Virus record (IMG/VR): IMGVR_UViG_3300025416_000002
Span: 1-64,000 of that record
DNA: 64,000 bases
Source of the DNA: a virus
Lineage: Duplodnaviria > Caudoviricetes
Reading direction: 5' to 3' (one strand)
In this document: positions 1-64,000 of the stretch, in pieces
How the letters are laid out: every line of letters starts with the position of its first letter
Numbering within the stretch: position 1 is the first letter of the stretch
Program-made: the position numbers and the translations under genes
Notes under the pieces: model-generated
Seen by the model: the letters and a program-made list of their open reading frames with translations, nothing else
Told to the model about the DNA's origin: nothing
The model's database searches: none

Positions 1-261
1 GTGAAGCAAGCTGCTAGCAAGCTTGCTTCACAAGCACTTGGCTTCAATAACACACAGGCTAACCCTGACTGCACACTTGGTGTTGTAGCCAGCGCACGCT
101 CTGAGAGCCTCGTCAGTGCTCGTGTTGTCGCTGAGACACCTAGCACCAAGATCGCCGGTACGGTTATTGCCGTTGGTGATCGTGAGTTCGCTGTTATCTG
201 GGATGATAAGACTGCCTCTGTTGAGCGCAAGGGCGACTACGAATTGGTAGTTACCCAATAA
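1..261 (+). CDS. Hypothetical protein, probably the 3' part of a gene starting before the window
   Basis: Open frame from the window edge to TAA, with codon use like neighbouring genes. Confidence 0.6.
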   Translation: MKQAASKLASQALGFNNTQANPDCTLGVVASARSESLVSARVVAETPSTKIAGTVIAVGDREFAVIWDDKTASVERKGDYELVVTQ

Positions 262-264
262 CTC

Positions 265-927
265 ATGTTTAGAACCAGAAAAACTAAGATCACTTCTGCT
301 CCTGTAGAAGAGGTCCTTGAGGTTAAGGATCCAGTGTTTGAGCCAACTTGGGAACAAGATTGGCCAGATGAAGATCCATGGGTGGATATTCAGGAAGAAG
401 AGCCTGAACTCCAGCAGATCACCAACATAGAATACATTAGCGTAGACTATGTTGAAAATGAAATGCAATGGGGTAAGCTCACTGACTACGATGACAACCA
501 GTTTAGTTATCAGTGGGACACCAGATCAAACAGAATCGTTCGTCTTGTTGGACACAGAATCGATAAGTTAACCTGGGATCTGTGCGAAAGTGTTCTACGA
601 AAGTACTACATTAAGCCAGAAGCGGCCAGAGTTGAAGAACCGATTGGCCCAAAGATTGAACAAGCAGTAAACAAGGCGCTTTCACCAGTTGCCAATGCTT
701 TCAAGAACCTTGAAGGCAAAGTTGACAAGGCTTTGGCCGCAAGGCCAGCTCCAGCACCTGCTCCTGTACAGGCTGCTCCAGCTCCTCGGCCACAAGCAGT
801 CCAGTCGACTTCTACCAGTGAAACACCAGCAATAAATGTAGCCGACAATGACATTAGCGTTAACGCGTTGAGGTTCTTGCAAGAATCTAATGTTCAGGAT
901 CTTGGCATAGATTACATGAGCCTATAG
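265..927 (+). CDS. Hypothetical protein with acidic N-terminus and Pro/Ala linker
   Basis: 220-aa ORF packed between neighbours. Confidence 0.7.
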   Translation: MFRTRKTKITSAPVEEVLEVKDPVFEPTWEQDWPDEDPWVDIQEEEPELQQITNIEYISVDYVENEMQWGKLTDYDDNQFSYQWDTRSNRIVRLVGHRIDKLTWDLCESVLRKYYIKPEAARVEEPIGPKIEQAVNKALSPVANAFKNLEGKVDKALAARPAPAPAPVQAAPAPRPQAVQSTSTSETPAINVADNDISVNALRFLQESNVQDLGIDYMSL

Positions 928-935
928 GAGATAAG

Positions 936-1694
936 ATGAACATCGCAGAAGGTAAAGGCCCAAAGCAAACAAAGAAGACATGGCCACTTGGCCAATTTGT
1001 TACCAATTACGGTAATGATGGAACACCAGGTGCCCTCTATCCTCCTGCTGTAGCATATGGGCAGTCTTTTACTAGCAGCGGTGTCGGTTATATGACCACT
1101 AGCGGCAATGTCGCTTATGCACAACCTGGATCAGTAAACCCAGGTCTCAACTTGAATGTAAACGGCAATGGCACGTTTGACGTTAGTATTCCTTGCGCTA
1201 TTGACCCTGCCACAGCCCTAACAGACCTGCAGGCAATCGTTGCTGTACTCAACGCTGAAGGTGGATGGTCGGGAACTGCTACTGTGTCTCTCCAAGGTAC
1301 TGCTAATCACTTCTTACCAAATGCTTACTTCACCAGTGCTTCTGGTTTGGCAACTTCTGCTAACTGGGCAACTATTGGAACAGCAACAATTTCAGCTGCC
1401 ACTTCTCCTGTAGTTATCACAGTACCTGTTGCTAGTGGTTACTTCTACCCTTCATACCGACTCATAGCCTCAGGTACTGGCACCGGTGTAATCGACTGGG
1501 TTCTCCCAGGTCTGTTCATTGACCTGTTCACTGCAGGAATTGGCCAGGAAGCTACATGGGCTAATGGCAATATTGGTCAGCAGAACATTGCTAATGGTAA
1601 GAACCTCACGATTTCTGGTGGTGTCGTTACTGGAGATAGCACGATTACTTCACCGAATTCAAGTGTAGACAATAACCACAACTACTTCGGCTAA
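936..1694 (+). CDS. Putative virion structural protein, S/T/G/N-rich
   Basis: AGGAG SD before ATG; low-charge beta-type composition with several SG motifs. Confidence 0.65.
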   Translation: MNIAEGKGPKQTKKTWPLGQFVTNYGNDGTPGALYPPAVAYGQSFTSSGVGYMTTSGNVAYAQPGSVNPGLNLNVNGNGTFDVSIPCAIDPATALTDLQAIVAVLNAEGGWSGTATVSLQGTANHFLPNAYFTSASGLATSANWATIGTATISAATSPVVITVPVASGYFYPSYRLIASGTGTGVIDWVLPGLFIDLFTAGIGQEATWANGNIGQQNIANGKNLTISGGVVTGDSTITSPNSSVDNNHNYFG

Positions 1695-1706
1695 TAAAGG
1701 ATTGAC

Positions 1707-1895
1707 ATGGAAAGACAACAGAATATAAGATTGGCACGTACACGTCACGTAGGCGCTAACTTCGATTTCAATGGCAACCCTATCATTCAGAATGAATCTG
1801 GTGGTACGGTTAGACTAAGTGGTCCCATTAGCACATACCCATGTGGCCACCAAGCAATTCCAGGCATTGACAACTGCAGTTGCACAACATATTAG
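1707..1895 (+). CDS. Small hypothetical protein (62 aa)
   Basis: AAAGGA SD; fills the gap before the portal gene. Confidence 0.55.
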   Translation: MERQQNIRLARTRHVGANFDFNGNPIIQNESGGTVRLSGPISTYPCGHQAIPGIDNCSCTTY

Positions 1896-1907
1896 AAAGC
1901 AACATAA

Positions 1908-4265
1908 ATGCCATCACAGGATTGGAGTGCATCTGCTGAGCTAGGCCGTATGAGATCGGCTGGTATCACAGGTCCCAAGAACCCAGTAACCAGAAGAGTA
2001 GCCAATAAGCAGTTGCTTGATATGGCACGTACTCCTGGTGCCATGGGTGCCATGAGCTCTAGTCCTTTGCTTGGACCTTCTGAAGGCAGATCACGCCTCA
2101 ACTCCCTTAGCTCTGCCGACTTCCTCGGTGATTCAGGGATGTCACGTACTGCTAACCGCAGAACTGCAGCAGCCACTGGATCAGACGCACAATGGGCATG
2201 GCCTAAGCTACACGACCCATTTGAGTACTGGCGTGAGCGCACGTGGTGGTTCAACATGGAGGACCCAGACGAGCAGACTCGTAAGATCCGTGACTGGGCA
2301 CGTCTTTTGTACACCACTCACTACTTGGTGCCTTCGCTTATTGACATCTATACTCGTTACCCATTGTTGGACATCGAGCTTATTCACCCAGACAAGCGAA
2401 TCTCTGACTTCTACAACGACCTGTTCTTTGACGGTCTGAACTACAACGAGTTCCTTTACGACCTTGGTCGTGAGCACTGGACCGTTGGTGAAGCATTCGC
2501 TATGGGATCCTGGCACGATGGTATCGGTGCTTGGGAAGAAGATGAGATCATCAACCCTAACGACGTTATCGTCGCTAAGAACCGTGCTCTCAGAACCTAC
2601 CAGTACCACATCAAGGTTCCTGAAGAGATTAAGCGTCTTATCGAGCGCAGAGATCCTCCACAGGAATACGCAATGCTTATGCAGCTCTACCCAGACGTTG
2701 TAGCCTGGGCTAGACAAGACAAGGAGATCCCGGTCTCTGATGTCATCATGAAGCAGATCAAGTTTAAGACTAACCCTTGGAGCGAGCATGGTACTCCTAT
2801 TCTTCTTCGTGCTTTTCGTATGCTTATGCTCGAAGAGTCCCTCAACGCTGCTCAAGACGCTATTGCTGACCGTCTGTATTCTCCCCTTATTCTTGCTACT
2901 CTTGGTCTGCCTGATGTAGACCAGGACGGTCCATGGGTCCCTGACGCTATGGAACTCCAGTCTTTGAGAGACGACCTCTCCATGGCTATCAACTCAGACT
3001 TCCGTCTGATGACATACCACCACGGTCTTCAGATTCAGAACGCATTTGGCCGTGAGTCAATGCCACGTTTGGATGCTGACTTCATGCGTGTTGAGTCAAA
3101 GGTCATGCAGGTATTCGGTATTGGTGCTGACTTGCTCCAGGGTGGTAACGGCGGTACATACGCTGCTGGTGCCCTTAACCGCGAGCTTATTACTCAGATG
3201 CTTTCAACATACCAGCACAAGATCGAAAGCTTTATCCGTTCCCGAATGGAACCAGTAGCAGAAAGACAGGGTCACTATGAAATGCGTTCGGTGGGTGGCC
3301 AAATGGTACCTGTCATGGAAACTGTTCTCATGGTTGATGAAGAGACTGGTGCTGAATATGTTGAAGAACGACCCAAGCTGGCCATTCCAGAAGTAAGGTT
3401 CCGTTCTATGAACCTGAGAGACGAAACCGTCGAGCGTGGCTTCCTGCAGCAGTTGATGGCATCTGGTTTCCCAATCTCTCTCAGCACTCTTGCTGTTAAC
3501 ATCCCAATTGACTTCGATGATGAGATCGAAGCACGCAAGGATGAGAAGATTAAGACTGTCGTTGCTGAGCAGCAGTACAAGAAGGAACTGTTTAACCGTC
3601 TTATGACTTTGCAGTTGCCTATCCCACCAGAGTACGTACAGGAATACCAGGCTTATCTAGCAATGCTCGAGAACCCACAGCTTGGAGCACAGCTTGCTCC
3701 TGGTGCTATGGCTAGCTTGATTGTTCCACCAGCTGCTCCTAACTTGACTGGCGAAGCCATTAAGAATAGCGACGCTGCTATGGGTGCTCAGATCTACCCA
3801 AGTGTCAACAACATGGCACAGCAGATGAATCAAACGCAACGTGGTACTGAACGTCAACGTCCACAAGAGTCTTACGAGCAGCGCAAGAATGCTCCTAAGC
3901 CGAACAAGAAGGGTCCTAAGAATGGACCCAAGAAGAAGACCGCGAGCGTAAGCGGCTGGGATGATGAGTACGATGATACTCCGTTCGAGACGATCACATA
4001 CGGTGACCGTATGAAGTTTGCTGTACCATTCGAGAGCAAGAAGCGTAAGCGCATGAAGCTTGCTCGTGGTATGAAGATTGTAGCTGATGATAGCTATGAG
4101 AAGTTCAACGAAGAAGAGTTCAAGAAGCACTTGGCATCGATCATTGATGAGCCAATGATTCAAGAACCAACAAATCTTAACGAACACAGCAGTGGCGAAG
4201 GTGGCATGGACCAGCCTGCGCGTAAGCAAGTTGATCCGACTAAAGAAGAACCTTTTCCTTCCTAG
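1908..4265 (+). CDS. Portal protein
   Basis: 785 aa upstream of protease, scaffold and capsid genes; portal-type motifs (WGTPIL-like EHGTPILLRAFR; ADRLYSPLILATLG); charged C-terminal tail. Confidence 0.85.
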   Translation: MPSQDWSASAELGRMRSAGITGPKNPVTRRVANKQLLDMARTPGAMGAMSSSPLLGPSEGRSRLNSLSSADFLGDSGMSRTANRRTAAATGSDAQWAWPKLHDPFEYWRERTWWFNMEDPDEQTRKIRDWARLLYTTHYLVPSLIDIYTRYPLLDIELIHPDKRISDFYNDLFFDGLNYNEFLYDLGREHWTVGEAFAMGSWHDGIGAWEEDEIINPNDVIVAKNRALRTYQYHIKVPEEIKRLIERRDPPQEYAMLMQLYPDVVAWARQDKEIPVSDVIMKQIKFKTNPWSEHGTPILLRAFRMLMLEESLNAAQDAIADRLYSPLILATLGLPDVDQDGPWVPDAMELQSLRDDLSMAINSDFRLMTYHHGLQIQNAFGRESMPRLDADFMRVESKVMQVFGIGADLLQGGNGGTYAAGALNRELITQMLSTYQHKIESFIRSRMEPVAERQGHYEMRSVGGQMVPVMETVLMVDEETGAEYVEERPKLAIPEVRFRSMNLRDETVERGFLQQLMASGFPISLSTLAVNIPIDFDDEIEARKDEKIKTVVAEQQYKKELFNRLMTLQLPIPPEYVQEYQAYLAMLENPQLGAQLAPGAMASLIVPPAAPNLTGEAIKNSDAAMGAQIYPSVNNMAQQMNQTQRGTERQRPQESYEQRKNAPKPNKKGPKNGPKKKTASVSGWDDEYDDTPFETITYGDRMKFAVPFESKKRKRMKLARGMKIVADDSYEKFNEEEFKKHLASIIDEPMIQEPTNLNEHSSGEGGMDQPARKQVDPTKEEPFPS

Positions 4266-4333
4266 GATTTAACTTATCAATAAAAACGCACGAAGATGTA
4301 GAACGTGTATTTATTTATGTAGAGGTTAATCCT

Positions 4334-4522
4334 ATGAGCACACTTTTCAACAACGAACCACCCCGTTTACTTCCTAAGCAAGCTTTTAACAAGCGTAGCT
4401 TTCTCAACGTCGTAAGTCCTCTGGTTAAACTAGAGATCATTAAGGAAGGCGAAGGGCGGATCTGTCGTAACGCTCACAAGTTGAACCTTGCGAACAGTAT
4501 CTATGAAAAGCTGGAGGACTGA
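4334..4522 (+). CDS. Small hypothetical protein
   Basis: 62-aa ORF with AGAGG upstream, coupled to the next gene by TGATG. Confidence 0.55.
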   Translation: MSTLFNNEPPRLLPKQAFNKRSFLNVVSPLVKLEIIKEGEGRICRNAHKLNLANSIYEKLED

Positions 4523-4896
4523 TGCTTGCAACGTTCTTCAACTCATCAAACACCTGGTTTAGCTACATCTCTAATTTCTTTTTTGCTGCAGCTGGATTTG
4601 GCACCGTAGCAAGAATCATCTACAAATTGATCACTCGTCATAGCGATAAGAAGCTGGAAGAGCTCGAGAAGCAACTCGCAGCCAGCAAAGAAGATCAAGA
4701 CGATAAGTTCGAGCGCCTCTTTAGCCAATTCAAGACTAACGGCGGATCAAGCCCTAAGGACCAGTGGAACCGTTTGGAAACAAAGGTTGACCACCTGATG
4801 GGTATTGAAAACCACGTAGACAAGCTTACACAAGCACTCGATCGACACCTTGGTTACCACGAAGGACTTAGAGCGGCGCACGAAGACGAGGACTAA
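4522..4896 (+). CDS. Membrane protein with one N-terminal TM helix and a coiled coil
   Basis: Hydrophobic WFSYISNFFFAAAGFGTVARII followed by a heptad-like charged helix. Confidence 0.7.
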   Translation: MLATFFNSSNTWFSYISNFFFAAAGFGTVARIIYKLITRHSDKKLEELEKQLAASKEDQDDKFERLFSQFKTNGGSSPKDQWNRLETKVDHLMGIENHVDKLTQALDRHLGYHEGLRAAHEDED

Positions 4897-5291
4897 TGGC
4901 AAGGACATTCAGACACCCTATTACGGGCGATCCTATTGGCATTGGTAAACACGTTTCTTGGAAGATCCAGTTCTCTATCCGCAACTGGTATTTCATTGGA
5001 GCCATTACTGGCGTGACATTGTTCTGTGTTATATGGGGAACAATGAACATCGCCGTAATTGGCTGGTGGAATGTATGGGCTTCGTACATGGCTCTGTTCA
5101 TTGAATCTGTCGTTGGTATCAGTATGTTTGAGCAGACTCGAGCAGATGCCAAGGTTCTCAGACAAAGCCTTGCAGCTATTGAAGAATTGCTTACCAAGAT
5201 CAACCAACTACTTGAGCTCGAGAAAGAGCAGAGCAAAGAAGTACACAGTCTGGTCGATGTCTTGGAAGACGAGATCAACCTTCACCACTAA
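4896..5291 (+). CDS. Two-TM membrane protein with C-terminal coiled coil (DUF1003-like architecture)
   Basis: Two hydrophobic segments followed by a Leu/Glu heptad helix; TAATG coupling. Confidence 0.65.
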   Translation: MARTFRHPITGDPIGIGKHVSWKIQFSIRNWYFIGAITGVTLFCVIWGTMNIAVIGWWNVWASYMALFIESVVGISMFEQTRADAKVLRQSLAAIEELLTKINQLLELEKEQSKEVHSLVDVLEDEINLHH

Positions 5292-5358
5292 AGATTTAAC
5301 ATATTGTTAAACATCACAACGATGTAAAAACTATGTTAACACAAACTAGGTTACGAAC

Positions 5359-6021
5359 ATGATTAAATTCGGTGCACCCACAATAAGCCTCATGGGCAAA
5401 GGACTTACTGCCGGTAAAGAGCAGCCTATTGACTTGCACCCTGTCACGTTTGAAGATTTTAAGCCGTTCACTCCTGAGAAGGGAATGCTCTACACAGCCT
5501 CAAGAGCAATCTCGTCAAGAGTAAACGCAAACTACGACGGTTGGCCTGTAGACCAGATCAAGAAGAGTTACAAGACTTTTATTGGTCGCCCAATTTACGT
5601 TGAGCACAACAACTCAGATCCTGAGCGTGCTCGCGGTGTGATCCTTGACGCAATCTACAGAGAGACTAAGCTAGCATCAGGTATTATCGATGCTAGTGTC
5701 TACTGCCTTATGGAAGTAGACGCCGTTAACTTCCCAAAGCTAGCTTCAGCCATCGAAAGTGGCCAATTGAATGCAGTGAGTATGGGAGCTGACGTAGATG
5801 GAACCGAGTGCTCTGCTTGTGGCAAGTATGCAAGCAAGCCATCAGAATTTTGTACTCACATTCCTCGCCTTAAGGGTAGAAATGTGACTGTATACAAGGC
5901 AGGCAAGCGTGTCGAAGCCCTTGTATACGAAAGCTGCATCAACCCGAACTTCTTCGAACTCAGCTTTGTGTTCGAGCCAGCTGACGAGTCAGCCTGGTTG
6001 TTGCAAAAGAAGCGTTACTAA
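5359..6021 (+). CDS. Prohead (capsid maturation) protease
   Basis: His (VEHNN) and Ser (VSMG) motifs followed by CSAC...FC; located between portal and scaffold/capsid genes. Confidence 0.8.
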   Translation: MIKFGAPTISLMGKGLTAGKEQPIDLHPVTFEDFKPFTPEKGMLYTASRAISSRVNANYDGWPVDQIKKSYKTFIGRPIYVEHNNSDPERARGVILDAIYRETKLASGIIDASVYCLMEVDAVNFPKLASAIESGQLNAVSMGADVDGTECSACGKYASKPSEFCTHIPRLKGRNVTVYKAGKRVEALVYESCINPNFFELSFVFEPADESAWLLQKKRY

Positions 6022-6725
6022 TGCCAATTCTTAATGTATCCGACAGCGTTATGAAATACGCCTTAGAGACGATAAGGATCCCTATCTCCATTCTCGGTGA
6101 CTGCCCTCAGTGCCAAAGCAATGGTTTTAGAGATGGTATTTGCCCTGACTGTGGATTTGTTCACCCAACTGTACAGCAGGCAATCCAAGAATGGCAAGCA
6201 GCGATGGGCATCCAGCAAAATGCCGAGCAGATGAAGCAGCAACCAAAAGCTGCTTTTAGAAGCCTGTCGTTTGTAGACGTTCTGTCTACGAATTTCAATG
6301 GACCGGACCTTAGTGGTCCATCCAGTGGAAAGGTTAAATGCCCTAGATGCAAGGATCTTACGCTCAACGATACACACTGTGAAAACCCTAAGTGTGGATA
6401 TGAGCAAGCTCCTGAAGGTTTAGGATTTAAAAGACCTAAGTTTCTGGGTATAGATCCTAGGATGCTAAAAAAGGTTAAGCGGAACTTTCTAAGCCCCGCT
6501 AGCTTAAAGATCGAAGAAAATAAAAACAAACTGAAGAACACCAAGAAGTCTGCAGCTGAACAGCAACAGATGGACCTGGGAGCTCTTCAAGATGACTCAA
6601 TGAATGCCCACAACGATGCAACTACTCGGATGAAGAATATGTTGCAGCAAAGTGCAGGAATTGATGCGCAAATGAAACAACAAAATAACGACGAGAACGC
6701 TAACAACAGCGAGGAGCTAACATGA
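6021..6725 (+). CDS. Zinc-ribbon protein of the head module
   Basis: CPQC...CPDC and CPRC...CENPKC. Confidence 0.7.
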   Translation: MPILNVSDSVMKYALETIRIPISILGDCPQCQSNGFRDGICPDCGFVHPTVQQAIQEWQAAMGIQQNAEQMKQQPKAAFRSLSFVDVLSTNFNGPDLSGPSSGKVKCPRCKDLTLNDTHCENPKCGYEQAPEGLGFKRPKFLGIDPRMLKKVKRNFLSPASLKIEENKNKLKNTKKSAAEQQQMDLGALQDDSMNAHNDATTRMKNMLQQSAGIDAQMKQQNNDENANNSEELT

Positions 6726-8038
6726 GCCGTTTCGATAACGAACTGGTTAAGCACGCAGACAACGCATACCAAATGCACGGTCTCTCGGGCCAAACAACCA
6801 CCCCACGTCAACAGCCTTACGACCAGCAGAACACCGTTGGTACTGACCAAGCTCCCGGTGTAACTGTCGCACCTAAGCCTGTTCAGCAAATGCGTAACAC
6901 GGTTGCTGACCAACCCATTGGTATGATGGTCCAAGTAACTGACCTCGACGCTGCCGATCCACCAAACGGTCAGCCTGGTGAGATCTTTGGTATGCCCGGC
7001 AACTCAGCTGTTTATGCAGAGGGTCGCCAGATGGCTGCTAGCGTAAACCCAATTGACGAGAGCCTGTACAACGTTTACAAGGCTTCACGTGAGATCCGCG
7101 ATGCTATTTACTCGCAAATTGACTTTGACTTCTCACGTTTGCTCACTGCTGCTAACGACGCTTCCACTGTATTGCGTTTCGCAAGCACTGACCAGTCAAT
7201 CCAAAAAGTTATCGGTACCGTAGCTTCCATCGTACTCGACATCGAGAACGACCTCGTCGCCACTGCTAACTACCACCAGGCTTCTGCTGACCTCCAGGCT
7301 CTTGAGGGCTTGCTCGAGGACATCAACAAGACTGCTGCCAAGGACGAAGACGACGACGAAGACGACGACGAGTTCTGCACCAACTGCCACGGCAAGGGCT
7401 GTGAGAAGTGCAAGAACAAGGCCAAGTCGAAGAAGAAGCCTAAGAAGAAGGCTACCAACGGTAACCAGGAGACCAACGTCGTTGTAGACGTTCGTGACCT
7501 CGACGACCAGGCTGGTGTCTGGGACCGTCAGCGCGTCATGCAGCCTAGCTTCACCACCAATGTTCAGGAGCCTGAACTGGTTAACGGCGAAGACGCTGGT
7601 TACGTACCATTCTACAACGATGGTGCTGAGACAGGTATCACACCTGGCCAAGAGCCTCACAAACAAGAAGTATGGCCTTACGACGGCACCAACCCTGCCC
7701 TCGTTCCTTACCAGCAGCAGGGTGTTGTCGCTGCGGTACAGGCCAGCCGTGAAAAGATCTACGACAGTCTCAACCTTGTAGACCGTCTCGAGAAGATGGG
7801 CATGGTAAGTTCTGACGACCGTGCTAAGCATCTCGCTAAGTTTGAACAAATGGACAGTGCTAAGCTAGCTGGTTTTGTAGCCGCTCTGGACACGTTCGAA
7901 GAGTCTGGGGCTCGTCAACCCCGGAGCCAAAAGGTGGCAAGTGGTGCAAACCGCATGCCCGAAATGGGTCGGTTGACAACGGCCTCAACAGTTAAGCGTC
8001 AGGATGTACTTGCTGACGACTGGCTGATGACACTTTAA
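6722..8038 (+). CDS. Putative scaffolding/internal head protein
   Basis: Helical, with acidic and basic low-complexity tracts; directly upstream of decoration and capsid genes; strong codon bias. Confidence 0.65.
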   Translation: MSRFDNELVKHADNAYQMHGLSGQTTTPRQQPYDQQNTVGTDQAPGVTVAPKPVQQMRNTVADQPIGMMVQVTDLDAADPPNGQPGEIFGMPGNSAVYAEGRQMAASVNPIDESLYNVYKASREIRDAIYSQIDFDFSRLLTAANDASTVLRFASTDQSIQKVIGTVASIVLDIENDLVATANYHQASADLQALEGLLEDINKTAAKDEDDDEDDDEFCTNCHGKGCEKCKNKAKSKKKPKKKATNGNQETNVVVDVRDLDDQAGVWDRQRVMQPSFTTNVQEPELVNGEDAGYVPFYNDGAETGITPGQEPHKQEVWPYDGTNPALVPYQQQGVVAAVQASREKIYDSLNLVDRLEKMGMVSSDDRAKHLAKFEQMDSAKLAGFVAALDTFEESGARQPRSQKVASGANRMPEMGRLTTASTVKRQDVLADDWLMTL

Positions 8039-8067
8039 CCAATCCCCTAACTAAGGAGAAAGAAAAC

Positions 8068-8586
8068 ATGCTTCAATTGAATAGCATTGCTAACGTTGGG
8101 GTTCACCGCACGTGCACTCCATTGTACGAGAAGTACGAGGCTACACCCTACAACACGTTCCTGGACCCCACGGACACCAACAACATCTACTCGGGTATGG
8201 TCATGTACCGTACCGGTGCAGACACTGTTTCCCTGGCTACAGTAACGGGTACGAACTACGCAAACGCTAAGCCGTTTGGTCTTTCGGCTCTGGACCGTAA
8301 CCCCAACATCGATGACGTGACTCAGGTCGGTGTCAACGCTTGGGCTGTATGGCTTGGTAACTCCAACGCCTTCTTCACAATTACGGCTCCTGCCTTCGAC
8401 ACAACTCAGGCTTACAACATCTCGACAAGCGGTACTCGTCAGTTCCTGTACACCTGCTCAGGTACTGGTCAGCTCACCTCGGCCTCTGGTGCAAACATCA
8501 ACGGCGTTCCAGTTGCTGAATTGATTGACGTTATCAGCCCAACGCAGATCACTGTCCGTCTCGTACCTTACGGCGCTGCCGCTTAA
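8068..8586 (+). CDS. Putative capsid decoration (cement) protein
   Basis: 172 aa with AAGGAG SD, immediately before the major capsid gene. Confidence 0.65.
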   Translation: MLQLNSIANVGVHRTCTPLYEKYEATPYNTFLDPTDTNNIYSGMVMYRTGADTVSLATVTGTNYANAKPFGLSALDRNPNIDDVTQVGVNAWAVWLGNSNAFFTITAPAFDTTQAYNISTSGTRQFLYTCSGTGQLTSASGANINGVPVAELIDVISPTQITVRLVPYGAAA

Positions 8587-8605
8587 TTCTGAAAGGAATA
8601 TGAAA

Positions 8606-9619
8606 ATGTCAACAATTCACCCTAATGGCGGTGTTGCCGATCACTTGGCTCCCCGTACAGCAAAGAAGTCTGACGACTACGTCGCCAGCATCGTAGAGGC
8701 TCAAGAGCGTCTCGCCTCGGCTACTGGTCGTAAGACTGCTACCCGTGAAGAGAAGCAACGTCGTCTCGCCGGTATCCTTGCCGACAAGGACAACTACATG
8801 GTCCGTCTGGGTCAGGGTATGATTGGTCCTATCCAGCTGAAGCTCCGTTACCAGGGTATGACCCGTAACGTCCTCCTGGAAGACCCGCTCACCCCTGGTG
8901 TCCCCGTCATGTACGACGTCCTCGACGAGTACGGTCAGGCCTACATTCTTTCCGGTAACGAAGGTGAAGTCCGCGTGACACCCTTCGAAGGTAAGAAGGT
9001 TCCAGTCCGTTTGTTCCGTATCGCTACCTTCCCTCAGATCAAGAAGGAAGACTTGTGGTACCTCCGCGTGAATATCGTAGAGTACGCACAGGACATGTCA
9101 AAGCAGGCAATCATGATGCAGGAAGACGCCCGTTTGATCACGGTGCTCGAAGCTGCTATCAACAACTACGCGGTTGACCCTAACCACGTTGTGTCGCCTA
9201 ACCACATCGTTAACGAGCTCTCGGGTTACATTACTCCTGACTCACTGTACGACCTCGTTGCACTCATTGAAGTTCACCAGTTGGAAGCTTCAAGACTGTT
9301 GTTCAACCCAATCGACTACCGTGACCTCTACAAGTGGGACATCAACCAGACCGGCTGGGCCTTCAAGGACCGTGTTGTTGCTGGTGAGCGCATCGTTCAA
9401 TTCGGTGGTTTCCAAGTTCAGCGTTCGATCGAAGTGCCTCAGGGTACTGTTTACATGACCCCAAGCCCCGAGTTCCTCGGTGTGTTCCCCGTCATGTACT
9501 CGCTCGACGTCGAAGAGAACCACACCCCAGAGAAGTTCCACAAGGGTTGGGTCATGGACGAGCTCGTCTCCGAGATCGTTCTCAACCCCCGTGGTCTGGG
9601 CAAGATCGTTAAGGCTTAG
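8606..9619 (+). CDS. Major capsid protein (HK97 fold, Bxz1-like)
   Basis: Motifs MIGPIQLKLRYQG, FRIATFPQIKKEDL and FLGVFPVMYSLDVEEN match my recollection of Bxz1-type capsid proteins; GAAAGGA SD at 8591-8597 favours ATG 8606. Confidence 0.92.
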   Translation: MSTIHPNGGVADHLAPRTAKKSDDYVASIVEAQERLASATGRKTATREEKQRRLAGILADKDNYMVRLGQGMIGPIQLKLRYQGMTRNVLLEDPLTPGVPVMYDVLDEYGQAYILSGNEGEVRVTPFEGKKVPVRLFRIATFPQIKKEDLWYLRVNIVEYAQDMSKQAIMMQEDARLITVLEAAINNYAVDPNHVVSPNHIVNELSGYITPDSLYDLVALIEVHQLEASRLLFNPIDYRDLYKWDINQTGWAFKDRVVAGERIVQFGGFQVQRSIEVPQGTVYMTPSPEFLGVFPVMYSLDVEENHTPEKFHKGWVMDELVSEIVLNPRGLGKIVKA

Positions 9620-9629
9620 TCTTAACAAA

Positions 9630-9684
9630 CGTACCAGTGCCGGGGAGGTCGGATCCTCTGAGATCGCTCCCCGGTCATCGTACG
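9630..9684 (+). terminator. GC-rich hairpin after the capsid gene (terminator or stabiliser, no U tract)
   Basis: CCGGGGAG 9640-9647 pairs with CTCCCCGG 9667-9674; outer CGTAC/GTACG pairing. Confidence 0.6.
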
Positions 9685-9768
9685 AAGAAATACCCTTGAA
9701 GTAATAACTAGGTATGAAAATTTCGTATCTATTGAGGACGAGAGTCCCTTGAAAATAGGAGCATTAAA

Positions 9769-10341
9769 ATGGCAAGAACTGTATCAAAGTCAAGTGATGT
9801 CGGAGCAGAGAGTACCCCAGTTCCAGTAGTGGATTTGGGTGGTCACTTTGAAGAGCACAGACCTGATCCAGCAGACTTGAGCGCAGCAAGAGTGGCCACA
9901 TCGGCTGCAGTAGCTTCGTTTAAGGGTATGAAGGATATCAAGACAGGCGAATGGATTGAGAATCTGATGAACAGCAGCACGGTATTCACGAGTGCTAAGG
10001 GTAGTTTTAAGCTAGCTGCAGCTGGGATTCACGGCAGTATTCAACCGATTCCAGAAGAGATCCGTCAAGATCCATACCTGCTAAGAGCAGTACAACGCAA
10101 CAAGATTGCCTTCCTTACGGAAGAGAACGCAATGGAAAAGATCGCTGACCTTAGGGACGAAGGCGACACGAGCGAGAGTCACATCGACAGACTTCGTGAA
10201 AGCCTCGGTGCAGGAGCCAGCGAAAACAACGGTATGTACAAGATCCCGTTGCCAGATGAAGCAGAACCAAAGGGTCCATCACAGTCCTTTGAACAGATCT
10301 GGGAAAACAGCACCAGTACCCCTAAGTCTAAAAACGTATAA
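9769..10341 (+). CDS. Hypothetical protein downstream of the capsid gene
   Basis: AGGAG SD; 190 aa. Confidence 0.75.
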   Translation: MARTVSKSSDVGAESTPVPVVDLGGHFEEHRPDPADLSAARVATSAAVASFKGMKDIKTGEWIENLMNSSTVFTSAKGSFKLAAAGIHGSIQPIPEEIRQDPYLLRAVQRNKIAFLTEENAMEKIADLRDEGDTSESHIDRLRESLGAGASENNGMYKIPLPDEAEPKGPSQSFEQIWENSTSTPKSKNV

Positions 10342-10383
10342 ATCAGGTGGACTGCAAAGCTCCACCACTAATAAGGAGCTTAA

Positions 10384-10665
10384 ATGAGCGACGAGATCAA
10401 GAAGACAGCAAAAGCTGTTGAACCAGTATCCGTAGAGGTTGAGGAGCCCGCTGTTGGTATTGTCTTGCCTAGCGGCACAGTACTTAGCGGTACCAACGCT
10501 TTCAACGAGCCATGGTTCAACGTCTGGGCACCTCAGACATTCCCAGGAACAGTTGCCAGCGGTTACGCTGCTCCTACCTTGAGTGGTAGCGGCTGGACTG
10601 GTCAAAACAACACTGGCCTAGTGTTCCAGAACGACCAATACAACACAACCTGGAGAGGATTCTAA
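10384..10665 (+). CDS. Small SG-rich putative structural protein
   Basis: AAGGAG SD; 93 aa with 5 SG. Confidence 0.7.
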   Translation: MSDEIKKTAKAVEPVSVEVEEPAVGIVLPSGTVLSGTNAFNEPWFNVWAPQTFPGTVASGYAAPTLSGSGWTGQNNTGLVFQNDQYNTTWRGF

Positions 10666-10666
10666 C

Positions 10667-11389
10667 ATGGCAACAACCCCTAACCTTCCGAACGAGCAAG
10701 CTACAAAGCAGGCTCTTCGTGCTGTAACTCGTGGTGGTACTACACCATCGACAGTTAACCCTCCAATTGATGAAGCCATTATGGTCAATGCTGCTGCCAC
10801 AACCAGCGGTATCTTGGAGCTCTCAGTCCCAACCACAGCTGGTACTTTCACCATCAGCGGTACTAACGGCAAGACAACCAGCACAATCACTGGTACCACT
10901 ACTGGTACTCAGGTCAGTGGTTTGGTATCAGCTCTTGCAGCTGGTCCTTTGAGCGGTTACACCTTCTCGGTCAACACCGGTGGTGCTAACTTCCTTAACG
11001 GTGAGACCATCAGCATCGTAGTTCCTAGTGGTGCCTACTTGACCGTCTCTGGTCTTACTGGTACTGCTCCTACCCTTACTGCATTCACGCTTACTGGTAC
11101 CGAAGCTCAGTCCTACCCTAACTACGTTGGTACTCCTAACGCAGTTCCTACGTGGATTGACGACGTTACTGGACACGCTTACCAGGTTGGTTTCAACGGC
11201 CAGCTCGTTGTTAACAACAACGGTACACTGAGCGGTGCAAACGTTGTTCAAACTCAAATCCGCCAGATCAACACTGGCCAAGGTGTAGATGGTGGTTCTT
11301 CGGACCAACGTCTCGCTGGTTACTACGCTAGCTACTCGGGTAACCTGTACCAGACTGGTCAGAAGAGAACGTACCGTCAGCAGAGCTAA
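10667..11389 (+). CDS. Putative structural protein, T/G/S-rich
   Basis: GGAGAGGA SD; beta-rich composition. Confidence 0.7.
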   Translation: MATTPNLPNEQATKQALRAVTRGGTTPSTVNPPIDEAIMVNAAATTSGILELSVPTTAGTFTISGTNGKTTSTITGTTTGTQVSGLVSALAAGPLSGYTFSVNTGGANFLNGETISIVVPSGAYLTVSGLTGTAPTLTAFTLTGTEAQSYPNYVGTPNAVPTWIDDVTGHAYQVGFNGQLVVNNNGTLSGANVVQTQIRQINTGQGVDGGSSDQRLAGYYASYSGNLYQTGQKRTYRQQS

Positions 11390-11529
11390 TGGAACATGAG
11401 CCTTTTATTATAAAGGTCGAAGCAGTAGTTATAAGAGCCAATGGTGACCAGGAATTTCTTGGCACCATTGGTTCTACTGCATTAAGGGACAATAGTGAAC
11501 ACAGTATTGACATCGACAACAAGAAGTAG
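11389..11529 (+). CDS. Small protein (46 aa, VIRANG..E.LG motif)
   Basis: TAATG-coupled ORF read from the sequence (below the ORF-track cutoff). Confidence 0.6.
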   Translation: MEHEPFIIKVEAVVIRANGDQEFLGTIGSTALRDNSEHSIDIDNKK

Positions 11530-12100
11530 CCTCGTCAACGTCATCACAGGCTCTGGCTATTCCTTGGGTGAGCCAAAATACCTCTCTTGGGGAACTGGTG
11601 TAAGCCCTGCGCTACCCACAGATATTGCTCTTAGCAACCCGATCAGCGGTGTTATCTCTGGAACTGTCAGTACCGTTTCTACCGTTACATCAGGTGATAC
11701 GTACTTCTGTACGGGTACTTTTACTGCTAGTGGGATTGTTTCGGTTACCGAGGTAGGTCTTTTTACCAGTCAGTCTAGTTCAACCGTAGGCACTCTTGCA
11801 AATCAAGTTGGACCCACGGATACCACCATCACAGTGAGCGGCTACAGCGGCTTTCCAGGCACCTTTCCGTTCAATGTACAGGTGTCTACCGAAGTAATGA
11901 CAGTGACCTCTGGCAATGGTACAAATGTCTTCAATGTAATTCGTGGCGCAAATGGCTCTAGTAGAGTGACAAGTATTATTCCAACGCTTACCCCAGTTGT
12001 AGGACCAGCAGGGTATATGTTCTTGAAAAGTACGTTTTCAGGTATAAACTTATATCCAGGGGATAATCTTCAGTTTAATATCAGCGTACAATTCTCTTAG
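11495..12100 (+). CDS. Putative fibre-attachment/structural protein
   Basis: EPKYLSWGTG and TEVGLF motifs, typical of N-terminal domains of myovirus tail fibre proteins. Confidence 0.65.
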   Translation: MNTVLTSTTRSSLVNVITGSGYSLGEPKYLSWGTGVSPALPTDIALSNPISGVISGTVSTVSTVTSGDTYFCTGTFTASGIVSVTEVGLFTSQSSSTVGTLANQVGPTDTTITVSGYSGFPGTFPFNVQVSTEVMTVTSGNGTNVFNVIRGANGSSRVTSIIPTLTPVVGPAGYMFLKSTFSGINLYPGDNLQFNISVQFS

Positions 12101-12107
12101 GATCTAA

Positions 12108-15100
12108 ATGGCTTACCCCACATATACAACTCCTAGATCAATCGCTGGCGCAGCTGCACCTTCTTACCTCTCTGCAACGCTTGCTAGTGGGTACTCTGCT
12201 GGTCAAACAATTACAGTTGGCAATACATCTGGCTGGTATGAGGTAAGCTCGAGTGGCACTACTACAACAAACCCATTGGGAACTAGTGGTGTATTTACGT
12301 TGGTGGTTGATTATGGTCTCAGCACAGAAGAGAAAATTCTGTGTGCATCAGGTGCAATTTCTATTGGTGCAAACTCAGTAATCTATGTGTGGACCGATGG
12401 CATAAACAATGGTCGTGGCTGGGATGGTACAGCGTCAGTTGCTCACGCTGTTGGCAGTGGCACAAATCCTAATGTATTCCTCGTTAGAACTGCAGTAGAT
12501 GACCTTCAGTTCAATACATCAGCGGCCACACTAACCAATAACCTTGCTACTCTTTCGGGTCAATATGTGGTTACTTCCGGAGTCGTTACAGCTCAAGCTG
12601 GTTATATTTCTACGATCTCAGGCAAGCAAGTAACTGATGAAGCAAATATTGCCAGTTTGTCAGGTAGTTTAGCTACTCTCAGTGGACAATATGTAACAAC
12701 TAGCGGGATTGTAACCAGCCACACTGGGTCAATTGCAAGCATCAGCGGTAGCCTTAATACTTTGTCAGGTCAATATGTTGCCACCTCTGGTAGCCTCACA
12801 ACACTTTCGGGGCAATTTGTTGCTTTAAGTGGTTCATACACTGCTACATCTGGAAGCCTCAACACTGTCAGTGGAGTTGCTTACTCTGCTTTGCAACGAT
12901 CAGGTGGCACTATCAGCGGTGCATTGAACATCACCAGCCCCATCATTGGTGGTGTTACCGCTACTAGCGGACAATCTCTTGTATGGAACAACACACAATG
13001 GGTGCCAGCAACGGTTAGTGGCGGCGGTGGAGGGATCACTTCTCTTACCGGTGACGTAACTGCAACTGGCACAGGTGCAGTAGCTGCAACACTTGTAGGA
13101 ACCACTGCTGTTAGTGGTGTAGTCAATACCATAATCAACGTTAACTCAACGGTGACAGGTACAGTTGCAAATCTTGCTACTCTTAGTGGACAATTTGTTA
13201 CACTTAGCGGTGCTTATGCGACCACATCAGGTAATCTAAACACTGTAAGCGGTGTTGCTTATGCTGCTTTGCCAGGATCCGGTGGAACCATCAGTGGTAA
13301 CCTTGTAGTTGCTTCTGGTCTTACTGTTAGTGGAACTATAAGTGGAACTACTGCTGTTTTTAGTGGTGGCGTAACAGCACAGTACTTATCAGTAAGTGGC
13401 ATCCCAGGTTCTACGTCTGGTTCTAGATTCGTGGGTGCTATTTCAACTGGTATTAGTGGCATACCTTACGGTCCTAATTCTGGTACTTATACCGTAGGCG
13501 ATTTTGTAACTGACCAAGCAGGTAAAATCTGGGTCTGCTATAGTGGCGGCACTCCTGGTCTTTGGACTACGACACTTTACAGTCTTCCTATCTATAGAAC
13601 CTATAGAGGTGGTGTAGGCGCAGCAAATAATGCTAATGGTGTAAGTATCCCAACGACAGGATCGGGACTCTTGTTAGCACCCAATGAGCAAACTATTTTG
13701 CAAATTGGTAATACACAGGGTAATGGAGTTACCTGGACATTACCTTTTAACCCTTCAAATGGTAGCATTAATACTTTTATTAATAGTAGCAATGGTTACT
13801 ATACATATCTTTTGCCATCTGGTACGGATACAATTAATGTAAATAACACTGTTTATTCTGGTACTAGTAGCCCAGGTTTGTACATTGGTCCTGGTGCTTG
13901 GTACCAGTTTAGCTATGATGCTTTTGGACAGGGCAGTGGAAAAGGTGTTTGGTTTGCATTCTCCAGCAACCAGGCTCAATATTTATCTGGTAATTTTTCC
14001 AACGTTACAGTTACAGGCACTCTAAACGCTATTGGCCCTACGAATACATTAAGTGGGACAAATAATTTATTTGGTACAACAACTATTAGTGGTAGTTACG
14101 CTTTTTACCCTGCGTTATCAGGTACACCTACAGGAGCTGCAGGCGGTGATCTTACAGGTACTTACCCTAACCCAACGTTAGTTGGAACCACAAATGTAAG
14201 CGGAATTGTTAACACTATTATCAATGTTAACTCAACGGTGACAGGTACCGCTGCTAGCTTAACTACGCTAAGTGGTCAGTATGTTGCCACTTCCGGTAGC
14301 CTTACAACGCTAAGCGGTCAGTTTGTAGTGTTAAGTGGGGCATACACAGCGACTTCAGGATCTTTGAACACCGTTAGTGGTGTAGCTTATGCTGCCCTGC
14401 CAGGATCCGGTGGAACTATTAGTGGTAACCTTGTTGTTGCTTCTGGTCTTACCGTTAGTGGCAATATTGCTTCTAGTGGTACATTCTCACTTGGCCAAAC
14501 CAGTTCACTAAACATTGTTCCTTTTGGACAAATTTACGCTCCAATCTCTTTTGGTCCAAGCTACGCTTTAATGTATAATAATGCCGGTGGTTACTTCCAG
14601 AGCACTCTACCGAGCGTTGCATTTAGTACATGGGCGTCTTTAACCAACAATGCAACTCTTGGTGGTAACTTTACCGTAGCAAGTAATCTTACTGTATCTG
14701 GCGTGTCTACTCACATTGGCAACGCTACATTTAGTGGAACTGTAACCATTGGTGGTAATAGCGTAATGACAAGTGGTTATACCGCTGGCGGTGACCTTTC
14801 AGGTGCTTACCCCAACCCAACCGTTGCTGCTATTCAGGGTAAGAGCATCAGCACGACGCAGGCAACGCTTTTGTCGCAGATGAGCAACATCGTCACGCAC
14901 AACACCGCGAGCAACCCCACCGTCACGGCTGGTGAGTTCTCGGTAGTTCCCTCGTCGGGCGTTACGGGTGCGCTCACCCTCACCCTGCCCTCGGCTCCGG
15001 CAAACGGAACCATCAACTACATCTTCAACCAGAACGTCACCTACTCCATCACCCTTGCCGCAGGTGGCACGGACAAAATCCAAAACGGCGCGAGCAGTGT

Positions 15101-16565
15101 CTCGTCATTGTCGCTGGCCTTCCTCTATTCGACCTGCTACACCGTCGAGTATTACAACGGCTTTTGGTACGCCGTCGCTGGCCCCTTCAGTGGCATCACG
15201 GGAACCGGCTCGTTGGTTTATGCTGGTGGTCCTTCAATCTCAACGCCAACGCTAACTCAACCAACAATCGCAGGCTCTGCTTCGTTTTTAGCAACAACTA
15301 ACACAGCCTCGGTTTTGGCCGCTGCTGTTCCCGCCACTCTTGCGAACGGCAACGGTCCAGTTTATATTTACACGGCGAACCCAACCGCTTCGTATCCAAT
15401 ATTGATGACCACATATCGCACTGGCTCGGCTCAATACTCTAGCACCGCAACACTTCAAGTCAACAATGGTGCGACCGCTTACTTGCCATCCTCAATCACC
15501 ATTGACGGATACCAACTTGCCGCATCTGGTTCCACGCCAAGTCTTCCTACTAACGGTCAAACATCGCCCACCTATACGGTTACGGCGGCCACGGGTAACG
15601 GAACTACCGTCACCTACACCTGCGCCAACTCACTTACCGTAGGAACCATTGTCTCAATCACGGGTCTTGGCATCGCTACGGGTTCTTCGCTCAACCTAAC
15701 GAGCGTGACCGTCGCATCCGCTAACTCTACGCAGTTCACGGTCACGAACACCACGGTAGGTACTTCAAGCGGAACAGGAACGGCAACGCCAGTACGTTCT
15801 TTTACTACCTATTACCAAGGTGGAACTCAGTGGGCTTCGGCAGACCCCAGCACATGGGCTACTTATACAATTACAGTAATCAATACAGCAGCGAACAACT
15901 CAGTTGTCTTCCTCTCTAAAACGGCTGCTGGGGCAGGATTGCCAATTACACAGGGTGGAACAGGATCAACCACTGCTATCTCTGGGTTTAACAACCTTGC
16001 TATCTCTGGTGGTACTGTTGGTGGCAACCTGGTAGCTGCTTCTGGTCTTACCGTATCTGGTGCTTTAACGCAAATTGGCAATGCTTCGTTTAGTGGTACA
16101 CTCACTGTAGCTAGTGCTATTATCAACCCTATTCTTCAGGGTGCTTATGAAGTTGTATCATACAGTGGATCAACAGTGCTTAGCGGAACAGCTACTCCAG
16201 CTACGCTTAATGCAGCAAACAGCTCTTTCTACTTCTATAATACAGCACCATCTGGTTCATATACAGTAGCAATCACCGGAGCACCAACCGTATCTGGTGT
16301 AAGTGCCACTTTTGCTTTGCTTGTAAATAATGGTTCTACGGCTTATCTGCCCAGCAACGTTACCATTAATGGTAATCAGGCGGGTGCAAGTAGCTCAGCA
16401 CTCCCATTGCAGGGCGCAACAAACAATGGTATTACTACGTACTACCAAGGTGGTACAGCATGGTCATCAGCCGATGCCAACACTCTTGATTCTTATACGT
16501 TTACTGTGATTTGCACGTCAAACACGCCTACTTGGACACTGTTAGCAGGATTGACAAAGTTCTAA
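12108..16565 (+). CDS. Large fibre/adhesin-like virion protein (1485 aa) with SG heptad repeats and mosaic modules
   Basis: S/T/G-rich; two GGDL(T/S)GxYPNPT motifs; internal duplications; duplicated C-terminal TTYYQGGT.W.SAD domain. Confidence 0.8.
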   Translation: MAYPTYTTPRSIAGAAAPSYLSATLASGYSAGQTITVGNTSGWYEVSSSGTTTTNPLGTSGVFTLVVDYGLSTEEKILCASGAISIGANSVIYVWTDGINNGRGWDGTASVAHAVGSGTNPNVFLVRTAVDDLQFNTSAATLTNNLATLSGQYVVTSGVVTAQAGYISTISGKQVTDEANIASLSGSLATLSGQYVTTSGIVTSHTGSIASISGSLNTLSGQYVATSGSLTTLSGQFVALSGSYTATSGSLNTVSGVAYSALQRSGGTISGALNITSPIIGGVTATSGQSLVWNNTQWVPATVSGGGGGITSLTGDVTATGTGAVAATLVGTTAVSGVVNTIINVNSTVTGTVANLATLSGQFVTLSGAYATTSGNLNTVSGVAYAALPGSGGTISGNLVVASGLTVSGTISGTTAVFSGGVTAQYLSVSGIPGSTSGSRFVGAISTGISGIPYGPNSGTYTVGDFVTDQAGKIWVCYSGGTPGLWTTTLYSLPIYRTYRGGVGAANNANGVSIPTTGSGLLLAPNEQTILQIGNTQGNGVTWTLPFNPSNGSINTFINSSNGYYTYLLPSGTDTINVNNTVYSGTSSPGLYIGPGAWYQFSYDAFGQGSGKGVWFAFSSNQAQYLSGNFSNVTVTGTLNAIGPTNTLSGTNNLFGTTTISGSYAFYPALSGTPTGAAGGDLTGTYPNPTLVGTTNVSGIVNTIINVNSTVTGTAASLTTLSGQYVATSGSLTTLSGQFVVLSGAYTATSGSLNTVSGVAYAALPGSGGTISGNLVVASGLTVSGNIASSGTFSLGQTSSLNIVPFGQIYAPISFGPSYALMYNNAGGYFQSTLPSVAFSTWASLTNNATLGGNFTVASNLTVSGVSTHIGNATFSGTVTIGGNSVMTSGYTAGGDLSGAYPNPTVAAIQGKSISTTQATLLSQMSNIVTHNTASNPTVTAGEFSVVPSSGVTGALTLTLPSAPANGTINYIFNQNVTYSITLAAGGTDKIQNGASSVSSLSLAFLYSTCYTVEYYNGFWYAVAGPFSGITGTGSLVYAGGPSISTPTLTQPTIAGSASFLATTNTASVLAAAVPATLANGNGPVYIYTANPTASYPILMTTYRTGSAQYSSTATLQVNNGATAYLPSSITIDGYQLAASGSTPSLPTNGQTSPTYTVTAATGNGTTVTYTCANSLTVGTIVSITGLGIATGSSLNLTSVTVASANSTQFTVTNTTVGTSSGTGTATPVRSFTTYYQGGTQWASADPSTWATYTITVINTAANNSVVFLSKTAAGAGLPITQGGTGSTTAISGFNNLAISGGTVGGNLVAASGLTVSGALTQIGNASFSGTLTVASAIINPILQGAYEVVSYSGSTVLSGTATPATLNAANSSFYFYNTAPSGSYTVAITGAPTVSGVSATFALLVNNGSTAYLPSNVTINGNQAGASSSALPLQGATNNGITTYYQGGTAWSSADANTLDSYTFTVICTSNTPTWTLLAGLTKF

Positions 16566-17413
16566 TGCCACTCGTAACTACATTCGCAGACGATGCTATC
16601 CAAGCACTCGGCATGTTCTCATCTTCATTGACATCCCAAGTTGACTTTCTTATAGCAGGTGGAGGTGGTGCAGCAGGAGGTGGTACGGCACGTCGTGGTG
16701 GTGGCGGTGGTGCTGGCGACCTACGTTCGTCGGTGACCCTTTCCACCGCAGGAGGCAGTTCCACGCCAACCCTTGATTCAGCACTAACGGGCATTGGCGT
16801 TGGCTCTACGCTCACTATTAGCGTCGGTGTTGCTGGCACATACGGCAACTCAAGCGGCGGTAGTACCAATGGTGGAAACTCGGTATTGACTTTTGGGGCA
16901 ACGACCATCACCTCTCTCGGCGGTGGTTACGGTGGTTACGGCACAACATCCCCGACCGCAGGCAACAAGGGTGGTTCGGGTGGTGGTGGTGGTGGAAACT
17001 CCTCATCTGGCGGTGCTGCCTCTGGTGTGAACACCTTTGCCGGTGGTGCCGCCAACGTGGCAGGAACCTCTGTAAATGGCGGTGGAGGTGGTGGCGCAGG
17101 CGGCGCAGGTGCTACGTCTCTAGCAGGCGGTTCAGGTGGTTTCGGTCTAAGTAGTTCCATTACCGGAACTGCCACAACTTATTGCGTTGGTGGCGTTGGA
17201 ACAGGAACAGCACAATCGGGGCGAACCTACGGATGGGGTGGCGACAGTGAGGTTTCCAATGCAAACAACGGCGTGGTGATTATCCGTTGGCTAACTTCTG
17301 CCTATTCGGGAACCCCGACGTTTAGCGGTTTGACGCACGGCTCTATCAGCACAACTGGTTTGTATAGTTATGTTGTTATTACTGCCGGAACAAATGGAAC
17401 AATGGTGTTCTAA
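16565..17413 (+). CDS. Glycine-rich domain protein (fibre-associated)
   Basis: VDFLIAGGGGA...GGGGGAG...GVVIIRW pattern; TAATG start at 16565. Confidence 0.75.
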   Translation: MPLVTTFADDAIQALGMFSSSLTSQVDFLIAGGGGAAGGGTARRGGGGGAGDLRSSVTLSTAGGSSTPTLDSALTGIGVGSTLTISVGVAGTYGNSSGGSTNGGNSVLTFGATTITSLGGGYGGYGTTSPTAGNKGGSGGGGGGNSSSGGAASGVNTFAGGAANVAGTSVNGGGGGGAGGAGATSLAGGSGGFGLSSSITGTATTYCVGGVGTGTAQSGRTYGWGGDSEVSNANNGVVIIRWLTSAYSGTPTFSGLTHGSISTTGLYSYVVITAGTNGTMVF

Positions 17414-17742
17414 TGCTTGGCAATCGAGGATATTACAGCGCAAACGCCAAAGTGTATGAAGGCTACCGTGGTATACGTAAGCTGCAATCTTATATATTAA
17501 ACATCTTGTTGGTTGAATTTGGTAAAGTACAACCACTTATCAATGTTAATAATTATGCATTAGATAACGATCAAAATCTTGATAATGCTGGCAACTTCAC
17601 TGCGAATAATGACCAGCCAGGTCTTAATTGGATAGAACCAATAATTCCTGCTAGCGAAGGGTACACCGCAGAAGAAGTCCTGCAACCCAATGACTTTACA
17701 GAACCTGACTATCCATCAGGCGAAGATGTAGTACCCTCTTGA
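17413..17742 (+). CDS. Hypothetical protein
   Basis: 109-aa TAATG-coupled ORF. Confidence 0.6.
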   Translation: MLGNRGYYSANAKVYEGYRGIRKLQSYILNILLVEFGKVQPLINVNNYALDNDQNLDNAGNFTANNDQPGLNWIEPIIPASEGYTAEEVLQPNDFTEPDYPSGEDVVPS

Positions 17743-17775
17743 TTTTGCTGTAGATAATAGACCAAAGGAGATATT

Positions 17776-18324
17776 ATGAACGACACACGTAATGCACAAG
17801 TAGCTTGGGCCGAATGGGGCGTAGCTAATCACCAGCACTTTAATTACTCAGAAGGTGCTGACCGCATGAACGCCATTGGTGTTTGGCCTCCCAAGTTTCC
17901 CATCAATACCGACTGCTCGGGTTCTTGCACCCTGTGGGCATTCCTTGCCAATGGCGATGACCCAAACGGCCTTAACTTTGACCACGAAGGCTACACCGGC
18001 ACATTCCTTAGCCACGAAGAGCACCTTGCTCTTTGGGTTAAGAATGCCAAGGGTGTTAACGTAGAAGACGTTCTCCCTGGTGATTATGTAGTTTATGGAC
18101 CCGGAACGGGCACCCACGTAGCAATCATCGTGGAAGTCCACGGCAATGATATCTTGACCGTTTCGCACGGCCAGCAAGGCGGCCCTGGCTATTGTTGGGT
18201 TAACGAGCCTAAGACAGTACCTTCGCGTGGCTACCCATTTGATGGCCGTACGCCTCAGACATTCCTCCGCAACGTCACAGACACAACAAAGCCTGTTCGC
18301 ACACCTGCAGATCTCCCGAAGTAG
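17776..18324 (+). CDS. NlpC/P60-family peptidoglycan peptidase (candidate endolysin)
   Basis: DCSG catalytic Cys, PGDYVVY, and THVAI His; AAGGAG SD. Confidence 0.8.
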   Translation: MNDTRNAQVAWAEWGVANHQHFNYSEGADRMNAIGVWPPKFPINTDCSGSCTLWAFLANGDDPNGLNFDHEGYTGTFLSHEEHLALWVKNAKGVNVEDVLPGDYVVYGPGTGTHVAIIVEVHGNDILTVSHGQQGGPGYCWVNEPKTVPSRGYPFDGRTPQTFLRNVTDTTKPVRTPADLPK

Positions 18325-18330
18325 GACTAA

Positions 18331-19821
18331 ATGGCACGTTATCGCCAAGACTTTTTATCTGGTGTAGCAACCGTAACAACGACAACTGGACTAGTTCTTA
18401 CTGGAACAGGATTCCCCAATGGGACGATTCCTGTTGGTAGTTACATGGCTATCACCTTGAACCCAGGGTATTACGGTTCTACGAGCTCCCCTGAGATCCT
18501 TTACATTGGCAATGGGACTACATCAACTTCTGCAGTTGTTGCTGCCAGAGGTGTAGAGGGTACCACGGCCATTACTGGCACCAACATCCCATGGGTCGCT
18601 GGTCCAACCGTGTTTGACTTCGACATGACTAACCTCACCTCAACGGGTACTGTCACGGTTAACAATGGTTTGTCGGTAACTGGAGCGATCAATGCTACCG
18701 GTGGGATTAACTCGTCTTCATTGTCGAATGTATCAGCAGCTGGTACATCCCAGGGTACTGCAACTGCGATCACCACTCAGTACACGGTTGTTAGCGGTGG
18801 CACGAACTCACTTGGTAATGGATCCTCTGGTGCTGGTGTAGTTCTCCCATCGATCTCAACAACTGGCCAGAAAGCCACTATCGATAACTCAACCAACAAC
18901 TGGCTTCTTATCTACCCAGCTACCGGTCAAAGCATTGATGCTGCGGGGACAAACGCTGCTGTATGGGTTACTCCGTCTGGTTACTGGCAGGGCTACGCTG
19001 AGACTTCTACGTCTTGGGCAACAGTTATCCCATCGCTTAACGCTGACTCAACAGGCACAGTAAACGTTTCCTACGGCAATGGCCAGGTATCATTTGGTAT
19101 TCCAACGTCTCTAAAAATTCCCGGCAATCTAACAGTAAGTGGTGGTACAACAGTACTAGGATCTTTGGGTGTTGCAGGAAACTTCAATGCCAATGGTACT
19201 TCAGTCGTATTTCCCAGTGGATCACTGCAAGTTGCTGGAAGTATAACCACAAGTGGTACATTACAAGCCACCACAATTACGGGTACAACTGTAAATGTTG
19301 GTGGTAACTTAACAGTAAGTGGCGTGAGCATCACCGGTGTTCCTAGAGCTCGCATGAGTTCTACTGCTCAGACCACTATTGCCCCAAGCGGTTCATACAC
19401 ACAAGTTGCGAACATGCTCGCAAGTGCTTCGGGTGGTGTTACCTATGGTTTCTTAAGTGGTGGTTTTACTTTCTCTAGCAATGCTTTGGTTGTTCCTCTC
19501 ACTGGTTACTACCAAATCAATGCTTCCGTTGGTTTTAGCAACGGTACTGGTGACCCAACCATTGCTGGTGTTTACGGCATCCAAGTAGACTATGCTGCAT
19601 CGCCCAGCTATGTCGGAGCTTCTGCTTACCTGGTTAACGCATCTACTGCAGGAGCTTATGGTCAGGTACCAGAAACCATTGTTTGCTCTGACATTGTTTA
19701 CTGTGTCGCTGGAACTACACTTACTCTGTTCGCATATTCCCCATCAACATTTAACCAGGGTGTTGGTGCCGTTGCTGGTCCACAGACTACATACTTATCA
19801 GTTTATTACATCGGTAGCTAA
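18331..19821 (+). CDS. Fibre/receptor-binding-like protein with a C1q/TNF-like C-terminal domain
   Basis: S/T/G-rich stalk; C-terminal VVPLTGYYQINASVGF. Confidence 0.65.
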   Translation: MARYRQDFLSGVATVTTTTGLVLTGTGFPNGTIPVGSYMAITLNPGYYGSTSSPEILYIGNGTTSTSAVVAARGVEGTTAITGTNIPWVAGPTVFDFDMTNLTSTGTVTVNNGLSVTGAINATGGINSSSLSNVSAAGTSQGTATAITTQYTVVSGGTNSLGNGSSGAGVVLPSISTTGQKATIDNSTNNWLLIYPATGQSIDAAGTNAAVWVTPSGYWQGYAETSTSWATVIPSLNADSTGTVNVSYGNGQVSFGIPTSLKIPGNLTVSGGTTVLGSLGVAGNFNANGTSVVFPSGSLQVAGSITTSGTLQATTITGTTVNVGGNLTVSGVSITGVPRARMSSTAQTTIAPSGSYTQVANMLASASGGVTYGFLSGGFTFSSNALVVPLTGYYQINASVGFSNGTGDPTIAGVYGIQVDYAASPSYVGASAYLVNASTAGAYGQVPETIVCSDIVYCVAGTTLTLFAYSPSTFNQGVGAVAGPQTTYLSVYYIGS

Positions 19822-20684
19822 TGAGACAGCGCCCTATCCCACAATACGCTGCTGAGCCATTGGGTATCACCACGTACATTAGCGGTACTCAGTCAGATCC
19901 AGACAACCAATATGTGTGGTTGAACATTACAAATTCTGACAATGGTGCAGTAGTATTGGCATCAGGTCAAGCAACGTATGAAGGTACTGGTACATACCAG
20001 TACACAACCAATTCTAGCCAGACTGCAGTTCAAGGCAACTACGCAACTACTTGGAATTACACAATCAATGGCAGTCCAAGGACATACGTAGATAACTTCG
20101 TTGTAACTGACCAAATGCCTTATTGGAGCAATCTTAATACTGATCAGCGCCAATTGGTTACCGGCATTGTGCACCGACTTGACAAGAGTTTTGATTCCAC
20201 TGCTGGTGGACCATACCTGCAAGAACTCAACCAGAGCGGATTCCTCATGTACGAAGAAGTCGCAATGGTTATGCAGGATGAAACCATGGACTACATTAAT
20301 TTTGAGTTCCAGCCAATCTTTAGCCCGGCTTATCAAGTTGGTTTGAACGCAACAGTGCCATTCCCAACTACCTACTACGGTGTATTAGCTACTCAGACGT
20401 ACGCGCACTTTCTGAAGCATATCGCTCGCAACTACATTGAACAACCCACGCCAAATGGTATGAGTGCTGCTTGGATGGACCGCAGAGACTATTACAACAG
20501 ATGGTGGCAGCTATATCTATTCGACAAAGAGATTGCCGACAAGCAACTCCGTCAGATGAAACGTCAATACATGGTTGGTTCCAAGAGATCCCTTTTGGTT
20601 GCTGGTGGTCTTATTCCGCGTATGTTCACCAACCCTGCACGTCCTCACTTCCAGTACGCTGCCGTAAACATGGGTGGAGTCTAG
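19821..20684 (+). CDS. Putative head-to-tail adaptor
   Basis: Position at the start of the neck block; Ig-like N-terminus followed by a helical domain. Confidence 0.55.
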   Translation: MRQRPIPQYAAEPLGITTYISGTQSDPDNQYVWLNITNSDNGAVVLASGQATYEGTGTYQYTTNSSQTAVQGNYATTWNYTINGSPRTYVDNFVVTDQMPYWSNLNTDQRQLVTGIVHRLDKSFDSTAGGPYLQELNQSGFLMYEEVAMVMQDETMDYINFEFQPIFSPAYQVGLNATVPFPTTYYGVLATQTYAHFLKHIARNYIEQPTPNGMSAAWMDRRDYYNRWWQLYLFDKEIADKQLRQMKRQYMVGSKRSLLVAGGLIPRMFTNPARPHFQYAAVNMGGV

Positions 20685-20685
20685 T

Positions 20686-21372
20686 GTGTCAGGAATTAAT
20701 CCACAGCCAGGCCCGGTAATCCCTGGGGCTAACGGACTATCGACTCAACTTGAAAGTCCTTTGCTTGTTGTTAAGCAAAAAGAAATCTGGGCACAGACAG
20801 ATCAGCAAAGATTCCACGATGAAACCCTCCAGTGGTATGGTGAAGAGTGCATTGTGCGTCAGCTTTGGCGTGCAGAAGACCAGGTAAATGGCCTTGTCAG
20901 CTATTGCATAACATGCCAGGACAGCCCTAACCCATCTAGCCCAGACTCTGCTATCCAGAATCGTGTTAGCCAGGTATACCGTCAGACTGGCAACAGCTAC
21001 TGCCCAGACTGCTACGGAACTACATTCAGTGGTGGCTTCAAGACTACATGCTACCACCTTTACATGCTGGCAGCGGATACACCTCAGGTGCGTTCTAACT
21101 TATCTACAGGTCAATTCTGGAAGAACAACCCCCAGGTTCAGTTCAGCTGGTATCCCGAGATCCGCGTAGGTGACCTCGTTATACGTGTCAATCAATGGAA
21201 CAATGGGGTGCCGACTTCTTTGGGTGAACGCTTTACGGTCAGCACAGTACAACCACAATCGATTCGTACTGGCCCTGGAGTTAGCTACAACACCACAATC
21301 TACGTTAATCAGACCACAACTCTTGAGAACGTACCGCCAAGTCACCCCTACTACAACGTGCCGGTAATATGA
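20686..21372 (+). CDS. Putative head closure/neck protein with Cys pairs
   Basis: GGAG SD 6 nt before GTG; CITC and CPDC; synteny. Confidence 0.55.
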   Translation: MSGINPQPGPVIPGANGLSTQLESPLLVVKQKEIWAQTDQQRFHDETLQWYGEECIVRQLWRAEDQVNGLVSYCITCQDSPNPSSPDSAIQNRVSQVYRQTGNSYCPDCYGTTFSGGFKTTCYHLYMLAADTPQVRSNLSTGQFWKNNPQVQFSWYPEIRVGDLVIRVNQWNNGVPTSLGERFTVSTVQPQSIRTGPGVSYNTTIYVNQTTTLENVPPSHPYYNVPVI

Positions 21373-21896
21373 GCGAAGACGAGATGATACCTGTACCAGA
21401 GGTGCTTACTCAGCAGATCTCTAGAAGAGCCGTAGAAATCGCCAGAATTATTGGTCCTCGCAAATCTGGTAAGGGTCTTATTTCTCTTGAACCCATGTGG
21501 GATGAAGGCGTCATTGGTATTAAGACCTCTGACGACACAGAGTACATGCTTGACTTGGATAAGGGTATTGAAGAGCACCCAATGACAGGTCTTGCAAACC
21601 GGACAATTCCTGTACGTAGCCCCGGTGGTTCGCTGTATTTCCGTAACGCTAGTAGCAAAAACATTGGCCAAGTCCCCATTGTGATCAGGTCAGCAAAGAG
21701 TGGCAAGATCTATACGGGTAAGCCAGAGTGGATGTACCCAGCAAGACCAGGTCTTAACTACTTACAACGTTCATTGCAAATGAGCGTAGACGAATGGTGC
21801 CGTACAGCAAAAACAAAGAATGTAGTGGATATGATGCTTCAAACCAAATTAAGAAGCGATGTCAGCATGTTCATCTACGGTAGAGAGATGCCATAA
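21369..21896 (+). CDS. Putative neck/tail completion protein
   Basis: Synteny; ATGA overlap. Confidence 0.5.
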   Translation: MSEDEMIPVPEVLTQQISRRAVEIARIIGPRKSGKGLISLEPMWDEGVIGIKTSDDTEYMLDLDKGIEEHPMTGLANRTIPVRSPGGSLYFRNASSKNIGQVPIVIRSAKSGKIYTGKPEWMYPARPGLNYLQRSLQMSVDEWCRTAKTKNVVDMMLQTKLRSDVSMFIYGREMP

Positions 21897-22573
21897 TGTT
21901 TACAACAGCCGTAAAAACTGCCATAGTTGAAGCACTTAACGCGGGGTTTAGCACGCTCGCTAGCGCACCATCTGACAATAGCTTAGACTTAACTCCGAAT
22001 AGTATAACTATCGAGTATCCGCTAGAGTTAGTAGCTTGGCCAACAATCCTTGTGCATTTTAGACCAAGCAAGGTCCAATGGTCGGGTCTTTTCCCTGATA
22101 CTCACACAGTTTCTAACGGTGGGATCACGATCAGTGGGACTACATACTCTGGCTCGGTAATCTCCAGGAATGGCTATTTCGAAGGTAGCATTGACCTCCA
22201 AATCATGGCAATGCATTCAGAAGAACGTGACCGTCTTTACGATAGCGTAGCCAACCTCATCCTTATGGGACAAGGAAGCGAAGCTAGTGCTGCCTTCTAC
22301 AGCAGCATCTTCAATAACTCCCTGGTCGGAATGACCCTACTTCCTAGCACCTACACTAATTTGGGTGATAGCATTAGCTCAGGGACACCTTGGAGCCCAG
22401 AAGAACTAACTTATGAAGCCAGCATCCGCATCCAGTGCATTGGTGACTTCTACGAGACCAAGTACAACTACGTTACGCCGAGCATTACGACAATCCGTGC
22501 AAGTGGAACGCCGTACTACCCAGCCGTTTCATTGCTTTACCAACCAGGCAGCCCTTGGTATCCGTTGCCTTAA
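21896..22573 (+). CDS. Putative tail terminator
   Basis: Immediately before the sheath gene; DLQIMAMHSEERDRL pattern. Confidence 0.55.
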   Translation: MFTTAVKTAIVEALNAGFSTLASAPSDNSLDLTPNSITIEYPLELVAWPTILVHFRPSKVQWSGLFPDTHTVSNGGITISGTTYSGSVISRNGYFEGSIDLQIMAMHSEERDRLYDSVANLILMGQGSEASAAFYSSIFNNSLVGMTLLPSTYTNLGDSISSGTPWSPEELTYEASIRIQCIGDFYETKYNYVTPSITTIRASGTPYYPAVSLLYQPGSPWYPLP

Positions 22574-22638
22574 GAAATCTATCAAAAGAAGTATTGTAAA
22601 ACTACGCAGATTCTGCACAAGACCGTGAAGGAGATTGT

Positions 22639-24447
22639 ATGCCTATTTCCAATTATATTACGCCGGGTGTATATGTAACCCAGTCGGGTACATCGCTAAC
22701 AACCATTAATAACAACACGATCAACATCGCCATTGTTGCCGACCAGGTAACTCCTGGCTCTACAACCGATGTGTTCTCTAGCGTAGTTGCAGCCTCTGGT
22801 ATCACCATTGGTCAGCTCACTACGCCGATGGTTAACAACAGCTACACAGGCGCTTACACCAGCTATTCTGGCTACACCGTAACTTGGACCAACAGCCTTG
22901 GTGCCACCGTTACCGGTACTTACGGAACCAACTTCACGATCACAAACCCCAGCGGTTCACCATTCAGCTTCCTTACAACTAGCGGTACTTCTGCTGCTAT
23001 TAACCAGGTAACTGCAACTGGTAATGGTACAACTTGGTCATTCACCACACCAACAACCAACGGCATTGTTGCTGGTTCCTTGGTAACTCTTACGAACTTT
23101 ACGGGTACGGTAAGTGGTTTCAACGGTACGTATACCGTTGCCAGCTCGACCTGCACCAACGCCCTTGTACCTTCTGGCAACACGTTCACAATCATTAACT
23201 CGACTTTGGCTGGTATTGGTTCAACTACTGTTACCGGTACTGCTACTCAAAACGTAGTTCCTTCAGGAACCGTCGGCATTACCTACGGTCACAACTGGGG
23301 TGCTTACGGCACTTACTCAAGCTACACACAGCTTTCTAACCAAATTGGTGTTGGTGTAAGCGGTACAAGCATTATCAACCCTGCTTCACTCGCTGCTCAG
23401 CTTGCTTTCCAGAATGGTGCAAGCACAGTTACTGTTGTTCCTGTAGCACGCGTCTCGAGCTCAGGTAACTCTCCTGCTGTCGCATCCGACTGGATCCGCA
23501 CCTTCACTGCTTCCAGCGGTACGCCAAGTGACCCAACCTACTTGATGAACGCTTACGGTGTTGACGTTGTAGTCCCACTGTACGGCTTTGTTAACGTGGG
23601 TGGTGCCAGCAATGGTCAGATCATCACTTACGGTGCAGTTACCGTTGCAAGCGGAGTTAACTCGTACTTGAACAACCAGAACACCTACGGAAACCTGCAA
23701 AGAGCTTTCCTCGGTGTAGACGGAACTGCTAACCAAGTAACAGCTGTTCAGATGCAGACATTCGCTACTGCTCTCAACAGCACGCGCATTACGTTGAACT
23801 ACCCAACGGTTGTTAACTACAACCCTGGTTTCAACCCAACAACTGGTCTTAGCACTGCTAGCTTCAATATCCCTGGTTACTACGTAGCCGCAGCCTTGGC
23901 TGGTCTGTACGCAGGTCAACCTACTGTAGCTACTCCAATCACCAACAAGATCCTGAATGGTTTCAACAGCATTCCTAACCAGATCAGTGATGTTGACGCT
24001 GCTACGAACTACCTGCCATACGGTATTACAACCGTTCGACAGAAGCGTGATGGTAACTTCTGGGTCTACCAGGGCTTGACCACCAACACTACTTCTTGGG
24101 TAACCCAGGAAATTTCGATCAACGCAATTGGTGACCAGCTCGCAAAGAACGTTAAGACCGACCTGGTTAACAGCCAGCTCGTCGGTGGTCCTTTAACCAA
24201 CGTAACTTCAGCTGCTGTGCTCGGTACTGTACAAGCTACGCTAACCAACGCTCTGTCAAAGGGTCTCATCCAGTCATACCAGAACTTGGCGTTGTCGCTG
24301 AACCCTGCAACGCCAACAACTGTTAATGTCACATTCCAATACGCTCCGACGTATCCGATCAACTACATCCAAGCTAGCTTGAGCCTCAACACTCAAACTG
24401 GTGTTGTGGTTACTCAGAATACTCAGAGCAACTTCGTAGTCTACTAG
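22639..24447 (+). CDS. Tail sheath protein
   Basis: 602 aa; N-terminal YITPGVYV; C-terminal sheath core (YYVAAALAG...VTFQYAPTYPINYI); AAGGAG SD. Confidence 0.9.
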   Translation: MPISNYITPGVYVTQSGTSLTTINNNTINIAIVADQVTPGSTTDVFSSVVAASGITIGQLTTPMVNNSYTGAYTSYSGYTVTWTNSLGATVTGTYGTNFTITNPSGSPFSFLTTSGTSAAINQVTATGNGTTWSFTTPTTNGIVAGSLVTLTNFTGTVSGFNGTYTVASSTCTNALVPSGNTFTIINSTLAGIGSTTVTGTATQNVVPSGTVGITYGHNWGAYGTYSSYTQLSNQIGVGVSGTSIINPASLAAQLAFQNGASTVTVVPVARVSSSGNSPAVASDWIRTFTASSGTPSDPTYLMNAYGVDVVVPLYGFVNVGGASNGQIITYGAVTVASGVNSYLNNQNTYGNLQRAFLGVDGTANQVTAVQMQTFATALNSTRITLNYPTVVNYNPGFNPTTGLSTASFNIPGYYVAAALAGLYAGQPTVATPITNKILNGFNSIPNQISDVDAATNYLPYGITTVRQKRDGNFWVYQGLTTNTTSWVTQEISINAIGDQLAKNVKTDLVNSQLVGGPLTNVTSAAVLGTVQATLTNALSKGLIQSYQNLALSLNPATPTTVNVTFQYAPTYPINYIQASLSLNTQTGVVVTQNTQSNFVVY

Positions 24448-24455
24448 GAGATATA

Positions 24456-24929
24456 ATGGCACAGTCCACATTCCGTGTAGGTGGAGGATATACAGCGTTC
24501 GTATACAACGGTCAGCCGTTGATTTACGCTCAGGTAATTAACGAGCGCGCTCCTCAACCTGTCAACACACCACAGCCTATTCAACCGCTAGACTCTCCAT
24601 ACCCGATCGAGATCGCATTGCCCATTGCTCTGAATGCTGGAGCCTTGGAACTTACCTTCCTTGAACAGTGGAATGCAGAAGTCTGGGCACAGTTGGGAAG
24701 CAACTTCGCTACTGCGAGTGACCTCCTCGACGTTTTCAAGGCCCAGCTGGCACAAGGTGCAGTAACCTGCGTGAAGGTTATTAACAAGCCAGACGGTACT
24801 CAACGTAAGATTGTGTACCAGGGATGCGTTGTCACCAACGTTACGATTGACGAAATGATCGCAATCGGATCGATGACTATTCCAAAGATTATCACAATCA
24901 CGTATCTGTCAAGAAAAGAACTGCTGTAA
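24456..24929 (+). CDS. Tail tube protein
   Basis: 157 aa directly after the sheath gene; beta-rich. Confidence 0.8.
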   Translation: MAQSTFRVGGGYTAFVYNGQPLIYAQVINERAPQPVNTPQPIQPLDSPYPIEIALPIALNAGALELTFLEQWNAEVWAQLGSNFATASDLLDVFKAQLAQGAVTCVKVINKPDGTQRKIVYQGCVVTNVTIDEMIAIGSMTIPKIITITYLSRKELL

Positions 24930-24945
24930 GAAAGGTATACTTAAA

Positions 24946-25944
24946 ATGTCTGCACGTTCATTTGTTATTCAACTCCAGCCAGGAATTGGCCAAGGTCTTC
25001 TCCCTGACCACCGCAAGATGCTTCCTGGTGTCCAATACGTAGTCGACGCTGAGACGTTCTCGCGCATCTCTTTGGGTGCTCGTCAGAACGTTATCACCGT
25101 TGTAAGCGTTAACCTCGACACGCCAAGCTCGACATCACTGGCTTCTGCAAGCGGAACCTACGTTCCTGCTCAGGCTTCCTCTGGTATCAATGCTCAGGCA
25201 TTCGGTGCTGGCAACTCGCCTCTTAACCTGCTTACTCAGGTTAGCCCAACCGCATCCTCGTTCAGCCTTGCTGGATTTGCTGCTCAGGGTTGGAGCGCCG
25301 GTGGTGAAACTGGTACCAACACTGGTATCGGTCAGCCACAGAATGCTCTTAGCGGTTCAGCTGTTAACGTATCGTTGACTGGCCCCGAGGGTAACCGTTA
25401 CGTACTTGCATACAACGGTACTTCTTCGACCATTTCCGGTGGTTGGGCTACCGTATGGTACGACTACAACAACCGTTACATCTCAACTGCTTCTGGTGTT
25501 AACCTCCTGGTTAAGACGGACGCATTGGGCACTTCTTACGCTGTTGGCGCGAACACAACAATTAGCGGTGTAACCACTATTGGTACTAAGCAGGGTGAGT
25601 TCGCTGGTGTTACATTGACGAACATCCCCGCCGGTAACTTCGGTTTCGTTCAGATCGAAGGTACTTGCCCATTCGTTGCTGTCGCTGCCGGTACTGCAGT
25701 TGGTGCTGTGGTCGCCGTTAGTGGTTCAAGCAACGCCGGTTACTTGGCTCCTCCTGCCTCCACCTCTGCTTCCGTAACAAGCCTTGGTGTTGTAACTGGT
25801 ACAGCTCTTGCCAATAACACTGTGGGTACGGTTCTTACCGCTCCTGCATCAGGTACTACGACCAACAACCAGTACTTCTCTGTAGTTGAGCTTCGTAGCC
25901 GTCGTTCCAAGAAGCCATACAACCGCTTCCTGAACAAGAACTAG
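24946..25944 (+). CDS. Putative minor tail/structural protein
   Basis: AGAAAGG SD; SG-rich; strong codon bias. Confidence 0.65.
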   Translation: MSARSFVIQLQPGIGQGLLPDHRKMLPGVQYVVDAETFSRISLGARQNVITVVSVNLDTPSSTSLASASGTYVPAQASSGINAQAFGAGNSPLNLLTQVSPTASSFSLAGFAAQGWSAGGETGTNTGIGQPQNALSGSAVNVSLTGPEGNRYVLAYNGTSSTISGGWATVWYDYNNRYISTASGVNLLVKTDALGTSYAVGANTTISGVTTIGTKQGEFAGVTLTNIPAGNFGFVQIEGTCPFVAVAAGTAVGAVVAVSGSSNAGYLAPPASTSASVTSLGVVTGTALANNTVGTVLTAPASGTTTNNQYFSVVELRSRRSKKPYNRFLNKN

Positions 25945-25988
25945 TTAAATTAACTGGTAGGCCGTAAGGCCCTAGACCCAAAGGTAAC

Positions 25989-26513
25989 ATGACAACAGAC
26001 AACAAGAACGGATGGGGGATTGAAGACCTCTCCCAGACCGTAAGTAAGGGGATCGATTCATTCCCGAACGAATGGAAAGACGAGTTCGAAGGCTTGCTGT
26101 TCCTTGGCAAGTTGGAGAATGAAGTCACAAGAATTCCTTACCACAAGTTCGTGGTAAGGACATTAACAATCAATGAGAAGTTGGAAGTCAGTCTGCTGGC
26201 TAAGCCATTCATTGAAACGATCGGTTACGGTCGTGCTTACAAGGCATCTATCGTAGCAGCCGGTCTTGTAAGCGTGGATGGTCGAGACATGGTCCCACTG
26301 AGTAAGGGACTGAATGTCATTCGGCAGAAGTATGAGTACATCGTTAACAACTGGTATGACACAGTGATCGATATTCTTTACGAAGAGATCGATAAGCTGG
26401 AAAACAGAGTTATCTTTGTGCTCCAAGAGTTGGGTATTATTGAGCCTCTCCTTCCTCAAGGAATCTTTGAGCAGACAGAAGAGGAAAAGGATACCCCAAA
26501 AGATGGAAAGTAG
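25989..26513 (+). CDS. Tail assembly chaperone (short form)
   Basis: Upstream of the tape measure gene; ends just after a slippery heptamer. Confidence 0.75.
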   Translation: MTTDNKNGWGIEDLSQTVSKGIDSFPNEWKDEFEGLLFLGKLENEVTRIPYHKFVVRTLTINEKLEVSLLAKPFIETIGYGRAYKASIVAAGLVSVDGRDMVPLSKGLNVIRQKYEYIVNNWYDTVIDILYEEIDKLENRVIFVLQELGIIEPLLPQGIFEQTEEEKDTPKDGK

Positions 26514-26926
26514 ATCCGTACGTCATTGAGCAAAGCGAACTAGCTTATCTCAGAGGCTTACTGACTCAAAAAGACATCAACTCAGTTCAAGAGGCGATGC
26601 TTTCCATCGTAATGCTTCGCAAGCGAGAGGAAGAGTTCGAGCTTGAGAACATTAAGTTCGAGCAGGACTTGTTCATCAACAACACTCCTTTGTATCGTGA
26701 GTACATCAAGAACAAAGAAGAGCAAGTTGAAAGCGGCAATGAAGGCATTACTTGGATGGCTCCTGAAAGCGTCGAAGAAGCTCGAGAGTTGATGAACATC
26801 TTTAGTGATATCGATAAGCAGCTCAAGGAGATGGAAGAAGATCCCACCACACCAGAGCAGCCAGCAATGAGCTTCTTGGATGTACTGGGTAGCATTAACG
26901 TGGATGAGATCGGAGGTGATGACTAA
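26495..26926 (+). CDS. Tail assembly chaperone -1 frameshift extension
   Basis: The -1 frame is open from C CCA AAA (26495-26501) to TAA at 26926. Confidence 0.75.
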   Translation, partial: PKRWKVDPYVIEQSELAYLRGLLTQKDINSVQEAMLSIVMLRKREEEFELENIKFEQDLFINNTPLYREYIKNKEEQVESGNEGITWMAPESVEEARELMNIFSDIDKQLKEMEEDPTTPEQPAMSFLDVLGSINVDEIGGDD

Positions 26927-29259
26927 TGGCAGAGCCGATTCAATTAGAATTTGAATTTCCTGACAATACAGCTAACTTAAATAATAGCTGGAGCGGTCTC
27001 GCTGGTATTAGTAAAGACATCCGCGACTCATGGGCAGCTGTTGATGATTCGATGAAAGGCACGCTCGAACGAGCTGACGGAATCAGAGAAAAGCTAGACG
27101 ACTACAAGGATCTTCTTATCGGCCTAAAGTCATTGGGCGAAGAGATCAAGAAGGTTTTCACCGATAACGACAACATTCTTAAAGGTGATATCCAGTTTAT
27201 CAACCAGATCCTTCAGAATGCCAACAACGTTGGCAGTGTTATGTCGAGCGCAGAAGGCCGTATGCCCGGCTCACCGGCGCAAGGGCTTAATAACCCTTTG
27301 GCCAATCCAATGGCGTACCAAGCATATGCCAACCAAATGCGTCAGATCCAAACAGACCCATTCTATGGTGCTTCTGGACGTGGTCTGAACTCTCAGTTTG
27401 CTACATCGGGCAACAATTCATGGTTTGACAATAGAGGACCTATTGCCAACGTGCAATCACGCGGTGGTGGATTCCGTGGCGGTAATACTACTGGAGGCAA
27501 TAACTTAGGTGGTATCTGGGGCGGTGGCGATGAAGCATGGGAAGACAATGGTCCAGCTAATCCAGGCAATGCTCCAACAACTGGAGCCAGTGGTCGTGCC
27601 ACAACCAACGTGTCACAACCGAAAACAAACAGTCTTGGCGGCGTAATAACTAGATCAACCATTCCTTTTAACTTGGCCGAGGCTTACCCTAATCTTAGCG
27701 ATGCATTCTTTAATGCTAAGGGTGAATACGCTATTAATGCTGGTAATTACCAGAACGTTCCTTATTACGCTATTAACGCCATGGCTCAACAAATGGGCGA
27801 ACTGCCATTCATGAACACCACACCTGGTCAAATTTTTACCAGTGGTGCTCAGAACATGCTGTCTGGTTATGCAAAGTACATTTCTACTGCTGCGCCTTCT
27901 AACTATGGTCAAACAGTTGATGCGAGTGGCAACCCCATAACCAATGGATCTAACCTTTACAACAACCAGCAGCTTCAACTCATGAACGTGCTGAACAAGA
28001 TCAGTGGATTTTTGGGCGGCACAAACGCAAATGGCACTCCAAACCCAGGATCATTTGGTTCAAAGGCTATCAATGCCGCTGGTATTTACCAGGTCATGTC
28101 AGGGTTTACCGGTTTAGTCAACAATACCGGTGCATACTTGAGAGATAAGGTGGGTTATCCATCTCAGGAATACGCAGACGTTCTCGGTTATGCCAACGGT
28201 GGCATGGGTCTGCCCCAATATGCTCAGCTTACAGCTAGTGCAGGTACATTCGCTGTTTCACATGACCTTGCTGCCTATAGTTACAGAGACGCACTCAATG
28301 CTGCTATGGCAGCCACAGAGCTTGGTCTTAAGGGTGGAGATGTAAGCAATTATCGCAATATTGACTACACCCTTCAGACCCAATACGGTATGAACCAACA
28401 AGAGGTTCAGACCATGATGGGCACAAGCCTTGCTTATGGTGTCAACATGAACCAGTTCGCATCTGGTCTAGAGCAAGCTCGACAGCTTGGTTCACGCACC
28501 AACACAAGCACTGCATACGTTAACCAGAACTTCCAGTCTGGCGTTACTACTGCAGCAAGCATTGGCCTTACCGGCAACAATGCTGTTGCTTTTGGTAATT
28601 CTGCTGTCCAATTCGGTGCAGGAAACCAGATCGCCCAGCAAGCAGGTATGACTGGTCAGGAACTCCTTGGTACTAACCTTGGTAATGCCTTGCTTGCTCA
28701 GCAACTTGGTGTACCCTTTATGGACGTTTACGCGGCACTGCAATCTCCTTCTATGACTGCCGCCAAGGCACTTGGTGCTGAAGACAAGGCATGGTTGGGT
28801 CTTCTCCAGAACATCGGTATCCCAGTAAACTCCATCAAGAAACTCTCAGATCTTAACCCATACGCTATAAAATTGGGAATCATCCTTCCGCAGCTTGGTG
28901 TTAGTTCTGTAACAACTCCGCAACAGGCAACGGTCTGGGCATTCCAGACCATCCTCGCTGCAAGAGGAGTGACTGCTGCCAACACCTCAAAGACTGGTTC
29001 TTCCGGAACTTCAGGTGGACAAGGAACACCATCAGCTGCGAATAGCATGATACAAACTGGAGGGTTGGGAACTGACACCAGCAACCTAAACTATGTCAAC
29101 AATGCACTCGGTCTTGCAAACACGTCATCATCTGTTACAACTTCTAACGGAGTAACTGTACAAATTAACCTATCACCTTCTGCAGCGCAAGCTATTAGTG
29201 CTACAGTATCTAATACGGCTTCTACTGCCGCAGGTTATGTTCCTAATGCAGGCAATTAA
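26926..29259 (+). CDS. Tape measure protein
   Basis: 777 aa, A/G/N/Q-rich helical, after the chaperone pair. Confidence 0.75.
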   Translation: MAEPIQLEFEFPDNTANLNNSWSGLAGISKDIRDSWAAVDDSMKGTLERADGIREKLDDYKDLLIGLKSLGEEIKKVFTDNDNILKGDIQFINQILQNANNVGSVMSSAEGRMPGSPAQGLNNPLANPMAYQAYANQMRQIQTDPFYGASGRGLNSQFATSGNNSWFDNRGPIANVQSRGGGFRGGNTTGGNNLGGIWGGGDEAWEDNGPANPGNAPTTGASGRATTNVSQPKTNSLGGVITRSTIPFNLAEAYPNLSDAFFNAKGEYAINAGNYQNVPYYAINAMAQQMGELPFMNTTPGQIFTSGAQNMLSGYAKYISTAAPSNYGQTVDASGNPITNGSNLYNNQQLQLMNVLNKISGFLGGTNANGTPNPGSFGSKAINAAGIYQVMSGFTGLVNNTGAYLRDKVGYPSQEYADVLGYANGGMGLPQYAQLTASAGTFAVSHDLAAYSYRDALNAAMAATELGLKGGDVSNYRNIDYTLQTQYGMNQQEVQTMMGTSLAYGVNMNQFASGLEQARQLGSRTNTSTAYVNQNFQSGVTTAASIGLTGNNAVAFGNSAVQFGAGNQIAQQAGMTGQELLGTNLGNALLAQQLGVPFMDVYAALQSPSMTAAKALGAEDKAWLGLLQNIGIPVNSIKKLSDLNPYAIKLGIILPQLGVSSVTTPQQATVWAFQTILAARGVTAANTSKTGSSGTSGGQGTPSAANSMIQTGGLGTDTSNLNYVNNALGLANTSSSVTTSNGVTVQINLSPSAAQAISATVSNTASTAAGYVPNAGN

Positions 29260-29264
29260 ACAAT

Positions 29265-29807
29265 ATGGCAACACAGTTTGATAACAAGAATTCTTATACA
29301 GTAGCTACATTGACAGACGGCACTACGGGAAAGGTGTATAGCTTCCCGTACAATATCAATACCGCTCAATGGACGTACCAGTTAAATACAAACAGTATTA
29401 GTACAATCGGTGGACGCGTTACTCAGCTTCTATCCACCAGAACAAACACCTTGATGATTCAGGGTGAAGCGGGTAGTAGACAGAAACTTTTGGATCTTTA
29501 TACCGCCTTCAAGACTATGCAAGATAACCAGAATGTATTCAAGACTGCGAGTGCAACCTTGAACGTTCCTAGCCAGGGCTTAATCCTGAACGTATGGCTG
29601 GAGCAAATGCAAATGGGTTGGGGCGTAGAAACAGTAACTTACCAGTACAGTATGGCATTTGAGATCGAGAATGATCTCAGCAGTAGCACGCAGCTTTCAA
29701 CTGCAATAACCAACGACGCACTTAATCGAATTAGCAGTGGCGTTGGGTTTAATTCAGACTACCTTGGCTTCACAACGCAGAGTGTGAACCTTACTCTCGG
29801 AAGATAA
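29265..29807 (+). CDS. Putative tail tube initiator/baseplate protein
   Basis: Follows the tape measure gene; tube-like beta composition. Confidence 0.55.
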   Translation: MATQFDNKNSYTVATLTDGTTGKVYSFPYNINTAQWTYQLNTNSISTIGGRVTQLLSTRTNTLMIQGEAGSRQKLLDLYTAFKTMQDNQNVFKTASATLNVPSQGLILNVWLEQMQMGWGVETVTYQYSMAFEIENDLSSSTQLSTAITNDALNRISSGVGFNSDYLGFTTQSVNLTLGR

Positions 29808-29809
29808 TC

Positions 29810-29977
29810 ATGCAAGATTACAGATACTCTAACTGCAAGATCTCTGGGCCAATTCTTCAGCCAGGAAAGCAAACCGTCTCTTTCAATGGCATGGCTTGGA
29901 GCAGCACAGGGATGATGCACCAGGTTAACAACGTCAACGATGAAACCTGGGAATCATGGCTGGCAACGCAACAATAA
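29810..29977 (+). CDS. Small baseplate-module protein (55 aa)
   Basis: ATG at 29810 to TAA at 29977 fills the gap exactly; read from the sequence. Confidence 0.5.
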   Translation: MQDYRYSNCKISGPILQPGKQTVSFNGMAWSSTGMMHQVNNVNDETWESWLATQQ

Positions 29978-30630
29978 CGCTATACGACGGGAACGAAAGT
30001 ACTACTTTCGAAGTATGGATGCAGACTTTCTCAACGGGGTCTACTACCCAGTTTGACACACAGCAAATCCGTAACGGTATCAACTGGATCCCTATTCGTC
30101 GTCTGGAGATGTCAGTGGTCTTTTCGCTGACATGGCCATTGGTTGGCGTGCTAAATAAGAACGCAAAACCAGATCTTGGATTTGAAAAATTCGATCCAGC
30201 AGATGGTTTTGGTAAAATGCAATATTTCCAGGACACCATCCGGAAACATCAACAGGCATTAGTAAATGGTGGCACGAATGTTCCAATGGTGCTAAACTAT
30301 TACAACAACAGCACTAAAGCATCGCCAATCTTTAACACTCTGGTCAGTGAACAACCTCTACCAGCTTTAAGCTACACAGGATGGATCCAGCAATCTGAGA
30401 AGAATTACATTCGATTCCAGAACGTTTACCAGACGAACTACACGATGTTAATTATTACTCCGAATCTTTCCAATCCCAATGTTGCTTCGTACAACAATTC
30501 AACTACGGTTGTCAACAAATCCAAGACGTTCGCCCCAACAGCAGCTACCCAAAATAGCTATGGATCAAGTTGGATCAACCTGAACGTATTGGCATCTGGA
30601 ACTAACTTAATTCAAGGACTTCCGAACTAA
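29956..30630 (+). CDS. Putative baseplate/tube-like protein
   Basis: Synteny; 224 aa. Confidence 0.55.
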   Translation: MAGNATITLYDGNESTTFEVWMQTFSTGSTTQFDTQQIRNGINWIPIRRLEMSVVFSLTWPLVGVLNKNAKPDLGFEKFDPADGFGKMQYFQDTIRKHQQALVNGGTNVPMVLNYYNNSTKASPIFNTLVSEQPLPALSYTGWIQQSEKNYIRFQNVYQTNYTMLIITPNLSNPNVASYNNSTTVVNKSKTFAPTAATQNSYGSSWINLNVLASGTNLIQGLPN

Positions 30631-33374
30631 TGAGTTACAACAAGTCAGGTACTTTTACATACACACCAGACATCAGCTGTGTGATTAACACGATGAACAA
30701 CGGTGTTATTGACGTATCCAATGACATTATTAACTTCTCAGTTACTCGCAACATGAACGCAGTAAGTACTTTTACTGCTACCTTGGCGAACTCAAATCGT
30801 AAGTACAACCGCGTAATTAATACAATGGATCGAGTCACTGTGTTCCTTAAGCGTACACAGTATGTACAGGTATTTACTGGGTATATCACATACGCTCCAA
30901 TTGAGACGTTGGTGCCTACGCCCATTATGATCAACGCATCTTGCACGCTATACCAGCTGCAATCAATCTATTGGGACGACACACTGCTTCAGTACCAGCA
31001 GCTGTTGCTCAACTACATGGACAGCACCGCTTCAAGTAGTGACCAGACATTGAACGATGGTGGTATTTCTCAGGTGATCGTCAACCTATTGACCACTGTA
31101 GCTGGTTGGGATGTCAGCCGACTTCATGTCGCTCCTGTTCCGCAGAAGTTCTTGGAGCTTGCTGCAACCGTAGCTCAGAACCAAGATCTTTACGCGAGTA
31201 CGCTTAACCAAGCTGCCGTTGACAACATCGCAGCCATTGTTGGTATTGACAACATCACTAGTGGTCAAAGCATTTCTTCGCGCAAGTACAAGTACGGAAG
31301 CACCCAGACCGTAAACGACTCATCAGCACCAGATGGTGGTGTGGGCACTGCTTTCTCCGTATCGAGAGCCGTTGCGCTAACCACAGCACCTATCAATGGC
31401 CAGAACAAGAAGTATTTCCCTGGTCCTAATACTCTCAATCCAGTAGATAACAACAAGATCGACCAAGACATTTACTACTGCTCTTTGCCATTCTCGTTTA
31501 TCACTAACACAGATCCTAACATTGTTACCGATGCAAAGGATTGGATTGCTAGCAACCCGTACAATCCCAATGGAAGCAAGTCAAATGGTCGCCTACTTAT
31601 TCTGACCAACGATAAGACGAGCCGTGTTGTAGTCCTACGGGCAACCAGCATCACCCAAAAGGTTGACAAGCAAGGCAACTTAGTCTATCAGAATGGCTAT
31701 GCAGTACCTGACCCATCAGTCAACTACGCACAATGCCACCCAGGTGTAGTCGCCTATCTGAATGGTGATGTCAGCGATCCTACTCAATGGACGGGCAAAG
31801 GCTCTTCCAATATGTCTTTCATTAAGATCGCATGGGTAGACCAGACTCAAGTCTCTTCTCCTGGTCCTCAGAATGTGATCGAGAATTCCACGAAAACCAA
31901 TGCTGACTCTTACTTGGGTATTAACCAGCAGAGCAATGCGAACTCCAACGTACTTACAAGCGTGGCCTCTCAGCTTGTCAGCATCCTGGAAAGCCAGGAA
32001 GGTGCAATGTACTGGGATGGTGCACCGGGTTATGGTAAAGGATTCTCTAGAGAAACTCCGAACAACATCTATACCCATACCGGTGGTTGGTTCGACTGCT
32101 CTAGTTTAATGCAATGGGCTTATCGACAGATCGGTATCCCAATTGGGTCAACCACCTATACACAGTATGGCCTTGGTCCCGACTACCCACCAAACGGCAA
32201 CTCTGTATGCGGTGCATGGATCCCAACCAACCAGATGCCCATCGTCGGTGACCTATTGTTCTGGGACGTACCATCTGACACTGGTGGACAGCCAGGTCAC
32301 GTCATGTGCCTCGTAGAGCCATTTGATCCAGTTACTGGCTGGGGAACGATTATCCAATCGTCAGCTCCAGGAAATCCAGTTGCTCTTGCTCAAATGAACT
32401 GGAAAGAAATGGTCAATGGTGGTAGCCCTAATGGCTGGTATATGACCTACATGGGTGCCCGTAGACCTCTCACGCTTCACCCAGGTTGGGGTCAGACAAC
32501 ACAACAGAACGTTACCGTACCTAGCACGTCATCCACTGCTGACTACAGCACAACTGAGACTTCTACGGTTCTTACGGATACCCAGGGTTGGAACACAATC
32601 TGGACTTCTCCGAACTACAACATTACGGCGTCTACCATCCAGGGTACTCCACAGGCTTTTGCTCTTGATAACCCATTGATGCAAGACCTCGACCAAGTTA
32701 TCCAGGCTGGTTTGAGATCGTACATGAGCGCACCCAATGGCGACTTTGTTGCTTGGTTCCCAGACTGGTACGGCGTCTATGGCATGGACCCAGTAATGGA
32801 AATCTGTGACATCGAGATTATTGACTTCCAGATCTATCACGATGACACTGCACTAGTAACTCACGTAGCCATTATTGGTGACACGTCTGGTATTGGTACG
32901 TCGGTTAACCTAGTTGACTACATCACAACGCAAGGTATCGTTAGTATCCAGGACACGAGTACTATGCAGCTGCTGTTTGGTACTCTGAACAACTACGCCA
33001 CGACTGACCAGCAGAATGCACAGATTGCACTGAACTTCTTGAAGCGATACGGCGTACGACCCATGATGCAGGAGACTTCGGTGCTCCACAGCCACGCACT
33101 CGAGTACTTCTTTGCTCTCCAGCAGTTCATGCAGCAATGGGCCAACCAGTTTGTTAGCACCGTATACCTTACGTTTATGCCTGAGCTTTACCCAGGAATG
33201 AGAATCGTTATCAATATCGACAACGAAACTGGTGGTCAGGATCAGTACCAATTCTACTGCACGTCCGTGACACACAACGGTGACCGTAGTGGAGGATTTA
33301 CAACGCAGGCAACGTTGACTGCACCCATTAAGAATGGAATGGTCATGCACTACGGATTGGACTTTGTATCATGA
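30630..33374 (+). CDS. Baseplate hub protein with an inserted NlpC/P60 peptidase domain
   Basis: Hub-like termini; internal FDCSSLMQWAY...GDLLFW...GHV. Confidence 0.8.
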   Translation: MSYNKSGTFTYTPDISCVINTMNNGVIDVSNDIINFSVTRNMNAVSTFTATLANSNRKYNRVINTMDRVTVFLKRTQYVQVFTGYITYAPIETLVPTPIMINASCTLYQLQSIYWDDTLLQYQQLLLNYMDSTASSSDQTLNDGGISQVIVNLLTTVAGWDVSRLHVAPVPQKFLELAATVAQNQDLYASTLNQAAVDNIAAIVGIDNITSGQSISSRKYKYGSTQTVNDSSAPDGGVGTAFSVSRAVALTTAPINGQNKKYFPGPNTLNPVDNNKIDQDIYYCSLPFSFITNTDPNIVTDAKDWIASNPYNPNGSKSNGRLLILTNDKTSRVVVLRATSITQKVDKQGNLVYQNGYAVPDPSVNYAQCHPGVVAYLNGDVSDPTQWTGKGSSNMSFIKIAWVDQTQVSSPGPQNVIENSTKTNADSYLGINQQSNANSNVLTSVASQLVSILESQEGAMYWDGAPGYGKGFSRETPNNIYTHTGGWFDCSSLMQWAYRQIGIPIGSTTYTQYGLGPDYPPNGNSVCGAWIPTNQMPIVGDLLFWDVPSDTGGQPGHVMCLVEPFDPVTGWGTIIQSSAPGNPVALAQMNWKEMVNGGSPNGWYMTYMGARRPLTLHPGWGQTTQQNVTVPSTSSTADYSTTETSTVLTDTQGWNTIWTSPNYNITASTIQGTPQAFALDNPLMQDLDQVIQAGLRSYMSAPNGDFVAWFPDWYGVYGMDPVMEICDIEIIDFQIYHDDTALVTHVAIIGDTSGIGTSVNLVDYITTQGIVSIQDTSTMQLLFGTLNNYATTDQQNAQIALNFLKRYGVRPMMQETSVLHSHALEYFFALQQFMQQWANQFVSTVYLTFMPELYPGMRIVINIDNETGGQDQYQFYCTSVTHNGDRSGGFTTQATLTAPIKNGMVMHYGLDFVS

Positions 33375-34537
33375 CAATCCACAAGAAGGGTAGAACCCCT
33401 GCCACAAGAGTAGACAACAAGAACGGTGTTCGTAGGGTCGTACTTACCAGTGGCCCACAGCTGCACCCATTGAGCCTGGCTCAGAATGCCTCGAAGAACT
33501 ATTACTGCAATAGCTTCGACATGAACGGATTCCAGATCCAGATCGATCTTCAGGCACTGCCAGCGAATGTTACGATCGATCAGATTCAACCCAACCAGGT
33601 CTGGTGGGTAGAGAAGCGCACATCGTTGTACCGTCTGTATCTATACGGTGGCGTAATGGATCCAGTGACTCGAAAGATCAACAGTACAGAGCCTTTGGTT
33701 CCTTCGATAAGTACTTCCTTAAACAACGTAACGATCAGCGGCAACCTGACTATTAGTGGATCTATTAGCGGCGGAAGCACCGATGCATCATCACTCCGTG
33801 GCATCAACATTTCTACGTTAAGCCCAGGGAACGGCCAGGTTCTTCAGTACAACGCTGCTCAGAATCAATACATTCCGGCCACAGTTAGTGGGGGCGGTTC
33901 TTCCACCACAATACTGGACTCTGCACGTGGAACATTGCCTCCACAATACTGGGGGCCTTCAGGGACAAATGGTCCTTCGTACCAGACTTTTGACCCAATC
34001 ATGGCTGTCTCGCTTTATAACGTAGGCCAAGGTTCAACTGGCCAGACACCTTCTTTGTTGGTTTCTCCCAACATTTGGTGGAATGCTATCTACTTGCCAT
34101 CAGGCATATCGCCAAGCATGATCTACTATGCGATCACCGCTACTGGAACTTCTACGGCCAAACTTTATATGGCGCTTTACAACTCTGTTTCACAAATAGG
34201 CTACACCCCAGCACTTTCTGCAGGGCCGGTTGGCATGGCATCAGGCACTATGACCGCAACAAGTGCAGGCAGCTTGACCAGTATCTCTGGTGGCACTTAC
34301 TGGGTGGCTGTGGTGGCATCAGGAACAGGAACATTCCCTCAGTTGTTCGGCAACGCCGAGTATTCTTTCCCAAGCAACATAATGGGGCCAGCTCTTTCAA
34401 CCAGTAGCAAGCTGACAGTGCCTGCTGAATATATCACCGCGACAACATTGTCCGGTAAATTACCAACTTCGATGACATCAGTCACAACTGGTTTGTCATC
34501 TTCTACTGGTTCTTACTTTTGGTTTGGGGTCTCGTAA
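33371..34537 (+). CDS. Putative baseplate spike with C-terminal head domain
   Basis: Follows the hub gene; N-terminal beta domain, fibre linker GQVLQYN...PATVSGGG, S/T/G-rich tip. Confidence 0.55.
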   Translation: MTIHKKGRTPATRVDNKNGVRRVVLTSGPQLHPLSLAQNASKNYYCNSFDMNGFQIQIDLQALPANVTIDQIQPNQVWWVEKRTSLYRLYLYGGVMDPVTRKINSTEPLVPSISTSLNNVTISGNLTISGSISGGSTDASSLRGINISTLSPGNGQVLQYNAAQNQYIPATVSGGGSSTTILDSARGTLPPQYWGPSGTNGPSYQTFDPIMAVSLYNVGQGSTGQTPSLLVSPNIWWNAIYLPSGISPSMIYYAITATGTSTAKLYMALYNSVSQIGYTPALSAGPVGMASGTMTATSAGSLTSISGGTYWVAVVASGTGTFPQLFGNAEYSFPSNIMGPALSTSSKLTVPAEYITATTLSGKLPTSMTSVTTGLSSSTGSYFWFGVS

Positions 34538-34569
34538 TGTACTACAACCCTTATTTTGCTTAAGATATC

Positions 34570-35031
34570 ATGAAGACTCTTACAGTTAGCAACGGCGATC
34601 TTAATTTGAATGGCGGGAAACTTCAGTTCTCCTATGGTTCAAATAAACTAGCTCAAGACATTGCTCTGTGGCTTCAGGAGCCTCTTGGCACGGGATTTAC
34701 AACTCCAGCTTTTGGCAGTTTGCTACCAGGGATGGTCGGTACGTCTCAGGCCACCAACAGCGCTAGCAGTGTTGAAAACGAAATATTAAGAGTGTTACAG
34801 TTGTACCAGGGTCAGCAGATCATCAACTTGCAGCAGGCCCAGAACTCTGCCCAGCTTTCCATCTGGAACAAGAATGAAATCATTCAAAGCATCGTGTCTG
34901 TCCAAGCCAACGTAGACAGCACAAATGGTACCCAAATAAACGCGAACATCGTCATTCAGACGCTTACTGGGAACCTTGTTAACTTAATCGCATCGATCAA
35001 CAATAACGGAGTTAGTGTCCAAAATGGCTGA
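34570..35031 (+). CDS. Baseplate wedge subunit (gp25-like)
   Basis: 153 aa before baseplate J; LAQDIALWLQEPLG...FGS pattern. Confidence 0.7.
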   Translation: MKTLTVSNGDLNLNGGKLQFSYGSNKLAQDIALWLQEPLGTGFTTPAFGSLLPGMVGTSQATNSASSVENEILRVLQLYQGQQIINLQQAQNSAQLSIWNKNEIIQSIVSVQANVDSTNGTQINANIVIQTLTGNLVNLIASINNNGVSVQNG

Positions 35032-37813
35032 TACATCAGGAGTACTCTCAAGACTGCAGGCTGCCTTATCGACTTTCGACCCTTCATGGGACGTTAGCGT
35101 AGGTAGTGCTACATACAAGATCCTTGAGTCAGTTGCTCAGGAAATTGCCAATTCCAACAATAACTCTACGCTACAGACTTATAGCTATGACATCAATACG
35201 AAGTCTGGCAGTGACCTTGATACGTTCTGTAACCTGTTCGGTGTATACCGCCAGCTTGGTAAGCGGGCCGTGGGCACCGTTACCTTTTACTGCAACACGG
35301 CAACAGCAAACATTGTCAACATCCCTCTTGGTACCCAGGTAGCTGTTCCGGTTGGTGGCAACTACACAGCACCAGTCTATTTCGCCACGACTGCCCCAGC
35401 CATTATCCCAATCGGTGCAACCCAGGTTAACGTGCCTGTTATTGCATCTCTGCCAGGTATCTACGGCAATGTATATGCCAACACCGTTACAGCTTTGGTC
35501 TCTACGCTCAATGGCGTTACCAGTGTTTCCAACCTGAACAACATGACTGGTGGAACTGACCCAGAGAGTGACGCTCAGCTTCGTAGCAGATGGCAGAACT
35601 CTGCTTTCAACAACACGACTGGTACCAACGGTAAGTACATCCTCACCGCTCTGCAGAATCCTAACGTTAGTATTGCCAATGCCATTGGTCTTCAACAGTT
35701 CTACACGGAACAACTCCCTGTTCAGGCAACCATTAGTGGTGGTACGACTAACTACGTAACGTTCCAGATGATCGCATATAGCGGTATGACCAACGTCATC
35801 AGCGGTACCACCTATAGCGGTACCAACGTAGTTACATTCAGCGGATTCCCCGCAAGCACCACAGGTACCACACTGGCAGCTGGTCTTCAGGCAATGATCA
35901 GCGGTGTTGCGCCTCAAAGCTACATTACTGTAACTGCAACCCCTACGGGCAACACCATCTCTGGTGGCCTTAACATCACGCTTGGTGCACCTAGCCCATA
36001 TCGTTTAACAATCGGTAGTGGTTCTGCTATTAACGGAGCTGGTGTAACTTCGAACGGAGCGGTTACCATCAGCGGTACCACATACACCGAATACATGCGA
36101 AGTCTTAATCAGGACATCGGTGCTTCAGGTACACCTACCTACAATGGTACATATAGTGGTTTTGTTTTCCCACAAGGCAATGAGCTTGTCGGTAGCAACA
36201 TCAACACCGCTAGCCAAACTGTTTACACACCGAACTCTGACTACTTCTACAACAGTGGTGGTACGATTACCGTTACCGGGACGTTCTCTCCACAGATCTA
36301 TTTGCAGATTGCTAACCCATCGTTCTACCCAAGCTTGTTCATCGGTAACACCGTTCAGTTGATTTCCGAATACAACCCAGCGTCTAGCCGAGCAGCCACC
36401 ATTACCAGTGGTAACTACGTTGACATCTTTATCAATGGCACCACTGCTGCCGTAGCCACTGAACAATCAGCATTCAACACGGCATTTACGCTCTCCTCAG
36501 GCAACACAAGCAACCGTTTCCAGAACACTCTGAACTACGTTCTCGGTAGTGGCTCTGTGGCTGCTTCAAACACGAACACATCTGGTGACTACTACGTACC
36601 ATTCGATCGTCAGCCGATGATCAACTTCCCTGCGCAGGTTAGCACTGCATCTAGCGGTGTAGCAGACACAGTATTCCTGTATAACGCCGTCTCTAACAGT
36701 GGGTACACATACCCAATTGCCTTGAATAAGTACGGTTACATTAGTGTTACGGGCACTGTAAGTCCGACATCGTTTATGTACTCCTACTCTGCACCGATTG
36801 TTACTGGTGGCACAGTCAGTGGTGGATACAGCTCACCGTACATTGTGTTCAGCGGTACATCTGCGTTTATTTCTGGCAATGCTTTCCCAGGCACTGTCGT
36901 TGTTGTCACTGGTGCATCAAACAACAGTTATAACGGTACTTTCACGGTGGTTAGCGCGACCAACACGACCTTCTCGGTACAGGTTTTGGCAAACCCAGGA
37001 ACTCTTACGGGGAATGCTACAGCATCGCTGGATAACAGCAATGGTGTCACCCTTAGCGGTAGCACCATCTCTGGTGTCAACTTCGTTGCAATCAACAATG
37101 CTAGTTCGTTCCTATACCCAGGACTTGCTTTGTCAAACAGCAACACTGCGACTGGCATCCTGTCGCCTGGACAGAACTACTGGATCCAGAGTGTTTCTAC
37201 CAGTGGTGTCTACCTTAACGCCAATGTCAACAACAGTGGAACCCTGACCACGAGCGGTAAAGCTCTCGTTTACCCACTCTATGACATCACCAACACTAGT
37301 GCTAACAGTGTTTTGTCTATGAACGGCCTTGCTTTTGATGCCACTACGCCACCCTCTGGTTGGCCAACTCTCCCCGCTTCAGGTAGCTCATGGGTACAAT
37401 ACACCCACAACTTCAACAATGATGTTGTAGATGTCGAGTCGTTGATCCAGCAGAGTAGACCAATCGGTGTGAACACCTTGACCCACCAAGCTAGCTACCA
37501 GCCATTGTCGATCGCTTTGAGAATCGTGTTGGCACCTGGATATAGCCTTACAACCGTTCAATCGAACATTACCAACCAGCTCAACCAGTACTTCTCTGGA
37601 TTTAATTTCCTTGCGATCCTGTCCTTTGCTAGCTTGCAATCACAGATCCTCGGCGTATCTGGTGTTGCCAATGCCAAGGTTACTGGCGTAAGCATCGTTG
37701 CGCTTGATGGCACAACGATAAGCACATACACGAACGACTTCGTGCTGGGTAGCAACCAGCTGCCAGTTCTTAGCAACATCAAGTACACAGTCGTAGGAAC
37801 GAGTACGTTCTAA
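35024..37813 (+). CDS. Baseplate J-like protein with large SG-rich insertions
   Basis: LDTFCNLFGVYR...AVGTVTF and GGTDPESDAQLRSR motifs. Confidence 0.85.
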   Translation: MADTSGVLSRLQAALSTFDPSWDVSVGSATYKILESVAQEIANSNNNSTLQTYSYDINTKSGSDLDTFCNLFGVYRQLGKRAVGTVTFYCNTATANIVNIPLGTQVAVPVGGNYTAPVYFATTAPAIIPIGATQVNVPVIASLPGIYGNVYANTVTALVSTLNGVTSVSNLNNMTGGTDPESDAQLRSRWQNSAFNNTTGTNGKYILTALQNPNVSIANAIGLQQFYTEQLPVQATISGGTTNYVTFQMIAYSGMTNVISGTTYSGTNVVTFSGFPASTTGTTLAAGLQAMISGVAPQSYITVTATPTGNTISGGLNITLGAPSPYRLTIGSGSAINGAGVTSNGAVTISGTTYTEYMRSLNQDIGASGTPTYNGTYSGFVFPQGNELVGSNINTASQTVYTPNSDYFYNSGGTITVTGTFSPQIYLQIANPSFYPSLFIGNTVQLISEYNPASSRAATITSGNYVDIFINGTTAAVATEQSAFNTAFTLSSGNTSNRFQNTLNYVLGSGSVAASNTNTSGDYYVPFDRQPMINFPAQVSTASSGVADTVFLYNAVSNSGYTYPIALNKYGYISVTGTVSPTSFMYSYSAPIVTGGTVSGGYSSPYIVFSGTSAFISGNAFPGTVVVVTGASNNSYNGTFTVVSATNTTFSVQVLANPGTLTGNATASLDNSNGVTLSGSTISGVNFVAINNASSFLYPGLALSNSNTATGILSPGQNYWIQSVSTSGVYLNANVNNSGTLTTSGKALVYPLYDITNTSANSVLSMNGLAFDATTPPSGWPTLPASGSSWVQYTHNFNNDVVDVESLIQQSRPIGVNTLTHQASYQPLSIALRIVLAPGYSLTTVQSNITNQLNQYFSGFNFLAILSFASLQSQILGVSGVANAKVTGVSIVALDGTTISTYTNDFVLGSNQLPVLSNIKYTVVGTSTF

Positions 37814-38775
37814 TGTCAGGCAATATGTTCTCGATCTCGCCCAACTCTACGCTGGCGAGCAAGGTTGCTAACTTCCCAGAGGATGTTTATAACTTTAACG
37901 AGGGCGACAACCTTACTAACTTGATGACCATCCTGCTGGGTAACAGCGGTACTGGCCAGCTCAAGAACATTCAGACCGTTGCACGTCTTGGGCAAGAGAT
38001 CATTGAGTACAGCAACCTAGACAACATCCTGGGTCAGATCTTCAACATCCAGCGTACATCATCTGAGATTTACAGTTTTTCTACGAACCCCTTCATTGAT
38101 CAGCTTCAGCAAACTCAGTGGCAAGAGATCGTTCGCAAAGACGCTAGCTACCGAGAGCGTCTCCTTGGTGCTGCCGAAGCTTTCCAGAATGGTGCTACCC
38201 TTTGGGCAATTGTCACTCTATGCGAAGCACTGTCTGGTCTTAAGTTCTATGTAACTGAAAGCTGGAGAACACCTAACTTAGGTAGACAAGCGATCAATCC
38301 TGGCCAAGAGGTTGTGCTCATTCCCATTAGCGACGGTATATACTTCAATTGGGATCAGAGCAAGGCACAGCAAATCCTCAACGTTATCAACAACGTCGTA
38401 GCTTCGAATTTTGTAATCAGTTTTAGTGCAGTAAGAAACACTTTGACGCCAGTTCCTTTGAGCGCAGCAACAGTATCCGGATCTGAACCTGCAGGATACT
38501 CGGAGTATTTCTACCTTCAGCCCACTGTTACTGCCAATGGTATCTACACGCCAGCCAACATCCCACCAGGTGCAGGAACTCGTTACTGGCTAGTCAACAA
38601 CCAGAAGACACCGGCACCTTATTTCTCTCACCTCCAAACACAGGAAGCGGTTATCGACTTGACTGGGAATATTTCTAGCGTTACCTGTACAGATACTAAC
38701 GGCGATGGAGCACCTAGCAATAGCGTTGCCCAGCCCACACTACAAGTTACTGCGACTCTTTACGGTGCACAATAA
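37813..38775 (+). CDS. Baseplate wedge protein
   Basis: Follows J; YRERL...GATLWAI pattern. Confidence 0.65.
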   Translation: MSGNMFSISPNSTLASKVANFPEDVYNFNEGDNLTNLMTILLGNSGTGQLKNIQTVARLGQEIIEYSNLDNILGQIFNIQRTSSEIYSFSTNPFIDQLQQTQWQEIVRKDASYRERLLGAAEAFQNGATLWAIVTLCEALSGLKFYVTESWRTPNLGRQAINPGQEVVLIPISDGIYFNWDQSKAQQILNVINNVVASNFVISFSAVRNTLTPVPLSAATVSGSEPAGYSEYFYLQPTVTANGIYTPANIPPGAGTRYWLVNNQKTPAPYFSHLQTQEAVIDLTGNISSVTCTDTNGDGAPSNSVAQPTLQVTATLYGAQ

Positions 38776-41700
38776 TGTCTATCATTCCTAACAACATCGA
38801 CCCATTACAGGAATATGTTTCTGGTGGCATTTACCCACCACTAACTGTAGATGGCCTTGTCTACAACAAGGTGTATGCACAGACCGGTGTTATCGACGTA
38901 CTGTCTAATACTCAGAAGACTGGTTACACAGACCCAAGCACCAATGTAATTAACGGCAACAACAACAGCATCGTGTTCGGACAGAACCAGGAAACGTCTT
39001 GGATCTCGAGTGCTCAATTCGGTGGCCCTGGAAGCATCTCTGTTGTGCTTACCTACAACTTCAACACCACTTCTTACTATAACTACGTTAGCCTTGACGT
39101 CCTTAACGTTCCATGCTTCGTAGAGCTGGGCTACATTATCAACGGTAATTGGAATGCCCTCCCAGGTGCATCTACGTTTGTGATCAATGGTGGCAACAAC
39201 ATCTACACACAATCTGACTTCTTGCTTCTGCAGTATCAAGCACCATCAACGCAGGGAAGCCCCAATCTATCTGTTCGCATTACGAGAAACCAAAACGTTC
39301 AATCGATCAGCAATGGCATCCCAACCAACATCGCTTATTCAGTCGGTGTACAGAACGTGACTGTACGACTGCAAGTTCTGCAATCCTCCGATGTCCCATC
39401 AGGCGTTTTAAAAAATGCGAGTGGCATCATTACCCAGAATCGACTGGGATTTATTGAGAACTACTCTTACCAGAATTACCCTGTAAGCAATGCTTTCAAT
39501 ACGGGCACCAATTACTGGAAGAGTGCGCCACAACCGACTGCCGACTCTGTTGTTTACTTCTATGCAAAGATCAACGACACTACGGCGACATCGATCAACC
39601 GCCTCTACATTGATCCGCTTTACAGTACAAGCCGTTTCAATATTTACTTTACAACCAACACAACTTCTGGTGGCCTTATTGATCCAGATACGTTTACCTG
39701 GACGCCAATCCAAAGAGACTTCATACTTAGGAAGGGTCTCTACGATCTACCAACTGTAAGCGCCACATATCTTAAGTTCGAGTTCGTACAACTTGTGCCA
39801 GAAGCGTACGACTTGCCAATTGATTCCGTAACGAGAACCATCAACGTGTTCCCAGCTGACGTGGAAGACTACTACTACCAGCTAGAGAGCATGATCCTAG
39901 ACGGGGATTCTACGCAATATTCTTACATTGGCAACAACATCAACCCTCAGACAGCAACGACAACCAGCCTTAACGCTTCCACGCTGTTCGGTCTTTCGTC
40001 CAACACAGTTGCCAATGCTAACACCTGGCCGAGCCTTTCAGCTTTGAATGCTTCTCAGTATGGCAACTCAACAACAGTCGCTCTCAATACGAACTCATAT
40101 ATCATTGACCCAACAATGAGCTACAAGACCATTGACAACAATGGTAATTACAACGGTGTCGCTTACAATCAGTTCCTTCAGCGTCGATTCCCCAACGCAA
40201 GAACGCACGCATACACGCAGATCACACTCGAGCAGAACTGGCATGAAGCTTACTTCACCGGTATTCAGTATCTGACTGCCTTCTACGAGCAACAATACGA
40301 CGACATTCGCAGTACGCCAACGAACCTTTACGCTACGAATGGCACTACGTCTGGATTCAATTCTCAAAATGTCAACTACGTAGGTCTTCAACCAGACGAT
40401 ATCGCAACTACGAGCTGGTACCCAACCATCGATTCATTCAAGAGCTTCAACATTGGCGCTATAACAAGCGACTGGAACAGTTTCTTGAGCGATAGCCAGG
40501 TCTTGATGAATAGCTCATCTGTCCTGCAGAATACTTACAACTGTACAGCGAGCGCGGTAGGTAATTTCGGCAATAGCACTATCGTGTCAGTACAACAACT
40601 TACACATGGTACGCCTTACAACATTAGATCTGGCAGCTACCAGACCTCAACCAATGAGATTTCTTACACCGACGCCAACTTCCTTACCCTAACAAGCTGG
40701 TCAGGTCTTGGTGGCACAACCATCACTGGAACACTTGTCTCATGGGCATCTGGCACCAACAATGGCACGGCAAGTGGACTAAGCGTAAGCGGTGGTACGT
40801 ACTCTGCTGCCTATAACTTCACAATCCCTGGTGTAGTCGCTAGCGGTACAACTCCATGGGAAGTCCAGCTTGCTGTTCCTGCTTATGGTGTAGTGGGTCT
40901 TGGTTCTTACGTGCCATCTATCTCCGGTAACTCCGGAGCAATCAACTACTACTTCTACACTGGTGTACAGGTATCCGGTACTGCTGCTGGAATTTCAAAT
41001 GTTAATGGTTCCATTAGCGGTAGCACGAGATTTGTTAACCCAACTACTGGTGCAGCAATCTCTGGGACCACGGTAACAGGAACAACTGCAAACTTCGTAA
41101 GTGGAACTAGCAGCAACCTAGGCTATGTAACCAGCACAAACTACACGACTAGTGGGTATCCATCTAACACAATCCAGTTCGTCGTTAGCGGTAGTGGTAC
41201 TGGAGCATATGACCTTTACCAACTCGGTGTTTTCCCAACTCCAACGACTCAATGGGTGTCTCCGCAGGACCGTAAGTACATGCGTGTATCGGGTGTTGCG
41301 AGAATCTTCCTGCCATTTACTGACCTGGGTACATACAGAATTAGCTTATTTGCTACTAGCAGTACTGGTGTTCTCACTGAGCTGGTATACAAGCAATTTA
41401 ACCCAGGGTACATTCCCCTCAACACATGGTTCGATGTAGAGCTCGAGACGTTTACCGGAGACAACTACACGCAGTTCTACGTAGAAGTCCAGCAGGTTAA
41501 CGGAACTATCAACGAGGTGTTCTACGTAGCAATGCTTTCGCCGTTCTACCACCCAGTACGTTTTGAGTACACGACGATAAGTGGATCTACGTACCCGAAT
41601 AACTACCAGTTCATCACTGGTCCTATCGGTAACTCAGATTACTTTGTAAGTACCATCTCTGGTTTACCAGCAAGTGGTATCCAGCTGAGAATGACTTCGC

Positions 41701-41930
41701 TTGATCCGAATATCTTCATATCAGGAGTCAGTGTCGTACCTTACTACAAGCAGTCTCCATACTATGCCGAACTGAATATTGACTACATCGGTGTAAGTAA
41801 AACCAACGAGGTTAGTGTACGCAGAGCAGTAGAGAATAAGCCGTACTTCCAGAACAACACAGGTATTTACCCATCACGTTTTGGTATTCCTACTGTAGTT
41901 GGACCAAACGTTGGGTACGTCGTCGGTTGA
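38775..41930 (+). CDS. Large baseplate/peripheral wedge protein (1051 aa)
   Basis: Last gene of the structural block; multiple beta-sandwich-like segments. Confidence 0.7.
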   Translation: MSIIPNNIDPLQEYVSGGIYPPLTVDGLVYNKVYAQTGVIDVLSNTQKTGYTDPSTNVINGNNNSIVFGQNQETSWISSAQFGGPGSISVVLTYNFNTTSYYNYVSLDVLNVPCFVELGYIINGNWNALPGASTFVINGGNNIYTQSDFLLLQYQAPSTQGSPNLSVRITRNQNVQSISNGIPTNIAYSVGVQNVTVRLQVLQSSDVPSGVLKNASGIITQNRLGFIENYSYQNYPVSNAFNTGTNYWKSAPQPTADSVVYFYAKINDTTATSINRLYIDPLYSTSRFNIYFTTNTTSGGLIDPDTFTWTPIQRDFILRKGLYDLPTVSATYLKFEFVQLVPEAYDLPIDSVTRTINVFPADVEDYYYQLESMILDGDSTQYSYIGNNINPQTATTTSLNASTLFGLSSNTVANANTWPSLSALNASQYGNSTTVALNTNSYIIDPTMSYKTIDNNGNYNGVAYNQFLQRRFPNARTHAYTQITLEQNWHEAYFTGIQYLTAFYEQQYDDIRSTPTNLYATNGTTSGFNSQNVNYVGLQPDDIATTSWYPTIDSFKSFNIGAITSDWNSFLSDSQVLMNSSSVLQNTYNCTASAVGNFGNSTIVSVQQLTHGTPYNIRSGSYQTSTNEISYTDANFLTLTSWSGLGGTTITGTLVSWASGTNNGTASGLSVSGGTYSAAYNFTIPGVVASGTTPWEVQLAVPAYGVVGLGSYVPSISGNSGAINYYFYTGVQVSGTAAGISNVNGSISGSTRFVNPTTGAAISGTTVTGTTANFVSGTSSNLGYVTSTNYTTSGYPSNTIQFVVSGSGTGAYDLYQLGVFPTPTTQWVSPQDRKYMRVSGVARIFLPFTDLGTYRISLFATSSTGVLTELVYKQFNPGYIPLNTWFDVELETFTGDNYTQFYVEVQQVNGTINEVFYVAMLSPFYHPVRFEYTTISGSTYPNNYQFITGPIGNSDYFVSTISGLPASGIQLRMTSLDPNIFISGVSVVPYYKQSPYYAELNIDYIGVSKTNEVSVRRAVENKPYFQNNTGIYPSRFGIPTVVGPNVGYVVG

Positions 41931-41955
41931 ACTTTTCTATCAGTCATGATATGAT
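41927..41955 (+). promoter_or_regulatory. Housekeeping-sigma promoter for the SNF2 gene
   Basis: TTGAAC-17 bp-TATGAT with TG extension. Confidence 0.7.
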
Positions 41956-41961
41956 TGGTGC

Positions 41962-43821
41962 ATGAGTTCAGAAAAAGTTATATATGTACAGAGAAGTGAA
42001 GTTCTCAATGGAGTACTAAGATATAGCAGTTTGGACCCAGAAGTCAAGAAATTATTTTCACTAGATTCCTACGGTACTCTTCGGGATCGTGACAAGATCA
42101 GCTTTTTTGATGACTTGATCAGGTATAACGGTTACGAACTTGAGTTTGAAAACGACGAAGCCAAAGAACGGTACTACTCCCTCTTGGCATGCAGTAAGGA
42201 ACCTTTTGAAGTAAACAGTCCTTTCTTGGATGACCACAAACTCTTTCCCTTCCAGCATGTTGGTTTGAACTACGTCTGGGAACAGATTCATTCAGATAAG
42301 CCACGAGTCCTTGTCCAGTGGGACACAGGTGCTGGCAAGACCCTCCTCAGCTGCTTGACCAGTCAGAAGCTTTTCGACAACGGTGACATTGACATGGTCC
42401 TTGTCTTCTGTAAGAAGATCAAGCAGTACGACTGGGAGCAAGAGTACAAGCGGATGACTCACCTGACCGTCGATCGTGTCGGTGAGAAGATGACCCGTGC
42501 CAAGAGGCACGCCTTCTATGAGCAGAACAAGTCGCAGGTGCTCGTATTGAACTACGAGAAGGTCCGCGATGGGTCAATGAAGAAAGTCAAGGGTCAGCGT
42601 CGTCGTGTCAAGTCATATGACCGCACCGATCTAGAGCAGATCCTGGAGATGGTCAAGGATAAGCGTGTTCTTATCGTCATCGACGAATCTCAGAAGATCA
42701 ACACTGGTACCAGCCTGCTGAGCGATGGTTTCTATAAGCTCATCAACGAGTCAGCGACCCACTCACGAGTGCTGGCATTGACCGCTACACCATACACCAC
42801 CAGCCCATTGAACATCCGCAACATCATGGCCGTGGTTGCCCCTGGTATCCCTGACGTAAGCGACATGAACCGTGACAAGTTCAAGGCAATGTACGGCAAA
42901 GACTTCGGTTACTTCAACAACGGCTTTGTCCAGGAAGTATACGTGAAGGAATGGGATCGTACGAAGCTCCCCATCCTTGGTAAGAAGCACGAGGACTGGA
43001 CGCACATCGCTATGAAGAGCGACCCCAGCATCGCTGCTCAGTTCCCTGAGAGTATGCCCAAGCGTCTGGTGTACGAGCTCTCTGACATCGACCGTGAAAT
43101 CTACGATTGGGCTGAGGAACGTGCTCGTGAGAAGTACAACCCAGACAACCCTGTAGCCAACTGGTCTTACATCGACATGCTTCGGATGATCTGTAACTCT
43201 ACCGAAGGGCTCAAGAACAGTGACAGCCGCTTCGCCAAGGAGATTGTCGCAGAGTTTGGCTCAGACATCAGTATTGCCAACAGCTCGAAGTACCAGCTGA
43301 TCGAAGGCAACCTCGAATCGTACATCGAAAACGGTGACAAGTCTGTACTGTTTACCTTCTGGACGCACGGCACCCTGTTCCCCTACCTAGAAGCCTTGCG
43401 TGCGAAGTTCTCAGATGTACCAATCCTGCCTATCTGGGGTGTTGGCATGAGCAGTGATGAAGTAACCAAGAACATCAAGACATTCAACGAAACCAAGGGG
43501 CCAGCCATCCTGATTACCAGTGACGTTGGCCAGGAAGGATTGAACCTGTATGCGCCATACCTCTGGAATATTGAAATTCCAAGGACTTATGCGGAATATA
43601 AACAAAGAGCTAACCGAATTAACCGAGCTGACTCGAAATCAAAGGGGATTAATCACACTTGGATCTACCGCCCAGTTGCGAGCAATACAATCGAAGAGCG
43701 AGTTGATAGTAAAGTTCTGCGAAGAAGAGCTGAGGCAGAATCTATCCGTGGAGTAGTGGACGAGCTTGGCGACATGGAAGACACAATCGATCTAACCCCT
43801 AAGGGTTTCCTGTTTAAATAA
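41962..43821 (+). CDS. SNF2/SF2-family helicase
   Basis: FPFQ, DTGAGKT, VIDESQ, LTATP, GQEGLNL, QRANRINR. Confidence 0.9.
   Translation: MSSEKVIYVQRSEVLNGVLRYSSLDPEVKKLFSLDSYGTLRDRDKISFFDDLIRYNGYELEFENDEAKERYYSLLACSKEPFEVNSPFLDDHKLFPFQHVGLNYVWEQIHSDKPRVLVQWDTGAGKTLLSCLTSQKLFDNGDIDMVLVFCKKIKQYDWEQEYKRMTHLTVDRVGEKMTRAKRHAFYEQNKSQVLVLNYEKVRDGSMKKVKGQRRRVKSYDRTDLEQILEMVKDKRVLIVIDESQKINTGTSLLSDGFYKLINESATHSRVLALTATPYTTSPLNIRNIMAVVAPGIPDVSDMNRDKFKAMYGKDFGYFNNGFVQEVYVKEWDRTKLPILGKKHEDWTHIAMKSDPSIAAQFPESMPKRLVYELSDIDREIYDWAEERAREKYNPDNPVANWSYIDMLRMICNSTEGLKNSDSRFAKEIVAEFGSDISIANSSKYQLIEGNLESYIENGDKSVLFTFWTHGTLFPYLEALRAKFSDVPILPIWGVGMSSDEVTKNIKTFNETKGPAILITSDVGQEGLNLYAPYLWNIEIPRTYAEYKQRANRINRADSKSKGINHTWIYRPVASNTIEERVDSKVLRRRAEAESIRGVVDELGDMEDTIDLTPKGFLFK
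43550..43756 (+). CDS. Candidate overprinted gene (+1 frame, 68 aa) inside the SNF2 helicase
   Basis: AGGAAGGA SD at 43532-43539; ATG; host codons switch to A/T endings over this interval. Confidence 0.55.
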   Translation: MRHTSGILKFQGLMRNINKELTELTELTRNQRGLITLGSTAQLRAIQSKSELIVKFCEEELRQNLSVE

Positions 43822-43889
43822 ACGAAAGGATTTAAAAAGGGTTAGAACTTGGTCCTAGGTATTGAAGAGATTCATTCTCAGAATCCTTC

Positions 43890-43958
43890 CCGTAGGGCCT
43901 GGTCTTCCTCGGGGGTTGCAGTCGACGTTCTGTTACGACTCCCCCCGAGGCCCTTCGG
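43890..43958 (+). ncRNA. Structured RNA element upstream of whiB
   Basis: Nested stems CCGTAGGGCC/GGCCCTTCGG, CCTCGGGGG/CCCCCGAGG and GTCG/CGAC. Confidence 0.5.
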
Positions 43959-43966
43959 TAAATATT

Positions 43967-44365
43967 ATGGAAAAAACAACCATTGACTATACGTGGCAAA
44001 GGCATTCACTCTGTGCCACAATGGATTTAAAGCTCTTCTACCCTCCACAAGGTAAAAGATATTCCACGGAAGCAGCAGCAGCCTGCGCATCGTGCCCAGT
44101 CAAGCAAGAGTGCATTGATCATGCGCTGAAGTATGAAGAGTATGGCTACTGGTCTGGCACCACACCCAAAGAACGGGAAGCAATGCGCAAGGAGCTGGGT
44201 GTTGAACTGGTCGATATCTCCTACGAGTCTAGCTTAGTTCTTGCAGAAGAGGTCCGCAAGCACGAAGAATTTACCAACAGCCTAAAAATTAAAGGCCGTG
44301 GAAGAAAGCCAAAAAGCTTGCTTTTGCAAGACACCAATGATACGATCATCTCGGAGAACGAATAA
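43967..44365 (+). CDS. whiB: WhiB-family Fe-S transcription factor
   Basis: C...CASC-PVKQE-C four-Cys pattern and GYWSG turn. Confidence 0.9.
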   Translation: MEKTTIDYTWQRHSLCATMDLKLFYPPQGKRYSTEAAAACASCPVKQECIDHALKYEEYGYWSGTTPKEREAMRKELGVELVDISYESSLVLAEEVRKHEEFTNSLKIKGRGRKPKSLLLQDTNDTIISENE

Positions 44366-44919
44366 TGTATTCTGAGATCACAGTGTTAACTGCCACAATT
44401 CCAGAGCGTATCGACATGCTCAAGGAATGCATCGAGTCAGTAGCCAACCAGACACTTAAGCCTGTGACGCACAACATCATCGTTGATGTTAACAAGCGGG
44501 GCAATCACTTTACATACAATGACTTGCTAAGCACCGTCAAGACTAAATGGTTGTGCTTCCTAGATGACGATGATGTGTTCTACCCGGACCACCTTGAGAA
44601 GCTAGTAAAGAATTCTGAAGGCTACGACATCGTATTTGCTAACGCAGATGTCAATGACCCACTCAATATCATCCGCTACAACGACAACAACTTCGATCCC
44701 AAGCAGCTTGCTGTTGAATCAGTTGTTCCGATTACAGCGTTAGTAAAGACTGCTGCAGTACTAGACGTTGGTGGGTTTGAGCCAGTGCAGAGCTGTGACT
44801 ATAAGCTATGGCGCAGCCTCTATTTTGCTGGATACAAGTTCAACAAGATCAATGATGTCACGTGGCGCTACCGTTTTCACGACACAAATTTTTCGCGTAA
44901 AGGTATTACGTGGAACTAA
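44365..44919 (+). CDS. GT2-family glycosyltransferase
   Basis: WLCFLDDDD DxD motif; CIESVANQT. Confidence 0.85.
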   Translation: MYSEITVLTATIPERIDMLKECIESVANQTLKPVTHNIIVDVNKRGNHFTYNDLLSTVKTKWLCFLDDDDVFYPDHLEKLVKNSEGYDIVFANADVNDPLNIIRYNDNNFDPKQLAVESVVPITALVKTAAVLDVGGFEPVQSCDYKLWRSLYFAGYKFNKINDVTWRYRFHDTNFSRKGITWN

Positions 44920-44934
44920 CTTATAGTGTATAAT
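44906..44934 (+). promoter_or_regulatory. Probable promoter for the glycan cassette
   Basis: TATAAT at 44929-44934; weak -35 TTACGT 17 bp upstream. Confidence 0.45.
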
Positions 44935-44957
44935 CTTAGAAAGAACAAAGGATAAAA

Positions 44958-46247
44958 ATGGCAACGCAAAAGCTTAGAGTTTTAGCATGGGGTGACTACG
45001 CATGTAGCACCGGTTTTGGTACAGTCATGCGCAACATCATGAGCGAGCTCAACAGTACTAACAAGTATGAGATCGACGTTATTGGTGTTAACTACGATGG
45101 TGGCCCCTACGACACTAAGAAGTGGCCAGGTACTCTCTGGCCTGCTATCAGTGCTCTTCGCACGCAAGGCCCATACGGTGATGTGTTCGGTCGTCAGGTT
45201 TTCCTTGACATGCTCTCGCAGCGTGACTACGACATCGTGTTCATCATCCAGGACACCTTCATCGTTTTGCCTATTGCTCAGCAGATCCTGGAGATCCAGC
45301 GCACAAAGCCTAAGACGTTCTCTACCATCTACTACTACCCGTTTGACTGTGGTCCCCGTGAAGAGTGGGTAACCCAGTGCGTAGCAGCCATGGACTTCCC
45401 CGTTGCTTACACTGAGTATGCCAAGGAAGAGTCTCGCAAGTTTGTTGGCCGCTTTGCTGACAAGATTGACGTTGTGTATCACGGTACGAACACCAAGGAC
45501 TTCTATCCACTCACACCTACGCAGAAGATCGAAGCACGCAATACGATCTTCCCAGAGGTAATTCGTGACAAGTTCATCGTCACCAACGTGAACCGTAACC
45601 AGGGCCGTAAGGACATCTCTCGTAGCCTCATGATCATGAAGGAACTGGTTAACCGTGGCGTAGATGATGTCTTCCTTTACATGCACATGCAGGAAACAGA
45701 CTTCGGTGGCAGCATCATCCAGATGGCTACCGCCATGGGACTTGACCCTAACCGTCACTTCACCATTCCAGACCCACGCCAGTTCGGTGCACACAGTGGA
45801 TTCCCCATTGAATTCCTCAACGGTATCTACAACGCTAGTGACGCCTACCTCACCACTACACACGGTGAAGGCTGGGGCTTGAGCATCACCGAAGCAATGG
45901 CTACCAAGCTTCCTGTTATCGGACCACGTAACACGAGTCTCCCTGAGATCCTTGGCGAGAACAGCGAGCGTGGTTGGTTGGTCAACAGTGGCCACACTCC
46001 ATCGCACTGGATCATCAAGGACAACGACAACGAGCGTATGCGTCCCTTGATGAGCGTTGAGGAAGCAGCAGATGCTATCCTTTACGTGAAGAACAATCCA
46101 GCAGAAGCGCAGGAGAAGGTCGAGCTTGCGTACGACTGGATTCAGGAGCACACATGGAAGCATGTCTGCAAGCAATGGCTTGGCATTTTTGATAAAGCTG
46201 TTGCCAAGACAAAGGCAGCCAACTTATCGTGGAAGGAAACAAAGTGA
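44958..46247 (+). CDS. GT4-type (GT-B) glycosyltransferase
   Basis: NRNQGRK and GEGWGLSITEAMA (Ex7E) motifs. Confidence 0.9.
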   Translation: MATQKLRVLAWGDYACSTGFGTVMRNIMSELNSTNKYEIDVIGVNYDGGPYDTKKWPGTLWPAISALRTQGPYGDVFGRQVFLDMLSQRDYDIVFIIQDTFIVLPIAQQILEIQRTKPKTFSTIYYYPFDCGPREEWVTQCVAAMDFPVAYTEYAKEESRKFVGRFADKIDVVYHGTNTKDFYPLTPTQKIEARNTIFPEVIRDKFIVTNVNRNQGRKDISRSLMIMKELVNRGVDDVFLYMHMQETDFGGSIIQMATAMGLDPNRHFTIPDPRQFGAHSGFPIEFLNGIYNASDAYLTTTHGEGWGLSITEAMATKLPVIGPRNTSLPEILGENSERGWLVNSGHTPSHWIIKDNDNERMRPLMSVEEAADAILYVKNNPAEAQEKVELAYDWIQEHTWKHVCKQWLGIFDKAVAKTKAANLSWKETK

Positions 46248-46900
46248 GATCACAAGTACTTCTAATTGTTCCCACTCGCAGTCGACCAGAAAAGTCACTG
46301 GAGTTTTACGAAGCGTTCCGTGAGAACTCGAGCATCACAGACTTACTGTTTGCACTGGATGATGACGATGTTGAGTACCCGCAGATCGAGGGTGCTCAGT
46401 ATGAAATCAATCCACGCATGGGTATGAATGGTACTCTAAACTATGTAGCGAACAAGTACGCTGAAGAATATGACTACCTCGCATTCATGGGGGATGACCA
46501 CCGCATCCGCACAAAGGATTGGGATAAGGATCTCGTAGCATCAATCACCGGTTTTGAGAATGGTGTTGCGTATGGCAACGACCTTCTTCAGGGTAGCAAC
46601 TTGCCCACTGCAGTTCTTATGGACGCTCACATTGTTCGTAAGTTAGGGTACATGGCACCACCTAAGCAACGCCACCTTTACCTGGATGACTTTTGGAAGG
46701 AACTTGGCAACGCTCTAGGCACCTTGAGATACAGTCCTGGCGTAATCATTGAGCACCTGCACTTCACCAACGGTAAGGCAGACAGCGACGCTCTGTACCA
46801 AGAGGTTAATGCACCAGAACTTTATAACAAAGATCGTGAAGCATACAACGAATATCTTGCCAATGATTTCAATTCTGATTTAGAAAAGTTAAAGAGCTAA
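46244..46900 (+). CDS. GT-A fold glycosyltransferase
   Basis: IVPTRSRP and FMGDDH motifs; IEHLH; GTG start after an AAGGAA SD. Confidence 0.8.
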   Translation: MRSQVLLIVPTRSRPEKSLEFYEAFRENSSITDLLFALDDDDVEYPQIEGAQYEINPRMGMNGTLNYVANKYAEEYDYLAFMGDDHRIRTKDWDKDLVASITGFENGVAYGNDLLQGSNLPTAVLMDAHIVRKLGYMAPPKQRHLYLDDFWKELGNALGTLRYSPGVIIEHLHFTNGKADSDALYQEVNAPELYNKDREAYNEYLANDFNSDLEKLKS

Positions 46901-46901
46901 C

Positions 46902-47453
46902 ATGATTAAAAGATTGCGTGAAAAATACTCTGATGAAGAACTATCGCGTATTTATAGTACGCCACATCAGTCGTGGAAAGACACAGATCACAACATACGC
47001 GTAGAAAGAACGATCGAATTCATTGACAAGAACTTTGATAGCATTAAAAATGCAGCAGACTTATCAGCAGGTGATGCTCGTATTATCAACTCTATCAAGA
47101 TCGAAGGCGATAAATATATTGGTGATTTCGCACCAGGCTATGATCTGACAGGGCCGATTGAAAAAACTTTATTGGAGATACCAAAAGTAGATCTGTTCAT
47201 CAATTCAGAAACCCTAGAACACATGGATGATCCTCAGGATGTTCTCAATAGAATTAGAGAGAAAACCGATCACCTTGTTCTTTCCACTCCTGTCGGCAAG
47301 TTCAACGATACGAACCCTGAACACTACTGGGCATGGGATTATGAGGGCATTGAAGAACTGCTTAACAAGGCTGGTTTCACTGTATTCGATAGCGACGTAG
47401 TTTATCTCGCTGATCAATTCGTTTATGACTTTCAACTAGTGGCTTGCAGATAG
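46902..47453 (+). CDS. Class I SAM-dependent methyltransferase-like protein
   Basis: ADLSAGDA motif I and SETLEHMDDP...LVLSTP. Confidence 0.7.
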   Translation: MIKRLREKYSDEELSRIYSTPHQSWKDTDHNIRVERTIEFIDKNFDSIKNAADLSAGDARIINSIKIEGDKYIGDFAPGYDLTGPIEKTLLEIPKVDLFINSETLEHMDDPQDVLNRIREKTDHLVLSTPVGKFNDTNPEHYWAWDYEGIEELLNKAGFTVFDSDVVYLADQFVYDFQLVACR

Positions 47454-47454
47454 C

Positions 47455-48267
47455 ATGACAGTGCGCATGGTTGATAAGTACCCAGGATCAAAAGCCTGGC
47501 AGTACAATTTCGATGCCCCAGAAGGATACTGGCCAGCAAACTGCAACGTATATGTTGGAGATGGTAAGCCAGCTATCGTAGTTACCTGTAGGAACCTATC
47601 TATTGGCGACGACTATCAGCCAGTATGGGGAGAGCAAGGTGTTATTAGAACTAGAAGTTACTTTGCTTTTGTCGATGATGAGTTCAACCCAATCAGTGAA
47701 TGGAAAGAGCTGGATCAGCCAAACGTAGATGTTCACTTCCCAGCTGTTCGTGGAGCTGAAGACCCACGTCTTTACTACCGTGATGGCAAGTGGATGTGGG
47801 CTGGAACAATCCGTGAACACCACCCCAGTGGAGATCCAAGAGTCTGTGTCGGCACCGTTGATGATGGTATGCTATACATTGTTGATGGTAATGGATGGGT
47901 GAAGAACCAGATGCCGACCACGGTTGACAATCCTGAGTTCATTGATTCAGATACACCACGTACACCTCACTTGCATGGTGGTGGCGTGTTCCCATATGGT
48001 GATGGATACATTGGCATTTGTAAGGGCCACATGAATGCAACGTGGCCACATCGCACATACTTGAGCCAGTTTGCATTGTTCGATGCTGCAGGGAACATCA
48101 CACACTTAACAGAGAAGTTCACAATGACTGAGTGCCCGATTGAAGTCGCAACCGGTTTGACATTGTATAAGGATGAATTGATTATTGGCTTTGGGTTAAT
48201 GGACCGAGAAGCCTGGCTGGCAAAGGTTCCTCTGGGACCTGTATTGGATAGTATGGTAGAACTATGA
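47455..48267 (+). CDS. GH130-like beta-propeller (glycosidase/phosphorylase/transferase)
   Basis: RGAEDPRLY, VKNQMP, HGGG and IIGFGLMDREAWL blade motifs. Confidence 0.7.
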   Translation: MTVRMVDKYPGSKAWQYNFDAPEGYWPANCNVYVGDGKPAIVVTCRNLSIGDDYQPVWGEQGVIRTRSYFAFVDDEFNPISEWKELDQPNVDVHFPAVRGAEDPRLYYRDGKWMWAGTIREHHPSGDPRVCVGTVDDGMLYIVDGNGWVKNQMPTTVDNPEFIDSDTPRTPHLHGGGVFPYGDGYIGICKGHMNATWPHRTYLSQFALFDAAGNITHLTEKFTMTECPIEVATGLTLYKDELIIGFGLMDREAWLAKVPLGPVLDSMVEL

Positions 48268-49133
48268 ACATTTTGATAACTGGACACAAGGGATTCGTCG
48301 GTAGATACTTCTGCAAGAAGTACGGAAGCGACCACGACATCACTGGCATTGACATCGTTGATGGTAACGATGCTAGAGAATTCTTCAGGATTAACAATCA
48401 ACACTACGATTTGGTAATCCACTTGGCAGCTGTTGTTGGCGGACGCATGACTATCGAAGGCGCACCGTTGTCAGTAGCTGTAGACCTTGCTATCGATGCT
48501 GAAATGTTTCAGTGGGCATTGCGTACAAAGCCAGGGCGCATCGTGTACTTCTCTAGCTCCGCTGCGTATCCCATTGAGTTGCAGACAAGAGACTCGGGCA
48601 TCAAGCTTCGTGAAGATGCTATTGACATCAACAACTTGAAGATGCCTGATCTTACGTACGGTTGGAGCAAACTGACTGGCGAATACCAGGCTCAGTTCGT
48701 GCAAGCAGAAGGTATTAAGATCAACGTCTTTAGGCCGTTCAGTGGTTATGGTGCTGATCAAGATCTTGCTTACCCTTTCCCATCGTTCATCAAGCGTGGG
48801 AAAGAGCTGCAAAACCCGTTTGAGATCTGGGGTGATGGCACACAGGTTAGAGATTTTATCCACATCACAGACATTGTAGACGCGGTAGATGAAGCGATTA
48901 GACAAGACGTGCAAGGCCCAGTAAACTTGGGCTGGGGTAGGTCAACTTCATTCAACGAGCTGGCTACAATGGTTGCTGATGCTGCAGGATATTCTCCAGA
49001 GATCAAGCACCTGGAAGCTGCTCCAACTGGCGTGATGTATAGAGTGTGTGATCCCGCTAAGATGTTGTCGTTTTATCAACCCAAGATCACACTCGAACAA
49101 GGGATTGAGGAGGCGTTACAGTATGACATTTGA
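48264..49133 (+). CDS. NAD-dependent NDP-sugar epimerase/dehydratase (extended SDR)
   Basis: ITGHKGFVG, HLAAVVGG, SSS, YGWSK, IWGDGTQVRDF. Confidence 0.9.
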   Translation: MNILITGHKGFVGRYFCKKYGSDHDITGIDIVDGNDAREFFRINNQHYDLVIHLAAVVGGRMTIEGAPLSVAVDLAIDAEMFQWALRTKPGRIVYFSSSAAYPIELQTRDSGIKLREDAIDINNLKMPDLTYGWSKLTGEYQAQFVQAEGIKINVFRPFSGYGADQDLAYPFPSFIKRGKELQNPFEIWGDGTQVRDFIHITDIVDAVDEAIRQDVQGPVNLGWGRSTSFNELATMVADAAGYSPEIKHLEAAPTGVMYRVCDPAKMLSFYQPKITLEQGIEEALQYDI

Positions 49134-49311
49134 AGAATGGCTTGATTATGGAGTGAAGCATGGGTACTGCACCGAGCAGTTCTGCGACACTCACGATGGC
49201 CCACCGATGCACGAAACCGAAGAAGACGCTTGGGACCGTGGTGGCGATCCCTGCATGCACATGGTGAGACTCGGGTCTTACGATGACTGGAACACAGGAG
49301 AAGAAGAATGA
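49123..49311 (+). CDS. Small Cys/His protein (62 aa)
   Basis: YC...CDTHDG...DPCMH; GAGGAGG SD upstream. Confidence 0.7.
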   Translation: MTFEEWLDYGVKHGYCTEQFCDTHDGPPMHETEEDAWDRGGDPCMHMVRLGSYDDWNTGEEE

Positions 49312-49439
49312 CAATTCTATGTGTGCTGGTATTCCCAGCAATCGCAATCGCAACGGTAGGATACTTTGTCTACCGTTGGAACAAAGGCGTGAGGGCAGGG
49401 ATCTTCCAGAAGGTCAAGTTCCCTAAGCGCAAGAAATAA
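49308..49439 (+). CDS. Small membrane protein (43 aa)
   Basis: One TM helix and basic tail; AGGAG SD; ATGA overlap. Confidence 0.6.
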   Translation: MTILCVLVFPAIAIATVGYFVYRWNKGVRAGIFQKVKFPKRKK

Positions 49440-49506
49440 TCCGAACGAAGCAAATACCGTAGATGCAGCAAGGGGCCTGGGTATGCCCCCTAACAACTAC
49501 CCACAA

Positions 49507-49580
49507 CTGGTAGTGGCTCAACTTGGTAGAGCGGTTGGTTTGGGTCCAACAGGTTGGGGGTTCAAATCCCTCCTACCAGA
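49507..49580 (+). tRNA. trnP: tRNA-Pro(UGG)
   Basis: Acceptor CTGGTAG/CTACCAG; anticodon loop TT-TGG-GT; TTCAAAT T-loop. Confidence 0.93.
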
Positions 49581-49587
49581 CGCATTA

Positions 49588-49659
49588 GCCCTTGTAGCTC
49601 AGAGGAAGAGCATCTGTTTTGTAATCAGAGGGTCGGGGGTTCAAATCCCTCCGGGGGCA
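49588..49659 (+). tRNA. trnT: tRNA-Thr(UGU)
   Basis: Acceptor GCCCTTG/CGGGGGC; loop TT-TGT-AA. Confidence 0.9.
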
Positions 49660-49661
49660 CT

Positions 49662-49889
49662 ATGACATTAAATCAAGCAGCGAAGATTATGCTGGAGTTG
49701 TGCAACATCCCAGCTACACCAAAGTTGATTGCAGCGTTTAGCAATTACTCGTCTAACAGTATGTACATCAAAGGCGTATTGAAGCAGGCAGCGCCACAGG
49801 CGAGCAGTATGAGTAACCCTGCGTATCAGCAGGCGATGGAAGTTTTGCGTTCCAACGGAATTGATGTTAATATCTTTGATACCAACTAA
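49662..49889 (+). CDS. Hypothetical protein (75 aa)
   Basis: ATG directly after tRNA-Thr; frame open to 49889. Confidence 0.55.
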   Translation: MTLNQAAKIMLELCNIPATPKLIAAFSNYSSNSMYIKGVLKQAAPQASSMSNPAYQQAMEVLRSNGIDVNIFDTN

Positions 49890-49901
49890 GTAGGAGTAAG
49901 T

Positions 49902-50078
49902 ATGCATCACGAAACCTGGTGGAGTATCCTCACCGATCCCAACCACCTCATTGCTGAAAGCATTGTGGGGTTAGTAGAAGAGCTCATCGTCTTTGGACTG
50001 GGTTATTACTTCGGTCGCAACAAGATCTGGAAGAAGATCCACAAGCAGTTCGATGAGGAACACAACATCGAGCACTAA
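49902..50078 (+). CDS. Small membrane protein (58 aa)
   Basis: AGGAG SD; one hydrophobic helix followed by a basic segment. Confidence 0.65.
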   Translation: MHHETWWSILTDPNHLIAESIVGLVEELIVFGLGYYFGRNKIWKKIHKQFDEEHNIEH

Positions 50079-50083
50079 GATTG

Positions 50084-50159
50084 GCCCCAGTAGCTCAGTG
50101 GACAGAGCTGAACGTTTCTACCGTTTAGGCCGGGGGTTCGAATCCCTCCTGGGGTACCA
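50084..50159 (+). tRNA. trnR: tRNA-Arg(UCU), CCA encoded
   Basis: Acceptor GCCCCAG/CTGGGGT; loop TT-TCT-AC; ACCA end. Confidence 0.93.
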
Positions 50160-50160
50160 A

Positions 50161-50233
50161 GGATGATTAGCTCAATTGGCAGAGCAGGACCTTTACACGG
50201 TCAAGGTTGGGGGTTCGAGTCCATCATCATCCA
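50161..50233 (+). tRNA. trnV: tRNA-Val(UAC) with stem mismatches
   Basis: Acceptor GGATGAT/ATCATCC; loop TT-TAC-AC; G.A mismatches in the anticodon and T stems. Confidence 0.8.
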
Positions 50234-50259
50234 CTGCAGTACACTAGTAAGGAGAAACC

Positions 50260-50583
50260 ATGGGTTATTACTCAAAAGAATTTGCAAAGAATAGTTTGAA
50301 GATCGCATCAGGGTTTGCCATGATGAGCATGGCTAAGACAATGAAGGAGCATAATAGAGAAATGCTAGAGAACCCACAGCCAAGACCAACAGCAGGATCA
50401 GTACGTAGCTATGACTTTGGTATCTATGAAGGTACTGTTGTACGAGTCATCGGTGTGCTATCATCTCTGATGGAAGTCATTCTAAAGAATGACATTGAAG
50501 TAGACCCATACACAATGAAAGAAGCTCAGGAGATCGTTAGCGGTTTCCAGGAGCTGATGGACATGAAGAAAGTAGACAAATAA
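50260..50583 (+). CDS. Hypothetical protein
   Basis: AAGGAG SD; 107 aa. Confidence 0.75.
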   Translation: MGYYSKEFAKNSLKIASGFAMMSMAKTMKEHNREMLENPQPRPTAGSVRSYDFGIYEGTVVRVIGVLSSLMEVILKNDIEVDPYTMKEAQEIVSGFQELMDMKKVDK

Positions 50584-50933
50584 TGGAAATCAAGTTAAGC
50601 GTAAGCATCGGAGCAACTCTCCAAGTCAAGAACGACAAGGGTGAGTGGGACTGGATCAAGCCAGAGGTCGGCTGTGAAGTTAAGCTAGTCGACGGTGAGA
50701 TCAAGGCAGAGACTCTGCCAGTTCAGTTCGCTGCCATGTGGGATGACGTAGTAGGACCACAGTTCGCCAACGTAGTAACGGAGCTGATCGAAGGATCGGT
50801 GCCAAAGCCTGAAGTTGAAGCTGAAGTTGCCGAAGAAGTCGTTGACGAAGCAGAAACCAGCGAAGAGTTCATTGAAAAGCTCACGTCTATCATGGACGAG
50901 AAGCCCAACACTGATGAGGATGACTACTACTGA
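50583..50933 (+). CDS. Acidic hypothetical protein
   Basis: TAATG-coupled; 116 aa. Confidence 0.75.
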   Translation: MEIKLSVSIGATLQVKNDKGEWDWIKPEVGCEVKLVDGEIKAETLPVQFAAMWDDVVGPQFANVVTELIEGSVPKPEVEAEVAEEVVDEAETSEEFIEKLTSIMDEKPNTDEDDYY

Positions 50934-51064
50934 TGAGTGCATTCAATGACTTCGATGTATTTGTAGAGGAGCACATGATTGCCCCAGAAGAGTTGGGTGA
51001 GGCTTTCGCTGCATGGTTGAACTTGCAGACAGGCTGGGATGGAAAGTCTGAGAAAGTAGAGTAA
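50933..51064 (+). CDS. Small hypothetical protein (43 aa)
   Basis: TGATG and TAATG couplings on both sides fill the gap exactly. Confidence 0.65.
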   Translation: MSAFNDFDVFVEEHMIAPEELGEAFAAWLNLQTGWDGKSEKVE

Positions 51065-51618
51065 TGACGGTTATTGCTGCAGCATTGACGATGAGTCATG
51101 GCATTGTAATCGTCGGTGACTCTGAATTGTCTACACCATTTACACGTGACAACGACGGATACAGCAAGGTGTGGGTCGATGAGGAAAACGAAGGCTACAT
51201 TTTCGGTGGAGCTGGCAACCTCAGAGAGCTGCAGATCATCAAGTACCACGTTGCTTGGCCCTACTACCGTGACATCTATCCTGTAGAAGAGTTCGTTGTC
51301 AAAGAAGTGGTTCCCAGGATGCGCGAAGCATTGGTCGATAACGGGATTAAGTTAGAAGAATATGAGAGCTCATTCATCATGGCATGGGATGAAAACCTAG
51401 TGGTTATCGATGAAGACTTTGGCGTTACTATTCCATTCAGTGTGCGTTACGCCATTGGCTCTGGTCAAAGCGAAGCTCTTGGTGCTCTTGGCAATGAGGG
51501 TGGATGGACTAGAGAAGGTGTCATCGAAGCAGCGCATCGTGCCACTGTTACAGCAATCGGTGTCGGCGGTCCTTTGTACGCAGTTGACACCAGAGACTTG
51601 CAAGTAGTGCAAGTATGA
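51064..51618 (+). CDS. Ntn-hydrolase peptidase (HslV/proteasome-beta-like)
   Basis: N-terminal M-T, GDS, SKV Lys at about position 34, AIGSG. Confidence 0.8.
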   Translation: MTVIAAALTMSHGIVIVGDSELSTPFTRDNDGYSKVWVDEENEGYIFGGAGNLRELQIIKYHVAWPYYRDIYPVEEFVVKEVVPRMREALVDNGIKLEEYESSFIMAWDENLVVIDEDFGVTIPFSVRYAIGSGQSEALGALGNEGGWTREGVIEAAHRATVTAIGVGGPLYAVDTRDLQVVQV

Positions 51619-51626
51619 ATTTGTAT

Positions 51627-51655
51627 TTGACATTCCCCTCGGGGACTGCTAACTT
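51627..51655 (+). promoter_or_regulatory. Housekeeping-sigma promoter with a dyad in the spacer
   Basis: TTGACA-17 bp-TAACTT; TCCCC-TC-GGGGA at 51634-51645. Confidence 0.75.
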
Positions 51656-51684
51656 TTATATAACAACCAGTAAGGAGACAAACA

Positions 51685-52374
51685 ATGAAGCAGAATTACA
51701 TTATGCCCCCCAAGAAAGTACCCGTTACTACTCCACTCCAGGAAGTAACGGAACCTACGTTTGGGGAAACTACTAAGGCTCCAACACGAGCTGACATTCG
51801 TCGTACCTCTTCCAACGAAGAAGGCATGATCATTGCAGTGGAAGCGTTCGGTGCACTCAACGAAGTGCTGTACGCAACTGACATCAGCAATGTAGTGCCT
51901 CTCGCTCCTGAGGAGATCGACGTTCTTGCTACCGAATTGGTAGCTGTACGTAACGCCAAGGACATCGTCGAAGGTCGTGAGGCTGCTCTCAAGAAGTATG
52001 CCACCGACCTCATCAACCTGAAGATCGAGATGAACGGCGAAGACCCAATCTCAAGCAGTGGCTACCTTGTTAGCCCCGAGAATGGCGTTAAGCTTTCCAA
52101 GGAAGTCTCTGGTGGTAAGCTCACCGTTGATGTCGATGTACTCGAGACCATTCTGGACGAGGAACAGTTCCACTCTGTTACCAACCTTATCCACAACTAC
52201 CGCACCATCACCTACCCTGATGGCAAGACTGTAGAAGAGACTACCGTTACACGTGAGCTGAACGAGGAAGCACTAGAGAAGCAGCTCAAGCTCGGTAACA
52301 TTGGCATGGAGCAGATCGTCAAGGCAACTACTCCAGGTAAGGTACGTTCAGCCTTCTATGTCAGAAGCCTCTAG
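51685..52374 (+). CDS. Hypothetical protein
   Basis: AAGGAG SD; 229 aa; strong codon bias. Confidence 0.8.
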   Translation: MKQNYIMPPKKVPVTTPLQEVTEPTFGETTKAPTRADIRRTSSNEEGMIIAVEAFGALNEVLYATDISNVVPLAPEEIDVLATELVAVRNAKDIVEGREAALKKYATDLINLKIEMNGEDPISSSGYLVSPENGVKLSKEVSGGKLTVDVDVLETILDEEQFHSVTNLIHNYRTITYPDGKTVEETTVTRELNEEALEKQLKLGNIGMEQIVKATTPGKVRSAFYVRSL

Positions 52375-52708
52375 CAAGAGACCTGTAATACGTGATGACC
52401 TTGCTATATACACGCAAGGTATGGCTGCAGCGTTCTTTGACCTTACACCTGAAGCGTTCCGGTTCAAGGAGCGTTATTACAAGCATGTGTTTGAGCCTCA
52501 AAGAACTGCTGCAGGCACACGTATATATAGCTTAAATGACATTCTAAAGATTGCCCACACTCTGAGAAAAGACAACAAGATGACTGACCGCCAGCTGCGG
52601 TTAATAGTCTTGAGGGTGGATGCCTTTAAGGAACCTGTTAAGAAACACCGCAAGAAATATCGTAAAGGCAACATACCTGATGAAAAAAAGCACACTCCTT
52701 TTAATTGA
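52358..52708 (+). CDS. MerR-like helix-turn-helix regulator
   Basis: YTQGMAAAFFDLTPEAFRFKE...PQRTAAGTRIYSLNDI. Confidence 0.75.
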   Translation: MSEASSKRPVIRDDLAIYTQGMAAAFFDLTPEAFRFKERYYKHVFEPQRTAAGTRIYSLNDILKIAHTLRKDNKMTDRQLRLIVLRVDAFKEPVKKHRKKYRKGNIPDEKKHTPFN

Positions 52709-53633
52709 CGGTCACAACATCTTCATCCGTAGCTTTAGTGGTCTTATGCGCCACGGTCTTAGCGCACCCAATGGAGAAGGTACCTGGGGAGCATACGGTG
52801 CGTACAACGTACTAACCAGTATGATCCGCAAGTATGACCCAAGCCACGTACTCATCGCATTCGATAAGGGCCGGAGCACCAAGCGTCTAGCCATTGATCC
52901 AGAGTACAAGGCCAACCGTCACAAGCCAAGCGACAAGCCACGCAACCCGACAGACGAGGCGTTCTCTACGGAGTTCAAGCCACAGCTCGGTACGTTTATG
53001 AACCTCTGTCTTAAGAGTGGAGTACCGTTCATGAGTCTGGACGGTGTGGAGGCCGATGACATCATCGCCACTGCTGCACTTAAGCACCAGACTGTATTCG
53101 ATAAGATCGTTATCGTCAGTGCTGACCACGACCTTCACCAGTTGATCCGTCCTAACATCATCGTTGTCAAGCCAAGCATCAGCTACCGTGACATCGAAGC
53201 TGAAATCTATGACATGGAGTCAGTCAAGAATGAGTGGGGTGTAGAGCCATCTAGGCTATCTGAGATCTGGGCACTCATGGGTGACAAGGGTGACAACATC
53301 AAGGGCATCCAGGGTGTTGGCCCTAAGAAGGCCACCAAGCTTATTGCAGACCATGGAGATCTCGAGTCGGTGCTTAACCTGGATGACGAGAAGATCAAGA
53401 ACAACATTGATGTAGTTCGTAAGGCCAAGTCATTGATCGAGCTGGGCATCGATGAGACGCTACCATTCCCACCACTCGGTGACCTGCAGTTCCACCCAGT
53501 TGAACATGGTTCAGCCAACGCAGGAGCTCTCGAAGAGTTGTTCGTGAACCTGGGCTTTACTCAGATCCGAAGCAAGTGGTTCCACCGTAACCTGTGGGCT
53601 GAGACGAGAGGGTTTGGCAGAAGCCTACTGTAA
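52680..53633 (+). CDS. 5'-3' exonuclease / flap endonuclease (PolA N-terminal type)
   Basis: LLIDGHN, FDKG, YKANR, EADDIIA, SADHD, GDKGDNIKGIQGVG. Confidence 0.92.
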   Translation: MKKSTLLLIDGHNIFIRSFSGLMRHGLSAPNGEGTWGAYGAYNVLTSMIRKYDPSHVLIAFDKGRSTKRLAIDPEYKANRHKPSDKPRNPTDEAFSTEFKPQLGTFMNLCLKSGVPFMSLDGVEADDIIATAALKHQTVFDKIVIVSADHDLHQLIRPNIIVVKPSISYRDIEAEIYDMESVKNEWGVEPSRLSEIWALMGDKGDNIKGIQGVGPKKATKLIADHGDLESVLNLDDEKIKNNIDVVRKAKSLIELGIDETLPFPPLGDLQFHPVEHGSANAGALEELFVNLGFTQIRSKWFHRNLWAETRGFGRSLL

Positions 53634-54682
53634 TGGCAAGCTGGATCGTTAACCCATCACTGGATATGCCAGAAGTGCTCGAGCAATACGGACGCTTCCT
53701 GGAAAATGACTACCGCATGGTCATTGAATCGATGCGTGTGCCTAACTCTTTTGATGAATACTCCGAGCAAACAGGCAGAAGGTTTATCATCGTTGGTGGC
53801 AAGGAACGTCCAGGGCTCATCGCTAAGAGCGTTTTCCTTTGCCTTAAGCTAGCTGGGCCGGAGAGCATTGCTGTCTACACACCGTATCTGGATGAGATGT
53901 TCCTTGTACAGAACGTGCTCGAGAACTATGGTGAAGGCGTGCGCTCTAAGCAGTTCGCTAGCCATCATGACTTCCTAAGCATCAGCCCAGAATGGCGTGA
54001 TGAGATTGACAATGCCACCGACATCATTGTGTATGGTGATGACAATGCCATCAGCCTCTGGAGAGACTACGAGACTGTAGATCGACACGTGTGGGAGCAT
54101 GGCTATACCTTTAGCTTTGGCATCGTAGACGCCAAGACGTTGACTCGGTCTATGGTTAACGAGGTGTGCTTCGACTTCTTCTGTTTCTACGGTGAGGGAA
54201 GGCTGGCACCTAAGTTCTACTTCGTGATCGGCAACTACTCAGAGAAGCTCGTCGAGATGTTCGCCATGAATATGATTGTCAACTTCGGTTTCATCATCAA
54301 CGAATACAGAGCGAAGCTGCCATTGACGCGCAGGAGCGACCTTACTCGTGAGATGTTGAACGCACCGTACTCTGCAAAATATGTACGCGTAGACGATTTG
54401 AATTCTGACACTATGTTTGATAGTCTGTACGGAGACGTTCGTTTGGTTTTCGTTGACAACGTCAGTGAGATTGAAGAGTTCGTAGAGAAGTGGGCCGACA
54501 ACATCGGAACAGTCGCAATTGACTGGGATGATGACGAGGACATTATCAACGTGCTTGAAGAGTATATGGTGCCTCGCATCTGTCACATTGGTGACATGCA
54601 GTTCCCAGATTTCTTCGAGCAGTACGATGGTCTTGACGATTTCAGCGTATATGTCAGCGATGGCTTCGAAGGTCTTAACTAG
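53633..54682 (+). CDS. LuxC/acyl-CoA reductase-like protein lacking the catalytic Cys
   Basis: DIIVYGDDNAI, HGYTFSFGIV, DFFCFYGEG-R-LAP and RICHIGDMQFP...YDG follow the LuxC motif order. Confidence 0.65.
   Translation: MASWIVNPSLDMPEVLEQYGRFLENDYRMVIESMRVPNSFDEYSEQTGRRFIIVGGKERPGLIAKSVFLCLKLAGPESIAVYTPYLDEMFLVQNVLENYGEGVRSKQFASHHDFLSISPEWRDEIDNATDIIVYGDDNAISLWRDYETVDRHVWEHGYTFSFGIVDAKTLTRSMVNEVCFDFFCFYGEGRLAPKFYFVIGNYSEKLVEMFAMNMIVNFGFIINEYRAKLPLTRRSDLTREMLNAPYSAKYVRVDDLNSDTMFDSLYGDVRLVFVDNVSEIEEFVEKWADNIGTVAIDWDDDEDIINVLEEYMVPRICHIGDMQFPDFFEQYDGLDDFSVYVSDGFEGLN
54398..54426 (+). promoter_or_regulatory. Internal promoter, probably for the downstream replication operon
   Basis: TTGAAT-17 bp-TAGTCT with TG extension, in a local AT-shifted codon patch. 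Confidence 0.6.
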
Positions 54683-54700
54683 ATAAGTAAGGAGAAAGAA

Positions 54701-54928
54701 ATGAAAGAATTGCAAGAGCTCCGTAAGAAGCTTTACGATCAATGGGAAATGGTCCGAGAACTTGGTGGTGAATGGAACGCTGGCTATGAGCAAGCACTCC
54801 GCTTTGCCATCTCTGCTGTCTACGATCAGATCCGCTTGCTCGAGCGAGCTCAGCAGAAGCCTCAGCACCACGATCAGCCAAGGAAGAAAGACTACGGCAA
54901 CTGGGAAATCCGGAAGGACTACAAGTAA
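54701..54928 (+). CDS. Small helical protein
   Basis: AAGGAG SD; 75 aa. Confidence 0.75.
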   Translation: MKELQELRKKLYDQWEMVRELGGEWNAGYEQALRFAISAVYDQIRLLERAQQKPQHHDQPRKKDYGNWEIRKDYK

Positions 54929-55236
54929 TGTCATCTCTTGATTTCTCATCTAAGATCGAAAGACGTAAGAAGATCGAAGATCGTATGAATAGCCTATCTG
55001 AGTCGAGACTCATGGCAGTGTCACTGTTCATCGTCCTCGTGCTGGCATTCGTCGTGATCGTTCCGGTATCAATCGTGGCTTTGCCATTCATGCTTGCATG
55101 GGATACCACAAAGGCTCTGTTGGAAGTGCTCAAGAAGAAGAAGGCAAAAGAGGAGAACCCTTTCCTCGTTGACTTCAACAGTCTTGACAACGTAACAATG
55201 GATTTAAAAAACTGGTTTAACATAGGGAATGATTAA
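54928..55236 (+). CDS. Membrane protein
   Basis: Long hydrophobic segment LMAVSLFIVLVLAFVVIVPVSIVALPFMLAW. Confidence 0.75.
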   Translation: MSSLDFSSKIERRKKIEDRMNSLSESRLMAVSLFIVLVLAFVVIVPVSIVALPFMLAWDTTKALLEVLKKKKAKEENPFLVDFNSLDNVTMDLKNWFNIGND

Positions 55237-55613
55237 TGGAAAAGAAGTTGGCACAATCAGGTGATATGGTCTTCGAAAGAAACCTTGCTATCATCGCAGG
55301 CAGACGCCAGGAAGTACAGATCTTCAGTGATGGATTCGTTTACAAGGGCTACATGTGTGGCCTGGACGAACAGTGGATCCAGCTGTACGGTCACGAAGAG
55401 AACGATCAGAATGACTACGATGCTCAATGGAGATTCCTGTTGATTAACAGGATCAACATCTCGGCTATTGGTCCTAACGGTAAGAACCTGACCGACCTTG
55501 ACGACGAGACTCGTGAGTGGGTGAGCAAGAAGATTCAGATCTTCTCAGATGTTTGTGATAAGTTTGGTTCAGTAAGAGGAGTAAAGAACCATGACGGAAA
55601 AGAAAAGTTTTGA
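55236..55613 (+). CDS. Sm/Hfq-like fold protein (putative RNA-binding)
   Basis: EVQIFSDGFVYKGYMCGLDEQWIQL (Sm1-like) and LLINRINISAI (Sm2-like). Confidence 0.5.
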   Translation: MEKKLAQSGDMVFERNLAIIAGRRQEVQIFSDGFVYKGYMCGLDEQWIQLYGHEENDQNDYDAQWRFLLINRINISAIGPNGKNLTDLDDETREWVSKKIQIFSDVCDKFGSVRGVKNHDGKEKF

Positions 55614-56055
55614 TGGTAATCCAGCGAACTATGATGACGATAGCTACGATGAAGTCGTTGAGGTCAAAGTCATTGAGAGCAAGGAAGAACTGGTAGCAAG
55701 CATCGATCTGGTTAACGCCAGTCCTCGCGACCTACTGCTGTACTTCTCTGATCGTTTCAAAGAGAAGCACGGCTATACCTACAATATTGAGTGGGTGAAA
55801 GAAACATCCATCTTCAAGAGCTTCAAAGAACGTTACGGTGTTGACGCTGGTCCGATGATCGCCTTGCTGTTTGACAAGCACGGTGGTAAGCTGAACGACC
55901 TGGTGATGACCGCAACAGCATTCAGTAAGGGTAGCAAGTGGATACAAGACACTTTGTACATTGAGCTACAGCAACAAAAACTCAAAGAACAAAACCGCAA
56001 TAGTACGGAAGGATTGATGAATACAGATGACTTCATTGAACGATTCGCTTTTTGA
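55591..56055 (+). CDS. Putative replication initiator/loader accessory protein
   Basis: Directly upstream of the DnaC-like ATPase; AGAGGAG SD. Confidence 0.5.
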   Translation: MTEKKSFDGNPANYDDDSYDEVVEVKVIESKEELVASIDLVNASPRDLLLYFSDRFKEKHGYTYNIEWVKETSIFKSFKERYGVDAGPMIALLFDKHGGKLNDLVMTATAFSKGSKWIQDTLYIELQQQKLKEQNRNSTEGLMNTDDFIERFAF

Positions 56056-56827
56056 TTGGGAGAAGGATTACGTAAACCTCAAGTACGAGTTCCTTGAAGA
56101 CGAGGAGGTTGACTACCTTGAGCAGAAGTATCCCCAGTTCGAGAAGTTCGCTAAGCAAGGTTGCCCTACGTGTCTCGACAACACGTGCGGTGACTGCAAG
56201 TATCAGCTTCAGTTGTACAAGCACTACTCACGTGCAGGCATTGGCCTGAACTACCAGCGTCTCAGCTGGGAAGATTTCCAGGGTGACGAGAAGGCTTTGG
56301 CGTTGGCTAGGATCTACCTTGGCCAGCACAAGGAGTTCGTCAAGGGTGGTATGGGTATCCTCTACCATGGCACCTGGGGTACTGGTAAGACACTGCTCAC
56401 TAGCCTTATCGCTAAGGAGCTTGTCAAGCTGGGCTACAGTGTCTACTTTGCTACGTTCACCCAGATGGTTGACGAGTTCACCCGTGGTTGGGGTAGCAAC
56501 GATGACAAGGCACGCTTCGAGAGCAAGGTCGTTAAGAGCGACGTGTTCTTCCTGGACGACATTGGTAAGGAGTTCCGCACCAAGAACAACCTGAGTGAAG
56601 CAACGTTTGACCACGTCATGCGTCAGCGTGCACTGGACAACCGTCCAACGTTCATCACTACCAACATGGGCATTGATGAGTTGATGGAAGGCTACGGTGG
56701 TGCTATATTCTCTCTCCTGAAGGAGCGGGTGATCGAGCACAACATGACTGGCATCGACTATCGTGAGTACGCACGCAACCGTACGCTTGACGAAATTAAG
56801 TATGGAACAGTAAGGAAGATCCTGTAA
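56027..56827 (+). CDS. DnaC/IstB-like AAA+ helicase loader
   Basis: CPTC...CGDC zinc motif; GTWGTGKT; FFLDDIGKE; TFITTN. Confidence 0.9.
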   Translation: MTSLNDSLFDWEKDYVNLKYEFLEDEEVDYLEQKYPQFEKFAKQGCPTCLDNTCGDCKYQLQLYKHYSRAGIGLNYQRLSWEDFQGDEKALALARIYLGQHKEFVKGGMGILYHGTWGTGKTLLTSLIAKELVKLGYSVYFATFTQMVDEFTRGWGSNDDKARFESKVVKSDVFFLDDIGKEFRTKNNLSEATFDHVMRQRALDNRPTFITTNMGIDELMEGYGGAIFSLLKERVIEHNMTGIDYREYARNRTLDEIKYGTVRKIL

Positions 56828-58107
56828 TGGACATTGAAAAGAGTTTGGTTCGGCACTTTGCCAACCTCGATAGCTTTAACGAAATTTGGAACAAGGGGAT
56901 CCGCAGCGAGCACTTCTTCGATGATGGTGTGCGTGAGCTGTTTGACTACAGCCTTGACTACTACATCCGTAGCGAGTTCAAGAGCACGGTAGACCAAGAC
57001 TTCCTGGAGACCAAGTTCGCTGACTACTTCGTACGTAACGAGTGGCCAGAGGAAGAGTACCTGGTAGGCGTTCTCATTGAAGAAATGATGACTAAGTACC
57101 GCAAGGCTACAACTCAAAGCGTCCTATTGAAGGCAGCAACAGCGTTGGAGTCAGACCCTGAGTCTGGCATTGCACTGGCATTGAATAGCTTGTCCAAGAT
57201 CCAAAACGACACTAGTACTCGTGAGCGTCTTGAGGTCTACGGTGAGGGCTATGACCGCCGTGTCAACAACTACCTTGAGGAAGTCGCCAACCCTACCCGT
57301 GACAAGAAGGGTATCTACCTGGGCTGGGATGAACTGAACGATCACATGTACGGGATCCAGAAGGGTGAGCTTGCGGTTGTCGTGGGTATCCCAAACGTAG
57401 GTAAGTCGTGGGTGGGCTCAGTCATCGCTCTTGAGGCAGCACGTCGCAAGAACAAGGTCTACTTTGCATCGCTGGAGCTCCGTAAGGAACTGACACTGAT
57501 GCGTCTGGACTGCTTGGCTAGTGGTGTACCCTACAGCCGTTACGAGCGTGGGCAGCTTACTCCCAATGAGCTTCGTCGTCTCAAGGAAGCACGTGAAGAG
57601 ATCATGGAGTTTGGTGAGTACCTGATGATCGACTCGCCAGCACGTAAGAACGAGCGTAGCGTCTTGGAGCTGTACTCCAAGGCTAAGCACTGGGGTGCTG
57701 ACATGGTCGTGGGTGACCAGTTGTCATGGGTTACCACCGAGAAGTCGTACGGTAGCTCGAGCAACGTGCAGTCCCTGCAGATGGCAGAAGTCATCACCGA
57801 CATTGCCAGTACCAACCGTGAGATGGGTATGGCATCCGTGTGGCTCGCACAGTTTAACCGTGAAGCTATGAAGAACAAGAAGGGTCGAGGTGGCCTAGGC
57901 AACATTGGTCTCTCCTCACAGATCGAACAGATCGTGGACATGGCCATTGGTATCGGTGCTACCCGAGAGATGAAGCAGCAGGAAGCTCTCGTCATGGACA
58001 TCATGAAGTCTCGTCGTAGTGACCTTAAGTCCTGGATGATGGGCTTCGAGCTCAAGGACCGCACTAGCTTAAAGGTTGTCCGTGAGTACGAGGATGCTAC
58101 AGAGTGA
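56827..58107 (+). CDS. dnaB: DnaB-like replicative helicase
   Basis: GIPNVGKS, SLEL, VGDQL, LAQFNR, SSQIEQIVD. Confidence 0.92.
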   Translation: MDIEKSLVRHFANLDSFNEIWNKGIRSEHFFDDGVRELFDYSLDYYIRSEFKSTVDQDFLETKFADYFVRNEWPEEEYLVGVLIEEMMTKYRKATTQSVLLKAATALESDPESGIALALNSLSKIQNDTSTRERLEVYGEGYDRRVNNYLEEVANPTRDKKGIYLGWDELNDHMYGIQKGELAVVVGIPNVGKSWVGSVIALEAARRKNKVYFASLELRKELTLMRLDCLASGVPYSRYERGQLTPNELRRLKEAREEIMEFGEYLMIDSPARKNERSVLELYSKAKHWGADMVVGDQLSWVTTEKSYGSSSNVQSLQMAEVITDIASTNREMGMASVWLAQFNREAMKNKKGRGGLGNIGLSSQIEQIVDMAIGIGATREMKQQEALVMDIMKSRRSDLKSWMMGFELKDRTSLKVVREYEDATE

Positions 58108-58256
58108 CACGTAAGCAGTTGTACGAGAAGCATCAGCCTATCTTCCAGAATCAAGGGCGTAAGGGCAACGTTAACTACTGTGTAGGTTGCAAGGGCCCAA
58201 ACAACACCCTGATCCAGAAGTGGCCGTGCGATGTCATTAGGGCATTAGATGCGTAA
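58104..58256 (+). CDS. Small CxxC...WPC protein (50 aa)
   Basis: GTG overlaps the dnaB stop; CVGC...KWPCDVIRAL. Confidence 0.6.
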   Translation: MTRKQLYEKHQPIFQNQGRKGNVNYCVGCKGPNNTLIQKWPCDVIRALDA

Positions 58257-58391
58257 GAATGAAAGAGGTTTCTGGGAGTGCAGACTACCCATCAACCCAA
58301 TGAAACACCCAAGTAAGCTACATGAACAGGCATTAAACGACCTCAGCCCAAGGGATCGTGAGCTCATAGAGAACATTAAGGACGATTTGAA

Positions 58392-59411
58392 ATGGCTAAA
58401 GGACAACTAAAAGAGATCTTCGCAGGTCTCGATGCCAGAGTGGTTCTACAGGACATCCTGGGTGTAGGCGAGATCATGGAGAATGGCGACGAGTACATTC
58501 ACTCATGCCCACTACCGTTTGGTGTTCACCGCAATGGTGACCGTAACCCCAGCGCAAGCTTGAACAAAGAAACCCTTCTGTTCAACTGCTTCGGTTGCGG
58601 GGGTGGCAGTGTTATCTGGCTGGTGCAGAACGTACTCAACGTCGATCGTGACGAGGCCATAGCCATCCTGAAGAATGAGGTGGTGGAGCTCAAGGTCGTA
58701 GCGATCGAGGACTTCATCAAGCGTCTGGAGGGTGTCTTCGCTGCCAACCCTTGCGACCGTAATGAGATCCCCCACTACAGTGACAACATCATCAAGCGTT
58801 GGGAAGGTCCTTGCGACTATTTAACTACCAGAGGCGTCTCAGTTGACGTACAACGGGAGATGCGCACGGGGATAGAGATGGGTAGGCTAGAGATGGCTAA
58901 GACCCTCACAGGCGAACGTAGCGTCGCTGTTGACCGTGTAGTTATACCCCACTTCATGAACGGTAGGCTAGTTGGATGGGTAGCTCGCAAGGTCGAGGAT
59001 GTCCAGGGAGTACCCAAGTACCGCAACTCTAAGGGATTCCCACGGGGAGCCTGGTTATTTAACCTAGATAACGCCCGTCAATACGATGAGGTCTACGTAG
59101 TCGAGAGCCCCATGAGCGTCCTGGTCATGAAGTCCAGGGGCATCAAGAACGTGGTGGCTACCTTCGGTGCTAAGGTCGATAAGCAGCAGCTCAACCTTCT
59201 GCGTAGGTTCAACAAGGTCAACGTGTTCATGGACGGGGATGCCCCTGGTCGTATGGCCACAGACCACATCCTTGAGGAGTTACAAAACTATACCAAAATT
59301 GGTATAATTTTGACACCTGACGATGAAGATCCTGCTACTATGGAGATCATCCCCACACCAACAAGTTCGTTTGAGTACCAGTTAAAACACCGTTTGACTT
59401 GTGTTAGTTAA
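58392..59411 (+). CDS. dnaG: DNA primase (CHC2 zinc finger + TOPRIM)
   Basis: CPLPFGVH...FNCFGCG; PKYRNS; VVESPMS; FMDGDAPG. Confidence 0.9.
   Translation: MAKGQLKEIFAGLDARVVLQDILGVGEIMENGDEYIHSCPLPFGVHRNGDRNPSASLNKETLLFNCFGCGGGSVIWLVQNVLNVDRDEAIAILKNEVVELKVVAIEDFIKRLEGVFAANPCDRNEIPHYSDNIIKRWEGPCDYLTTRGVSVDVQREMRTGIEMGRLEMAKTLTGERSVAVDRVVIPHFMNGRLVGWVARKVEDVQGVPKYRNSKGFPRGAWLFNLDNARQYDEVYVVESPMSVLVMKSRGIKNVVATFGAKVDKQQLNLLRRFNKVNVFMDGDAPGRMATDHILEELQNYTKIGIILTPDDEDPATMEIIPTPTSSFEYQLKHRLTCVS
59280..59308 (+). promoter_or_regulatory. Promoter inside the primase 3' end (upstream promoter for SSB)
   Basis: TTACAA-17 bp-TATAAT with TG extension. Confidence 0.7.
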
Positions 59412-59422
59412 GCTGGTACTCT
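59394..59422 (+). promoter_or_regulatory. Second promoter for SSB
   Basis: TTGACT-17 bp-TACTCT with TG extension. Confidence 0.75.
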
Positions 59423-59480
59423 TATGAGTGCAGTAAACAAAAACCAACAGCCCTAGGGCTTCTAAAAGAAAGATACCAAA

Positions 59481-60299
59481 ATGGCATTGCAAAAAGGCAT
59501 GGCTGCCGTAAAGGCCAGCATTGAACGGTCACAGAAGGGCTCAGGCCCCAAGACCTACACCGAAACCAACTGGTTCTATTGGACCGCAGGAGAGACGAAG
59601 GCTCTACGCTTCCTCACGGACAGCAACGACATCTTCGTAGTTCCAGTCCACGAGAACGTACCCACCCACGATGGCAAGAAGAAGACCTTCGTCTGCCGCA
59701 GTGTGTTCGACGCCTCATGCGAGCTGTGCGCTCGTGCCAAGGGCGAGCCAGGTGCGTACCGTCGTGACGTTGGTTACGGTGTCGCCGTACTTCGTGAAGA
59801 AGTGCGTGAAGACGGTAAGCTCACCGGCTACCGCGACGTTACTACCACGTACGAAGACACTGTCGACGGCAAGGTAGTTACCAAGAAGAAGCCATACGTG
59901 GGCATTGTCTCGCAGGGTATGCGCAACTTCTGGAACCAGATCGCTGTCATCAGCGAGAAGTACGGTAGCCTCCGTGATCGAGAGATCGAAATCCTGCGCA
60001 ACGGTCAGGGAACTGACACCACGTACATGGCATTTCCTCTCGACAAGAAGGAGATCGAGAACATCGACACCCGCTACGCAAAGTTCCTTCCAGATATCGA
60101 GGCTTTCCTCAACCGTATCGGCAGCCAGGAGTACTACGATGCTCAGCTGCACGGAATCGTCAAGGAGAAGGAAGTGAAGTCACCCTCCTCCTCTGCTTCC
60201 TTCGCTGAAGACGATGACGAGTACGGCGAGGAAGAGTTCGTCGGTATCTCGGAAGAGACTACTGCTGACCGTCTACGCCGGAAGATGGCTGGGCAGTAG
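59481..60299 (+). CDS. Phage ssDNA-binding protein (gp32-like)
   Basis: TKALRFL, C...CELC zinc site, RNGQGTDTTY, acidic C-terminal tail. Confidence 0.8.
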   Translation: MALQKGMAAVKASIERSQKGSGPKTYTETNWFYWTAGETKALRFLTDSNDIFVVPVHENVPTHDGKKKTFVCRSVFDASCELCARAKGEPGAYRRDVGYGVAVLREEVREDGKLTGYRDVTTTYEDTVDGKVVTKKKPYVGIVSQGMRNFWNQIAVISEKYGSLRDREIEILRNGQGTDTTYMAFPLDKKEIENIDTRYAKFLPDIEAFLNRIGSQEYYDAQLHGIVKEKEVKSPSSSASFAEDDDEYGEEEFVGISEETTADRLRRKMAGQ

Positions 60300-60305
60300 T
60301 CCCCT

Positions 60306-60383
60306 GTAGAGTGAGCCAGTGGAGTTGGTTGGTAATGTTTCCCTTCCTTTCTGTTACCGAATCAGCTCCACTGGTCACTCTAC
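60306..60383 (+). ncRNA. Long RNA hairpin with a pyrimidine-rich anti-SD-like loop
   Basis: About 30-bp stem with G-U wobbles and two G bulges; 16-nt loop GUUUCCCUUCCUUUCU. Confidence 0.65.
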
Positions 60384-60405
60384 CTAACCAACAAGAAAGA
60401 ACACA

Positions 60406-60696
60406 ATGACATTGAATGCACTAGAAGACAAGGTAATCATTAAGGTTGCCAAGGTCGAGGAGACCACCGAGAGTGGTTTCTATCTTCCAGAAACTGCAAC
60501 AGCTATGCCAGACCAAGGCACTGTTGTAGCAGTGGGACCAGGCTGGACTGCTAGCAATGGAACCGTAATCCCAACTGGAATTAGTGTTGGCGATGTGGTA
60601 TTGTTCAACCGCAGGGCTGCTCAGAAGATCACGGTAGACGACGAAGAGTATCTCGTCTTCCTGTCTGAACACATCCTCGGCATCTTTACCGAGTAG
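60406..60696 (+). CDS. groES: GroES-like co-chaperonin
   Basis: LEDKVIIK...TESGFYLP...GTVVAVGPG...VGDVVLF...EEYLVF.EHILG. Confidence 0.93.
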   Translation: MTLNALEDKVIIKVAKVEETTESGFYLPETATAMPDQGTVVAVGPGWTASNGTVIPTGISVGDVVLFNRRAAQKITVDDEEYLVFLSEHILGIFTE

Positions 60697-60751
60697 CGTT
60701 GCAAGACCTGGGTACGTCATTAAACTACCCAACTAACAAGTAAGGATTACC

Positions 60752-63700
60752 ATGACAGATAAACTTGTCCACCTCCACGTTCACACCGAACACTCATTCC
60801 TGGATGGACTTCAGACAGTAGACCAGCTCGTAGATCGAGTGGTATCTCTCGACCAAGAAGCTGTAGCTATCACTGACCACGGTGAGTGCAGCGGTCACCT
60901 TCGCCTTCAGCATGCAGCTGACAAGGCTGGCATCAAGCCTATCTTCGGTATGGAAGGATACTTCACCGACAACCGGTTCGATAAGACTGGTAAGAAGGGT
61001 GAGAACTACGACCACATGACCATCGTGGCTATGAATGCCAAAGGTCTGGAGAACCTGTGGTCTCTGTCGAGTCTAGCTTATATCGAGGGTAGCTACTACG
61101 GCAACCCACGCTTTGACTGGGAACTCCTGGAGCGTTACAACGAGGGCCTGATCGTTACTGGTGGCTGCATGGGTGGCTGCATTGGTAAGCACCTCAAGGA
61201 TGATGGTATCTACCAGCGTGCTGTAGAACGTATCAGCCGTTACCAAGCCATCTTCGGTGATCGTTTCCACCTTGAGCTGCACACTTACCTTGACCCTGAG
61301 AGCAACGAGTGGAACATGCGAGTGGCCGAAGCAGCCATTGACTACAGCGTTCCTCTGCTTGCTGTCAGCGACGCACACTACGCTGAGCCTGACCACTGGT
61401 TTGCTCACGAGCTCATGACTGCTGTGCAGATGGGCAAGACTGTTGACGACCCCACACGATTCAGCTACGGTCCTAACCAGCTGTGCATCTTCTCAGAGGA
61501 GGAGACACGTAGTCGTCTAAGTTATTTGCCTGAGTCACTCGTTGACCAGGCGATCAATCGCACCAACGAGATTGCACAGATGTGTGATGCCCGTGTACCT
61601 GGTGCACGCAAGATGCCTGTGTTCTACAACACTGCAGCGATGGACGAGCGCAAGCTCCGTGAAACTGTAGAAGAAGGCTTCAAGCGAAAGATCGAAGGCC
61701 ACGTAACTGAAGAGATGCTCCCTGTCTACCGTGAGCGTATCGAATATGAAATGGATGTCATTGTAACCCGTGGGTTCCCGGGGTACTTTCTAACCGTACA
61801 AGACATTATTAACTGGAGTAAAAATGAAAACTTTTTGGTTGGTCCTAGCCGTGGTTCAGTCGGCGGAAGCCTTCTTGCTTATGTTATGGACATCACGGAA
61901 GTCGATCCGATCCCTTCTGGCCTTATCTTTGAGCGCTTTCTTAACCCTGAGCGCGTCTCTATGCCTGATATTGACATTGACATGCCAAAACTTGAGCGTG
62001 GAATGGTGCGCGACTATCTGGAGCGTAAGTATGGCCGCAACAATATTGCTTCTATCGGCACTCTCAACACGTTAGGCGCACGCCAGGCTATCCGAGACCT
62101 ATGTCGTGGCATGGGCATCAGCAAAGACGATGCAGCAACCATGTCTGACATCATCGATGACGACTGGAACATCAAGAACCGTGGTGCAGACTGGGCTACC
62201 GTCTACAAGCAGTACCGTTCTGAGTACGCTCCATGGGTTACCAAGTACCCACAGCTCTTCGAGACACTGCCTGAGGTAGTCAACCACATCCGCCACGCCA
62301 GTGCACACGCTGCAGGCATTGTGATCAGCAAGGAACCACTCGTTGGTGCTATGCCATTGCGCTACAGCCAGGTGAACGATGATATCCGTACGCAGTTTGA
62401 CATGGGCGACATCGATGAGCTGGGCTTTGTCAAGATCGACTTGCTCGGTCTACGTACGTTGAGTACACTCATGGCTGCATTGGATCTAATCAAGGAGAAC
62501 AACGGTGGCACCCTACCTTTTGACCATTTCTATGAATGGAACAACAACTGGTCAAAGTATTACGACGACGCTGGTGTCTGGGACTCAATTGGCACCGGTC
62601 ACAATATTGGATGCTTCCAGATCGAGACAGGTTCCCTTAGAAGTTTGGTTAAGCGATTCCTCCCTCGTAACATCGAAGACCTCTGCACAATGATCGCTAT
62701 CTATCGTCCGGGTATTACCCGAGCGGTGGATGCAGAAACTGGCTTGAACCTCCTCGAGATGTACATGCAGAAGCGAGAAGGCAAGCGCAGGGTAACCTAC
62801 AAGCACCCTAAGCTAGAAAAGATGCTGGGTGTCTCGTACGGTAGTTTCGTGTACCAGGAGCAGATCATGGAGACCTGCGTCGAGCTCGCTGGGTATACCA
62901 TCGTAGAGACTGACCGTGTGCGTAAGGCAGTGGCCAAGTCTAACTACGAAGACATGGTGGAAGAAGCTGAGATCTTCGTGCGCAAGTGCGTGGAGAACGG
63001 CGTAGACAAGGAAGTCGCCAAGTCGATCTTCGATGACATGCGTGCCTTTGGTATGTATGGATTCAACAAGTCTCACGGTTATGGCTACTCCATGCTGACC
63101 TACTGGACTGCCTGGACCAAGCACCACTACCCGCGTGAGTACATGACTGCGCTGTTCCGTACCAACCCCAAGGACAATGTGGTCTACACCCGTGAGGCTC
63201 GTCGCATGGGCATCGAGGTGCTGGGACCTGACATCAACGAGAGCGGTGGCAACTTCACCCTTACCAAGTCAGGCAGCATCCGCTATGGCTTGAATAGTGT
63301 CAAGTACATCTCTGGCTCTGCCCAGGAGCTACAGAAGCTGGGTCCATTCTCAAGCATGGAAGACTTCGCAACGCGTGTCCCATCGAAGAAGGTGAACAAG
63401 CGTGCTGTCATTGCCATGATCAAGTGCGGTGTGTTCGACAGCATCTGTGGAGACGCTCGGACAGCTCTGCGCCAGTACCTCGAATACCGTAAGGAGAAGA
63501 ACCTTGATAATCCTTGTAGCCCTGATTGCCCTCATTGCATTGGACATCTCACTACATTTGATTGCTACGCAGATCTGCAAGAGAATGTCATGGCTCGCGG
63601 ACAAAACGAGCATGAGCTACTGGGGACTATGGTTAGTGTCGATCCTCTTGCTGATTATCTGGGCATCATAGAAGAAGAGCACAATTTCCCTGGAGAGAAG

Positions 63701-64000
63701 AAGATGTTCCAGGGAGAGAAGGCTATGATCGGTGGGATGATCTCCCAAGTCAAGGAGCTGGTCACCAAGAAGGGCAAGAACCCTGGGGCGGAGATGTGCC
63801 AGGTGTGGATCGAGCTGCCCATTGACAACCTTGACGATGAGCTCATGCTTGACGAAGATGTAGAATCAACCAAGGATGACAACGTCCAGGTGGTAGCATT
63901 CCCTGATACGTATAAGCGTATCAAGGAAGATATCCAGGTGGGTACCCCCGTCCTGGTAGAGGTGCAGAAGCTCCGTGATGGATTAAGTCTTCGCAGCATC
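60752..64000 (+). CDS. dnaE: DNA polymerase III alpha subunit (3' end beyond window, no intein seen)
   Basis: HLHVHTEHS PHP domain, RGS..GSL.AY, FERFLNPER.SMPDIDID, YQEQIM, YGFNKSH. Confidence 0.96.
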   Translation, partial: MTDKLVHLHVHTEHSFLDGLQTVDQLVDRVVSLDQEAVAITDHGECSGHLRLQHAADKAGIKPIFGMEGYFTDNRFDKTGKKGENYDHMTIVAMNAKGLENLWSLSSLAYIEGSYYGNPRFDWELLERYNEGLIVTGGCMGGCIGKHLKDDGIYQRAVERISRYQAIFGDRFHLELHTYLDPESNEWNMRVAEAAIDYSVPLLAVSDAHYAEPDHWFAHELMTAVQMGKTVDDPTRFSYGPNQLCIFSEEETRSRLSYLPESLVDQAINRTNEIAQMCDARVPGARKMPVFYNTAAMDERKLRETVEEGFKRKIEGHVTEEMLPVYRERIEYEMDVIVTRGFPGYFLTVQDIINWSKNENFLVGPSRGSVGGSLLAYVMDITEVDPIPSGLIFERFLNPERVSMPDIDIDMPKLERGMVRDYLERKYGRNNIASIGTLNTLGARQAIRDLCRGMGISKDDAATMSDIIDDDWNIKNRGADWATVYKQYRSEYAPWVTKYPQLFETLPEVVNHIRHASAHAAGIVISKEPLVGAMPLRYSQVNDDIRTQFDMGDIDELGFVKIDLLGLRTLSTLMAALDLIKENNGGTLPFDHFYEWNNNWSKYYDDAGVWDSIGTGHNIGCFQIETGSLRSLVKRFLPRNIEDLCTMIAIYRPGITRAVDAETGLNLLEMYMQKREGKRRVTYKHPKLEKMLGVSYGSFVYQEQIMETCVELAGYTIVETDRVRKAVAKSNYEDMVEEAEIFVRKCVENGVDKEVAKSIFDDMRAFGMYGFNKSHGYGYSMLTYWTAWTKHHYPREYMTALFRTNPKDNVVYTREARRMGIEVLGPDINESGGNFTLTKSGSIRYGLNSVKYISGSAQELQKLGPFSSMEDFATRVPSKKVNKRAVIAMIKCGVFDSICGDARTALRQYLEYRKEKNLDNPCSPDCPHCIGHLTTFDCYADLQENVMARGQNEHELLGTMVSVDPLADYLGIIEEEHNFPGEKKMFQGEKAMIGGMISQVKELVTKKGKNPGAEMCQVWIELPIDNLDDELMLDEDVESTKDDNVQVVAFPDTYKRIKEDIQVGTPVLVEVQKLRDGLSLRSI
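61761..61789 (+). promoter_or_regulatory. Promoter inside dnaE upstream of nested ORF A
   Basis: TTGTAA-17 bp-TACTTT; dyad AACCC-GT-GGGTT at 61765-61776. Confidence 0.65.
61824..62075 (+). CDS. Candidate overprinted three-TM membrane protein (83 aa, +1 frame of dnaE): nested ORF A
   Basis: Own promoter; GGAG 5 nt before ATG; dnaE codon flip; stop formed by a rare TTA codon. Confidence 0.65.
   Translation: MKTFWLVLAVVQSAEAFLLMLWTSRKSIRSLLALSLSAFLTLSASLCLILTLTCQNLSVEWCATIWSVSMAATILLLSALSTR
62441..62469 (+). promoter_or_regulatory. Promoter inside dnaE upstream of nested ORF B
   Basis: TTGCTC-17 bp-TACACT. Confidence 0.5.
62505..62693 (+). CDS. Candidate overprinted protein (62 aa, +1 frame of dnaE): nested ORF B
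   Basis: AAGGAG 7 nt before GTG; promoter-like site upstream; milder codon shift. Confidence 0.4.
   Translation: MAPYLLTISMNGTTTGQSITTTLVSGTQLAPVTILDASRSRQVPLEVWLSDSSLVTSKTSAQ
63504..63671 (+). CDS. Candidate overprinted two-TM membrane protein (55 aa, +1 frame of dnaE): nested ORF C
   Basis: AAGGAG 7 nt before TTG; codon flip starts at TTG and ends at a stop formed by a rare ATA codon. Confidence 0.6.
   Translation: MIILVALIALIALDISLHLIATQICKRMSWLADKTSMSYWGLWLVSILLLIIWAS

Follow-up and report, generated by a model that had tools for sequence, protein, structure and literature searches.

Several systems are known in which sugars are attached to surface proteins. In the eukaryotic proteoglycan sequon, Ser-Gly (SG), the Ser is the acceptor, and nearby acidic residues and a GT14 xylosyltransferase are needed. 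Chloroviruses, which infect eukaryotes, glycosylate a capsid protein with virus-encoded glycosyltransferases at non-canonical sequons; these glycans are N-linked and confined to that one protein. The mycobacteriophages Che8, Corndog and Myrna reportedly O-glycosylate their virions by phage-encoded glycosyltransferases, and the capsid and tail-tube subunits are said to carry these glycans at their C-termini, a finding attributed to Freeman et al., 2023, in Cell Host Microbe. In bacteria, the BAHT enzymes TibC and AAH, which are cytoplasmic and of the GT-B fold, hyper-heptosylate the beta-helical autotransporter adhesins TibA and AIDA-I at many serines in short inter-strand loops; TibC modifies serines and not threonines, for example Ser313 in the N-S-G-G of TibA (PMC4358343).

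The phage described here is an uncultured freshwater actinobacterial phage with a full record of 80.5 kb, and the window, that is, the whole stretch of DNA analysed, comprises its first 64,000 nt. SG occurs about three times more often than by chance in its outer tail, baseplate, fibre and decoration proteins, mostly as Thr-x-Ser-Gly. The virion genes bearing the motif are listed below, with the counts of SG and of the reversed dipeptide GS where these inform.

936 to 1694, plus strand: virion-module protein of 252 aa; 7 SG, 1 GS, z 2.7; no match in family searches (Pfam, PHROG)
8068 to 8586, plus strand: capsid cement (decoration) protein; 4 SG, 0 GS, z 3.5; Pfam Phage_cement_3, E 4e-33
10384 to 12100, plus strand: three short ORFs rich in SG that precede the fibre gene, 10384-10665 (5 SG in 93 aa), 10667-11389 (8 SG, 1 GS) and 11495-12100 (9 SG, 2 GS), none with a family match
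12108 to 16565, plus strand: tail fibre of 1485 aa; 76 SG, 26 GS, 29 T-x-S-G
22639 to 24447, plus strand: tail sheath; 12 SG; phrog_2839 and Phage_sheath_1C
24946 to 25944, plus strand: post-tube protein of 332 aa; 8 SG, 2 GS
33371 to 34537, plus strand: baseplate-region protein of 388 aa; 11 SG, 6 GS
35015 to 37813, plus strand: baseplate J (gp6-like wedge) carrying an inserted stretch of about 570 aa; 32 SG, of which aa 236-800 hold 28; translation probably begins at the ATG at 35024
38775 to 41930, plus strand: minor tail protein of 1051 aa, like Myrna gp138; 25 SG, 16 of them in aa 601-850; phrog_2840

An earlier sequence-only reading had counted SG by hand in the fibre, baseplate J, sheath, tail tube and capsid protein, and GS in the fibre, and its counts were reproduced exactly; the clusters that it named in smaller ORFs are likewise present, including the one in the 93-aa ORF. 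It had proposed a comparison of SG with GS and with shuffled sequences. When each protein is shuffled within itself, so that its composition is controlled, SG lies far above both in the fibre (26.5 expected, z 11, the observed count being reached in 0 of 500 shuffles), in baseplate J (11.0 expected, 10 GS, z 7) and in the 1051-aa minor tail protein (8 GS, z 5.6). The remaining virion proteins, when pooled, hold 129 SG against 82 expected (z 5.7), and in all four of these sets SG ranks first in excess among the 400 dipeptides. Non-structural proteins show no excess (23 SG against 25 expected, z -0.5), and the remainder of the 80.5-kb record likewise holds about as many SG as expected. Similarly, Ser precedes 38% of all Gly in the fibre, 36% in baseplate J and 28% in the 1051-aa protein; the corresponding figures are 5% for non-structural proteins and 6% for control phages. 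The motif lies in add-on or outer parts, and conserved cores, tube, hub and portal are spared; the tail tube (24456-24929) has 0 SG and the capsid protein (8525-9619) has 2. The SG excess is genuine, depends on Ser and on its standing before Gly, and is restricted to outer virion parts.

The context of the dipeptide is also specific. T-x-S-G is enriched 6-7 fold in the three large proteins and 3.4 fold in the other virion proteins, and no enrichment was found for TG, AG or GS. Among the residues preceding Gly, only Ser is raised (2.9 fold, compared with 1.1 for N, 0.87 for G, 0.87 for T and 0.61 for A). T-x-T-G, T-x-G-S and T-x-S followed by a residue other than Gly show no comparable enrichment, and hence Gly belongs to the signal. 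All six Ser codons are in use within SG, and orthologues switch between the AGY and TCN classes in 20 of 30 conserved SG columns against 19 of 47 other conserved Ser columns; selection works on the protein level. The SG-rich proteins are nearly uncharged, D, E, K and R making up 2.9-9% against 17-24% in homologues, and 40-50% of their residues are S, T, N or G. The SG ratio rises as charge falls (Spearman -0.62). General surface remodelling is thus a confounding factor. The charge-poor proteins at 16511-17413 and 18331-19821 are not strongly enriched. There is no detectable homology between the SG-rich regions of different proteins (best hhalign probability 12%).

Within the clade the SG sites hold their positions without turnover. 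SG enrichment is present in 48 of 48 baseplate J homologues (z 3.8-9.7), with a consensus of about 24 sites, and in the orthologues of the 1051-aa protein (z 3.9-6.8). Likewise, 12 SG columns are common to at least half of 15 sheath orthologues, nine are kept among 16 orthologues of the post-tube protein, and one 611-aa orthologue of the baseplate-region protein carries 29 SG and 8 GS. In the sheath, every SG lies at or before residue 338, in the outer and N-terminal domains, and none in residues 351-602, the conserved C-terminal core. Baseplate J matches Pfam Baseplate_J (PF04865) with E 3e-30, and the core of its AF2 model resembles the wedge proteins of phiCD508, phi812, Mu and A-1(L) (Foldseek E 2e-10 to 1e-8). 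In this model, which is of moderate confidence, about a third of the SG sites are placed at strand ends or two-residue hairpins, for example at 350, 683, 727 and 738; a few are found within strands or a helix, and the DSSP classes of SG serines are those of other serines.

The more distant homologues differ. In Myrna, Pupper and T4, the sheath, baseplate J, fibre and minor tail homologues have SG close to GS and to expectation. The sequence-only reading had offered a mere preference for beta-turns as its alternative; taken as a generic bias of tail proteins, this would not explain the SG excess, judging from these homologues. Where an SG is lost within the clade, Gly survives more often than Ser (60 against 25 cells), and the lost serines are replaced more often by N or G, and less often by T, than other serines are. 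Of the 8 SG sites that can be aligned with the sheaths of Myrna and Pupper, about 5 retain Gly there, preceded by K, Q, D, G, P, A or N, so that Ser seems to have been placed before a pre-existing turn Gly. Thr-x-Ser-Gly is a selected, lineage-specific surface motif.

The tail fibre deserves a separate description. About half of its SG lies in duplicated heptad or 14-residue arrays (about aa 141-300, 356-440, 716-795 and 1286-1335), and these sites are hence not independent; duplicated segments such as aa 336-420 and 698-790 raise the count. Outside the heptads the fibre is still enriched (32 SG against 16.4 expected, z 4.5), and its distal part, the 490 residues of aa 796-1285, is not (8 against 6.8). 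Relatives differ in heptad number, each step being 7 or 14 residues long, as if whole units were gained and lost. The fibre weakly matches the beta-roll family LbR_Ice_bind (PF21300; 21.5 bits for a cut-off of 30), the AF2 model of aa 1-800 has a mean pLDDT of 30.8, and only 2.9% of the fibre residues are charged.

The same genome encodes enzymes for building glycans. The earlier reading placed three glycosyltransferases, an epimerase and a methyltransferase at 44365-49133, and all are borne out, the methyltransferase by a weak match.

44365 to 44919, plus strand: accessory GT2-like glycosyltransferase of the variable island; Pfam Glycos_transf_2 and phrog_14775
44958 to 46247, plus strand: core GT4 glycosyltransferase (GT-B fold), the candidate enzyme for the SG serines; Pfam and PHROG matches
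46229 to 49133, plus strand: accessory island with a third glycosyltransferase (46229-46900; phrog_14945, E 4e-55), a weak methyltransferase match (46902-47453; Methyltransf_23, E 0.0025, below cut-off), an ORF without a match (47455-48267) and an NDP-sugar epimerase (48264-49133; Epimerase, E 6.5e-31)

The core GT4 lies downstream of SNF2 helicase and WhiB genes and adjoins the variable island. It matches Glycos_transf_1 (PF00534) with 35.4 bits for a cut-off of 26.4, phrog_2170 with E 1e-43 over residues 13-414, and also the Glyco_trans_1_4 and GT4-conflict profiles; its N-terminal Glyco_transf_4 match (20.2 bits) stays under the 28.5-bit cut-off, and the two-domain layout is that of GT-B enzymes. 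Of 30 related contigs, 22 carry the gene, with 64-81% identity, and those lacking it are all short fragments; it is better conserved in the clade than the sheath or baseplate J. With 136 matches in viral contigs and only 3 in 185,579 species genomes, the subfamily appears almost restricted to phages. Its best solved relatives in a PDB sequence search are MshA, BshA and chlorovirus B736L, all weak (E about 1e-3).

The accessory genes behave differently from GT4. No homologue of the GT2-like gene was found in the eight relatives examined, and the genes at 46229-49133, except the ORF at 47455-48267, recur in only one of these (G001). Another relative (G023) carries at the same site genes for a GT25-like protein, a GT10 fucosyltransferase, DUF6165 and a GDP-mannose-dehydratase-like protein instead. 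The five other genes of the cassette are missing from the equally SG-rich relatives examined, and GT4 alone is constant. Since relatives with only GT4, such as G004, are equally SG-rich, the enrichment does not follow the whole cassette, a point that the earlier reading had suggested checking. The classical route of DNA glycosylation requires a hydroxymethylase of ThyA or ThyX type for making 5-hydroxymethyl-pyrimidines. Neither the phage record nor any of four relatives (72-89% complete) matches ThyA-like PF00303, all records being incomplete; for ThyX-type PF02511, the phage record gives one sub-threshold match (E 8.4e-4, 14.7 bits) and the same four incomplete relatives give none.

An SG tag together with a clade-wide, phage-specific sugar-transferase gene suggests that the serines may be points of sugar attachment. 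We put at roughly 0.4 the probability that the SG serines form acceptor loops for Ser O-glycosylation of virion proteins, working in the manner of TibC/AAH. The clade would have placed Ser directly before a turn or strand-end Gly on exposed add-on domains, in at least ten virion proteins without detectable homology to one another. Glycosylation would be cytoplasmic, and we infer that GT4 acts on protein, adding the first sugar to the SG serines. The strain-variable island would extend this sugar into a variable glycan coat, by means of the GT2, GT, methyltransferase and epimerase in this phage and of the GT25, GT10 fucosyltransferase and dehydratase-like enzymes in a relative. The core GT4, the hypervariable glycan island nearby and the lack of a hydroxymethylase match in the relatives speak for such a role. 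So do the strength and Ser specificity of the motif, its place on outer add-on parts of proteins without detectable mutual homology, its absence from the Myrna, Pupper and T4 homologues, the Ser set before an older Gly in the sheath, the partial tracking of GT4 across lineages given below, and the TibC precedent.

This candidate system would resemble TibC/AAH in several aspects. The motif is Ser-specific, TG not being enriched; the baseplate J model, of moderate confidence, puts about a third of its sites at a strand end or turn, as may hold for the other repetitive, beta-rich proteins of the virion surface; and the candidate enzyme would be a cytoplasmic GT-B protein. However, the enzyme matches GT4 profiles (Glycos_transf_1) and not the heptosyltransferase family, which was absent from its Pfam matches as TibC was from its PDB sequence matches, and the putative substrates are many unrelated virion proteins rather than one adjacent partner gene. 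Nor was any similarity of GT4 to known protein O-glycosyltransferases detected, which counts against the acceptor role, as do the ordinary DSSP classes.

Like Che8, Corndog and Myrna, this is an actinobacterial phage with its own glycosyltransferases (three, starting at 44365, 44958 and 46229), for which virion proteins as targets and a glycan coat are proposed. Unlike in those phages, the tube and capsid proteins are poor in SG, their C-termini are ordinary and not rich in Ser/Thr, and sugars would instead be attached at internal T-x-S-G loops of the sheath, baseplate, fibres and cement protein. In Che8, the last two residues of both the capsid and the tube protein are G-S rather than S-G; SG is not in excess in Myrna, and GT4 has no homologue in Myrna or Che8. 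Chloroviruses share the virus-encoded, host-independent glycan machinery, including a methyltransferase and fucose-related enzymes, and their GT4 protein B736L (PDB 3oy2) has a weak, full-length but marginal similarity to the phage GT4 (E 0.0025); their N-linked glycans on a single capsid protein differ from the Ser O-glycosylation proposed here. The proteoglycan sequon has in common with the phage motif the Ser-Gly dipeptide with Ser as the candidate acceptor. Acidic residues are, however, depleted within four residues on either side of the phage SG (2.5% against 6.9% background), the flanks being Thr and aliphatic, and no GT14-type enzyme was found in Pfam and PHROG searches. The glycan-acceptor interpretation of the sequence-only reading hence stands as to a specific, outer enrichment with glycan-building enzymes in the same genome, and fails as to the proteoglycan and mycobacteriophage modes on which it had drawn.

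Nearly as likely as glycosylation is a purely structural, unmodified SG, serving this lineage as its preferred strand cap or beta-arc in beta-solenoid or beta-sandwich add-ons that are poor in charge and rich in Thr, Ser, Asn and Gly. In the fibre, SG would be the corner of a 14-residue beta-roll or part of the heptad of a trimeric shaft, and the glycosyltransferases would serve the host envelope, superinfection exclusion or DNA. Arrays of 7 and 14 residues that change as units are typical of structural shaft repeats, and these, with the weak LbR_Ice_bind match and the unenriched distal fibre, favour the strand cap over an acceptor. The same holds for the conserved position of SG columns, for a Gly that outlasts Ser and persists in distant homologues, and for the replacement of Ser by N or G over T, which fits a conformational role; the strand-end sites of the AF2 model and the link with charge depletion agree. 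Glycosyltransferases of freshwater actinophages have been interpreted as modifiers of DNA or the cell wall (PMC10202952). Yet turn preferences should be universal, and the Myrna, Pupper and T4 homologues show none; only Ser, and not N, G, T or A, is raised before Gly; the excess occurs in many proteins without detectable mutual homology, and not strongly in the two charge-poor proteins named above. The strand cap also leaves the core, phage-restricted GT4 and its variable island unexplained.

It is rather improbable that the T-x-S-G motifs form hydroxyl ladders on beta-solenoid or beta-sheet faces and function without phage-made sugars, either as an uncharged adhesive surface that reversibly binds host or environmental polysaccharide or as sites for host enzymes (O-mannosylation, phosphorylation). 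T and S at i and i+2 would share a side of the strand, which suits the 3-7 fold enrichment of T-x-S-G, and the uncharged, S-, T-, N- and G-rich composition, the weak similarity to an ice-binding beta-roll and the independence of the excess from accessory sugar genes are in accord. The binding role and the host enzyme lack specific support, however, and a ladder accounts neither for Gly as part of the signal nor for an SG excess that goes partly with GT4 homologues. That the enrichment merely reflects composition, the use of codons, duplication within proteins or the calling of genes is refuted by the shuffles and the orthologue comparisons, since, despite the inflation of the count by fibre duplications, GS of the same composition stays at expectation, the Ser codons are diverse, enrichment persists in the fibre outside its repeats and in nine or more further proteins, and the signal is common to the 48 baseplate J homologues and 15 sheath orthologues.

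The association with GT4 was followed across lineages as the ratio of observed to expected SG in large S/G-rich proteins. Without GT4, the ratio is 1.13 in Myrna, 1.16 in Pupper, 1.04 in T4 and 1.27 in Che8. With a GT4 homologue, it is 2.74 in G031, 1.88 in G032, 1.89 in G033, 1.78 in G034, 1.46 in TJE1 and 1.26 in G035; GS is near expectation in most of the lineage records compared (0.37-1.22). The excess tracks GT4 homologues only partly, being strong in one lineage, moderate in three and weak in two. The last two, TJE1 and G035, whose GT4 proteins are 38% and 46% identical to that of the phage, argue for the structural role and against the acceptor role. In G031, an unrelated 889-aa protein holds 27 SG where 7.5 are expected, and their context is again [TS]-[VAIT]-S-G-T.

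The Ser-Gly (SG) motif in the proteins of this phage is real, selected, and specific to the lineage and to the virion surface. Family and profile matches identify the virion module of the window as that of a contractile-tailed phage, with every gene on the + strand:

start 1908, + strand, portal
start 5359, + strand, protease
start 8068, + strand, cement protein
start 8525, + strand, capsid protein
start 12108, + strand, fibre
start 16511, + strand, Gly-rich protein
start 22639, + strand, sheath
start 24456, + strand, tube
start 25989, + strand, chaperone
start 26926, + strand, tape measure
start 30630, + strand, hub
start 35015, + strand, baseplate J
start 38775, + strand, minor tail protein (1051 aa)

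The module is followed on the same strand by an SNF2 helicase, WhiB, a sugar-gene block and replication genes. WhiB, together with the PHROG families in common with cluster-C mycobacteriophages, indicates an actinobacterial host. The replication region encodes an HslV-like peptidase (phrog_1040; 51064-51618), a LuxC-like protein (53633-54682) and a phage Hfq-like protein (55236-55613). The IMG/VR record behind the window measures 80.5 kb, is about 54% complete, and contributes its first 64 kb here. At least 30 related contigs are found in IMG/VR, with a sheath identity of 51-74%, and the sheaths of Myrna, Pupper and E3 share only about 25% identity with the window's.

The hand counts of the sequence-only reading are all reproduced, with 76 SG against 26 Gly-Ser (GS) in the fibre, 32 against 10 in baseplate J, 2 SG in the capsid protein and none in the tube; the 12 SG of the sheath are N-terminal as it had claimed, all at or before residue 338. 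Within-protein shuffles give an expectation of 26.5 SG for the fibre, and in over-representation SG outranks every other of the 400 dipeptides in three proteins, at z 11 in the fibre, z 7 in baseplate J and z 5.7 in the 1051-aa protein. It is likewise the top dipeptide of 400 in the remaining virion proteins when pooled (129 vs 82 expected, z 5.7). The non-structural proteins are at expectation (z -0.5), the rest of the record (64-80 kb) has no SG excess, and the dipeptide shuffles show no enrichment of GS, TG or AG. In its fuller form the motif reads Thr-x-Ser-Gly, or [TS]-[AVILT]-S-G, enriched 6-7 fold in the three large proteins, 3.4 fold in the other virion proteins and 0.8 fold in the non-structural ones. 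Serine stands before 38% of the glycines in the fibre, 36% in baseplate J and 28% in the 1051-aa protein, as against 5% for non-structural proteins and 6% for control phages.

The excess is restricted to lineage-specific or outer parts, namely the N-terminal 338 aa of the sheath, the insert of baseplate J (236-800), residues 601-850 of the 1051-aa protein and the fibre shaft, and it extends to the cement protein and to a number of small ORFs. Per-region counts give no excess in the sheath core, J core, tube, hub, portal or the distal 490 aa of the fibre. About half of the fibre SG belong to 7- or 14-residue arrays, which relatives carry in copy numbers that vary by whole units; outside the repeats SG is still enriched (z 4.5). 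In alignments of close relatives, this whole-unit variation of the SG heptads is seen at aa 141-440 and 716-795, which suggests a varying fibre length. The fibre also carries two copies of the motif G-D-L-[TS]-G-x-Y-P-N-P-T, near aa 680 and aa 895. The AF2 model of fibre residues 1-800 has a mean pLDDT of 30.8, a PDB sequence search with the fibre gave no meaningful match, and its neighbours in a protein atlas search are weak and tail-fibre-like. Directly after the fibre, overlapping its end, is the Gly-rich protein (16511-17413; 78 G in 300 aa), which is charge-poor yet has no SG enrichment (8 vs 10 expected).

The motif is maintained across relatives. All 48 baseplate J homologues are SG-enriched (z 3.8-9.7), and sheath orthologues reach z 2-5. 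Column sharing across sequences is 0.33 for SG vs 0.11-0.24 for other dipeptides, with the exception of Gly-Thr (0.26-0.33). In 20 of 30 conserved SG columns, the serine is encoded by an AGY codon in some orthologues and by a TCN codon in others, which argues for selection on the serine itself. When an SG is lost, Gly is retained more often than Ser, and the serine gives way to T in 20% of cases, to N in 15%, to G in 14% and to A in 9%; compared with other serines, replacement by T is rarer and by G commoner. At the alignable SG sites of the sheath, Myrna and Pupper keep the Gly at about 5 of 8, preceded by K, Q, D, G, P, A or N; hence the serine seems to have been introduced in front of turn glycines that were already there. 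The baseplate J of a 37%-identical subclade has 15-19 SG, only 2-3 of which fall in the columns of the main clade, by a weak alignment. A scan of viral sequences for P0048, the most distant baseplate J homologue, returned no match.

The reading preferred here, at a probability of roughly 0.4, is that SG marks a putative acceptor loop for Ser-O-glycosylation, read by the core glycosyltransferase GT4 (44958-46247). Matches in PHROGs and Pfam confirm the three glycosyltransferases (44365, 44958, 46229) and the epimerase (48264) of the sequence-only reading; that of its methyltransferase (46902) is weak. GT4 is the sole core sugar gene: 22 of 30 related contigs carry it, with 64-81% identity, and those without it are short fragments. 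The subfamily has 136 matches in viral contigs, whereas a set of 185,579 species genomes gives only 3; these are on MAG contigs, one of them identical to a viral record. Its closest solved relatives, all weak, are MshA, BshA and chlorovirus B736L. The remaining sugar genes form a variable island, mostly present in contig G001 and absent from G004 and others though these are equally SG-rich. Contig G023 has at this site GT25-like, GT10 fucosyltransferase, DUF6165 and GDP-mannose-dehydratase-like genes instead. The expectation that SG enrichment would track the full six-gene cassette is hence rejected, since most equally SG-rich relatives have no island.

The excess may in part travel with GT4 itself. 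No clade member is without GT4, so the association can be compared only in other lineages. In large S/G-rich proteins of lineages with a GT4 homologue, SG reaches 2.74 (G031), 1.88 (G032), 1.89 (G033), 1.78 (G034), 1.46 (TJE1) and 1.26 (G035) times its expectation, and in controls without GT4 of the window's type 1.04-1.27 times; most of these records have GS close to expectation. The link is suggestive because 27 of 28 pairwise comparisons go in the expected direction, kinship being uncorrected and two lineages weak. G031 encodes an unrelated 889-aa protein with 27 SG vs 7.5 expected, in the same context, [TS]-[VAIT]-S-G-T.

A purely structural role, with Ser-Gly as a strand cap, is only slightly less probable. 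Modelled with AF2 (pLDDT 70.7), baseplate J shows a gp6-like core by Foldseek, which found no PDB match for the insert; about one-third of the SG in the model occupy strand C-ends or two-residue hairpins, the remainder being in loops, and SG serines have the same DSSP class distribution as other serines. In its generic form, as a mere beta-turn preference, the alternative fails, as tail, baseplate and fibre proteins of Myrna (SG/GS 49/64), Pupper (84/71) and T4 (62/63) show no excess, with no protein above z 2.1; the highest SG z in 124 control ORFs of at least 300 aa is 3.9. Charged residues (D/E/K/R) amount to 2.9% in the fibre, 3.8% in the sheath and 5.5% in baseplate J vs 17-24% in the Myrna, Pupper and T4 homologues, and a higher SG ratio goes with fewer charged residues (rho -0.62). 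Charge depletion is ruled out as the sole cause, as only Ser is raised before Gly (2.9 fold; N 1.1, T 0.87, G 0.87) and some charge-poor proteins are unenriched. In these near-uncharged outer proteins (within 12108-41930), S, T, N and G add up to 40-50%.

That Ser-Gly serves another function or carries another modification is improbable. SG is encoded by 22 codon pairs with all six Ser codons in use, so the signal resides in the protein, and a DNA- or codon-level cause is ruled out. A single SG-rich domain copied into many proteins is likewise excluded, as hhalign and blastp detect no homology between the SG-rich regions of different proteins. Freshwater actinophage glycosyltransferases have been viewed as modifying DNA or the cell wall (PMC10202952); classical DNA glycosylation is rejected here, as no ThyA or ThyX-type hydroxymethylase was found in relatives that are 72-89% complete.

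Regarding the type of glycosylation, the proposed likeness to the proteoglycan sequon does not hold, since acidic residues are under-represented around SG. To our knowledge, only a few mycobacteriophages have been shown to glycosylate their virions, and only on the C-terminal tails of the capsid and tube proteins. The capsid and major tail proteins of Che8 are reportedly glycosylated at the C-terminus; both (5051-5872 and 7613-8422) end in Gly-Ser (…TGS, …DGS). Such C-terminal acceptor sites do not fit the window phage. The closest functional parallel is the TibC/AAH family, which heptosylates serines, not threonines, in beta-helical adhesin loops, including the Ser in N-S-G-G (PMC4358343); its enzyme is a BAHT, whereas the candidate in the window is a GT4.

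Under the glycosylation reading, a phage-restricted, widespread GT4 subfamily would read T-x-S-G as a structural sequon at exposed strand ends and O-glycosylate the whole outer tail apparatus of abundant freshwater actinophages (sheath surface, baseplate periphery and fibre shaft) and the capsid cement, a scenario also put at about 0.4. Strain-variable islands would then diversify the glycan, with a sugar coat over an almost charge-free virion surface as the outcome. If so, abundant lake phages would bear a sequon-directed coat on their sheath, baseplate and fibres, a new way of modifying the particle, and the T-x-S-G excess with the GT4 subfamily would be a signature predicting glycosylated virions straight from metagenomes. 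It might also account for the hypervariable glycan island beside the core enzyme, driven possibly by escape from host or grazer recognition or, alternatively, by the colloidal stability of uncharged particles. Should the motif prove purely structural, Ser before a turn Gly in near-uncharged tail proteins would still be a notable lineage-specific rule, usable in structure prediction and fibre engineering.

The hypervariable locus lies downstream of the core GT4 (window 44365-49133; L046:5214-11379; also seen across contigs L044-L051). The window's version comprises a GT2, a GT, a methyltransferase-like gene, a gene without assigned function and the epimerase; several relatives have no gene between GT4 and the next conserved gene. 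Promoter and terminator sites in window 40000-51000 are not more numerous than in shuffles. The 889-aa protein (L092:16461-19130, in a 36-kb viral record), which has no assigned family, is downstream of a portal and a MuF-like gene, with its 27 SG inside an approximately threefold internal repeat of [TS]-x-S-G-T sites; it is identical in L140, a contig binned to a Patescibacteria MAG, in which the same 21-kb sequence occurs. The GT4 homologue of that record is 49% identical to the window's. In Tetrasphaera phage TJE1 (L043 5388-10731), where the SG excess is weak (48 vs 36.8 expected), a comparable sugar block immediately upstream of the terminase genes comprises a nucleotidyl transferase, guanylate kinase, epimerase, methyltransferase, hypothetical gene and GT4 (38% identical to the window's).

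Follow-up and report, generated by a model that had tools for sequence, protein, structure and literature searches.

A candidate overprinted gene for a two-helix membrane microprotein inside the dnaE gene of a freshwater phage

Do the replication genes of this phage (Duplodnaviria; Caudoviricetes) carry a second, hidden set of genes in their +1 frame? The question arises from IMG/VR record IMGVR_UViG_3300025416_000002, whose positions 1 to 64,000 form the window analysed here. Four +1-frame ORFs lie wholly inside two genes of this window, just where the initial annotation had placed them. One, of 68 aa (43550..43756), overlies motifs V-VI of a SNF2/ResIII-type helicase gene (41962..43821). The other three are nested in dnaE (60752..64000, cut by the window end): ORF A (83 aa; 61824..62075), ORF B (62 aa; 62505..62693) and ORF C (55 aa, with a TTG start and a TAG stop; 63504..63671). 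Pfam bears out the identities given to both host genes, with ResIII, Helicase_C and SNF2-rel_dom domains in the helicase and PHP, DNA_pol3_alpha, finger and HHH_6 domains in the DnaE-like Pol III alpha. All features are on the plus strand, except a recombination tract to which no strand is assigned. The four ORFs had been proposed to form a hidden gene layer, two of its members having promoters of their own. We lean, by a little, towards a much narrower reading of the sequences, in which ORFs A and B are chance, the SNF2 ORF sits on an imported tract and ORF C is most likely a real overprinted gene.

Synonymous shuffling or codon permutation of the window genes provided the nulls, and related lineages were then compared. 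The window holds 33 +1 ORFs of at least 60 aa, where synonymous shuffling gives 33.3±4.2, and 13 of at least 80 aa, where 13.5 are expected. The initial annotation had cautioned that ORFs of such length are common here, and rightly so: the +1 frame of any gene in this genome is stop-poor, so that ORFs of 60-150 aa are routine. TM-like peptides are likewise encoded by 8 of the 33 ORFs against 7.8±2.4 expected. Judged by the number and length of +1 ORFs in this genome alone, none of the four is exceptional, and in our analysis it is only the comparison with relatives that sets ORF C apart from the other three. The approach shares its logic with randomisation tests (Schlub et al. 2018, PMC6188560) and Synplot2-type scans, in which ORF length is set against codon-permuted nulls and synonymous sites are then examined comparatively. 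It differs from single-genome tests of the Schlub type in that the four ORFs are unremarkable in the single genome and relatives are needed.

The promoters proposed for two of the ORFs did not hold up. The TTGnnn-17-TAnnnT pattern is found 44 times in the window against 35.6±6.3 expected, and sigma-70-like sites 20 times against 20.4. The matches 5' of ORF A (61761..61789) and ORF B (62441..62469) are not conserved in relatives, and the -35 of the former is lost even in L001. In contrast, the intergenic TTGACT-17-TACTCT site (59394..59422), which serves as a positive control, recurs nearly letter for letter in L001, L002/3/12/22, L011 and L019-21. Given this chance frequency and lack of conservation, we reject sigma-70-type promoters as drivers of the nested ORFs. 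SD-like motifs do precede all four ORFs, as had been noted (AAGGA, GGAG, AAGGAG and AAGGAG), but they consist of host codons for Lys-Glu or Trp-Ser, which show synonymous variation in relatives, and those of ORFs A and B are not conserved. Even for ORF C, the AAGGAG located 7 nt 5' of its TTG in this phage (63491..63496) comes from Lys-Glu codons, an origin against which the initial annotation had warned. As read from the alignments, host codons give rise incidentally to the promoter-like and SD-like sites of ORFs A and B.

A further signal was a local flip of two-fold degenerate codons towards T/A endings. It is present in the SNF2 ORF (C/G-ending fraction 0.39 vs 0.68, P=0.004), ORF A (0.52 vs 0.73, P=0.02) and ORF C (0.33 vs 0.73, P=7e-5), which have the three lowest values among the 33 +1 ORFs of at least 60 aa, but the milder shift described for ORF B is absent (0.74 vs 0.73). 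Maximal low-GC3 segments match the SNF2 ORF (43567-43755) and ORF C (63503-63658) almost exactly, whereas the supposed coincidence with ORF A is confined to its beginning (61787-61885). Just 2 of the window's 15 low-GC3 patches lie wholly within a +1 ORF, and +1 ORFs of that kind span 13.6% of the window's coding sequence. Two of the stops are indeed built from rare codons: TTA accounts for 2 of the 87 Leu codons and ATA for 1 of the 66 Ile codons.

Relatives give no support to ORFs A and B. None of 24 related lineages has ORF A open; it contains 1-8 +1 stops in each relative and 2 in the closest one, and its synonymous diversity is 1.02. ORF B is open in 5 of 24 lineages against 5.4 expected, and host synonymous-site variation is not reduced under either ORF. 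Because their openness does not exceed chance and their SD-like and promoter-like sites are not conserved, ORFs A and B are, on this comparative evidence, chance +1 ORFs. Stops scattered through relatives, with synonymous variation undiminished, were the very observations that the initial annotation had named as speaking against its proposal. ORF, SD-like motif and codon-ending flip do occur together in the window, but with chance-level openness of ORFs A and B, promoter-like sites that are frequent by chance and unconserved while a true intergenic promoter is conserved, and SD motifs that are variable host codons, we consider a full layer of four hidden genes, two of them with host-type promoters, extremely improbable. 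What outlasts that proposal is ORF C, which withstands the same refuting condition, is kept far beyond expectation and coincides with the strongest local synonymous signal in dnaE.

The SNF2 ORF is more ambiguous. Of 67 relatives, 42 have it open, where independent resampling predicts 13, and it ranks first of 569 windows, with a column-swap P of 0.008-0.02. Its ATG, created by the host codons TAT-GCN, is held in 60 of 67 sequences, and TAT-GCN is one of only two among 244 invariant columns conserved in at least 19 of 20. GTA before G is also avoided inside the ORF (0.12) relative to outside (0.37). These features would be expected if ORF C and the SNF2 ORF were both translated overprinted genes, the SNF2 product being soluble and fast-evolving, with selection on nothing but openness and start. 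We find this quite improbable. Synonymous constraint is absent (diversity 0.98-0.99), the peptide is 42% identical among relatives where the host protein is 86% identical, and 27 of 67 sequences, from many lineages, have stops (up to 4 each) or have lost the ATG. The openness signal, moreover, depends on some 4-5 columns. Codons for Ile and Leu in the patch shun A/G endings even in harmless contexts, in keeping with codon choice at a critical motif, and CpG avoidance already favours TAT before G (0.66).

The codon flip in SNF2, for its part, is specific to this phage. A tract of ~200 bp (43534..43735) is 88-91% identical to L132, L107 and L125, which elsewhere are only 63-64% identical and have a GC3 of 0.29-0.35. 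The T/A-ending codons of the ORF are thus explained by import of the tract, by recombination, from a low-GC3 relative. The SNF2 ORF is probably a by-product, and the reason why it is so often open in relatives is most likely the choice of codons in helicase motif V-VI, which is invariant. It is tempting to go further and picture this group of freshwater phages as one whose replication genes are a nursery of overprinted genes, with ORF C a de novo two-pass membrane protein, the SNF2 ORF a second, younger translated ORF, and recombination tracts spreading such ORFs between lineages of very different base composition. We regard this as a long shot.

ORF C stands apart. Among dnaE relatives with 46-94% aa identity, 16 of 25 lineage representatives have it open, where 4.1 are expected from gene-wide codon usage (Poisson-binomial P 1e-8) and 5.8 from local third-base composition (P 2.6e-6). 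These P values are optimistic, because the lineages share ancestry and the stop-prone sites fall in some 7-10 columns that are partly conserved; with the effective lineage number halved, P is about 1e-3. ORF C is nonetheless the best of about 1,100 dnaE windows, with z 5.0-5.5 against 3.7 for the next unrelated window. The peptide is intact in 20 of 31 unique sequences, and its architecture of start, two hydrophobic helices and stop is retained in 14-16 of the 25 diverged lineages, so that start, stop and TM pattern, which the initial annotation had suggested comparing, are conserved, along with the frame, in most lineages for this ORF. Intact versions are 53-55 codons long. They start within one codon of a common position, at ATG or, in four lineages including this phage, at TTG, and in many lineages directly 3' of an in-frame stop; they end at the same position. 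Most have AAGGA(G/A) 5-13 nt before the ATG, derived from conserved host Arg-Lys-Glu codons, and some lineages are without an SD-like site. ORF C is disrupted in 9 of the 25 lineages, among them members of the main clade (L182, L186, L187, L010), and in L183 it is open yet encodes no hydrophobic segment.

Could this openness be a side effect of something else in dnaE? One may suppose that none of the four ORFs is a gene and that ORF C is the by-product of a conserved nucleotide-level feature, namely T-rich third positions in a Cys-rich insertion together with a ~35-nt conserved element in the ELLGTMVSIDPLA-coding stretch. Its cause could be a site for protein binding or recombination, or a choice of codons that serves the folding of a zinc-finger-like module. 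T is the only host third base that yields hydrophobic +1 residues, and it does so mechanically, producing xTx codons in the +1 frame, with no stops; by chance, a quarter of +1 ORFs are TM-like. We judge such a by-product possible but unlikely. The T3-rich patch at ORF C is the top window of the dnaE family alignment for amino-acid-conditioned T3 excess (mean z 1.88, window sd 0.51) and is specific to T, A3 not being elevated. In favour of a by-product, the second most T3-rich window lies under ORF A, where no ORF is conserved, and further dnaE windows are T3-enriched family-wide without a conserved ORF. Local third-base composition, however, accounts for only the 5.8 open lineages given above, not for 16. 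A-ending Leu, Ile and Val codons are freely used where harmless (9 of 25 before a pyrimidine-starting codon, by hand tally), so A endings are not generally avoided in the patch. In the six GC3-rich intact lineages the T3 z is 2.1-3.8 in five and 1.0 in L187. Where ORF C is broken it is about 0.9 (L010), -0.1 (L186) and -0.7 (L023), although L182 still has 2.1, and in L183 it is -0.5. Third positions of the patch are saturated, with an identity between GC3-rich lineages of 0.40 vs 0.51 gene-wide, and shared ancestry therefore fails to explain the pattern.

The second helix of ORF C (residues 39-54, [YF]WELWLVLILLLII; 63618..63665) overlies the conserved DnaE motif ELLGTMVSIDPLADY. It contains the minimum of dnaE synonymous diversity (63620..63652), with a ratio of 0.61 and z -3.9, rank 1 in dnaE; with 26 lineages the ratio is 0.73 and the rank 6 of 1067. 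The synonymous-site scan proposed at the outset thus reveals a strong reduction here and none under ORFs A and B or the SNF2 ORF. Over the whole of ORF C the reduction is mild (0.93-0.95), which, like the loss in 9 lineages, would suit a by-product. The constraint is one of base composition, in the form of T at third positions. The bases fixed site by site at third positions are G, A, T, T, T, T, T, not all T, and at the start of the helix they produce [YF]-W-E-L-W-L. In our hand tally of 14 intact lineages, six third positions carry T in 78 of 84 cases, Leu-2 ends in G, giving Trp, in 13, and the Gly codon is GGA, which yields Glu, in 10. The corresponding counts for 9 lineages with a broken or non-TM ORF are 31 of 54, 2 and 2. 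The bases that supply the Trp and Glu of an aromatic interface motif therefore disappear where ORF C is broken, which argues against a by-product, as do start and stop positions that stay constant where the host residues differ. No RNA structure supported by covariation was found, a further point against a by-product.

AlphaFold2 predicts a helix-turn-helix for the ORF C peptide (pLDDT 74.6), with helices at residues 2-34 and 39-54. The two hydrophobic helices flank a Lys/Arg-rich loop. Helix 1 (about residues 2-22; 63507..63569) is encoded over a Cys-rich variable insertion of DnaE and is hydrophobic in all intact lineages despite differing host residues. At least 90% of sequences share W40, L44, I47, L48, L49 and I52. 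No match was found in Pfam, PHROGs or the Atlas, nor any homologue in 1.84 billion representative proteins; this absence can be cited for a by-product but fits a de novo gene and a non-gene equally. Among listed RNA runs, none is recorded as containing the sequence.

From these comparisons, ORF C is probably a lineage-restricted overprinted gene of one clade of uncultured freshwater phages. We propose a model where ribosomes initiate internally on the dnaE mRNA, at an AAGGAG-like site belonging to ORF C, and translate it from there. The product would insert in the cytoplasmic membrane as a hairpin, with its basic loop inside, and would act when the replication genes are expressed. The gene may have originated de novo once the basal lineages had split off, with about five losses since. 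As to function, we would guess at a membrane effector of the early or middle phase, for instance in superinfection exclusion or modulation of the host membrane, rather than a holin.

Small envelope proteins encoded inside other genes have precedents in phages. The o-spanin genes lambda Rz1, within Rz, and T7 18.7, within 18.5, are embedded on the same strand in the +1 frame and have their own starts (PMC6139136). ORF C is likewise a small candidate envelope-protein gene of a dsDNA phage, nested entirely in a larger gene, but its host is a replicative polymerase and not a functional partner in a lysis cassette, and its predicted product would be a two-helix hairpin without a lipobox rather than a Pro-rich lipoprotein. 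We rejected an o-spanin identity, as the peptide alignment has no conserved Cys or lipobox and the host gene encodes DnaE. Class II holins and pinholins, with two TM domains (e.g. S21), resemble ORF C in small size, two predicted TM helices and a short loop. Unlike them, ORF C does not adjoin an endolysin and, since the protein terminates with helix 2, has no charged C-terminal tail; this, its place in the replication module and the lack of a Pfam or PHROG family match led us to reject this identity as well. A lysis role appears unlikely in general, because ORF C lies in the replication module. Single-gene lysis proteins are also overprinted on essential genes, phiX174 E in D and leviviral L overlapping coat and rep. 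ORF C is, like these, short, hydrophobic, out of frame in an essential gene and found in a narrow clade only. E and L, however, have one TM domain and belong to very small genomes of ssDNA or ssRNA, where size pressure is strong, whereas ORF C would encode two helices in a dsDNA genome of roughly 100-135 kb.

ORF C (63504-63671), nested in dnaE, is in most aligned lineages a conserved +1 frame with a shared start and stop, two predicted hydrophobic helices and matched synonymous-site constraint, and we think it fairly probable that it is a translated, selected gene. The initial annotation had grouped it with ORF A (61824-62075) and ORF B (62505-62693), also in dnaE, and with an ORF in the SNF2 gene (43550-43756) as a hidden layer of overprinted genes. 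That layer comes down to one good candidate, ORF C; the SNF2 ORF is doubtful, and ORF A, ORF B and the proposed promoters are refuted.

The window, from freshwater metagenomes, covers part of a large dsDNA phage genome, and its sequence is contained in many freshwater DNA runs. The two host genes encode a SNF2/ResIII helicase (41962-43821, Pfam) and a DnaE-type Pol III alpha (60752 onward, truncated by the window end at 64000) with PHP, core, finger and HhH domains (Pfam). No close relative by DNA was found among 50,697 phage records, and in a protein search the nearest DnaE matches from cultured phages were only 33-35% identical, so uncultured relatives (L001-L187) were fetched, from metagenomes of lakes, described as humic freshwater lakes. 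The dnaE set holds 31 unique sequences in 26 lineages (<90% nucleotide identity in the region; 46-94% amino acid identity), and the SNF2 set 72 unique sequences. Across the whole dnaE and SNF2 alignments, third-position composition differs greatly among close relatives, with GC at third codon positions (GC3) ranging from 0.28 to 0.62 at 65-90% amino acid identity; the window stands at 0.61 and the L002 group at 0.34, though they are 89% identical in amino acids. This spread suggests lineages adapting to hosts of unlike base composition while DNA exchange continues. In contigs of four DNA runs, the tRNA-cluster region (49450-50250) shows many joints and loose ends, so this segment varies among co-occurring strains; the same contigs yielded no usable variants inside the four ORFs.

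All four ORFs exist in the +1 frame as proposed, that at 63504 starting with TTG. The described switch of two-fold codons from C/G to T/A endings holds for three, which have the lowest C/G-ending values of all 33 +1 ORFs of at least 60 aa, but ORF B shows no shift. The maximal low-GC3 segments 43567-43755 and 63503-63658 closely match the SNF2 ORF and ORF C, and two stops are indeed made by rare codons. Shine-Dalgarno (SD)-like motifs are likewise present at each ORF, but at ORF A and ORF B they consist of host codons, Trp-Ser (TGG AGT) and Lys-Glu (AAG GAG), which show synonymous changes in relatives. The generic signals do not exceed chance. Synonymous shuffles, run on the reasoning of Schlub et al. 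2018 (PMC6188560), give 33.3±4.2 +1 ORFs of at least 60 aa where the window has 33, and 13.5 of at least 80 aa where it has 13. Of the 33, 8 carry TM-like segments (7.8±2.4 by chance), and the TTGnnn-17-TAnnnT pattern occurs 44 times (35.6±6.3 expected). Since the +2 frame holds only 2 ORFs of at least 60 aa in the window, the position of all four in +1 follows from the code itself. There are 15 low-GC3 patches in the window's genes, most without any +1 ORF. The idea that T-rich third positions mechanically make +1 ORFs was rejected: the effect is weak, chance ORFs in shuffled genes having an excess of T at third positions (T3) of only z=+0.23. On a single genome, length, SD, hydropathy, hexamers and codon flips failed, even taken together, to split real from chance ORFs; only comparison with relatives told them apart.

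The intact ORF C frame, 53-55 codons long, is present in 20 of 31 unique sequences and in 14 of 25 lineages besides the window's. Its start falls within one codon of one alignment position, mostly as ATG and as TTG in the window, L001, L181 and L184, and in about eight lineages it immediately follows an in-frame stop. Extension to the longest start, GTG 63429 (80 aa), brings in stops in relatives, which lie upstream of TTG 63504. In the intact lineages a hydrophobic segment of ~20 residues is followed by a Lys/Arg-rich loop and a second hydrophobic segment, [YF]WELWLVLILLLII, and the stop lies within one codon of one position. In L183 and L004 the frame is open but non-hydrophobic or partly hydrophobic, and in nine lineages it is broken. 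The frame is open in 16 of 25 lineages, beyond the 4.1 expected from gene-wide codon usage or the 5.8 expected when the third-base composition of each scanned segment enters the null. The corresponding Poisson-binomial P values, 1e-8 and 2.6e-6 (local composition), are optimistic, because the lineages share ancestry and the stop-prone sites are confined to ~7-10 partly conserved columns; halving the effective lineages brings P to ~1e-3, or ~0.006 once corrected for four candidates. ORF C ranks top among all dnaE windows (z 5.0-5.5), the next unrelated window reaching 3.7. On the DnaE tree its state requires at least six changes, with basal L023 and L154/155 lacking the ORF, a distribution that would fit a single origin followed by about five losses. 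From a 14-sequence alignment, AlphaFold2 predicts a helix at 2-34, a turn and a helix at 39-54 (pLDDT 74.6).

Conditioned on amino acids, the T3 excess in the dnaE family alignment peaks in the ORF C patch, and the excess is specific to T, A3 not being raised. In five of the six GC3-rich lineages with the frame open, T3 z is 2.1-3.8; the sixth, L183, whose frame is non-hydrophobic, has -0.5. Lineages with a broken frame give 0.9 (L010), -0.1 (L186), -0.7 (L023) and 1.0 (L187), with the exception of L182, broken yet still at 2.1. Third-position identity among GC3-rich lineages is 0.40 in the patch versus 0.51 gene-wide; these positions are thus saturated, and the T pattern is therefore maintained rather than inherited. 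Against reading T3 richness as evidence for ORF C counts the family's second most T3-enriched window, which lies in dnaE at the start of ORF A and yet is without a conserved ORF.

Site-specific constraint in helix 2 goes beyond T-richness. The 11-codon window of lowest synonymous diversity in dnaE, 63626-63658, lies in this helix (ratio 0.61, z -3.9; with 26 lineages, ratio 0.73 and rank 6 of 1067), and over the whole of ORF C the reduction is only mild (0.93-0.95). By hand counts from printed alignments, six helix 2 third positions (ACN, GTN, GAY, CCN, CTN, GCN) carry T in 78 of 84 cases in the 14 intact lineages, where other bases would give Pro, Ser, Thr, Arg, Gln or stop. The second Leu of ELLG is G-ending, giving Trp, in 13 of 14, and a Gly codon is GGA, giving Glu, in 10 of 14. 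The nine broken or non-TM lineages have T in 31/54, the G-ending Leu in 2/9 and GGA in 2/9, so the constraint is coupled to ORF C integrity. Leu, Ile and Val codons before a pyrimidine-starting codon, also counted by hand, are A-ending in 9 of 25 cases in the patch; A is therefore tolerated where harmless. An RNA structure behind the conserved stretch was rejected, since it came down to a -5 kcal/mol hairpin without compensatory pairs or covariation. Beneath the patch, antisense ORFs are of inconsistent length and lack conservation.

ORF A and ORF B are chance ORFs. ORF A has 1-8 +1 stops in every relative, two of them even in the closest (93% amino acid identity), as direct translation confirmed, and is open in 0 of 24 lineage representatives; ORF B is open in 5 of 24 versus 5.4 expected. 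Synonymous diversity, as a fraction of the gene mean, is 1.02 and 0.98, respectively. The host-type promoters ascribed to the nested ORFs did not hold up either, the pattern being at chance and the -35 hexamers not preserved even by the closest relative. A positive control, the intergenic promoter-like element TTGACT-17-TAcTCT at 59394-59422, is nearly letter-for-letter identical in several lineages (L001 1987, L002 1983, L011 1469, L019 1573). A second conserved element in relatives, TTGACAAGCT...TAG..T, lies at the dnaE 3′ end (~6248-6269 of L001-L013), past the window end.

The SNF2 ORF is probably a by-product, and we consider it unlikely to be real. Within 43534-43735 the window is 88-91% identical to L132, L107 and L125, relatives with SNF2 GC3 of 0.29-0.35 that are otherwise 63-64% identical in this gene, and identity to L049 rises from ~0.8 to 0.96-0.98; these jumps identify the T/A patch as ~200 bp acquired by recombination from a low-GC3 lineage. 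The tract falls in helicase motifs V-VI, the protein's most conserved part. A second low-GC3 patch at the SNF2 5′ end (41965-42090) has no ORF and an identity jump to L049 and L028, and by these alignments both patches are short mosaic recombination tracts. Another mosaic block covers the start of ORF A (61787-61920), 96-97% identical to L024 and ~77% elsewhere. In favor of the SNF2 ORF, it is open in 42 of 67 relatives, with P=0.008-0.02 under a column-swap null that keeps phylogeny, and its ATG, from Tyr-Ala (TAT GCN), is kept in 60 of 67. An independent-lineage P of 1e-14 (z=9) was rejected as over-confident, only 4-5 columns mattering. The region has the gene's lowest stop potential. Against a gene, A/G endings are shunned by its Ile and Leu codons also where stops are impossible, and TAT before G at the start is favored by CpG avoidance. 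Also against it, synonymous diversity under the ORF is 0.98-0.99, the peptide is 42% identical versus 86% for the host protein, and the frame is disrupted across many lineages, with up to four stops.

The dnaE family has further features. A Cys-rich insertion, C-x3-C-x2-C ... C, lies between the HhH and C-terminal domains (63516-63590, DnaE residues ~922-946); its four Cys are invariant in the family, it looks like a zinc-binding module, and ORF C helix 1 overprints it. In one lineage (L019-L021 and L158-L160) a ~1.3 kb insertion (~4401-5690 of L019) splits dnaE after ~codon 467, the frame resuming 3′, and in an ENA relative dnaE is likewise called in pieces, of 495 aa and 620 aa; an intron, an intein or a homing endonuclease may account for it. 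Directly 3′ of dnaE, ORFs of 44-48 aa are called in most fetched contigs (L179-L186), with a pyrimidine-dimer excision (Pyr_excise) homologue in their place in L187.

We propose that ribosomes would initiate ORF C internally on the dnaE transcript, at AAGGAG-N7-TTG in the window and AAGGA(G/A)-N5-13-ATG in relatives, the SD-like motif being provided by conserved host Arg-Lys-Glu codons and no promoter of its own being indicated. A programmed frameshift fusing ORF C to DnaE was rejected, since in many lineages a +1 stop sits immediately ahead of the ATG. The product may enter the membrane as a hairpin with its basic loop cytoplasmic, and may act in the replication phase. The four ORF peptides gave no Pfam or PHROGs match below E=0.02, no exact-sequence hit and no family match in an Atlas search (scores up to 0.85 only); an ORF C profile had 0 matches among 1.84 billion representative proteins, and no RNA runs containing the window stretch were listed. 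ORF C is absent from all gene calls on nine fetched relatives' contigs. Annotation pipelines forbid nested calls, and nested genes are therefore invisible.

If true, ORF C would be a conserved membrane microprotein overprinted on a replicative polymerase, and a clear example of a gene born de novo where an essential enzyme has a tolerant, Cys-rich insertion, then lost repeatedly. Searches for small proteins in uncultured phages would also gain a concrete target open to testing. The negative results are also informative, one striking codon-usage flip, that in SNF2, having proved a recombination tract. To our knowledge, spanins are essentially the only established case of embedded genes in large dsDNA phages. 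ORF C differs from holins, having no charged tail and no family match and not lying in a lysis cassette, and from o-spanins, having no lipobox. Rz1 is encoded in +1 within Rz, and spanins are known in embedded, overlapped and separated arrangements (PMC6139136). In architecture, as a +1 gene within a larger phage gene, ORF C resembles the embedded o-spanins, and it is likewise similar to the overprinted lysis genes of small phages; as a candidate, it is best filed among the embedded +1 phage genes, its host gene being an unusual one.

Follow-up and report, generated by a model that had tools for sequence, protein, structure and literature searches.

A 68-codon +1 frame within a phage helicase gene: an unproven candidate gene, most likely a by-product of the helicase protein, on an AT-rich recombinant tract

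Can a short reading frame lying wholly inside an enzyme gene, and covered by an abrupt change in the codon usage of that gene, be read as an overprinted gene? The helicase gene of an uncultured freshwater phage raises this question, since its motifs V and VI are overlaid by an ATG-initiated ORF of 68 codons in the +1 frame. A sequence-only reading of the locus took the ORF for an overprinted gene encoding a soluble protein, and the codon switch of the helicase for its footprint. We have analyzed the ORF in its genome and across the relatives of the helicase; it is a candidate gene that stands unproven. The 64-kb stretch of DNA analyzed, called here the window, is the start of an 80.5-kb IMG/VR record, and almost every gene in it lies on the + strand. 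The features of the locus are listed in Table 1.

Table 1. Features of the helicase locus, with positions numbered along the window. WIN is the window's own helicase sequence and L-numbers denote lineages of its relatives.
Feature	Position	Strand	Basis or remarks
SF2/SNF2-like DNA helicase, 619 aa (host gene)	41962..43821	+	Pfam, PHROG 62, distant phage helicases
Low-GC3 (AT-rich) patch, 5' end of the helicase gene	41962..42140	+	GC3 0.27-0.43 over the first 60 codons; raised identity to L022
Proposed promoter, TTCAAC-17-CATCCT	43483..43511	+	3/6 consensus positions per hexamer; unsupported
Low-GC3 (AT-rich) recombinant tract over helicase motifs V-VI, ~210 bp	~43522..43745 (+/- ~20 nt)	+	Identity profiles
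SD-like run AGGAAGGA, 10 nt 5' of the nested ATG	43532..43539	+	Codons of the invariant Gln-Glu-Gly in motif V
Nested ORF, 68 aa, +1 frame of the helicase gene	43550..43756	+	ATG 43550-43552, TAG 43754-43756
WhiB-like transcription factor, downstream neighbour of the helicase gene	43862..44365	+	Pfam PF02467, 1.1e-17; PHROG 472

The host gene encodes a member of the SF2/SNF2-related helicases, in which an N-terminal ATPase lobe (ResIII/SNF2-related, with Walker A and B) is followed by a Helicase_C lobe carrying motifs V-VI. Pfam searches identified ResIII (2e-17, 64 bits), Helicase_C (8.5e-14, 52 bits) and SNF2-rel_dom (34.4 bits for a cut-off of 24.9), while the SWI2_SNF2 model scored slightly under its cut-off (24.6 for 26.7). 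Among PHROGs, the protein matched the DNA helicases of PHROG 62 (4e-51), and the GAGKT and DE.Q motifs are invariant. The DNA of the gene has no match in public phage genomes, in which distant protein matches only were found. The nearest named relatives are the helicases of Rhodococcus phage E3, Gordonia phages and Bxz1-like mycobacteriophages, with 25-29% protein identity. E3 gp136 and Bxz1 gp179 share the domain order of the helicase and this level of identity over more than 80% of its length; the relation is distant, and the annotated records list no nested gene under the matches. The gene is flanked by a WhiB-like gene and a GT2 glycosyltransferase gene, and the adjoining WhiB-like gene suggests that the phage infects an actinobacterial host.

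Closer relatives of the helicase, at 56-99% protein identity, were recovered mainly from bog-lake metagenomes (28 loci, later 39, in IMG/VR and 80 in JGI metagenomes). The comparative set consists of 68 distinct helicase genes, which were grouped into 49 lineages at 15% nucleotide distance.

The change in codon usage is as pronounced within the ORF as had been described, with TAT used three times, ATT four, AAA three, AAT three, AGA three and CGA four times. In the 400 codons before the ORF, the ratios were 3/14 for TAT/TAC, 4/23 for ATT/ATC, 2/33 for AAA/AAG and 0/21 for AAT/AAC, and arginine was encoded by CGT 13 times, by CGA once and never by AGA. NNY codons end in T or C in a ratio of 10:7 in the ORF vs 7:58 in the preceding codons (Fisher p = 9e-5), and GC3 falls from 0.69 in the helicase core to 0.36 in the ORF interval. 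Past the nested stop the helicase had been said to revert largely to its previous usage; reversion does take place and is only partial (GC3 0.50-0.55). As such, a flip of this kind is within chance for the window, whose genes are a compositional patchwork: GC3 in stretches of 50 codons taken over all of them ranges from 0.16 to 0.86, and 16.5% of these stretches are at 0.38 or below. Across the family, a pronounced flip is restricted to lineages of high GC3 (WIN, L022, L069, L038 and L071), with a weaker one in L042; most lineages have a low or moderate GC3 along the entire gene, and most show no flip. Across lineages, GC3 of the region stays at about 0.2-0.5 while that of the core ranges from 0.17 to 0.70.

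The nearest relatives of the window's helicase change abruptly within the gene. Nucleotide identity of WIN to L022, the closest sampled relative beyond its own lineage cluster, is 0.94-0.99 over positions 43537-43740 and about 0.8 in the remaining gene. With the low-GC3 lineages L082, L107 and L100, sliding identity rises from 0.58-0.73 to 0.85-0.93 over 43522-43730, so that the tract is 0.87-0.91 identical and the core 0.61-0.63 (0.90 and 0.61 for L082). L038 behaves differently, with 0.73 in the tract and 0.76 in the core, and the core relatives L038, L042 and L003 reach merely 0.73-0.75 within the tract. Ranked by the tract, the nearest relatives are L022, L105, L107, L082 and L100; ranked by the core, they are L105, L042, L069, L022 and L038. 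Local ancestry is thus incongruent over 43522-43745, both boundaries being approximate since they derive from sliding-window identity. Composition is that of the low-GC3 lineages, with a GC3 of 0.36 in the tract vs 0.69 in the core of WIN, and of 0.31-0.35 in the core and 0.29-0.34 in the region of L082 and L100. Throughout the family, lineage pairs that are at most 0.80 identical gene-wide yet at least 0.92 identical locally were found only in windows covering the motif V-VI region. A search of IMG/VR with an exact 32-mer from the tract recovered only the contig of L022, and no identical donor.

Since the tract is 0.87-0.91 identical to distant low-GC3 lineages and the core relatives are less alike there, the codon flip is very probably due to a short recombinant tract of AT-rich origin. 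A recombinant patch from an AT-rich relative was the very finding that the sequence-only reading had named as evidence against itself. Its view of the codon switch as the footprint of an overprinted gene has lost its support, because flips occur all over the window, are absent in most relatives and here coincide with the tract.

We favor, with moderate confidence, a composite reading in which a mosaic tract carries a by-product ORF. About 210 bp over motifs V-VI would have been imported from a low-GC3 relative into a high-GC3 helicase gene, the likely route being homologous recombination or gene conversion. Recombination may be favored at this place because motifs V-VI are the most conserved stretch of the helicase protein. 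The ORF would then follow from the amino acids that the helicase uses in motifs V-VI, where Arg, Lys, Glu, Asn and Ala abound, Leu, Ile and Val are scarce and few +1 junctions can form a stop; the invariant Gln-Glu-Gly...Tyr-Ala would yield the SD-like run and, provided that Tyr is encoded by TAT, the ATG. The nested ATG is indeed formed by a Tyr TAT codon and the G of the next Ala codon. On this evidence the helicase protein sequence most likely generated the ORF as a by-product, and we infer that the ORF serves no function. This explanation leaves the excess of open frames among the relatives, described below, unaccounted for.

In the single genome, nothing in the length of the ORF calls for selection. 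When the codons of the interval were shuffled synonymously, the +1 frame stayed open in 40-42% of trials, because motifs V-VI are poor in Leu, Ile and Val codons and contain only about 7-10 junctions able to form a stop. The window holds 11 nested same-strand ATG-initiated ORFs of at least 68 aa, all of them in the +1 frame, and a length of 68 aa is ordinary in this window. This could invite the view that chance and local mutation bias, with neither recombination nor any selection, account for the whole locus; such an origin is, however, very improbable, since the ancestry of the tract conflicts with that of the core and open frames are in excess throughout the family.

The letters on which the sequence-only reading relied, namely AGGAAGGA, the nested ATG and TAG, and the hexamers TTCAAC (43483-43488) and CATCCT (43506-43511), are all found exactly where it placed them. 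Its promoter did not hold up: a sigma-70-type promoter should agree with TTGACA-17-TATAAT at no fewer than 9 of 12 positions, the two hexamers do so at 6, and a scan of 42800-44300 yielded no promoter-like site. An Rfam search of 43200-44000, with E values up to 1, gave no match.

The ORF might be, although this is rather doubtful, a genuine overprinted gene of recent origin, dispensable and under weak constraint, or it might matter through the act of translation and not through its product. Ribosomes would start at the nested ATG behind AGGAAGGA and synthesize a peptide of about 68 aa, and selection would maintain the start, the SD-like run and the open frame in just over half of the lineages. 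The segment of about 210 bp would be a recombination cassette passed between divergent phages, and the sequence of the gene would be free to drift; such exchange of the segment would produce both the local codon anomaly and the buffered GC3, and the AT- and A-rich wobble positions would partly serve the +1 frame. A GC3 in the region of about 0.37 irrespective of that of the lineage is consistent with this proposal.

The nested ATG is kept in 60 of the 68 sequences and in 41 of the 49 lineages. With this ATG, the +1 frame is open for at least 64 codons in 29 lineages and at full length in 27, for about 4-9 expected, which argues for selection. Against it, the ORF is broken or devoid of ATG in 20 lineages (41%), through a stop at codon 7, 37, 42, 44 or 51, an ACG start, or both. 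Of the relatives, the two most distant (56-57% identity) served as outgroups; both have a +1 stop at codon 42, and one of them is devoid of ATG. The sequence-only reading had also held that a +1 frame closed in homologues would speak against a gene; the frame is closed in a large minority, outgroups included, and yet intact far more often than expected.

This excess exceeded every null that we built. A null based on lineage-specific codon usage predicted about 5 open frames out of 20, and 15 were seen. Under a context-aware null applied to 40 region alleles, 25 interior +1 stops were observed for 67 expected, and 23 alleles were open for 6.7 expected. Resampling of whole columns of the same gene, which preserves the phylogeny and site-specific codon preferences, gave 8-9 open lineages (maximum 22 in 20,000 draws) vs 29 observed, and about 4 vs 27 when the ATG was required. 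With pools of only 5-17 columns to draw from, the nominal P < 5e-5 of this last test is too optimistic, and a rank-based p of about 1e-3 is fairer. When only region alleles differing by 22% or more were counted, 9.1 of 17.4 were intact.

Depletion of stops is confined to the ORF: the columns immediately outside it showed no depletion of +1 stops, and in a neighbouring control gene the ratio of observed to expected stops was 0.8-1.0. Within the ORF, the depletion of GTA and CTR is limited to codons followed by a purine, the context in which a stop arises, and the wobble positions of the other codons are enriched in A. Such avoidance, restricted to stop-forming contexts, is what an overprinted gene would impose. 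Two other causes were considered for the open frames and rejected. Shared ancestry is not their main cause, as synonymous sites are near saturation between deep lineages (same-codon fraction of 0.40 among deep lineage pairs vs 0.37 under independence). That conserved motifs avoid NTA codons in general is contradicted by the invariant Leu located just 5' of the ATG, which uses stop-forming codons in most lineages, and by Val before pyrimidines inside the ORF, which is encoded by GTA at a normal rate.

The start region gives a similarly divided picture. TAT is used at the nested start with a frequency of 0.84, above all 14 other columns in which Tyr is followed by G, making it the most T-biased of the 15. 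As a proof of a start codon this observation is weakened by the general preference for T in the NNY|G context and by the 19 columns that are more conserved: for synonymous conservation, the TAT of the nested ATG comes 20th and the CAG of the SD-like run 102nd among 279 columns, so that the columns of the SD-like run are not unusually conserved. Loss of the ATG nevertheless tends to go with loss of the open frame, as does loss of the CAG that strengthens the SD-like run, in favor of a gene. Internal stops are present in 6 of 8 lineages devoid of ATG vs 12 of 41 bearing it (p = 0.04), and CAG is used for the Gln completing AGGAAGG in 23 of 29 intact vs 6 of 20 broken lineages (p = 0.001), background use of CAG being equal.

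Two further patterns fit poorly with selection for a full-length product. Depletion of +1 stops is uneven along the ORF, being strong at codons 42 and 56 and weak at codons 44 and 51, where stops are common; tolerance at 44 and 51 combined with depletion at 56 is better explained by column idiosyncrasy than by selection against truncation. On the core tree, the status of the ORF is distributed nearly at random, requiring at least 14 state changes where shuffled labels require 15.8, and the reconstruction places a broken ORF at the root.

Constraint on the product was looked for with the synonymous-constraint analysis that the sequence-only reading had proposed. The ratio of observed to expected synonymous variability in the ORF was 0.99 in all lineages, 0.94 in those with an intact ORF and 1.01 in those with a broken one, with dips of equal size elsewhere in the gene; no lowered variability is bounded by the ORF, and synonymous constraint is thus not measurable. 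The mean identity of the +1 peptides is 0.41 vs 0.85 for the helicase frame, and their fixed residues are only those forced by the helicase frame. The peptide had been described as a set of amphipathic helices, and this holds for the WIN allele, which AF2 models without alignment as a helical hairpin (pLDDT 79), a point in favor of a gene. It does not hold for the L003 allele, whose model has a pLDDT of 58 and a different secondary structure and topology. Neither sequence nor fold is therefore conserved between alleles. Searches with the peptide gave no family in Pfam or PHROGs, no match of 37-119 aa in a set of 5.8 billion proteins and no usable match in the ESM Atlas, and its language-model recognition score is under the usual level of natural proteins.

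Some features of the region would also be produced by a nucleotide-level feature unrelated to +1 coding that shapes the wobble positions and leaves the open frame as a side effect. This might be repeated gene conversion, driven from a nuclease or recombination hot spot in the conserved motif and spreading a few alleles, or selection on the SD-like run or on mRNA properties. We regard it as improbable. It would account for the confinement of near-identical stretches between distant lineages to this part of the gene, and for the buffering of GC3 in all lineages. Strong site-specific synonymous preferences are also seen in other parts of the gene, free of any nested ORF (e.g. codons 11-19 and 150-164). 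It does not predict, however, the context-specific avoidance of stop-forming codons, and neither a match in Rfam nor reduced synonymous variability was found in the region. A homing endonuclease beside the helicase was considered and is kept only as a weak rival, the adjacent genes being those of the WhiB-like and GT2 proteins and not nucleases.

The composite reading, a recombinant tract with a by-product ORF, places the locus among the mosaic phage genes, in which co-circulating relatives exchange DNA at conserved blocks. In common with them, both the nearest relative and the codon composition change sharply inside the gene; here, in contrast, the tract is very short, distant lineages are nearly identical nowhere else in the helicase gene and no identical copy of a donor was found.

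Overprinted genes of phages include E within D in phiX174 and Rz1 within Rz in lambda. Like such viral genes, the nested ORF is a small same-strand +1 frame wholly contained in an essential enzyme gene. Rz1 and E bear defined signals (a lipobox and a TM helix, respectively), none of which is conserved in the nested peptide. In influenza A virus, PB1-F2 is an 87-aa overprinted gene in the +1 frame of PB1 (PMC8227390). The nested ORF resembles PB1-F2 in its weak conservation, in the many lineages where it is truncated, and in the difficulty of telling apparent selection apart from constraint imposed by the host frame. Unlike PB1-F2, E and Rz1, it is a candidate gene, with no lowered synonymous rate, no coherent phylogenetic presence and a predicted fold that alleles do not share. 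Young de novo overlapping genes are described as fast-evolving and weakly selected, with atypical codon usage (Sabath et al., reviewed in PMC8227390), a profile that a young gene at this locus would share. Codon permutation and synonymous mutation tests have been developed for overlapping genes (Schlub et al. 2018, PMC6188560); judged by tests of this type and by synonymous-rate scans, the ORF fails on single-genome length (P ~0.4) and on rate, and does better only in the open-frame test, where intact lineages exceed expectation but broken ones are frequent.

If the ORF is a by-product, two cautions follow. A local codon flip over a nested ORF would mark recombination, and not overprinting, in mosaic phage genomes, and conserved enzyme motifs rich in Arg, Lys and Glu would yield long +1 frames for free. 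If it is selected, it would be among the very few embedded same-strand genes in replication genes of large dsDNA phages, and a live case of a de novo gene at a stage where only being open and started is selected. For either outcome, this helicase family, some 50 lineages recovered from bog-lake metagenomes, offers well-suited material for separating selection on an overlapping gene from host-frame constraint and recombination.

The tract over motifs V-VI is not the only low-GC3 patch of the helicase gene: another lies at its 5' end, where identity of WIN to L022 is 0.91-0.95 over 41987-42140 and 0.65-0.8 in the flanks. Mosaic identity profiles were also observed in further pairs of close lineages.

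Across the helicase family, third-position GC content (GC3) of the region covering motifs V-VI stayed at about 0.2-0.5 in every lineage, and that of the gene's core ranged from 0.17 to 0.70. In this region and its homologues, the codons for Ala, Pro, Gly, Arg and Ser were enriched in wobble A. A patchwork of codon usage was also seen in the long genes of the whole window, where 50-codon windows had GC3 values of 0.16 to 0.86 and single genes, such as 12108-16565, could span 0.16-0.82. T was preferred before G in two-fold NNY codons (0.51 vs 0.22-0.30).

The helicase gene opens with a further low-GC3 patch, whose identity to L022, the closest sampled relative outside the window's own lineage cluster, reached 0.91-0.95 versus 0.65-0.8 in the flanks. 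This patch is probably a second mosaic tract. Codons ~11-19 hold 5 of the 11 top-ranked synonymously conserved sites of the entire gene among the 49 lineages of metagenomic relatives, and the synonymous observed/expected ratio dipped there (0.82). At L14, CTC was found in 31 of 48 lineages for 6.6 expected. The helicase mRNA may carry a nucleotide-level element at its 5' end, represented by this codon cluster. Another group of fixed synonymous codons was noticed at codons ~146-162.

The WhiB-like gene lying beside the helicase gene points to an actinobacterial host. Further downstream, no similarity to L022 was left over 44200-44950, and it was recovered from ~44985; as judged from the sequence comparison, this stretch, GT2-like gene included, is a module replaced relative to L022.

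Features of the helicase gene and its downstream neighbourhood
Feature	Position	Details
Low-GC3 patch	41962-42140	5' end of helicase gene
Conserved synonymous codons, ~11-19	41992-42020	S11 AGT, L14 CTC, G16 GGA, V17 GTA, R19 AGA
Fixed synonymous codons, ~146-162	~42400-42450	Leu CTG, Val GTC, Asp GAC (47/49), Glu GAG
Motif V-VI region	43550-43756	
WhiB-like transcription factor	43862-44365	directly 3' of helicase gene; Pfam 1e-17
GT2-like gene	44365-44919	inside stretch dissimilar to L022

Follow-up and report, generated by a model that had tools for sequence, protein, structure and literature searches.

A conserved hairpin behind the ssb gene of an uncultured phage presents a copy of the 16S rRNA 3′ tail in its loop

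Introduction

Directly behind the gene for the single-stranded DNA-binding protein (ssb) of an uncultured phage lies a long hairpin whose loop resembles the extreme 3′ end of 16S rRNA, which in Actinobacteria ends in CCUCCUUUCU. This raises two questions: whether the likeness is maintained by selection, and what such a loop might do. The original prediction for this locus, which is part of the 64,000-nt stretch of phage DNA analysed here (the window), considered the hairpin either a trans-acting small RNA (sRNA) that blocks strong ribosome-binding sites (RBSs) or a decoy for a nuclease that attacks the anti-Shine–Dalgarno (anti-SD) tail of 16S rRNA.

Results

Structure, strand, and position of the hairpin

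The four pairs of complementary arms between positions 60306 and 60383 of the + strand form one stem of 30 base pairs that contains one bulge and is capped by a loop of 16 nt, in agreement with the predicted stem of ~30 bp; the other sequence details of the original prediction were likewise borne out. The hairpin begins 7 nt 3′ of the ssb stop codon and ends 22 nt 5′ of the groES start codon. The RNA of the + strand folds with −45.3 kcal/mol (z = −7.3; none of 200 shuffled sequences folds as well), that of the − strand with −38.9 kcal/mol. Among roughly 8,000 sliding windows of 100 nt, the hairpin is the most stable fold of the entire 80,551-base record (best window over the hairpin, −49.3; record mean, −23.1; sd, 5.6). 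A covariance model built from the hairpin and seven relatives (R1) has a single match in the window, with 97.4 bits on the + strand vs. 26.2 bits on the − strand. Together with an excess of G-U pairs, which had already been taken as a sign of strand, these scores identify the hairpin as an RNA of the + strand.

The structure differs from a Rho-independent terminator, which has a short, G+C-rich stem, a loop of 3–8 nt, and a U-tract. No U-tract is present 3′ of the hairpin, where the sequence continues with CCUAACCAAC, and a terminator scan found nothing at the hairpin; U-tracts are also absent after the ssb hairpins of the relatives. Structurally, the 30 pairs interrupted by one bulge between ssb and groES match a processing hairpin of the RNase III type, i.e., at least 20 bp of near-continuous double-stranded RNA between two cistrons. 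Searches against Rfam 15 returned no relevant match for positions 59000–62000 (E ≤ 10) or for nine relatives (E ≤ 1), a megablast search of the locus against cultured phages gave no match, and a loose scan of viral contigs for the stem pattern yielded only chance matches.

The first promoter met upstream of the hairpin is the predicted one of ssb, and the hairpin does not have the layout of a free-standing gene. Because it starts only 7 nt after the ssb stop codon, it belongs to the end of the ssb unit rather than to a separate sRNA gene, either as the 3′ terminus of that unit or as the spacer that separates ssb from groES. The element is not a free-standing sRNA gene of ~80 nt. The complementarity to RBSs on which the proposed trans action was based is real but generic (see "Search for a target of the loop"). 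An open reading frame of 32 aa that spans the hairpin (60311–60409) was rejected as a gene; its counterpart in the close relative L160 reads the loop in a different frame and the frame is therefore not coding.

Genomic context and probable host

The hairpin is embedded in a replication module with the gene order Hfq-like protein, helicase loader, DnaB-type helicase, primase, ssb, hairpin, groES, and dnaE; nearly all open reading frames of the window are located on the + strand. Phages of Gordonia, Mycobacterium, and Rhodococcus share the order primase-(chaperone)-SSB-DnaE, and a tblastn search with the SSB of the window (59481–60299, + strand, 272 aa; PHROG 1607/14578/9721, "single strand DNA binding protein") matched solely the SSBs of phages of these three genera. 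The window also encodes a WhiB-family regulator, a marker of actinophages (43967–44365, + strand; PHROG 472, 66.9 bits). WhiB, the gene order shared with actinophages, and the similarity of the SSB thus give good support to the actinobacterial setting assumed from the outset. A scan of genome contigs with the SSB gave no match and no host genome was found.

The Hfq-like protein (55236–55613, + strand, 125 aa) matches the Pfam family PF23874 ("Phage_Hfq") above its cut-off (E = 2e-8). Its gene is located 4 kb upstream of ssb within the replication module, and a PF23874 gene is present in all five relatives tested, regardless of the type of loop that they carry. Hfq is generally considered to be missing from the host phylum.

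Promoters and translation signals around ssb, groES, and dnaE

The ssb gene appears to have a conserved promoter of its own, predicted from its sequence as an extended −10 promoter (TTGACT-17 nt-TGG-TACTCT; 59394–59422, + strand) that overlaps the 3′ end of the primase gene, with the boxes TTGACT at 59394–59399 and TGG-TACTCT at 59417–59422. The pattern TTGACN-17-TGN-TANNNT is retained upstream of ssb in most lineages. The ssb leader (59423–59480, + strand) is A-rich and contains the dyad AGCCCTAGGGCT (59449–59460) and the SD sequence AGAAAG (59467–59472). The SD of ssb is AGAAAG or AAAGGA in all lineages and pairs with the extreme 16S tail. About ten RBSs of the phage use AGAAAG, the complement of the terminal CUUUCU of the tail; the motif is indeed found in the RBSs of ssb, groES (60394–60399), and the gene at 24946, as had been noted originally.

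A second hairpin with arms of 14 nt is located at the 3′ end of the primase gene (59373–59421); its loop contains the −35 box of ssb and its 3′ arm the −10 box. Hairpins that overlap the promoter of the following gene appear to be a recurrent feature of these phages. Within ssb (60160–60205), an SD-like sequence, AAGGAGAAGGAAG, is followed by an anti-SD-like sequence, CACCCTCCTCCTCTGCTTCCTTC, with which it forms a local hairpin; similar pairs occur in relatives.

The groES gene (Cpn10; 60406–60696, + strand; PF00166, E = 1e-25) has no −10 box of the type TANNNT between the hairpin and its ATG, neither by inspection of the sequence nor by a scan. It is probably transcribed by read-through of the hairpin, which in the window lineage can then not be a full terminator. 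In the closest relatives in which dnaE directly follows the hairpin, the 3′ arm holds the −35 box of dnaE (TTGACT), and a −10 box (TATAGT or TATAAT) lies 17 nt further on, outside the stem. In the window lineage (the window, L154, and L160), groES intervenes between the hairpin and dnaE, and neither box has remained intact. The hairpin and its loop are nevertheless kept, which indicates that their function is separate from that of the promoter.

In seven relatives (L162, L165, L157, L185, L163, L179, and L207), the ATG of dnaE follows the promoter TTGACT-17-TATAGT/TATAAT at a distance of about 9 nt, so that the dnaE message should be leaderless or near-leaderless; dnaE of the window has the SD AAGGA instead. 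In L024 and L217, the dnaE frame stops after about 18 codons (MVDSYVHLHVHTEHSFLD*) and is followed by an open reading frame of 273 aa, which may represent an insertion (a mobile element or an intron-like element).

Hairpins behind ssb in related phages

Scans of viral and metagenome contigs yielded 103 loci that reach the 3′ end of ssb, with SSB identities of 60–100%; they represent 52 distinct downstream sequences from 37 lineages. All 103 loci carry one or two hairpins of 20–31 bp directly after ssb, whatever gene comes next (groES, dnaE, or another open reading frame). In an alignment of the eight hairpins that are homologous to that of the window, 93.7% of the cells are paired, compared with 24–46% in slid controls. 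Twelve of the 28 stem pairs are altered on both sides, a degree of compensatory change that was reached in none of 500 shuffles (4.7 ± 1.5 pairs). The alignment contains about 30 G-U cells but only about 7 A-C cells.

Among more distant SSB relatives (30–51% identity), there are only hints of a similar element (L272 and L275). Cultured actinophages also show hairpins after ssb, with C-rich tracts in RedWattleHog, Skog, and Pupper. In Gordonia phage RedWattleHog (L233), the loop of the long hairpin reads CGCACUCCCCCCAGGGCG; the C-rich sequences behind ssb in this phage, Skog (L235), and Pupper (L236) may be C-rich counterparts of the loop or may reflect base composition, as the intergenic regions look G+C-rich, and were set aside as uninformative in genomes of this appearance.

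A second family of conserved loop words (GGG-nnAA-CCC-GACAC and YUUGAUGA(CAC)) occurs in hairpins no more than 130 nt beyond the ssb stop codon of L155, L175, L176, L195, L197, L216, L172–L174, L187, and others. These hairpins sometimes adjoin an anti-SD hairpin, and the TTGATG of the family may serve as a −35 box in some lineages. In L238–L241, the major head protein is 98–99% identical to that of the window (8606–9619), whereas the SSBs share only 72–89% identity, which indicates that divergence or mosaicism is far greater in the replication module than among the structural genes.

Resemblance of the loop to the 16S tail

The pyrimidine loop (60337–60352, + strand; 16 nt) reads GUUUCCCUUCCUUUCU. 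Its final 8 nt, UCCUUUCU at 60345–60352, are identical to those of the 16S tail CACCUCCUUUCU, which bears out the mimicry that first drew attention to the locus. The 8-mer is no more frequent in the window than expected by chance (2 copies vs. 1.8 expected). The second copy (42219) lies unstructured inside a coding region and was rejected as a similar element. What is non-random is that UCCUUUCU sits in the loop of this hairpin and reappears at the equivalent position in relatives.

Conservation of the loop had been suggested as a check that could unmask a plain terminator or RNase III site. The outcome of this check favours the loop: all eight homologous hairpins share an invariant loop core, CCUUUC, while the stem covaries, and hairpins with stems unrelated to that of the window (L163, L198, and L206) again carry CCUCCUUUCU. 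Exact copies of CCUCCUUUC(U) are present on the unrelated stems of L163, L198, L206, and L207, in the last case together with CCUCCUU. The loop of clade B is CCCUCCUCAGG, which may be partly self-closing.

An unbiased count of k-mers in the 120 nt after ssb has CCTTTC, CCTCCT, TCCTTTC, and CCCTCCT among its top entries; the remaining top recurrent words are those of promoters and SD sequences. Heptamers of the 16S tail occur there at 6.5 per kb vs. 0.22 per kb in 120 kb of flanking sequence (about 30-fold) and are absent from the − strand. In 22 of the 37 lineages, the 120 nt after ssb share a 6-mer with the 16S tail CACCUCCUUUCU, a score matched by only 54 of 5544 permutations of the same composition (1%) and by none of 2816 random genomic 12-mers. 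When the loops were picked by hand, the true 16S tail ranked fourth among the 5544 permutations. Individual lineages keep differing sub-windows of the tail (CACCUCC, CCUCCU, or CCUUUCU).

The remaining 15 lineages lack the tail motif and show other recurrent loop words (of the GGGnnAACCCGACAC or CUUGAUGA type), which shows that hairpins behind ssb can do without it. On a tree of SSBs, the distribution of the trait requires a minimum of 7–8 changes, and the hairpin cassette can differ even between sister SSBs. The comparative evidence shows selection on both the stem and the 16S-tail-like loop. The preservation of the loop motif in spite of changes in the stem indicates that the loop probably has a function in translation control.

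Search for a target of the loop

The loop is more complementary to the RBS windows of the phage (−7.55 kcal/mol) than to background (−5.18 kcal/mol). The original prediction had singled out the RBS of the capsid gene, and the sequence GAAAGGAA is present at 8591–8598, upstream of the gene for the major head protein (8606–9619; PHROG 2522, E = 1e-108). Its pairing with the loop is not specific, however: the RBS ranks only 8th among 82, and GAAAGGAA is found in four relatives with any type of loop, even in one whose ssb hairpin lacks an anti-SD loop, i.e., it does not covary with loop type. The capsid RBS was rejected as a specific target; the complementarity between loop and RBSs is generic.

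For pairing with the RBS of the same message, as in icaR, a lineage-specific signal was not found. Loops pair with the ssb RBS of their own lineage at a mean of −7.6 kcal/mol, compared with −7.9 kcal/mol for RBSs of other lineages and −7.3 kcal/mol for shuffled loops. At ssb of the window, pairing with its own SD comprises only 6 bp (CUUUCU with AGAAAG), and the loop of clade B does not match its own SD. In a genome-wide scan, the strongest duplexes are located inside coding regions, and none was accepted as a specific target. Thus, own RBS, capsid RBS, and the genome-wide duplex scan all failed to provide a specific target of the loop.

Discussion

The interpretation that we tentatively prefer, with a confidence just short of even, combines two functions: a processing or stability hairpin at the 3′ end of the ssb message or between two cistrons, and a loop that pairs generically with SD regions. 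The hairpin RNA would close a short, separately promoted ssb unit and, in the window lineage, separate ssb from groES. Its 30-bp stem would most likely act as a 3′-end stabiliser or as a processing site of the RNase III type, perhaps with partial termination, as suggested by the long double-stranded RNA, the missing U-tract, and the read-through needed for groES. In this way, the hairpin could set the expression of ssb apart from that of the downstream genes. The exposed loop, which selection maintains as a copy of the 16S 3′ tail (CCUCCUUUCU-like), may base-pair with purine-rich SD regions in the manner of C-rich sRNA loops and the 3′UTR of icaR and might damp the translation of SD-led messages in general rather than of a single target, possibly with the help of the phage Hfq-like protein. 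Transcript ends, processing, and SD pairing are predictions from sequence. A general SD blocker would also affect the phage's own SD-led genes, which counts against this interpretation.

An alternative is a plain terminator or mRNA-stabilising hairpin whose loop serves no base pairing and persists only because it remains unstructured or was inherited. Position and stability fit a 3′-end hairpin, 15 of the 37 lineages manage with other loops, and no target was found, but we regard this explanation as unlikely in view of the loop itself: the order of its bases is specific beyond mere CU-richness (top 1% of the permutations of the same composition), its core stays invariant while the stem changes, and non-homologous stems bear the same 9–10-mer. 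Moreover, loops of 13–20 nt destabilise a terminator and would be unexpected without a reason, there is no U-tract, and full termination is unlikely with a groES gene that has no promoter of its own. It is more doubtful still that the loop is a binding site for a protein, be it SSB in autoregulation (for which gp32 of phage T4 is a precedent), the phage Hfq-like protein, or a host protein with affinity for the 16S tail or for pyrimidine tracts, such as S1, Rho, or a KH protein of the Era type. Such a site would suit a hairpin that belongs to the ssb message, an ssb leader that resembles an A-rich ARN tract, and the conserved Hfq-like gene nearby. By contrast, the retention of different parts of the 16S tail in different lineages is more easily reconciled with pairing to a variety of SDs than with a single protein site, and the GAUCA element recognised by Era is absent. 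A decoy function involving the ribosomal protein bS21 was rejected: the record has no bS21 gene, nor does the Corynebacterium control, and this also speaks against protein binding.

A more far-reaching idea is that the abundant 3′ end of the ssb message provides a trans-acting copy of the 16S tail that, with the phage Hfq-like protein as chaperone in a phylum without Hfq of its own, globally titrates SD sites. Translation would then move from SD-led host or late messages to phage messages that are near-leaderless or have a weak SD, such as dnaE in the close relatives; we consider this improbable. The probability is very small that the element acts at the DNA level, either within the promoter that follows, as an upstream element by the −35 box, or as a single-stranded hairpin for replication or priming. 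The 3′ arm does hold the −35 box of dnaE in close relatives, and the location inside the replication module (primase, ssb, dnaE) would be appropriate, but hairpin and loop persist in the window lineage despite the decayed −35 and −10 boxes, the ratio of G-U to A-C cells (~30 vs. ~7) and the bit scores of the two strands (97 vs. 26) favour one transcribed strand, and a likeness to the 16S tail would be meaningless in DNA. The least credit is due to the proposed decoy, in which the loop would serve as an alternative substrate for a host nuclease of the MazF-mt3 type, with cleavage of the anti-SD tail at UCCUU, and would shield the ribosomes during infection. Although the loop of the window holds UCCUU in single-stranded form and the host is probably actinobacterial, the pentamer is not conserved as a unit: it is present in only about 12 of the 22 anti-SD lineages and is missing from L154, which is nearly identical to the window (99.6% SSB identity), and from L165, L157, and clade B, which weakens the decoy idea. 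Furthermore, such a decoy would have to compete with thousands of ribosomes, and a toxin of this specificity is not known for the host.

Several known systems share features with the phage hairpin. The intercistronic RNase III hairpins of the early T7 mRNA and the sib retroregulator of lambda are likewise long hairpins between or behind phage cistrons that lack a U-tract and set the stability of the upstream message, a role that is proposed here for ssb; unlike the ssb hairpin, they have internal loops and do not present a conserved anti-SD loop. C-rich loops are found in the Bacillota sRNAs RsaE/RoxS and RNAIII. The 6C sRNA of Actinobacteria also has C-rich loops and is chaperone-independent (PMC6486639). 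In these sRNAs, C/U-rich hairpin loops pair with purine-rich RBS regions, as is predicted for the phage loop, and 6C belongs to the same host phylum. The phage element differs from 6C in that it is not a free-standing gene, consists of one hairpin rather than two, carries a CU copy of the 16S tail instead of a C6 run, and has no match in Rfam.

Further parallels are messages with pairing 3′UTRs: the icaR mRNA of Staphylococcus aureus carries an anti-SD motif in its 3′UTR (PMC3868564), and hbs of B. subtilis shows an interaction between its 5′- and 3′-UTRs (PMC5737220). As in these cases, the untranslated 3′ end of a message bears a pyrimidine-rich anti-SD motif, the long double-stranded RNA is a possible substrate of RNase III, and the gene product is an abundant or tightly dosed nucleic-acid-binding protein. 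The element described here differs by its location in a phage, by its presentation on a 30-bp stem, and by the lack of extended or lineage-specific complementarity to its own 5′ leader.

Regulatory RNAs with anti-SD loops are already known from bacteria; a narrow literature search, covering leading titles only, found none from a phage or from the message end of a replication gene. From comparative data alone, selection on an exposed imitation of the 16S 3′ end is evident in dozens of lineages of uncultured actinophages. Should the loop bind SD sites by base pairing, these viruses would have a simple means of tuning translation initiation or of taking it over, and the hairpin would be a tangible RNA with which to study riboregulation, which is little understood in this host phylum, by experiment.
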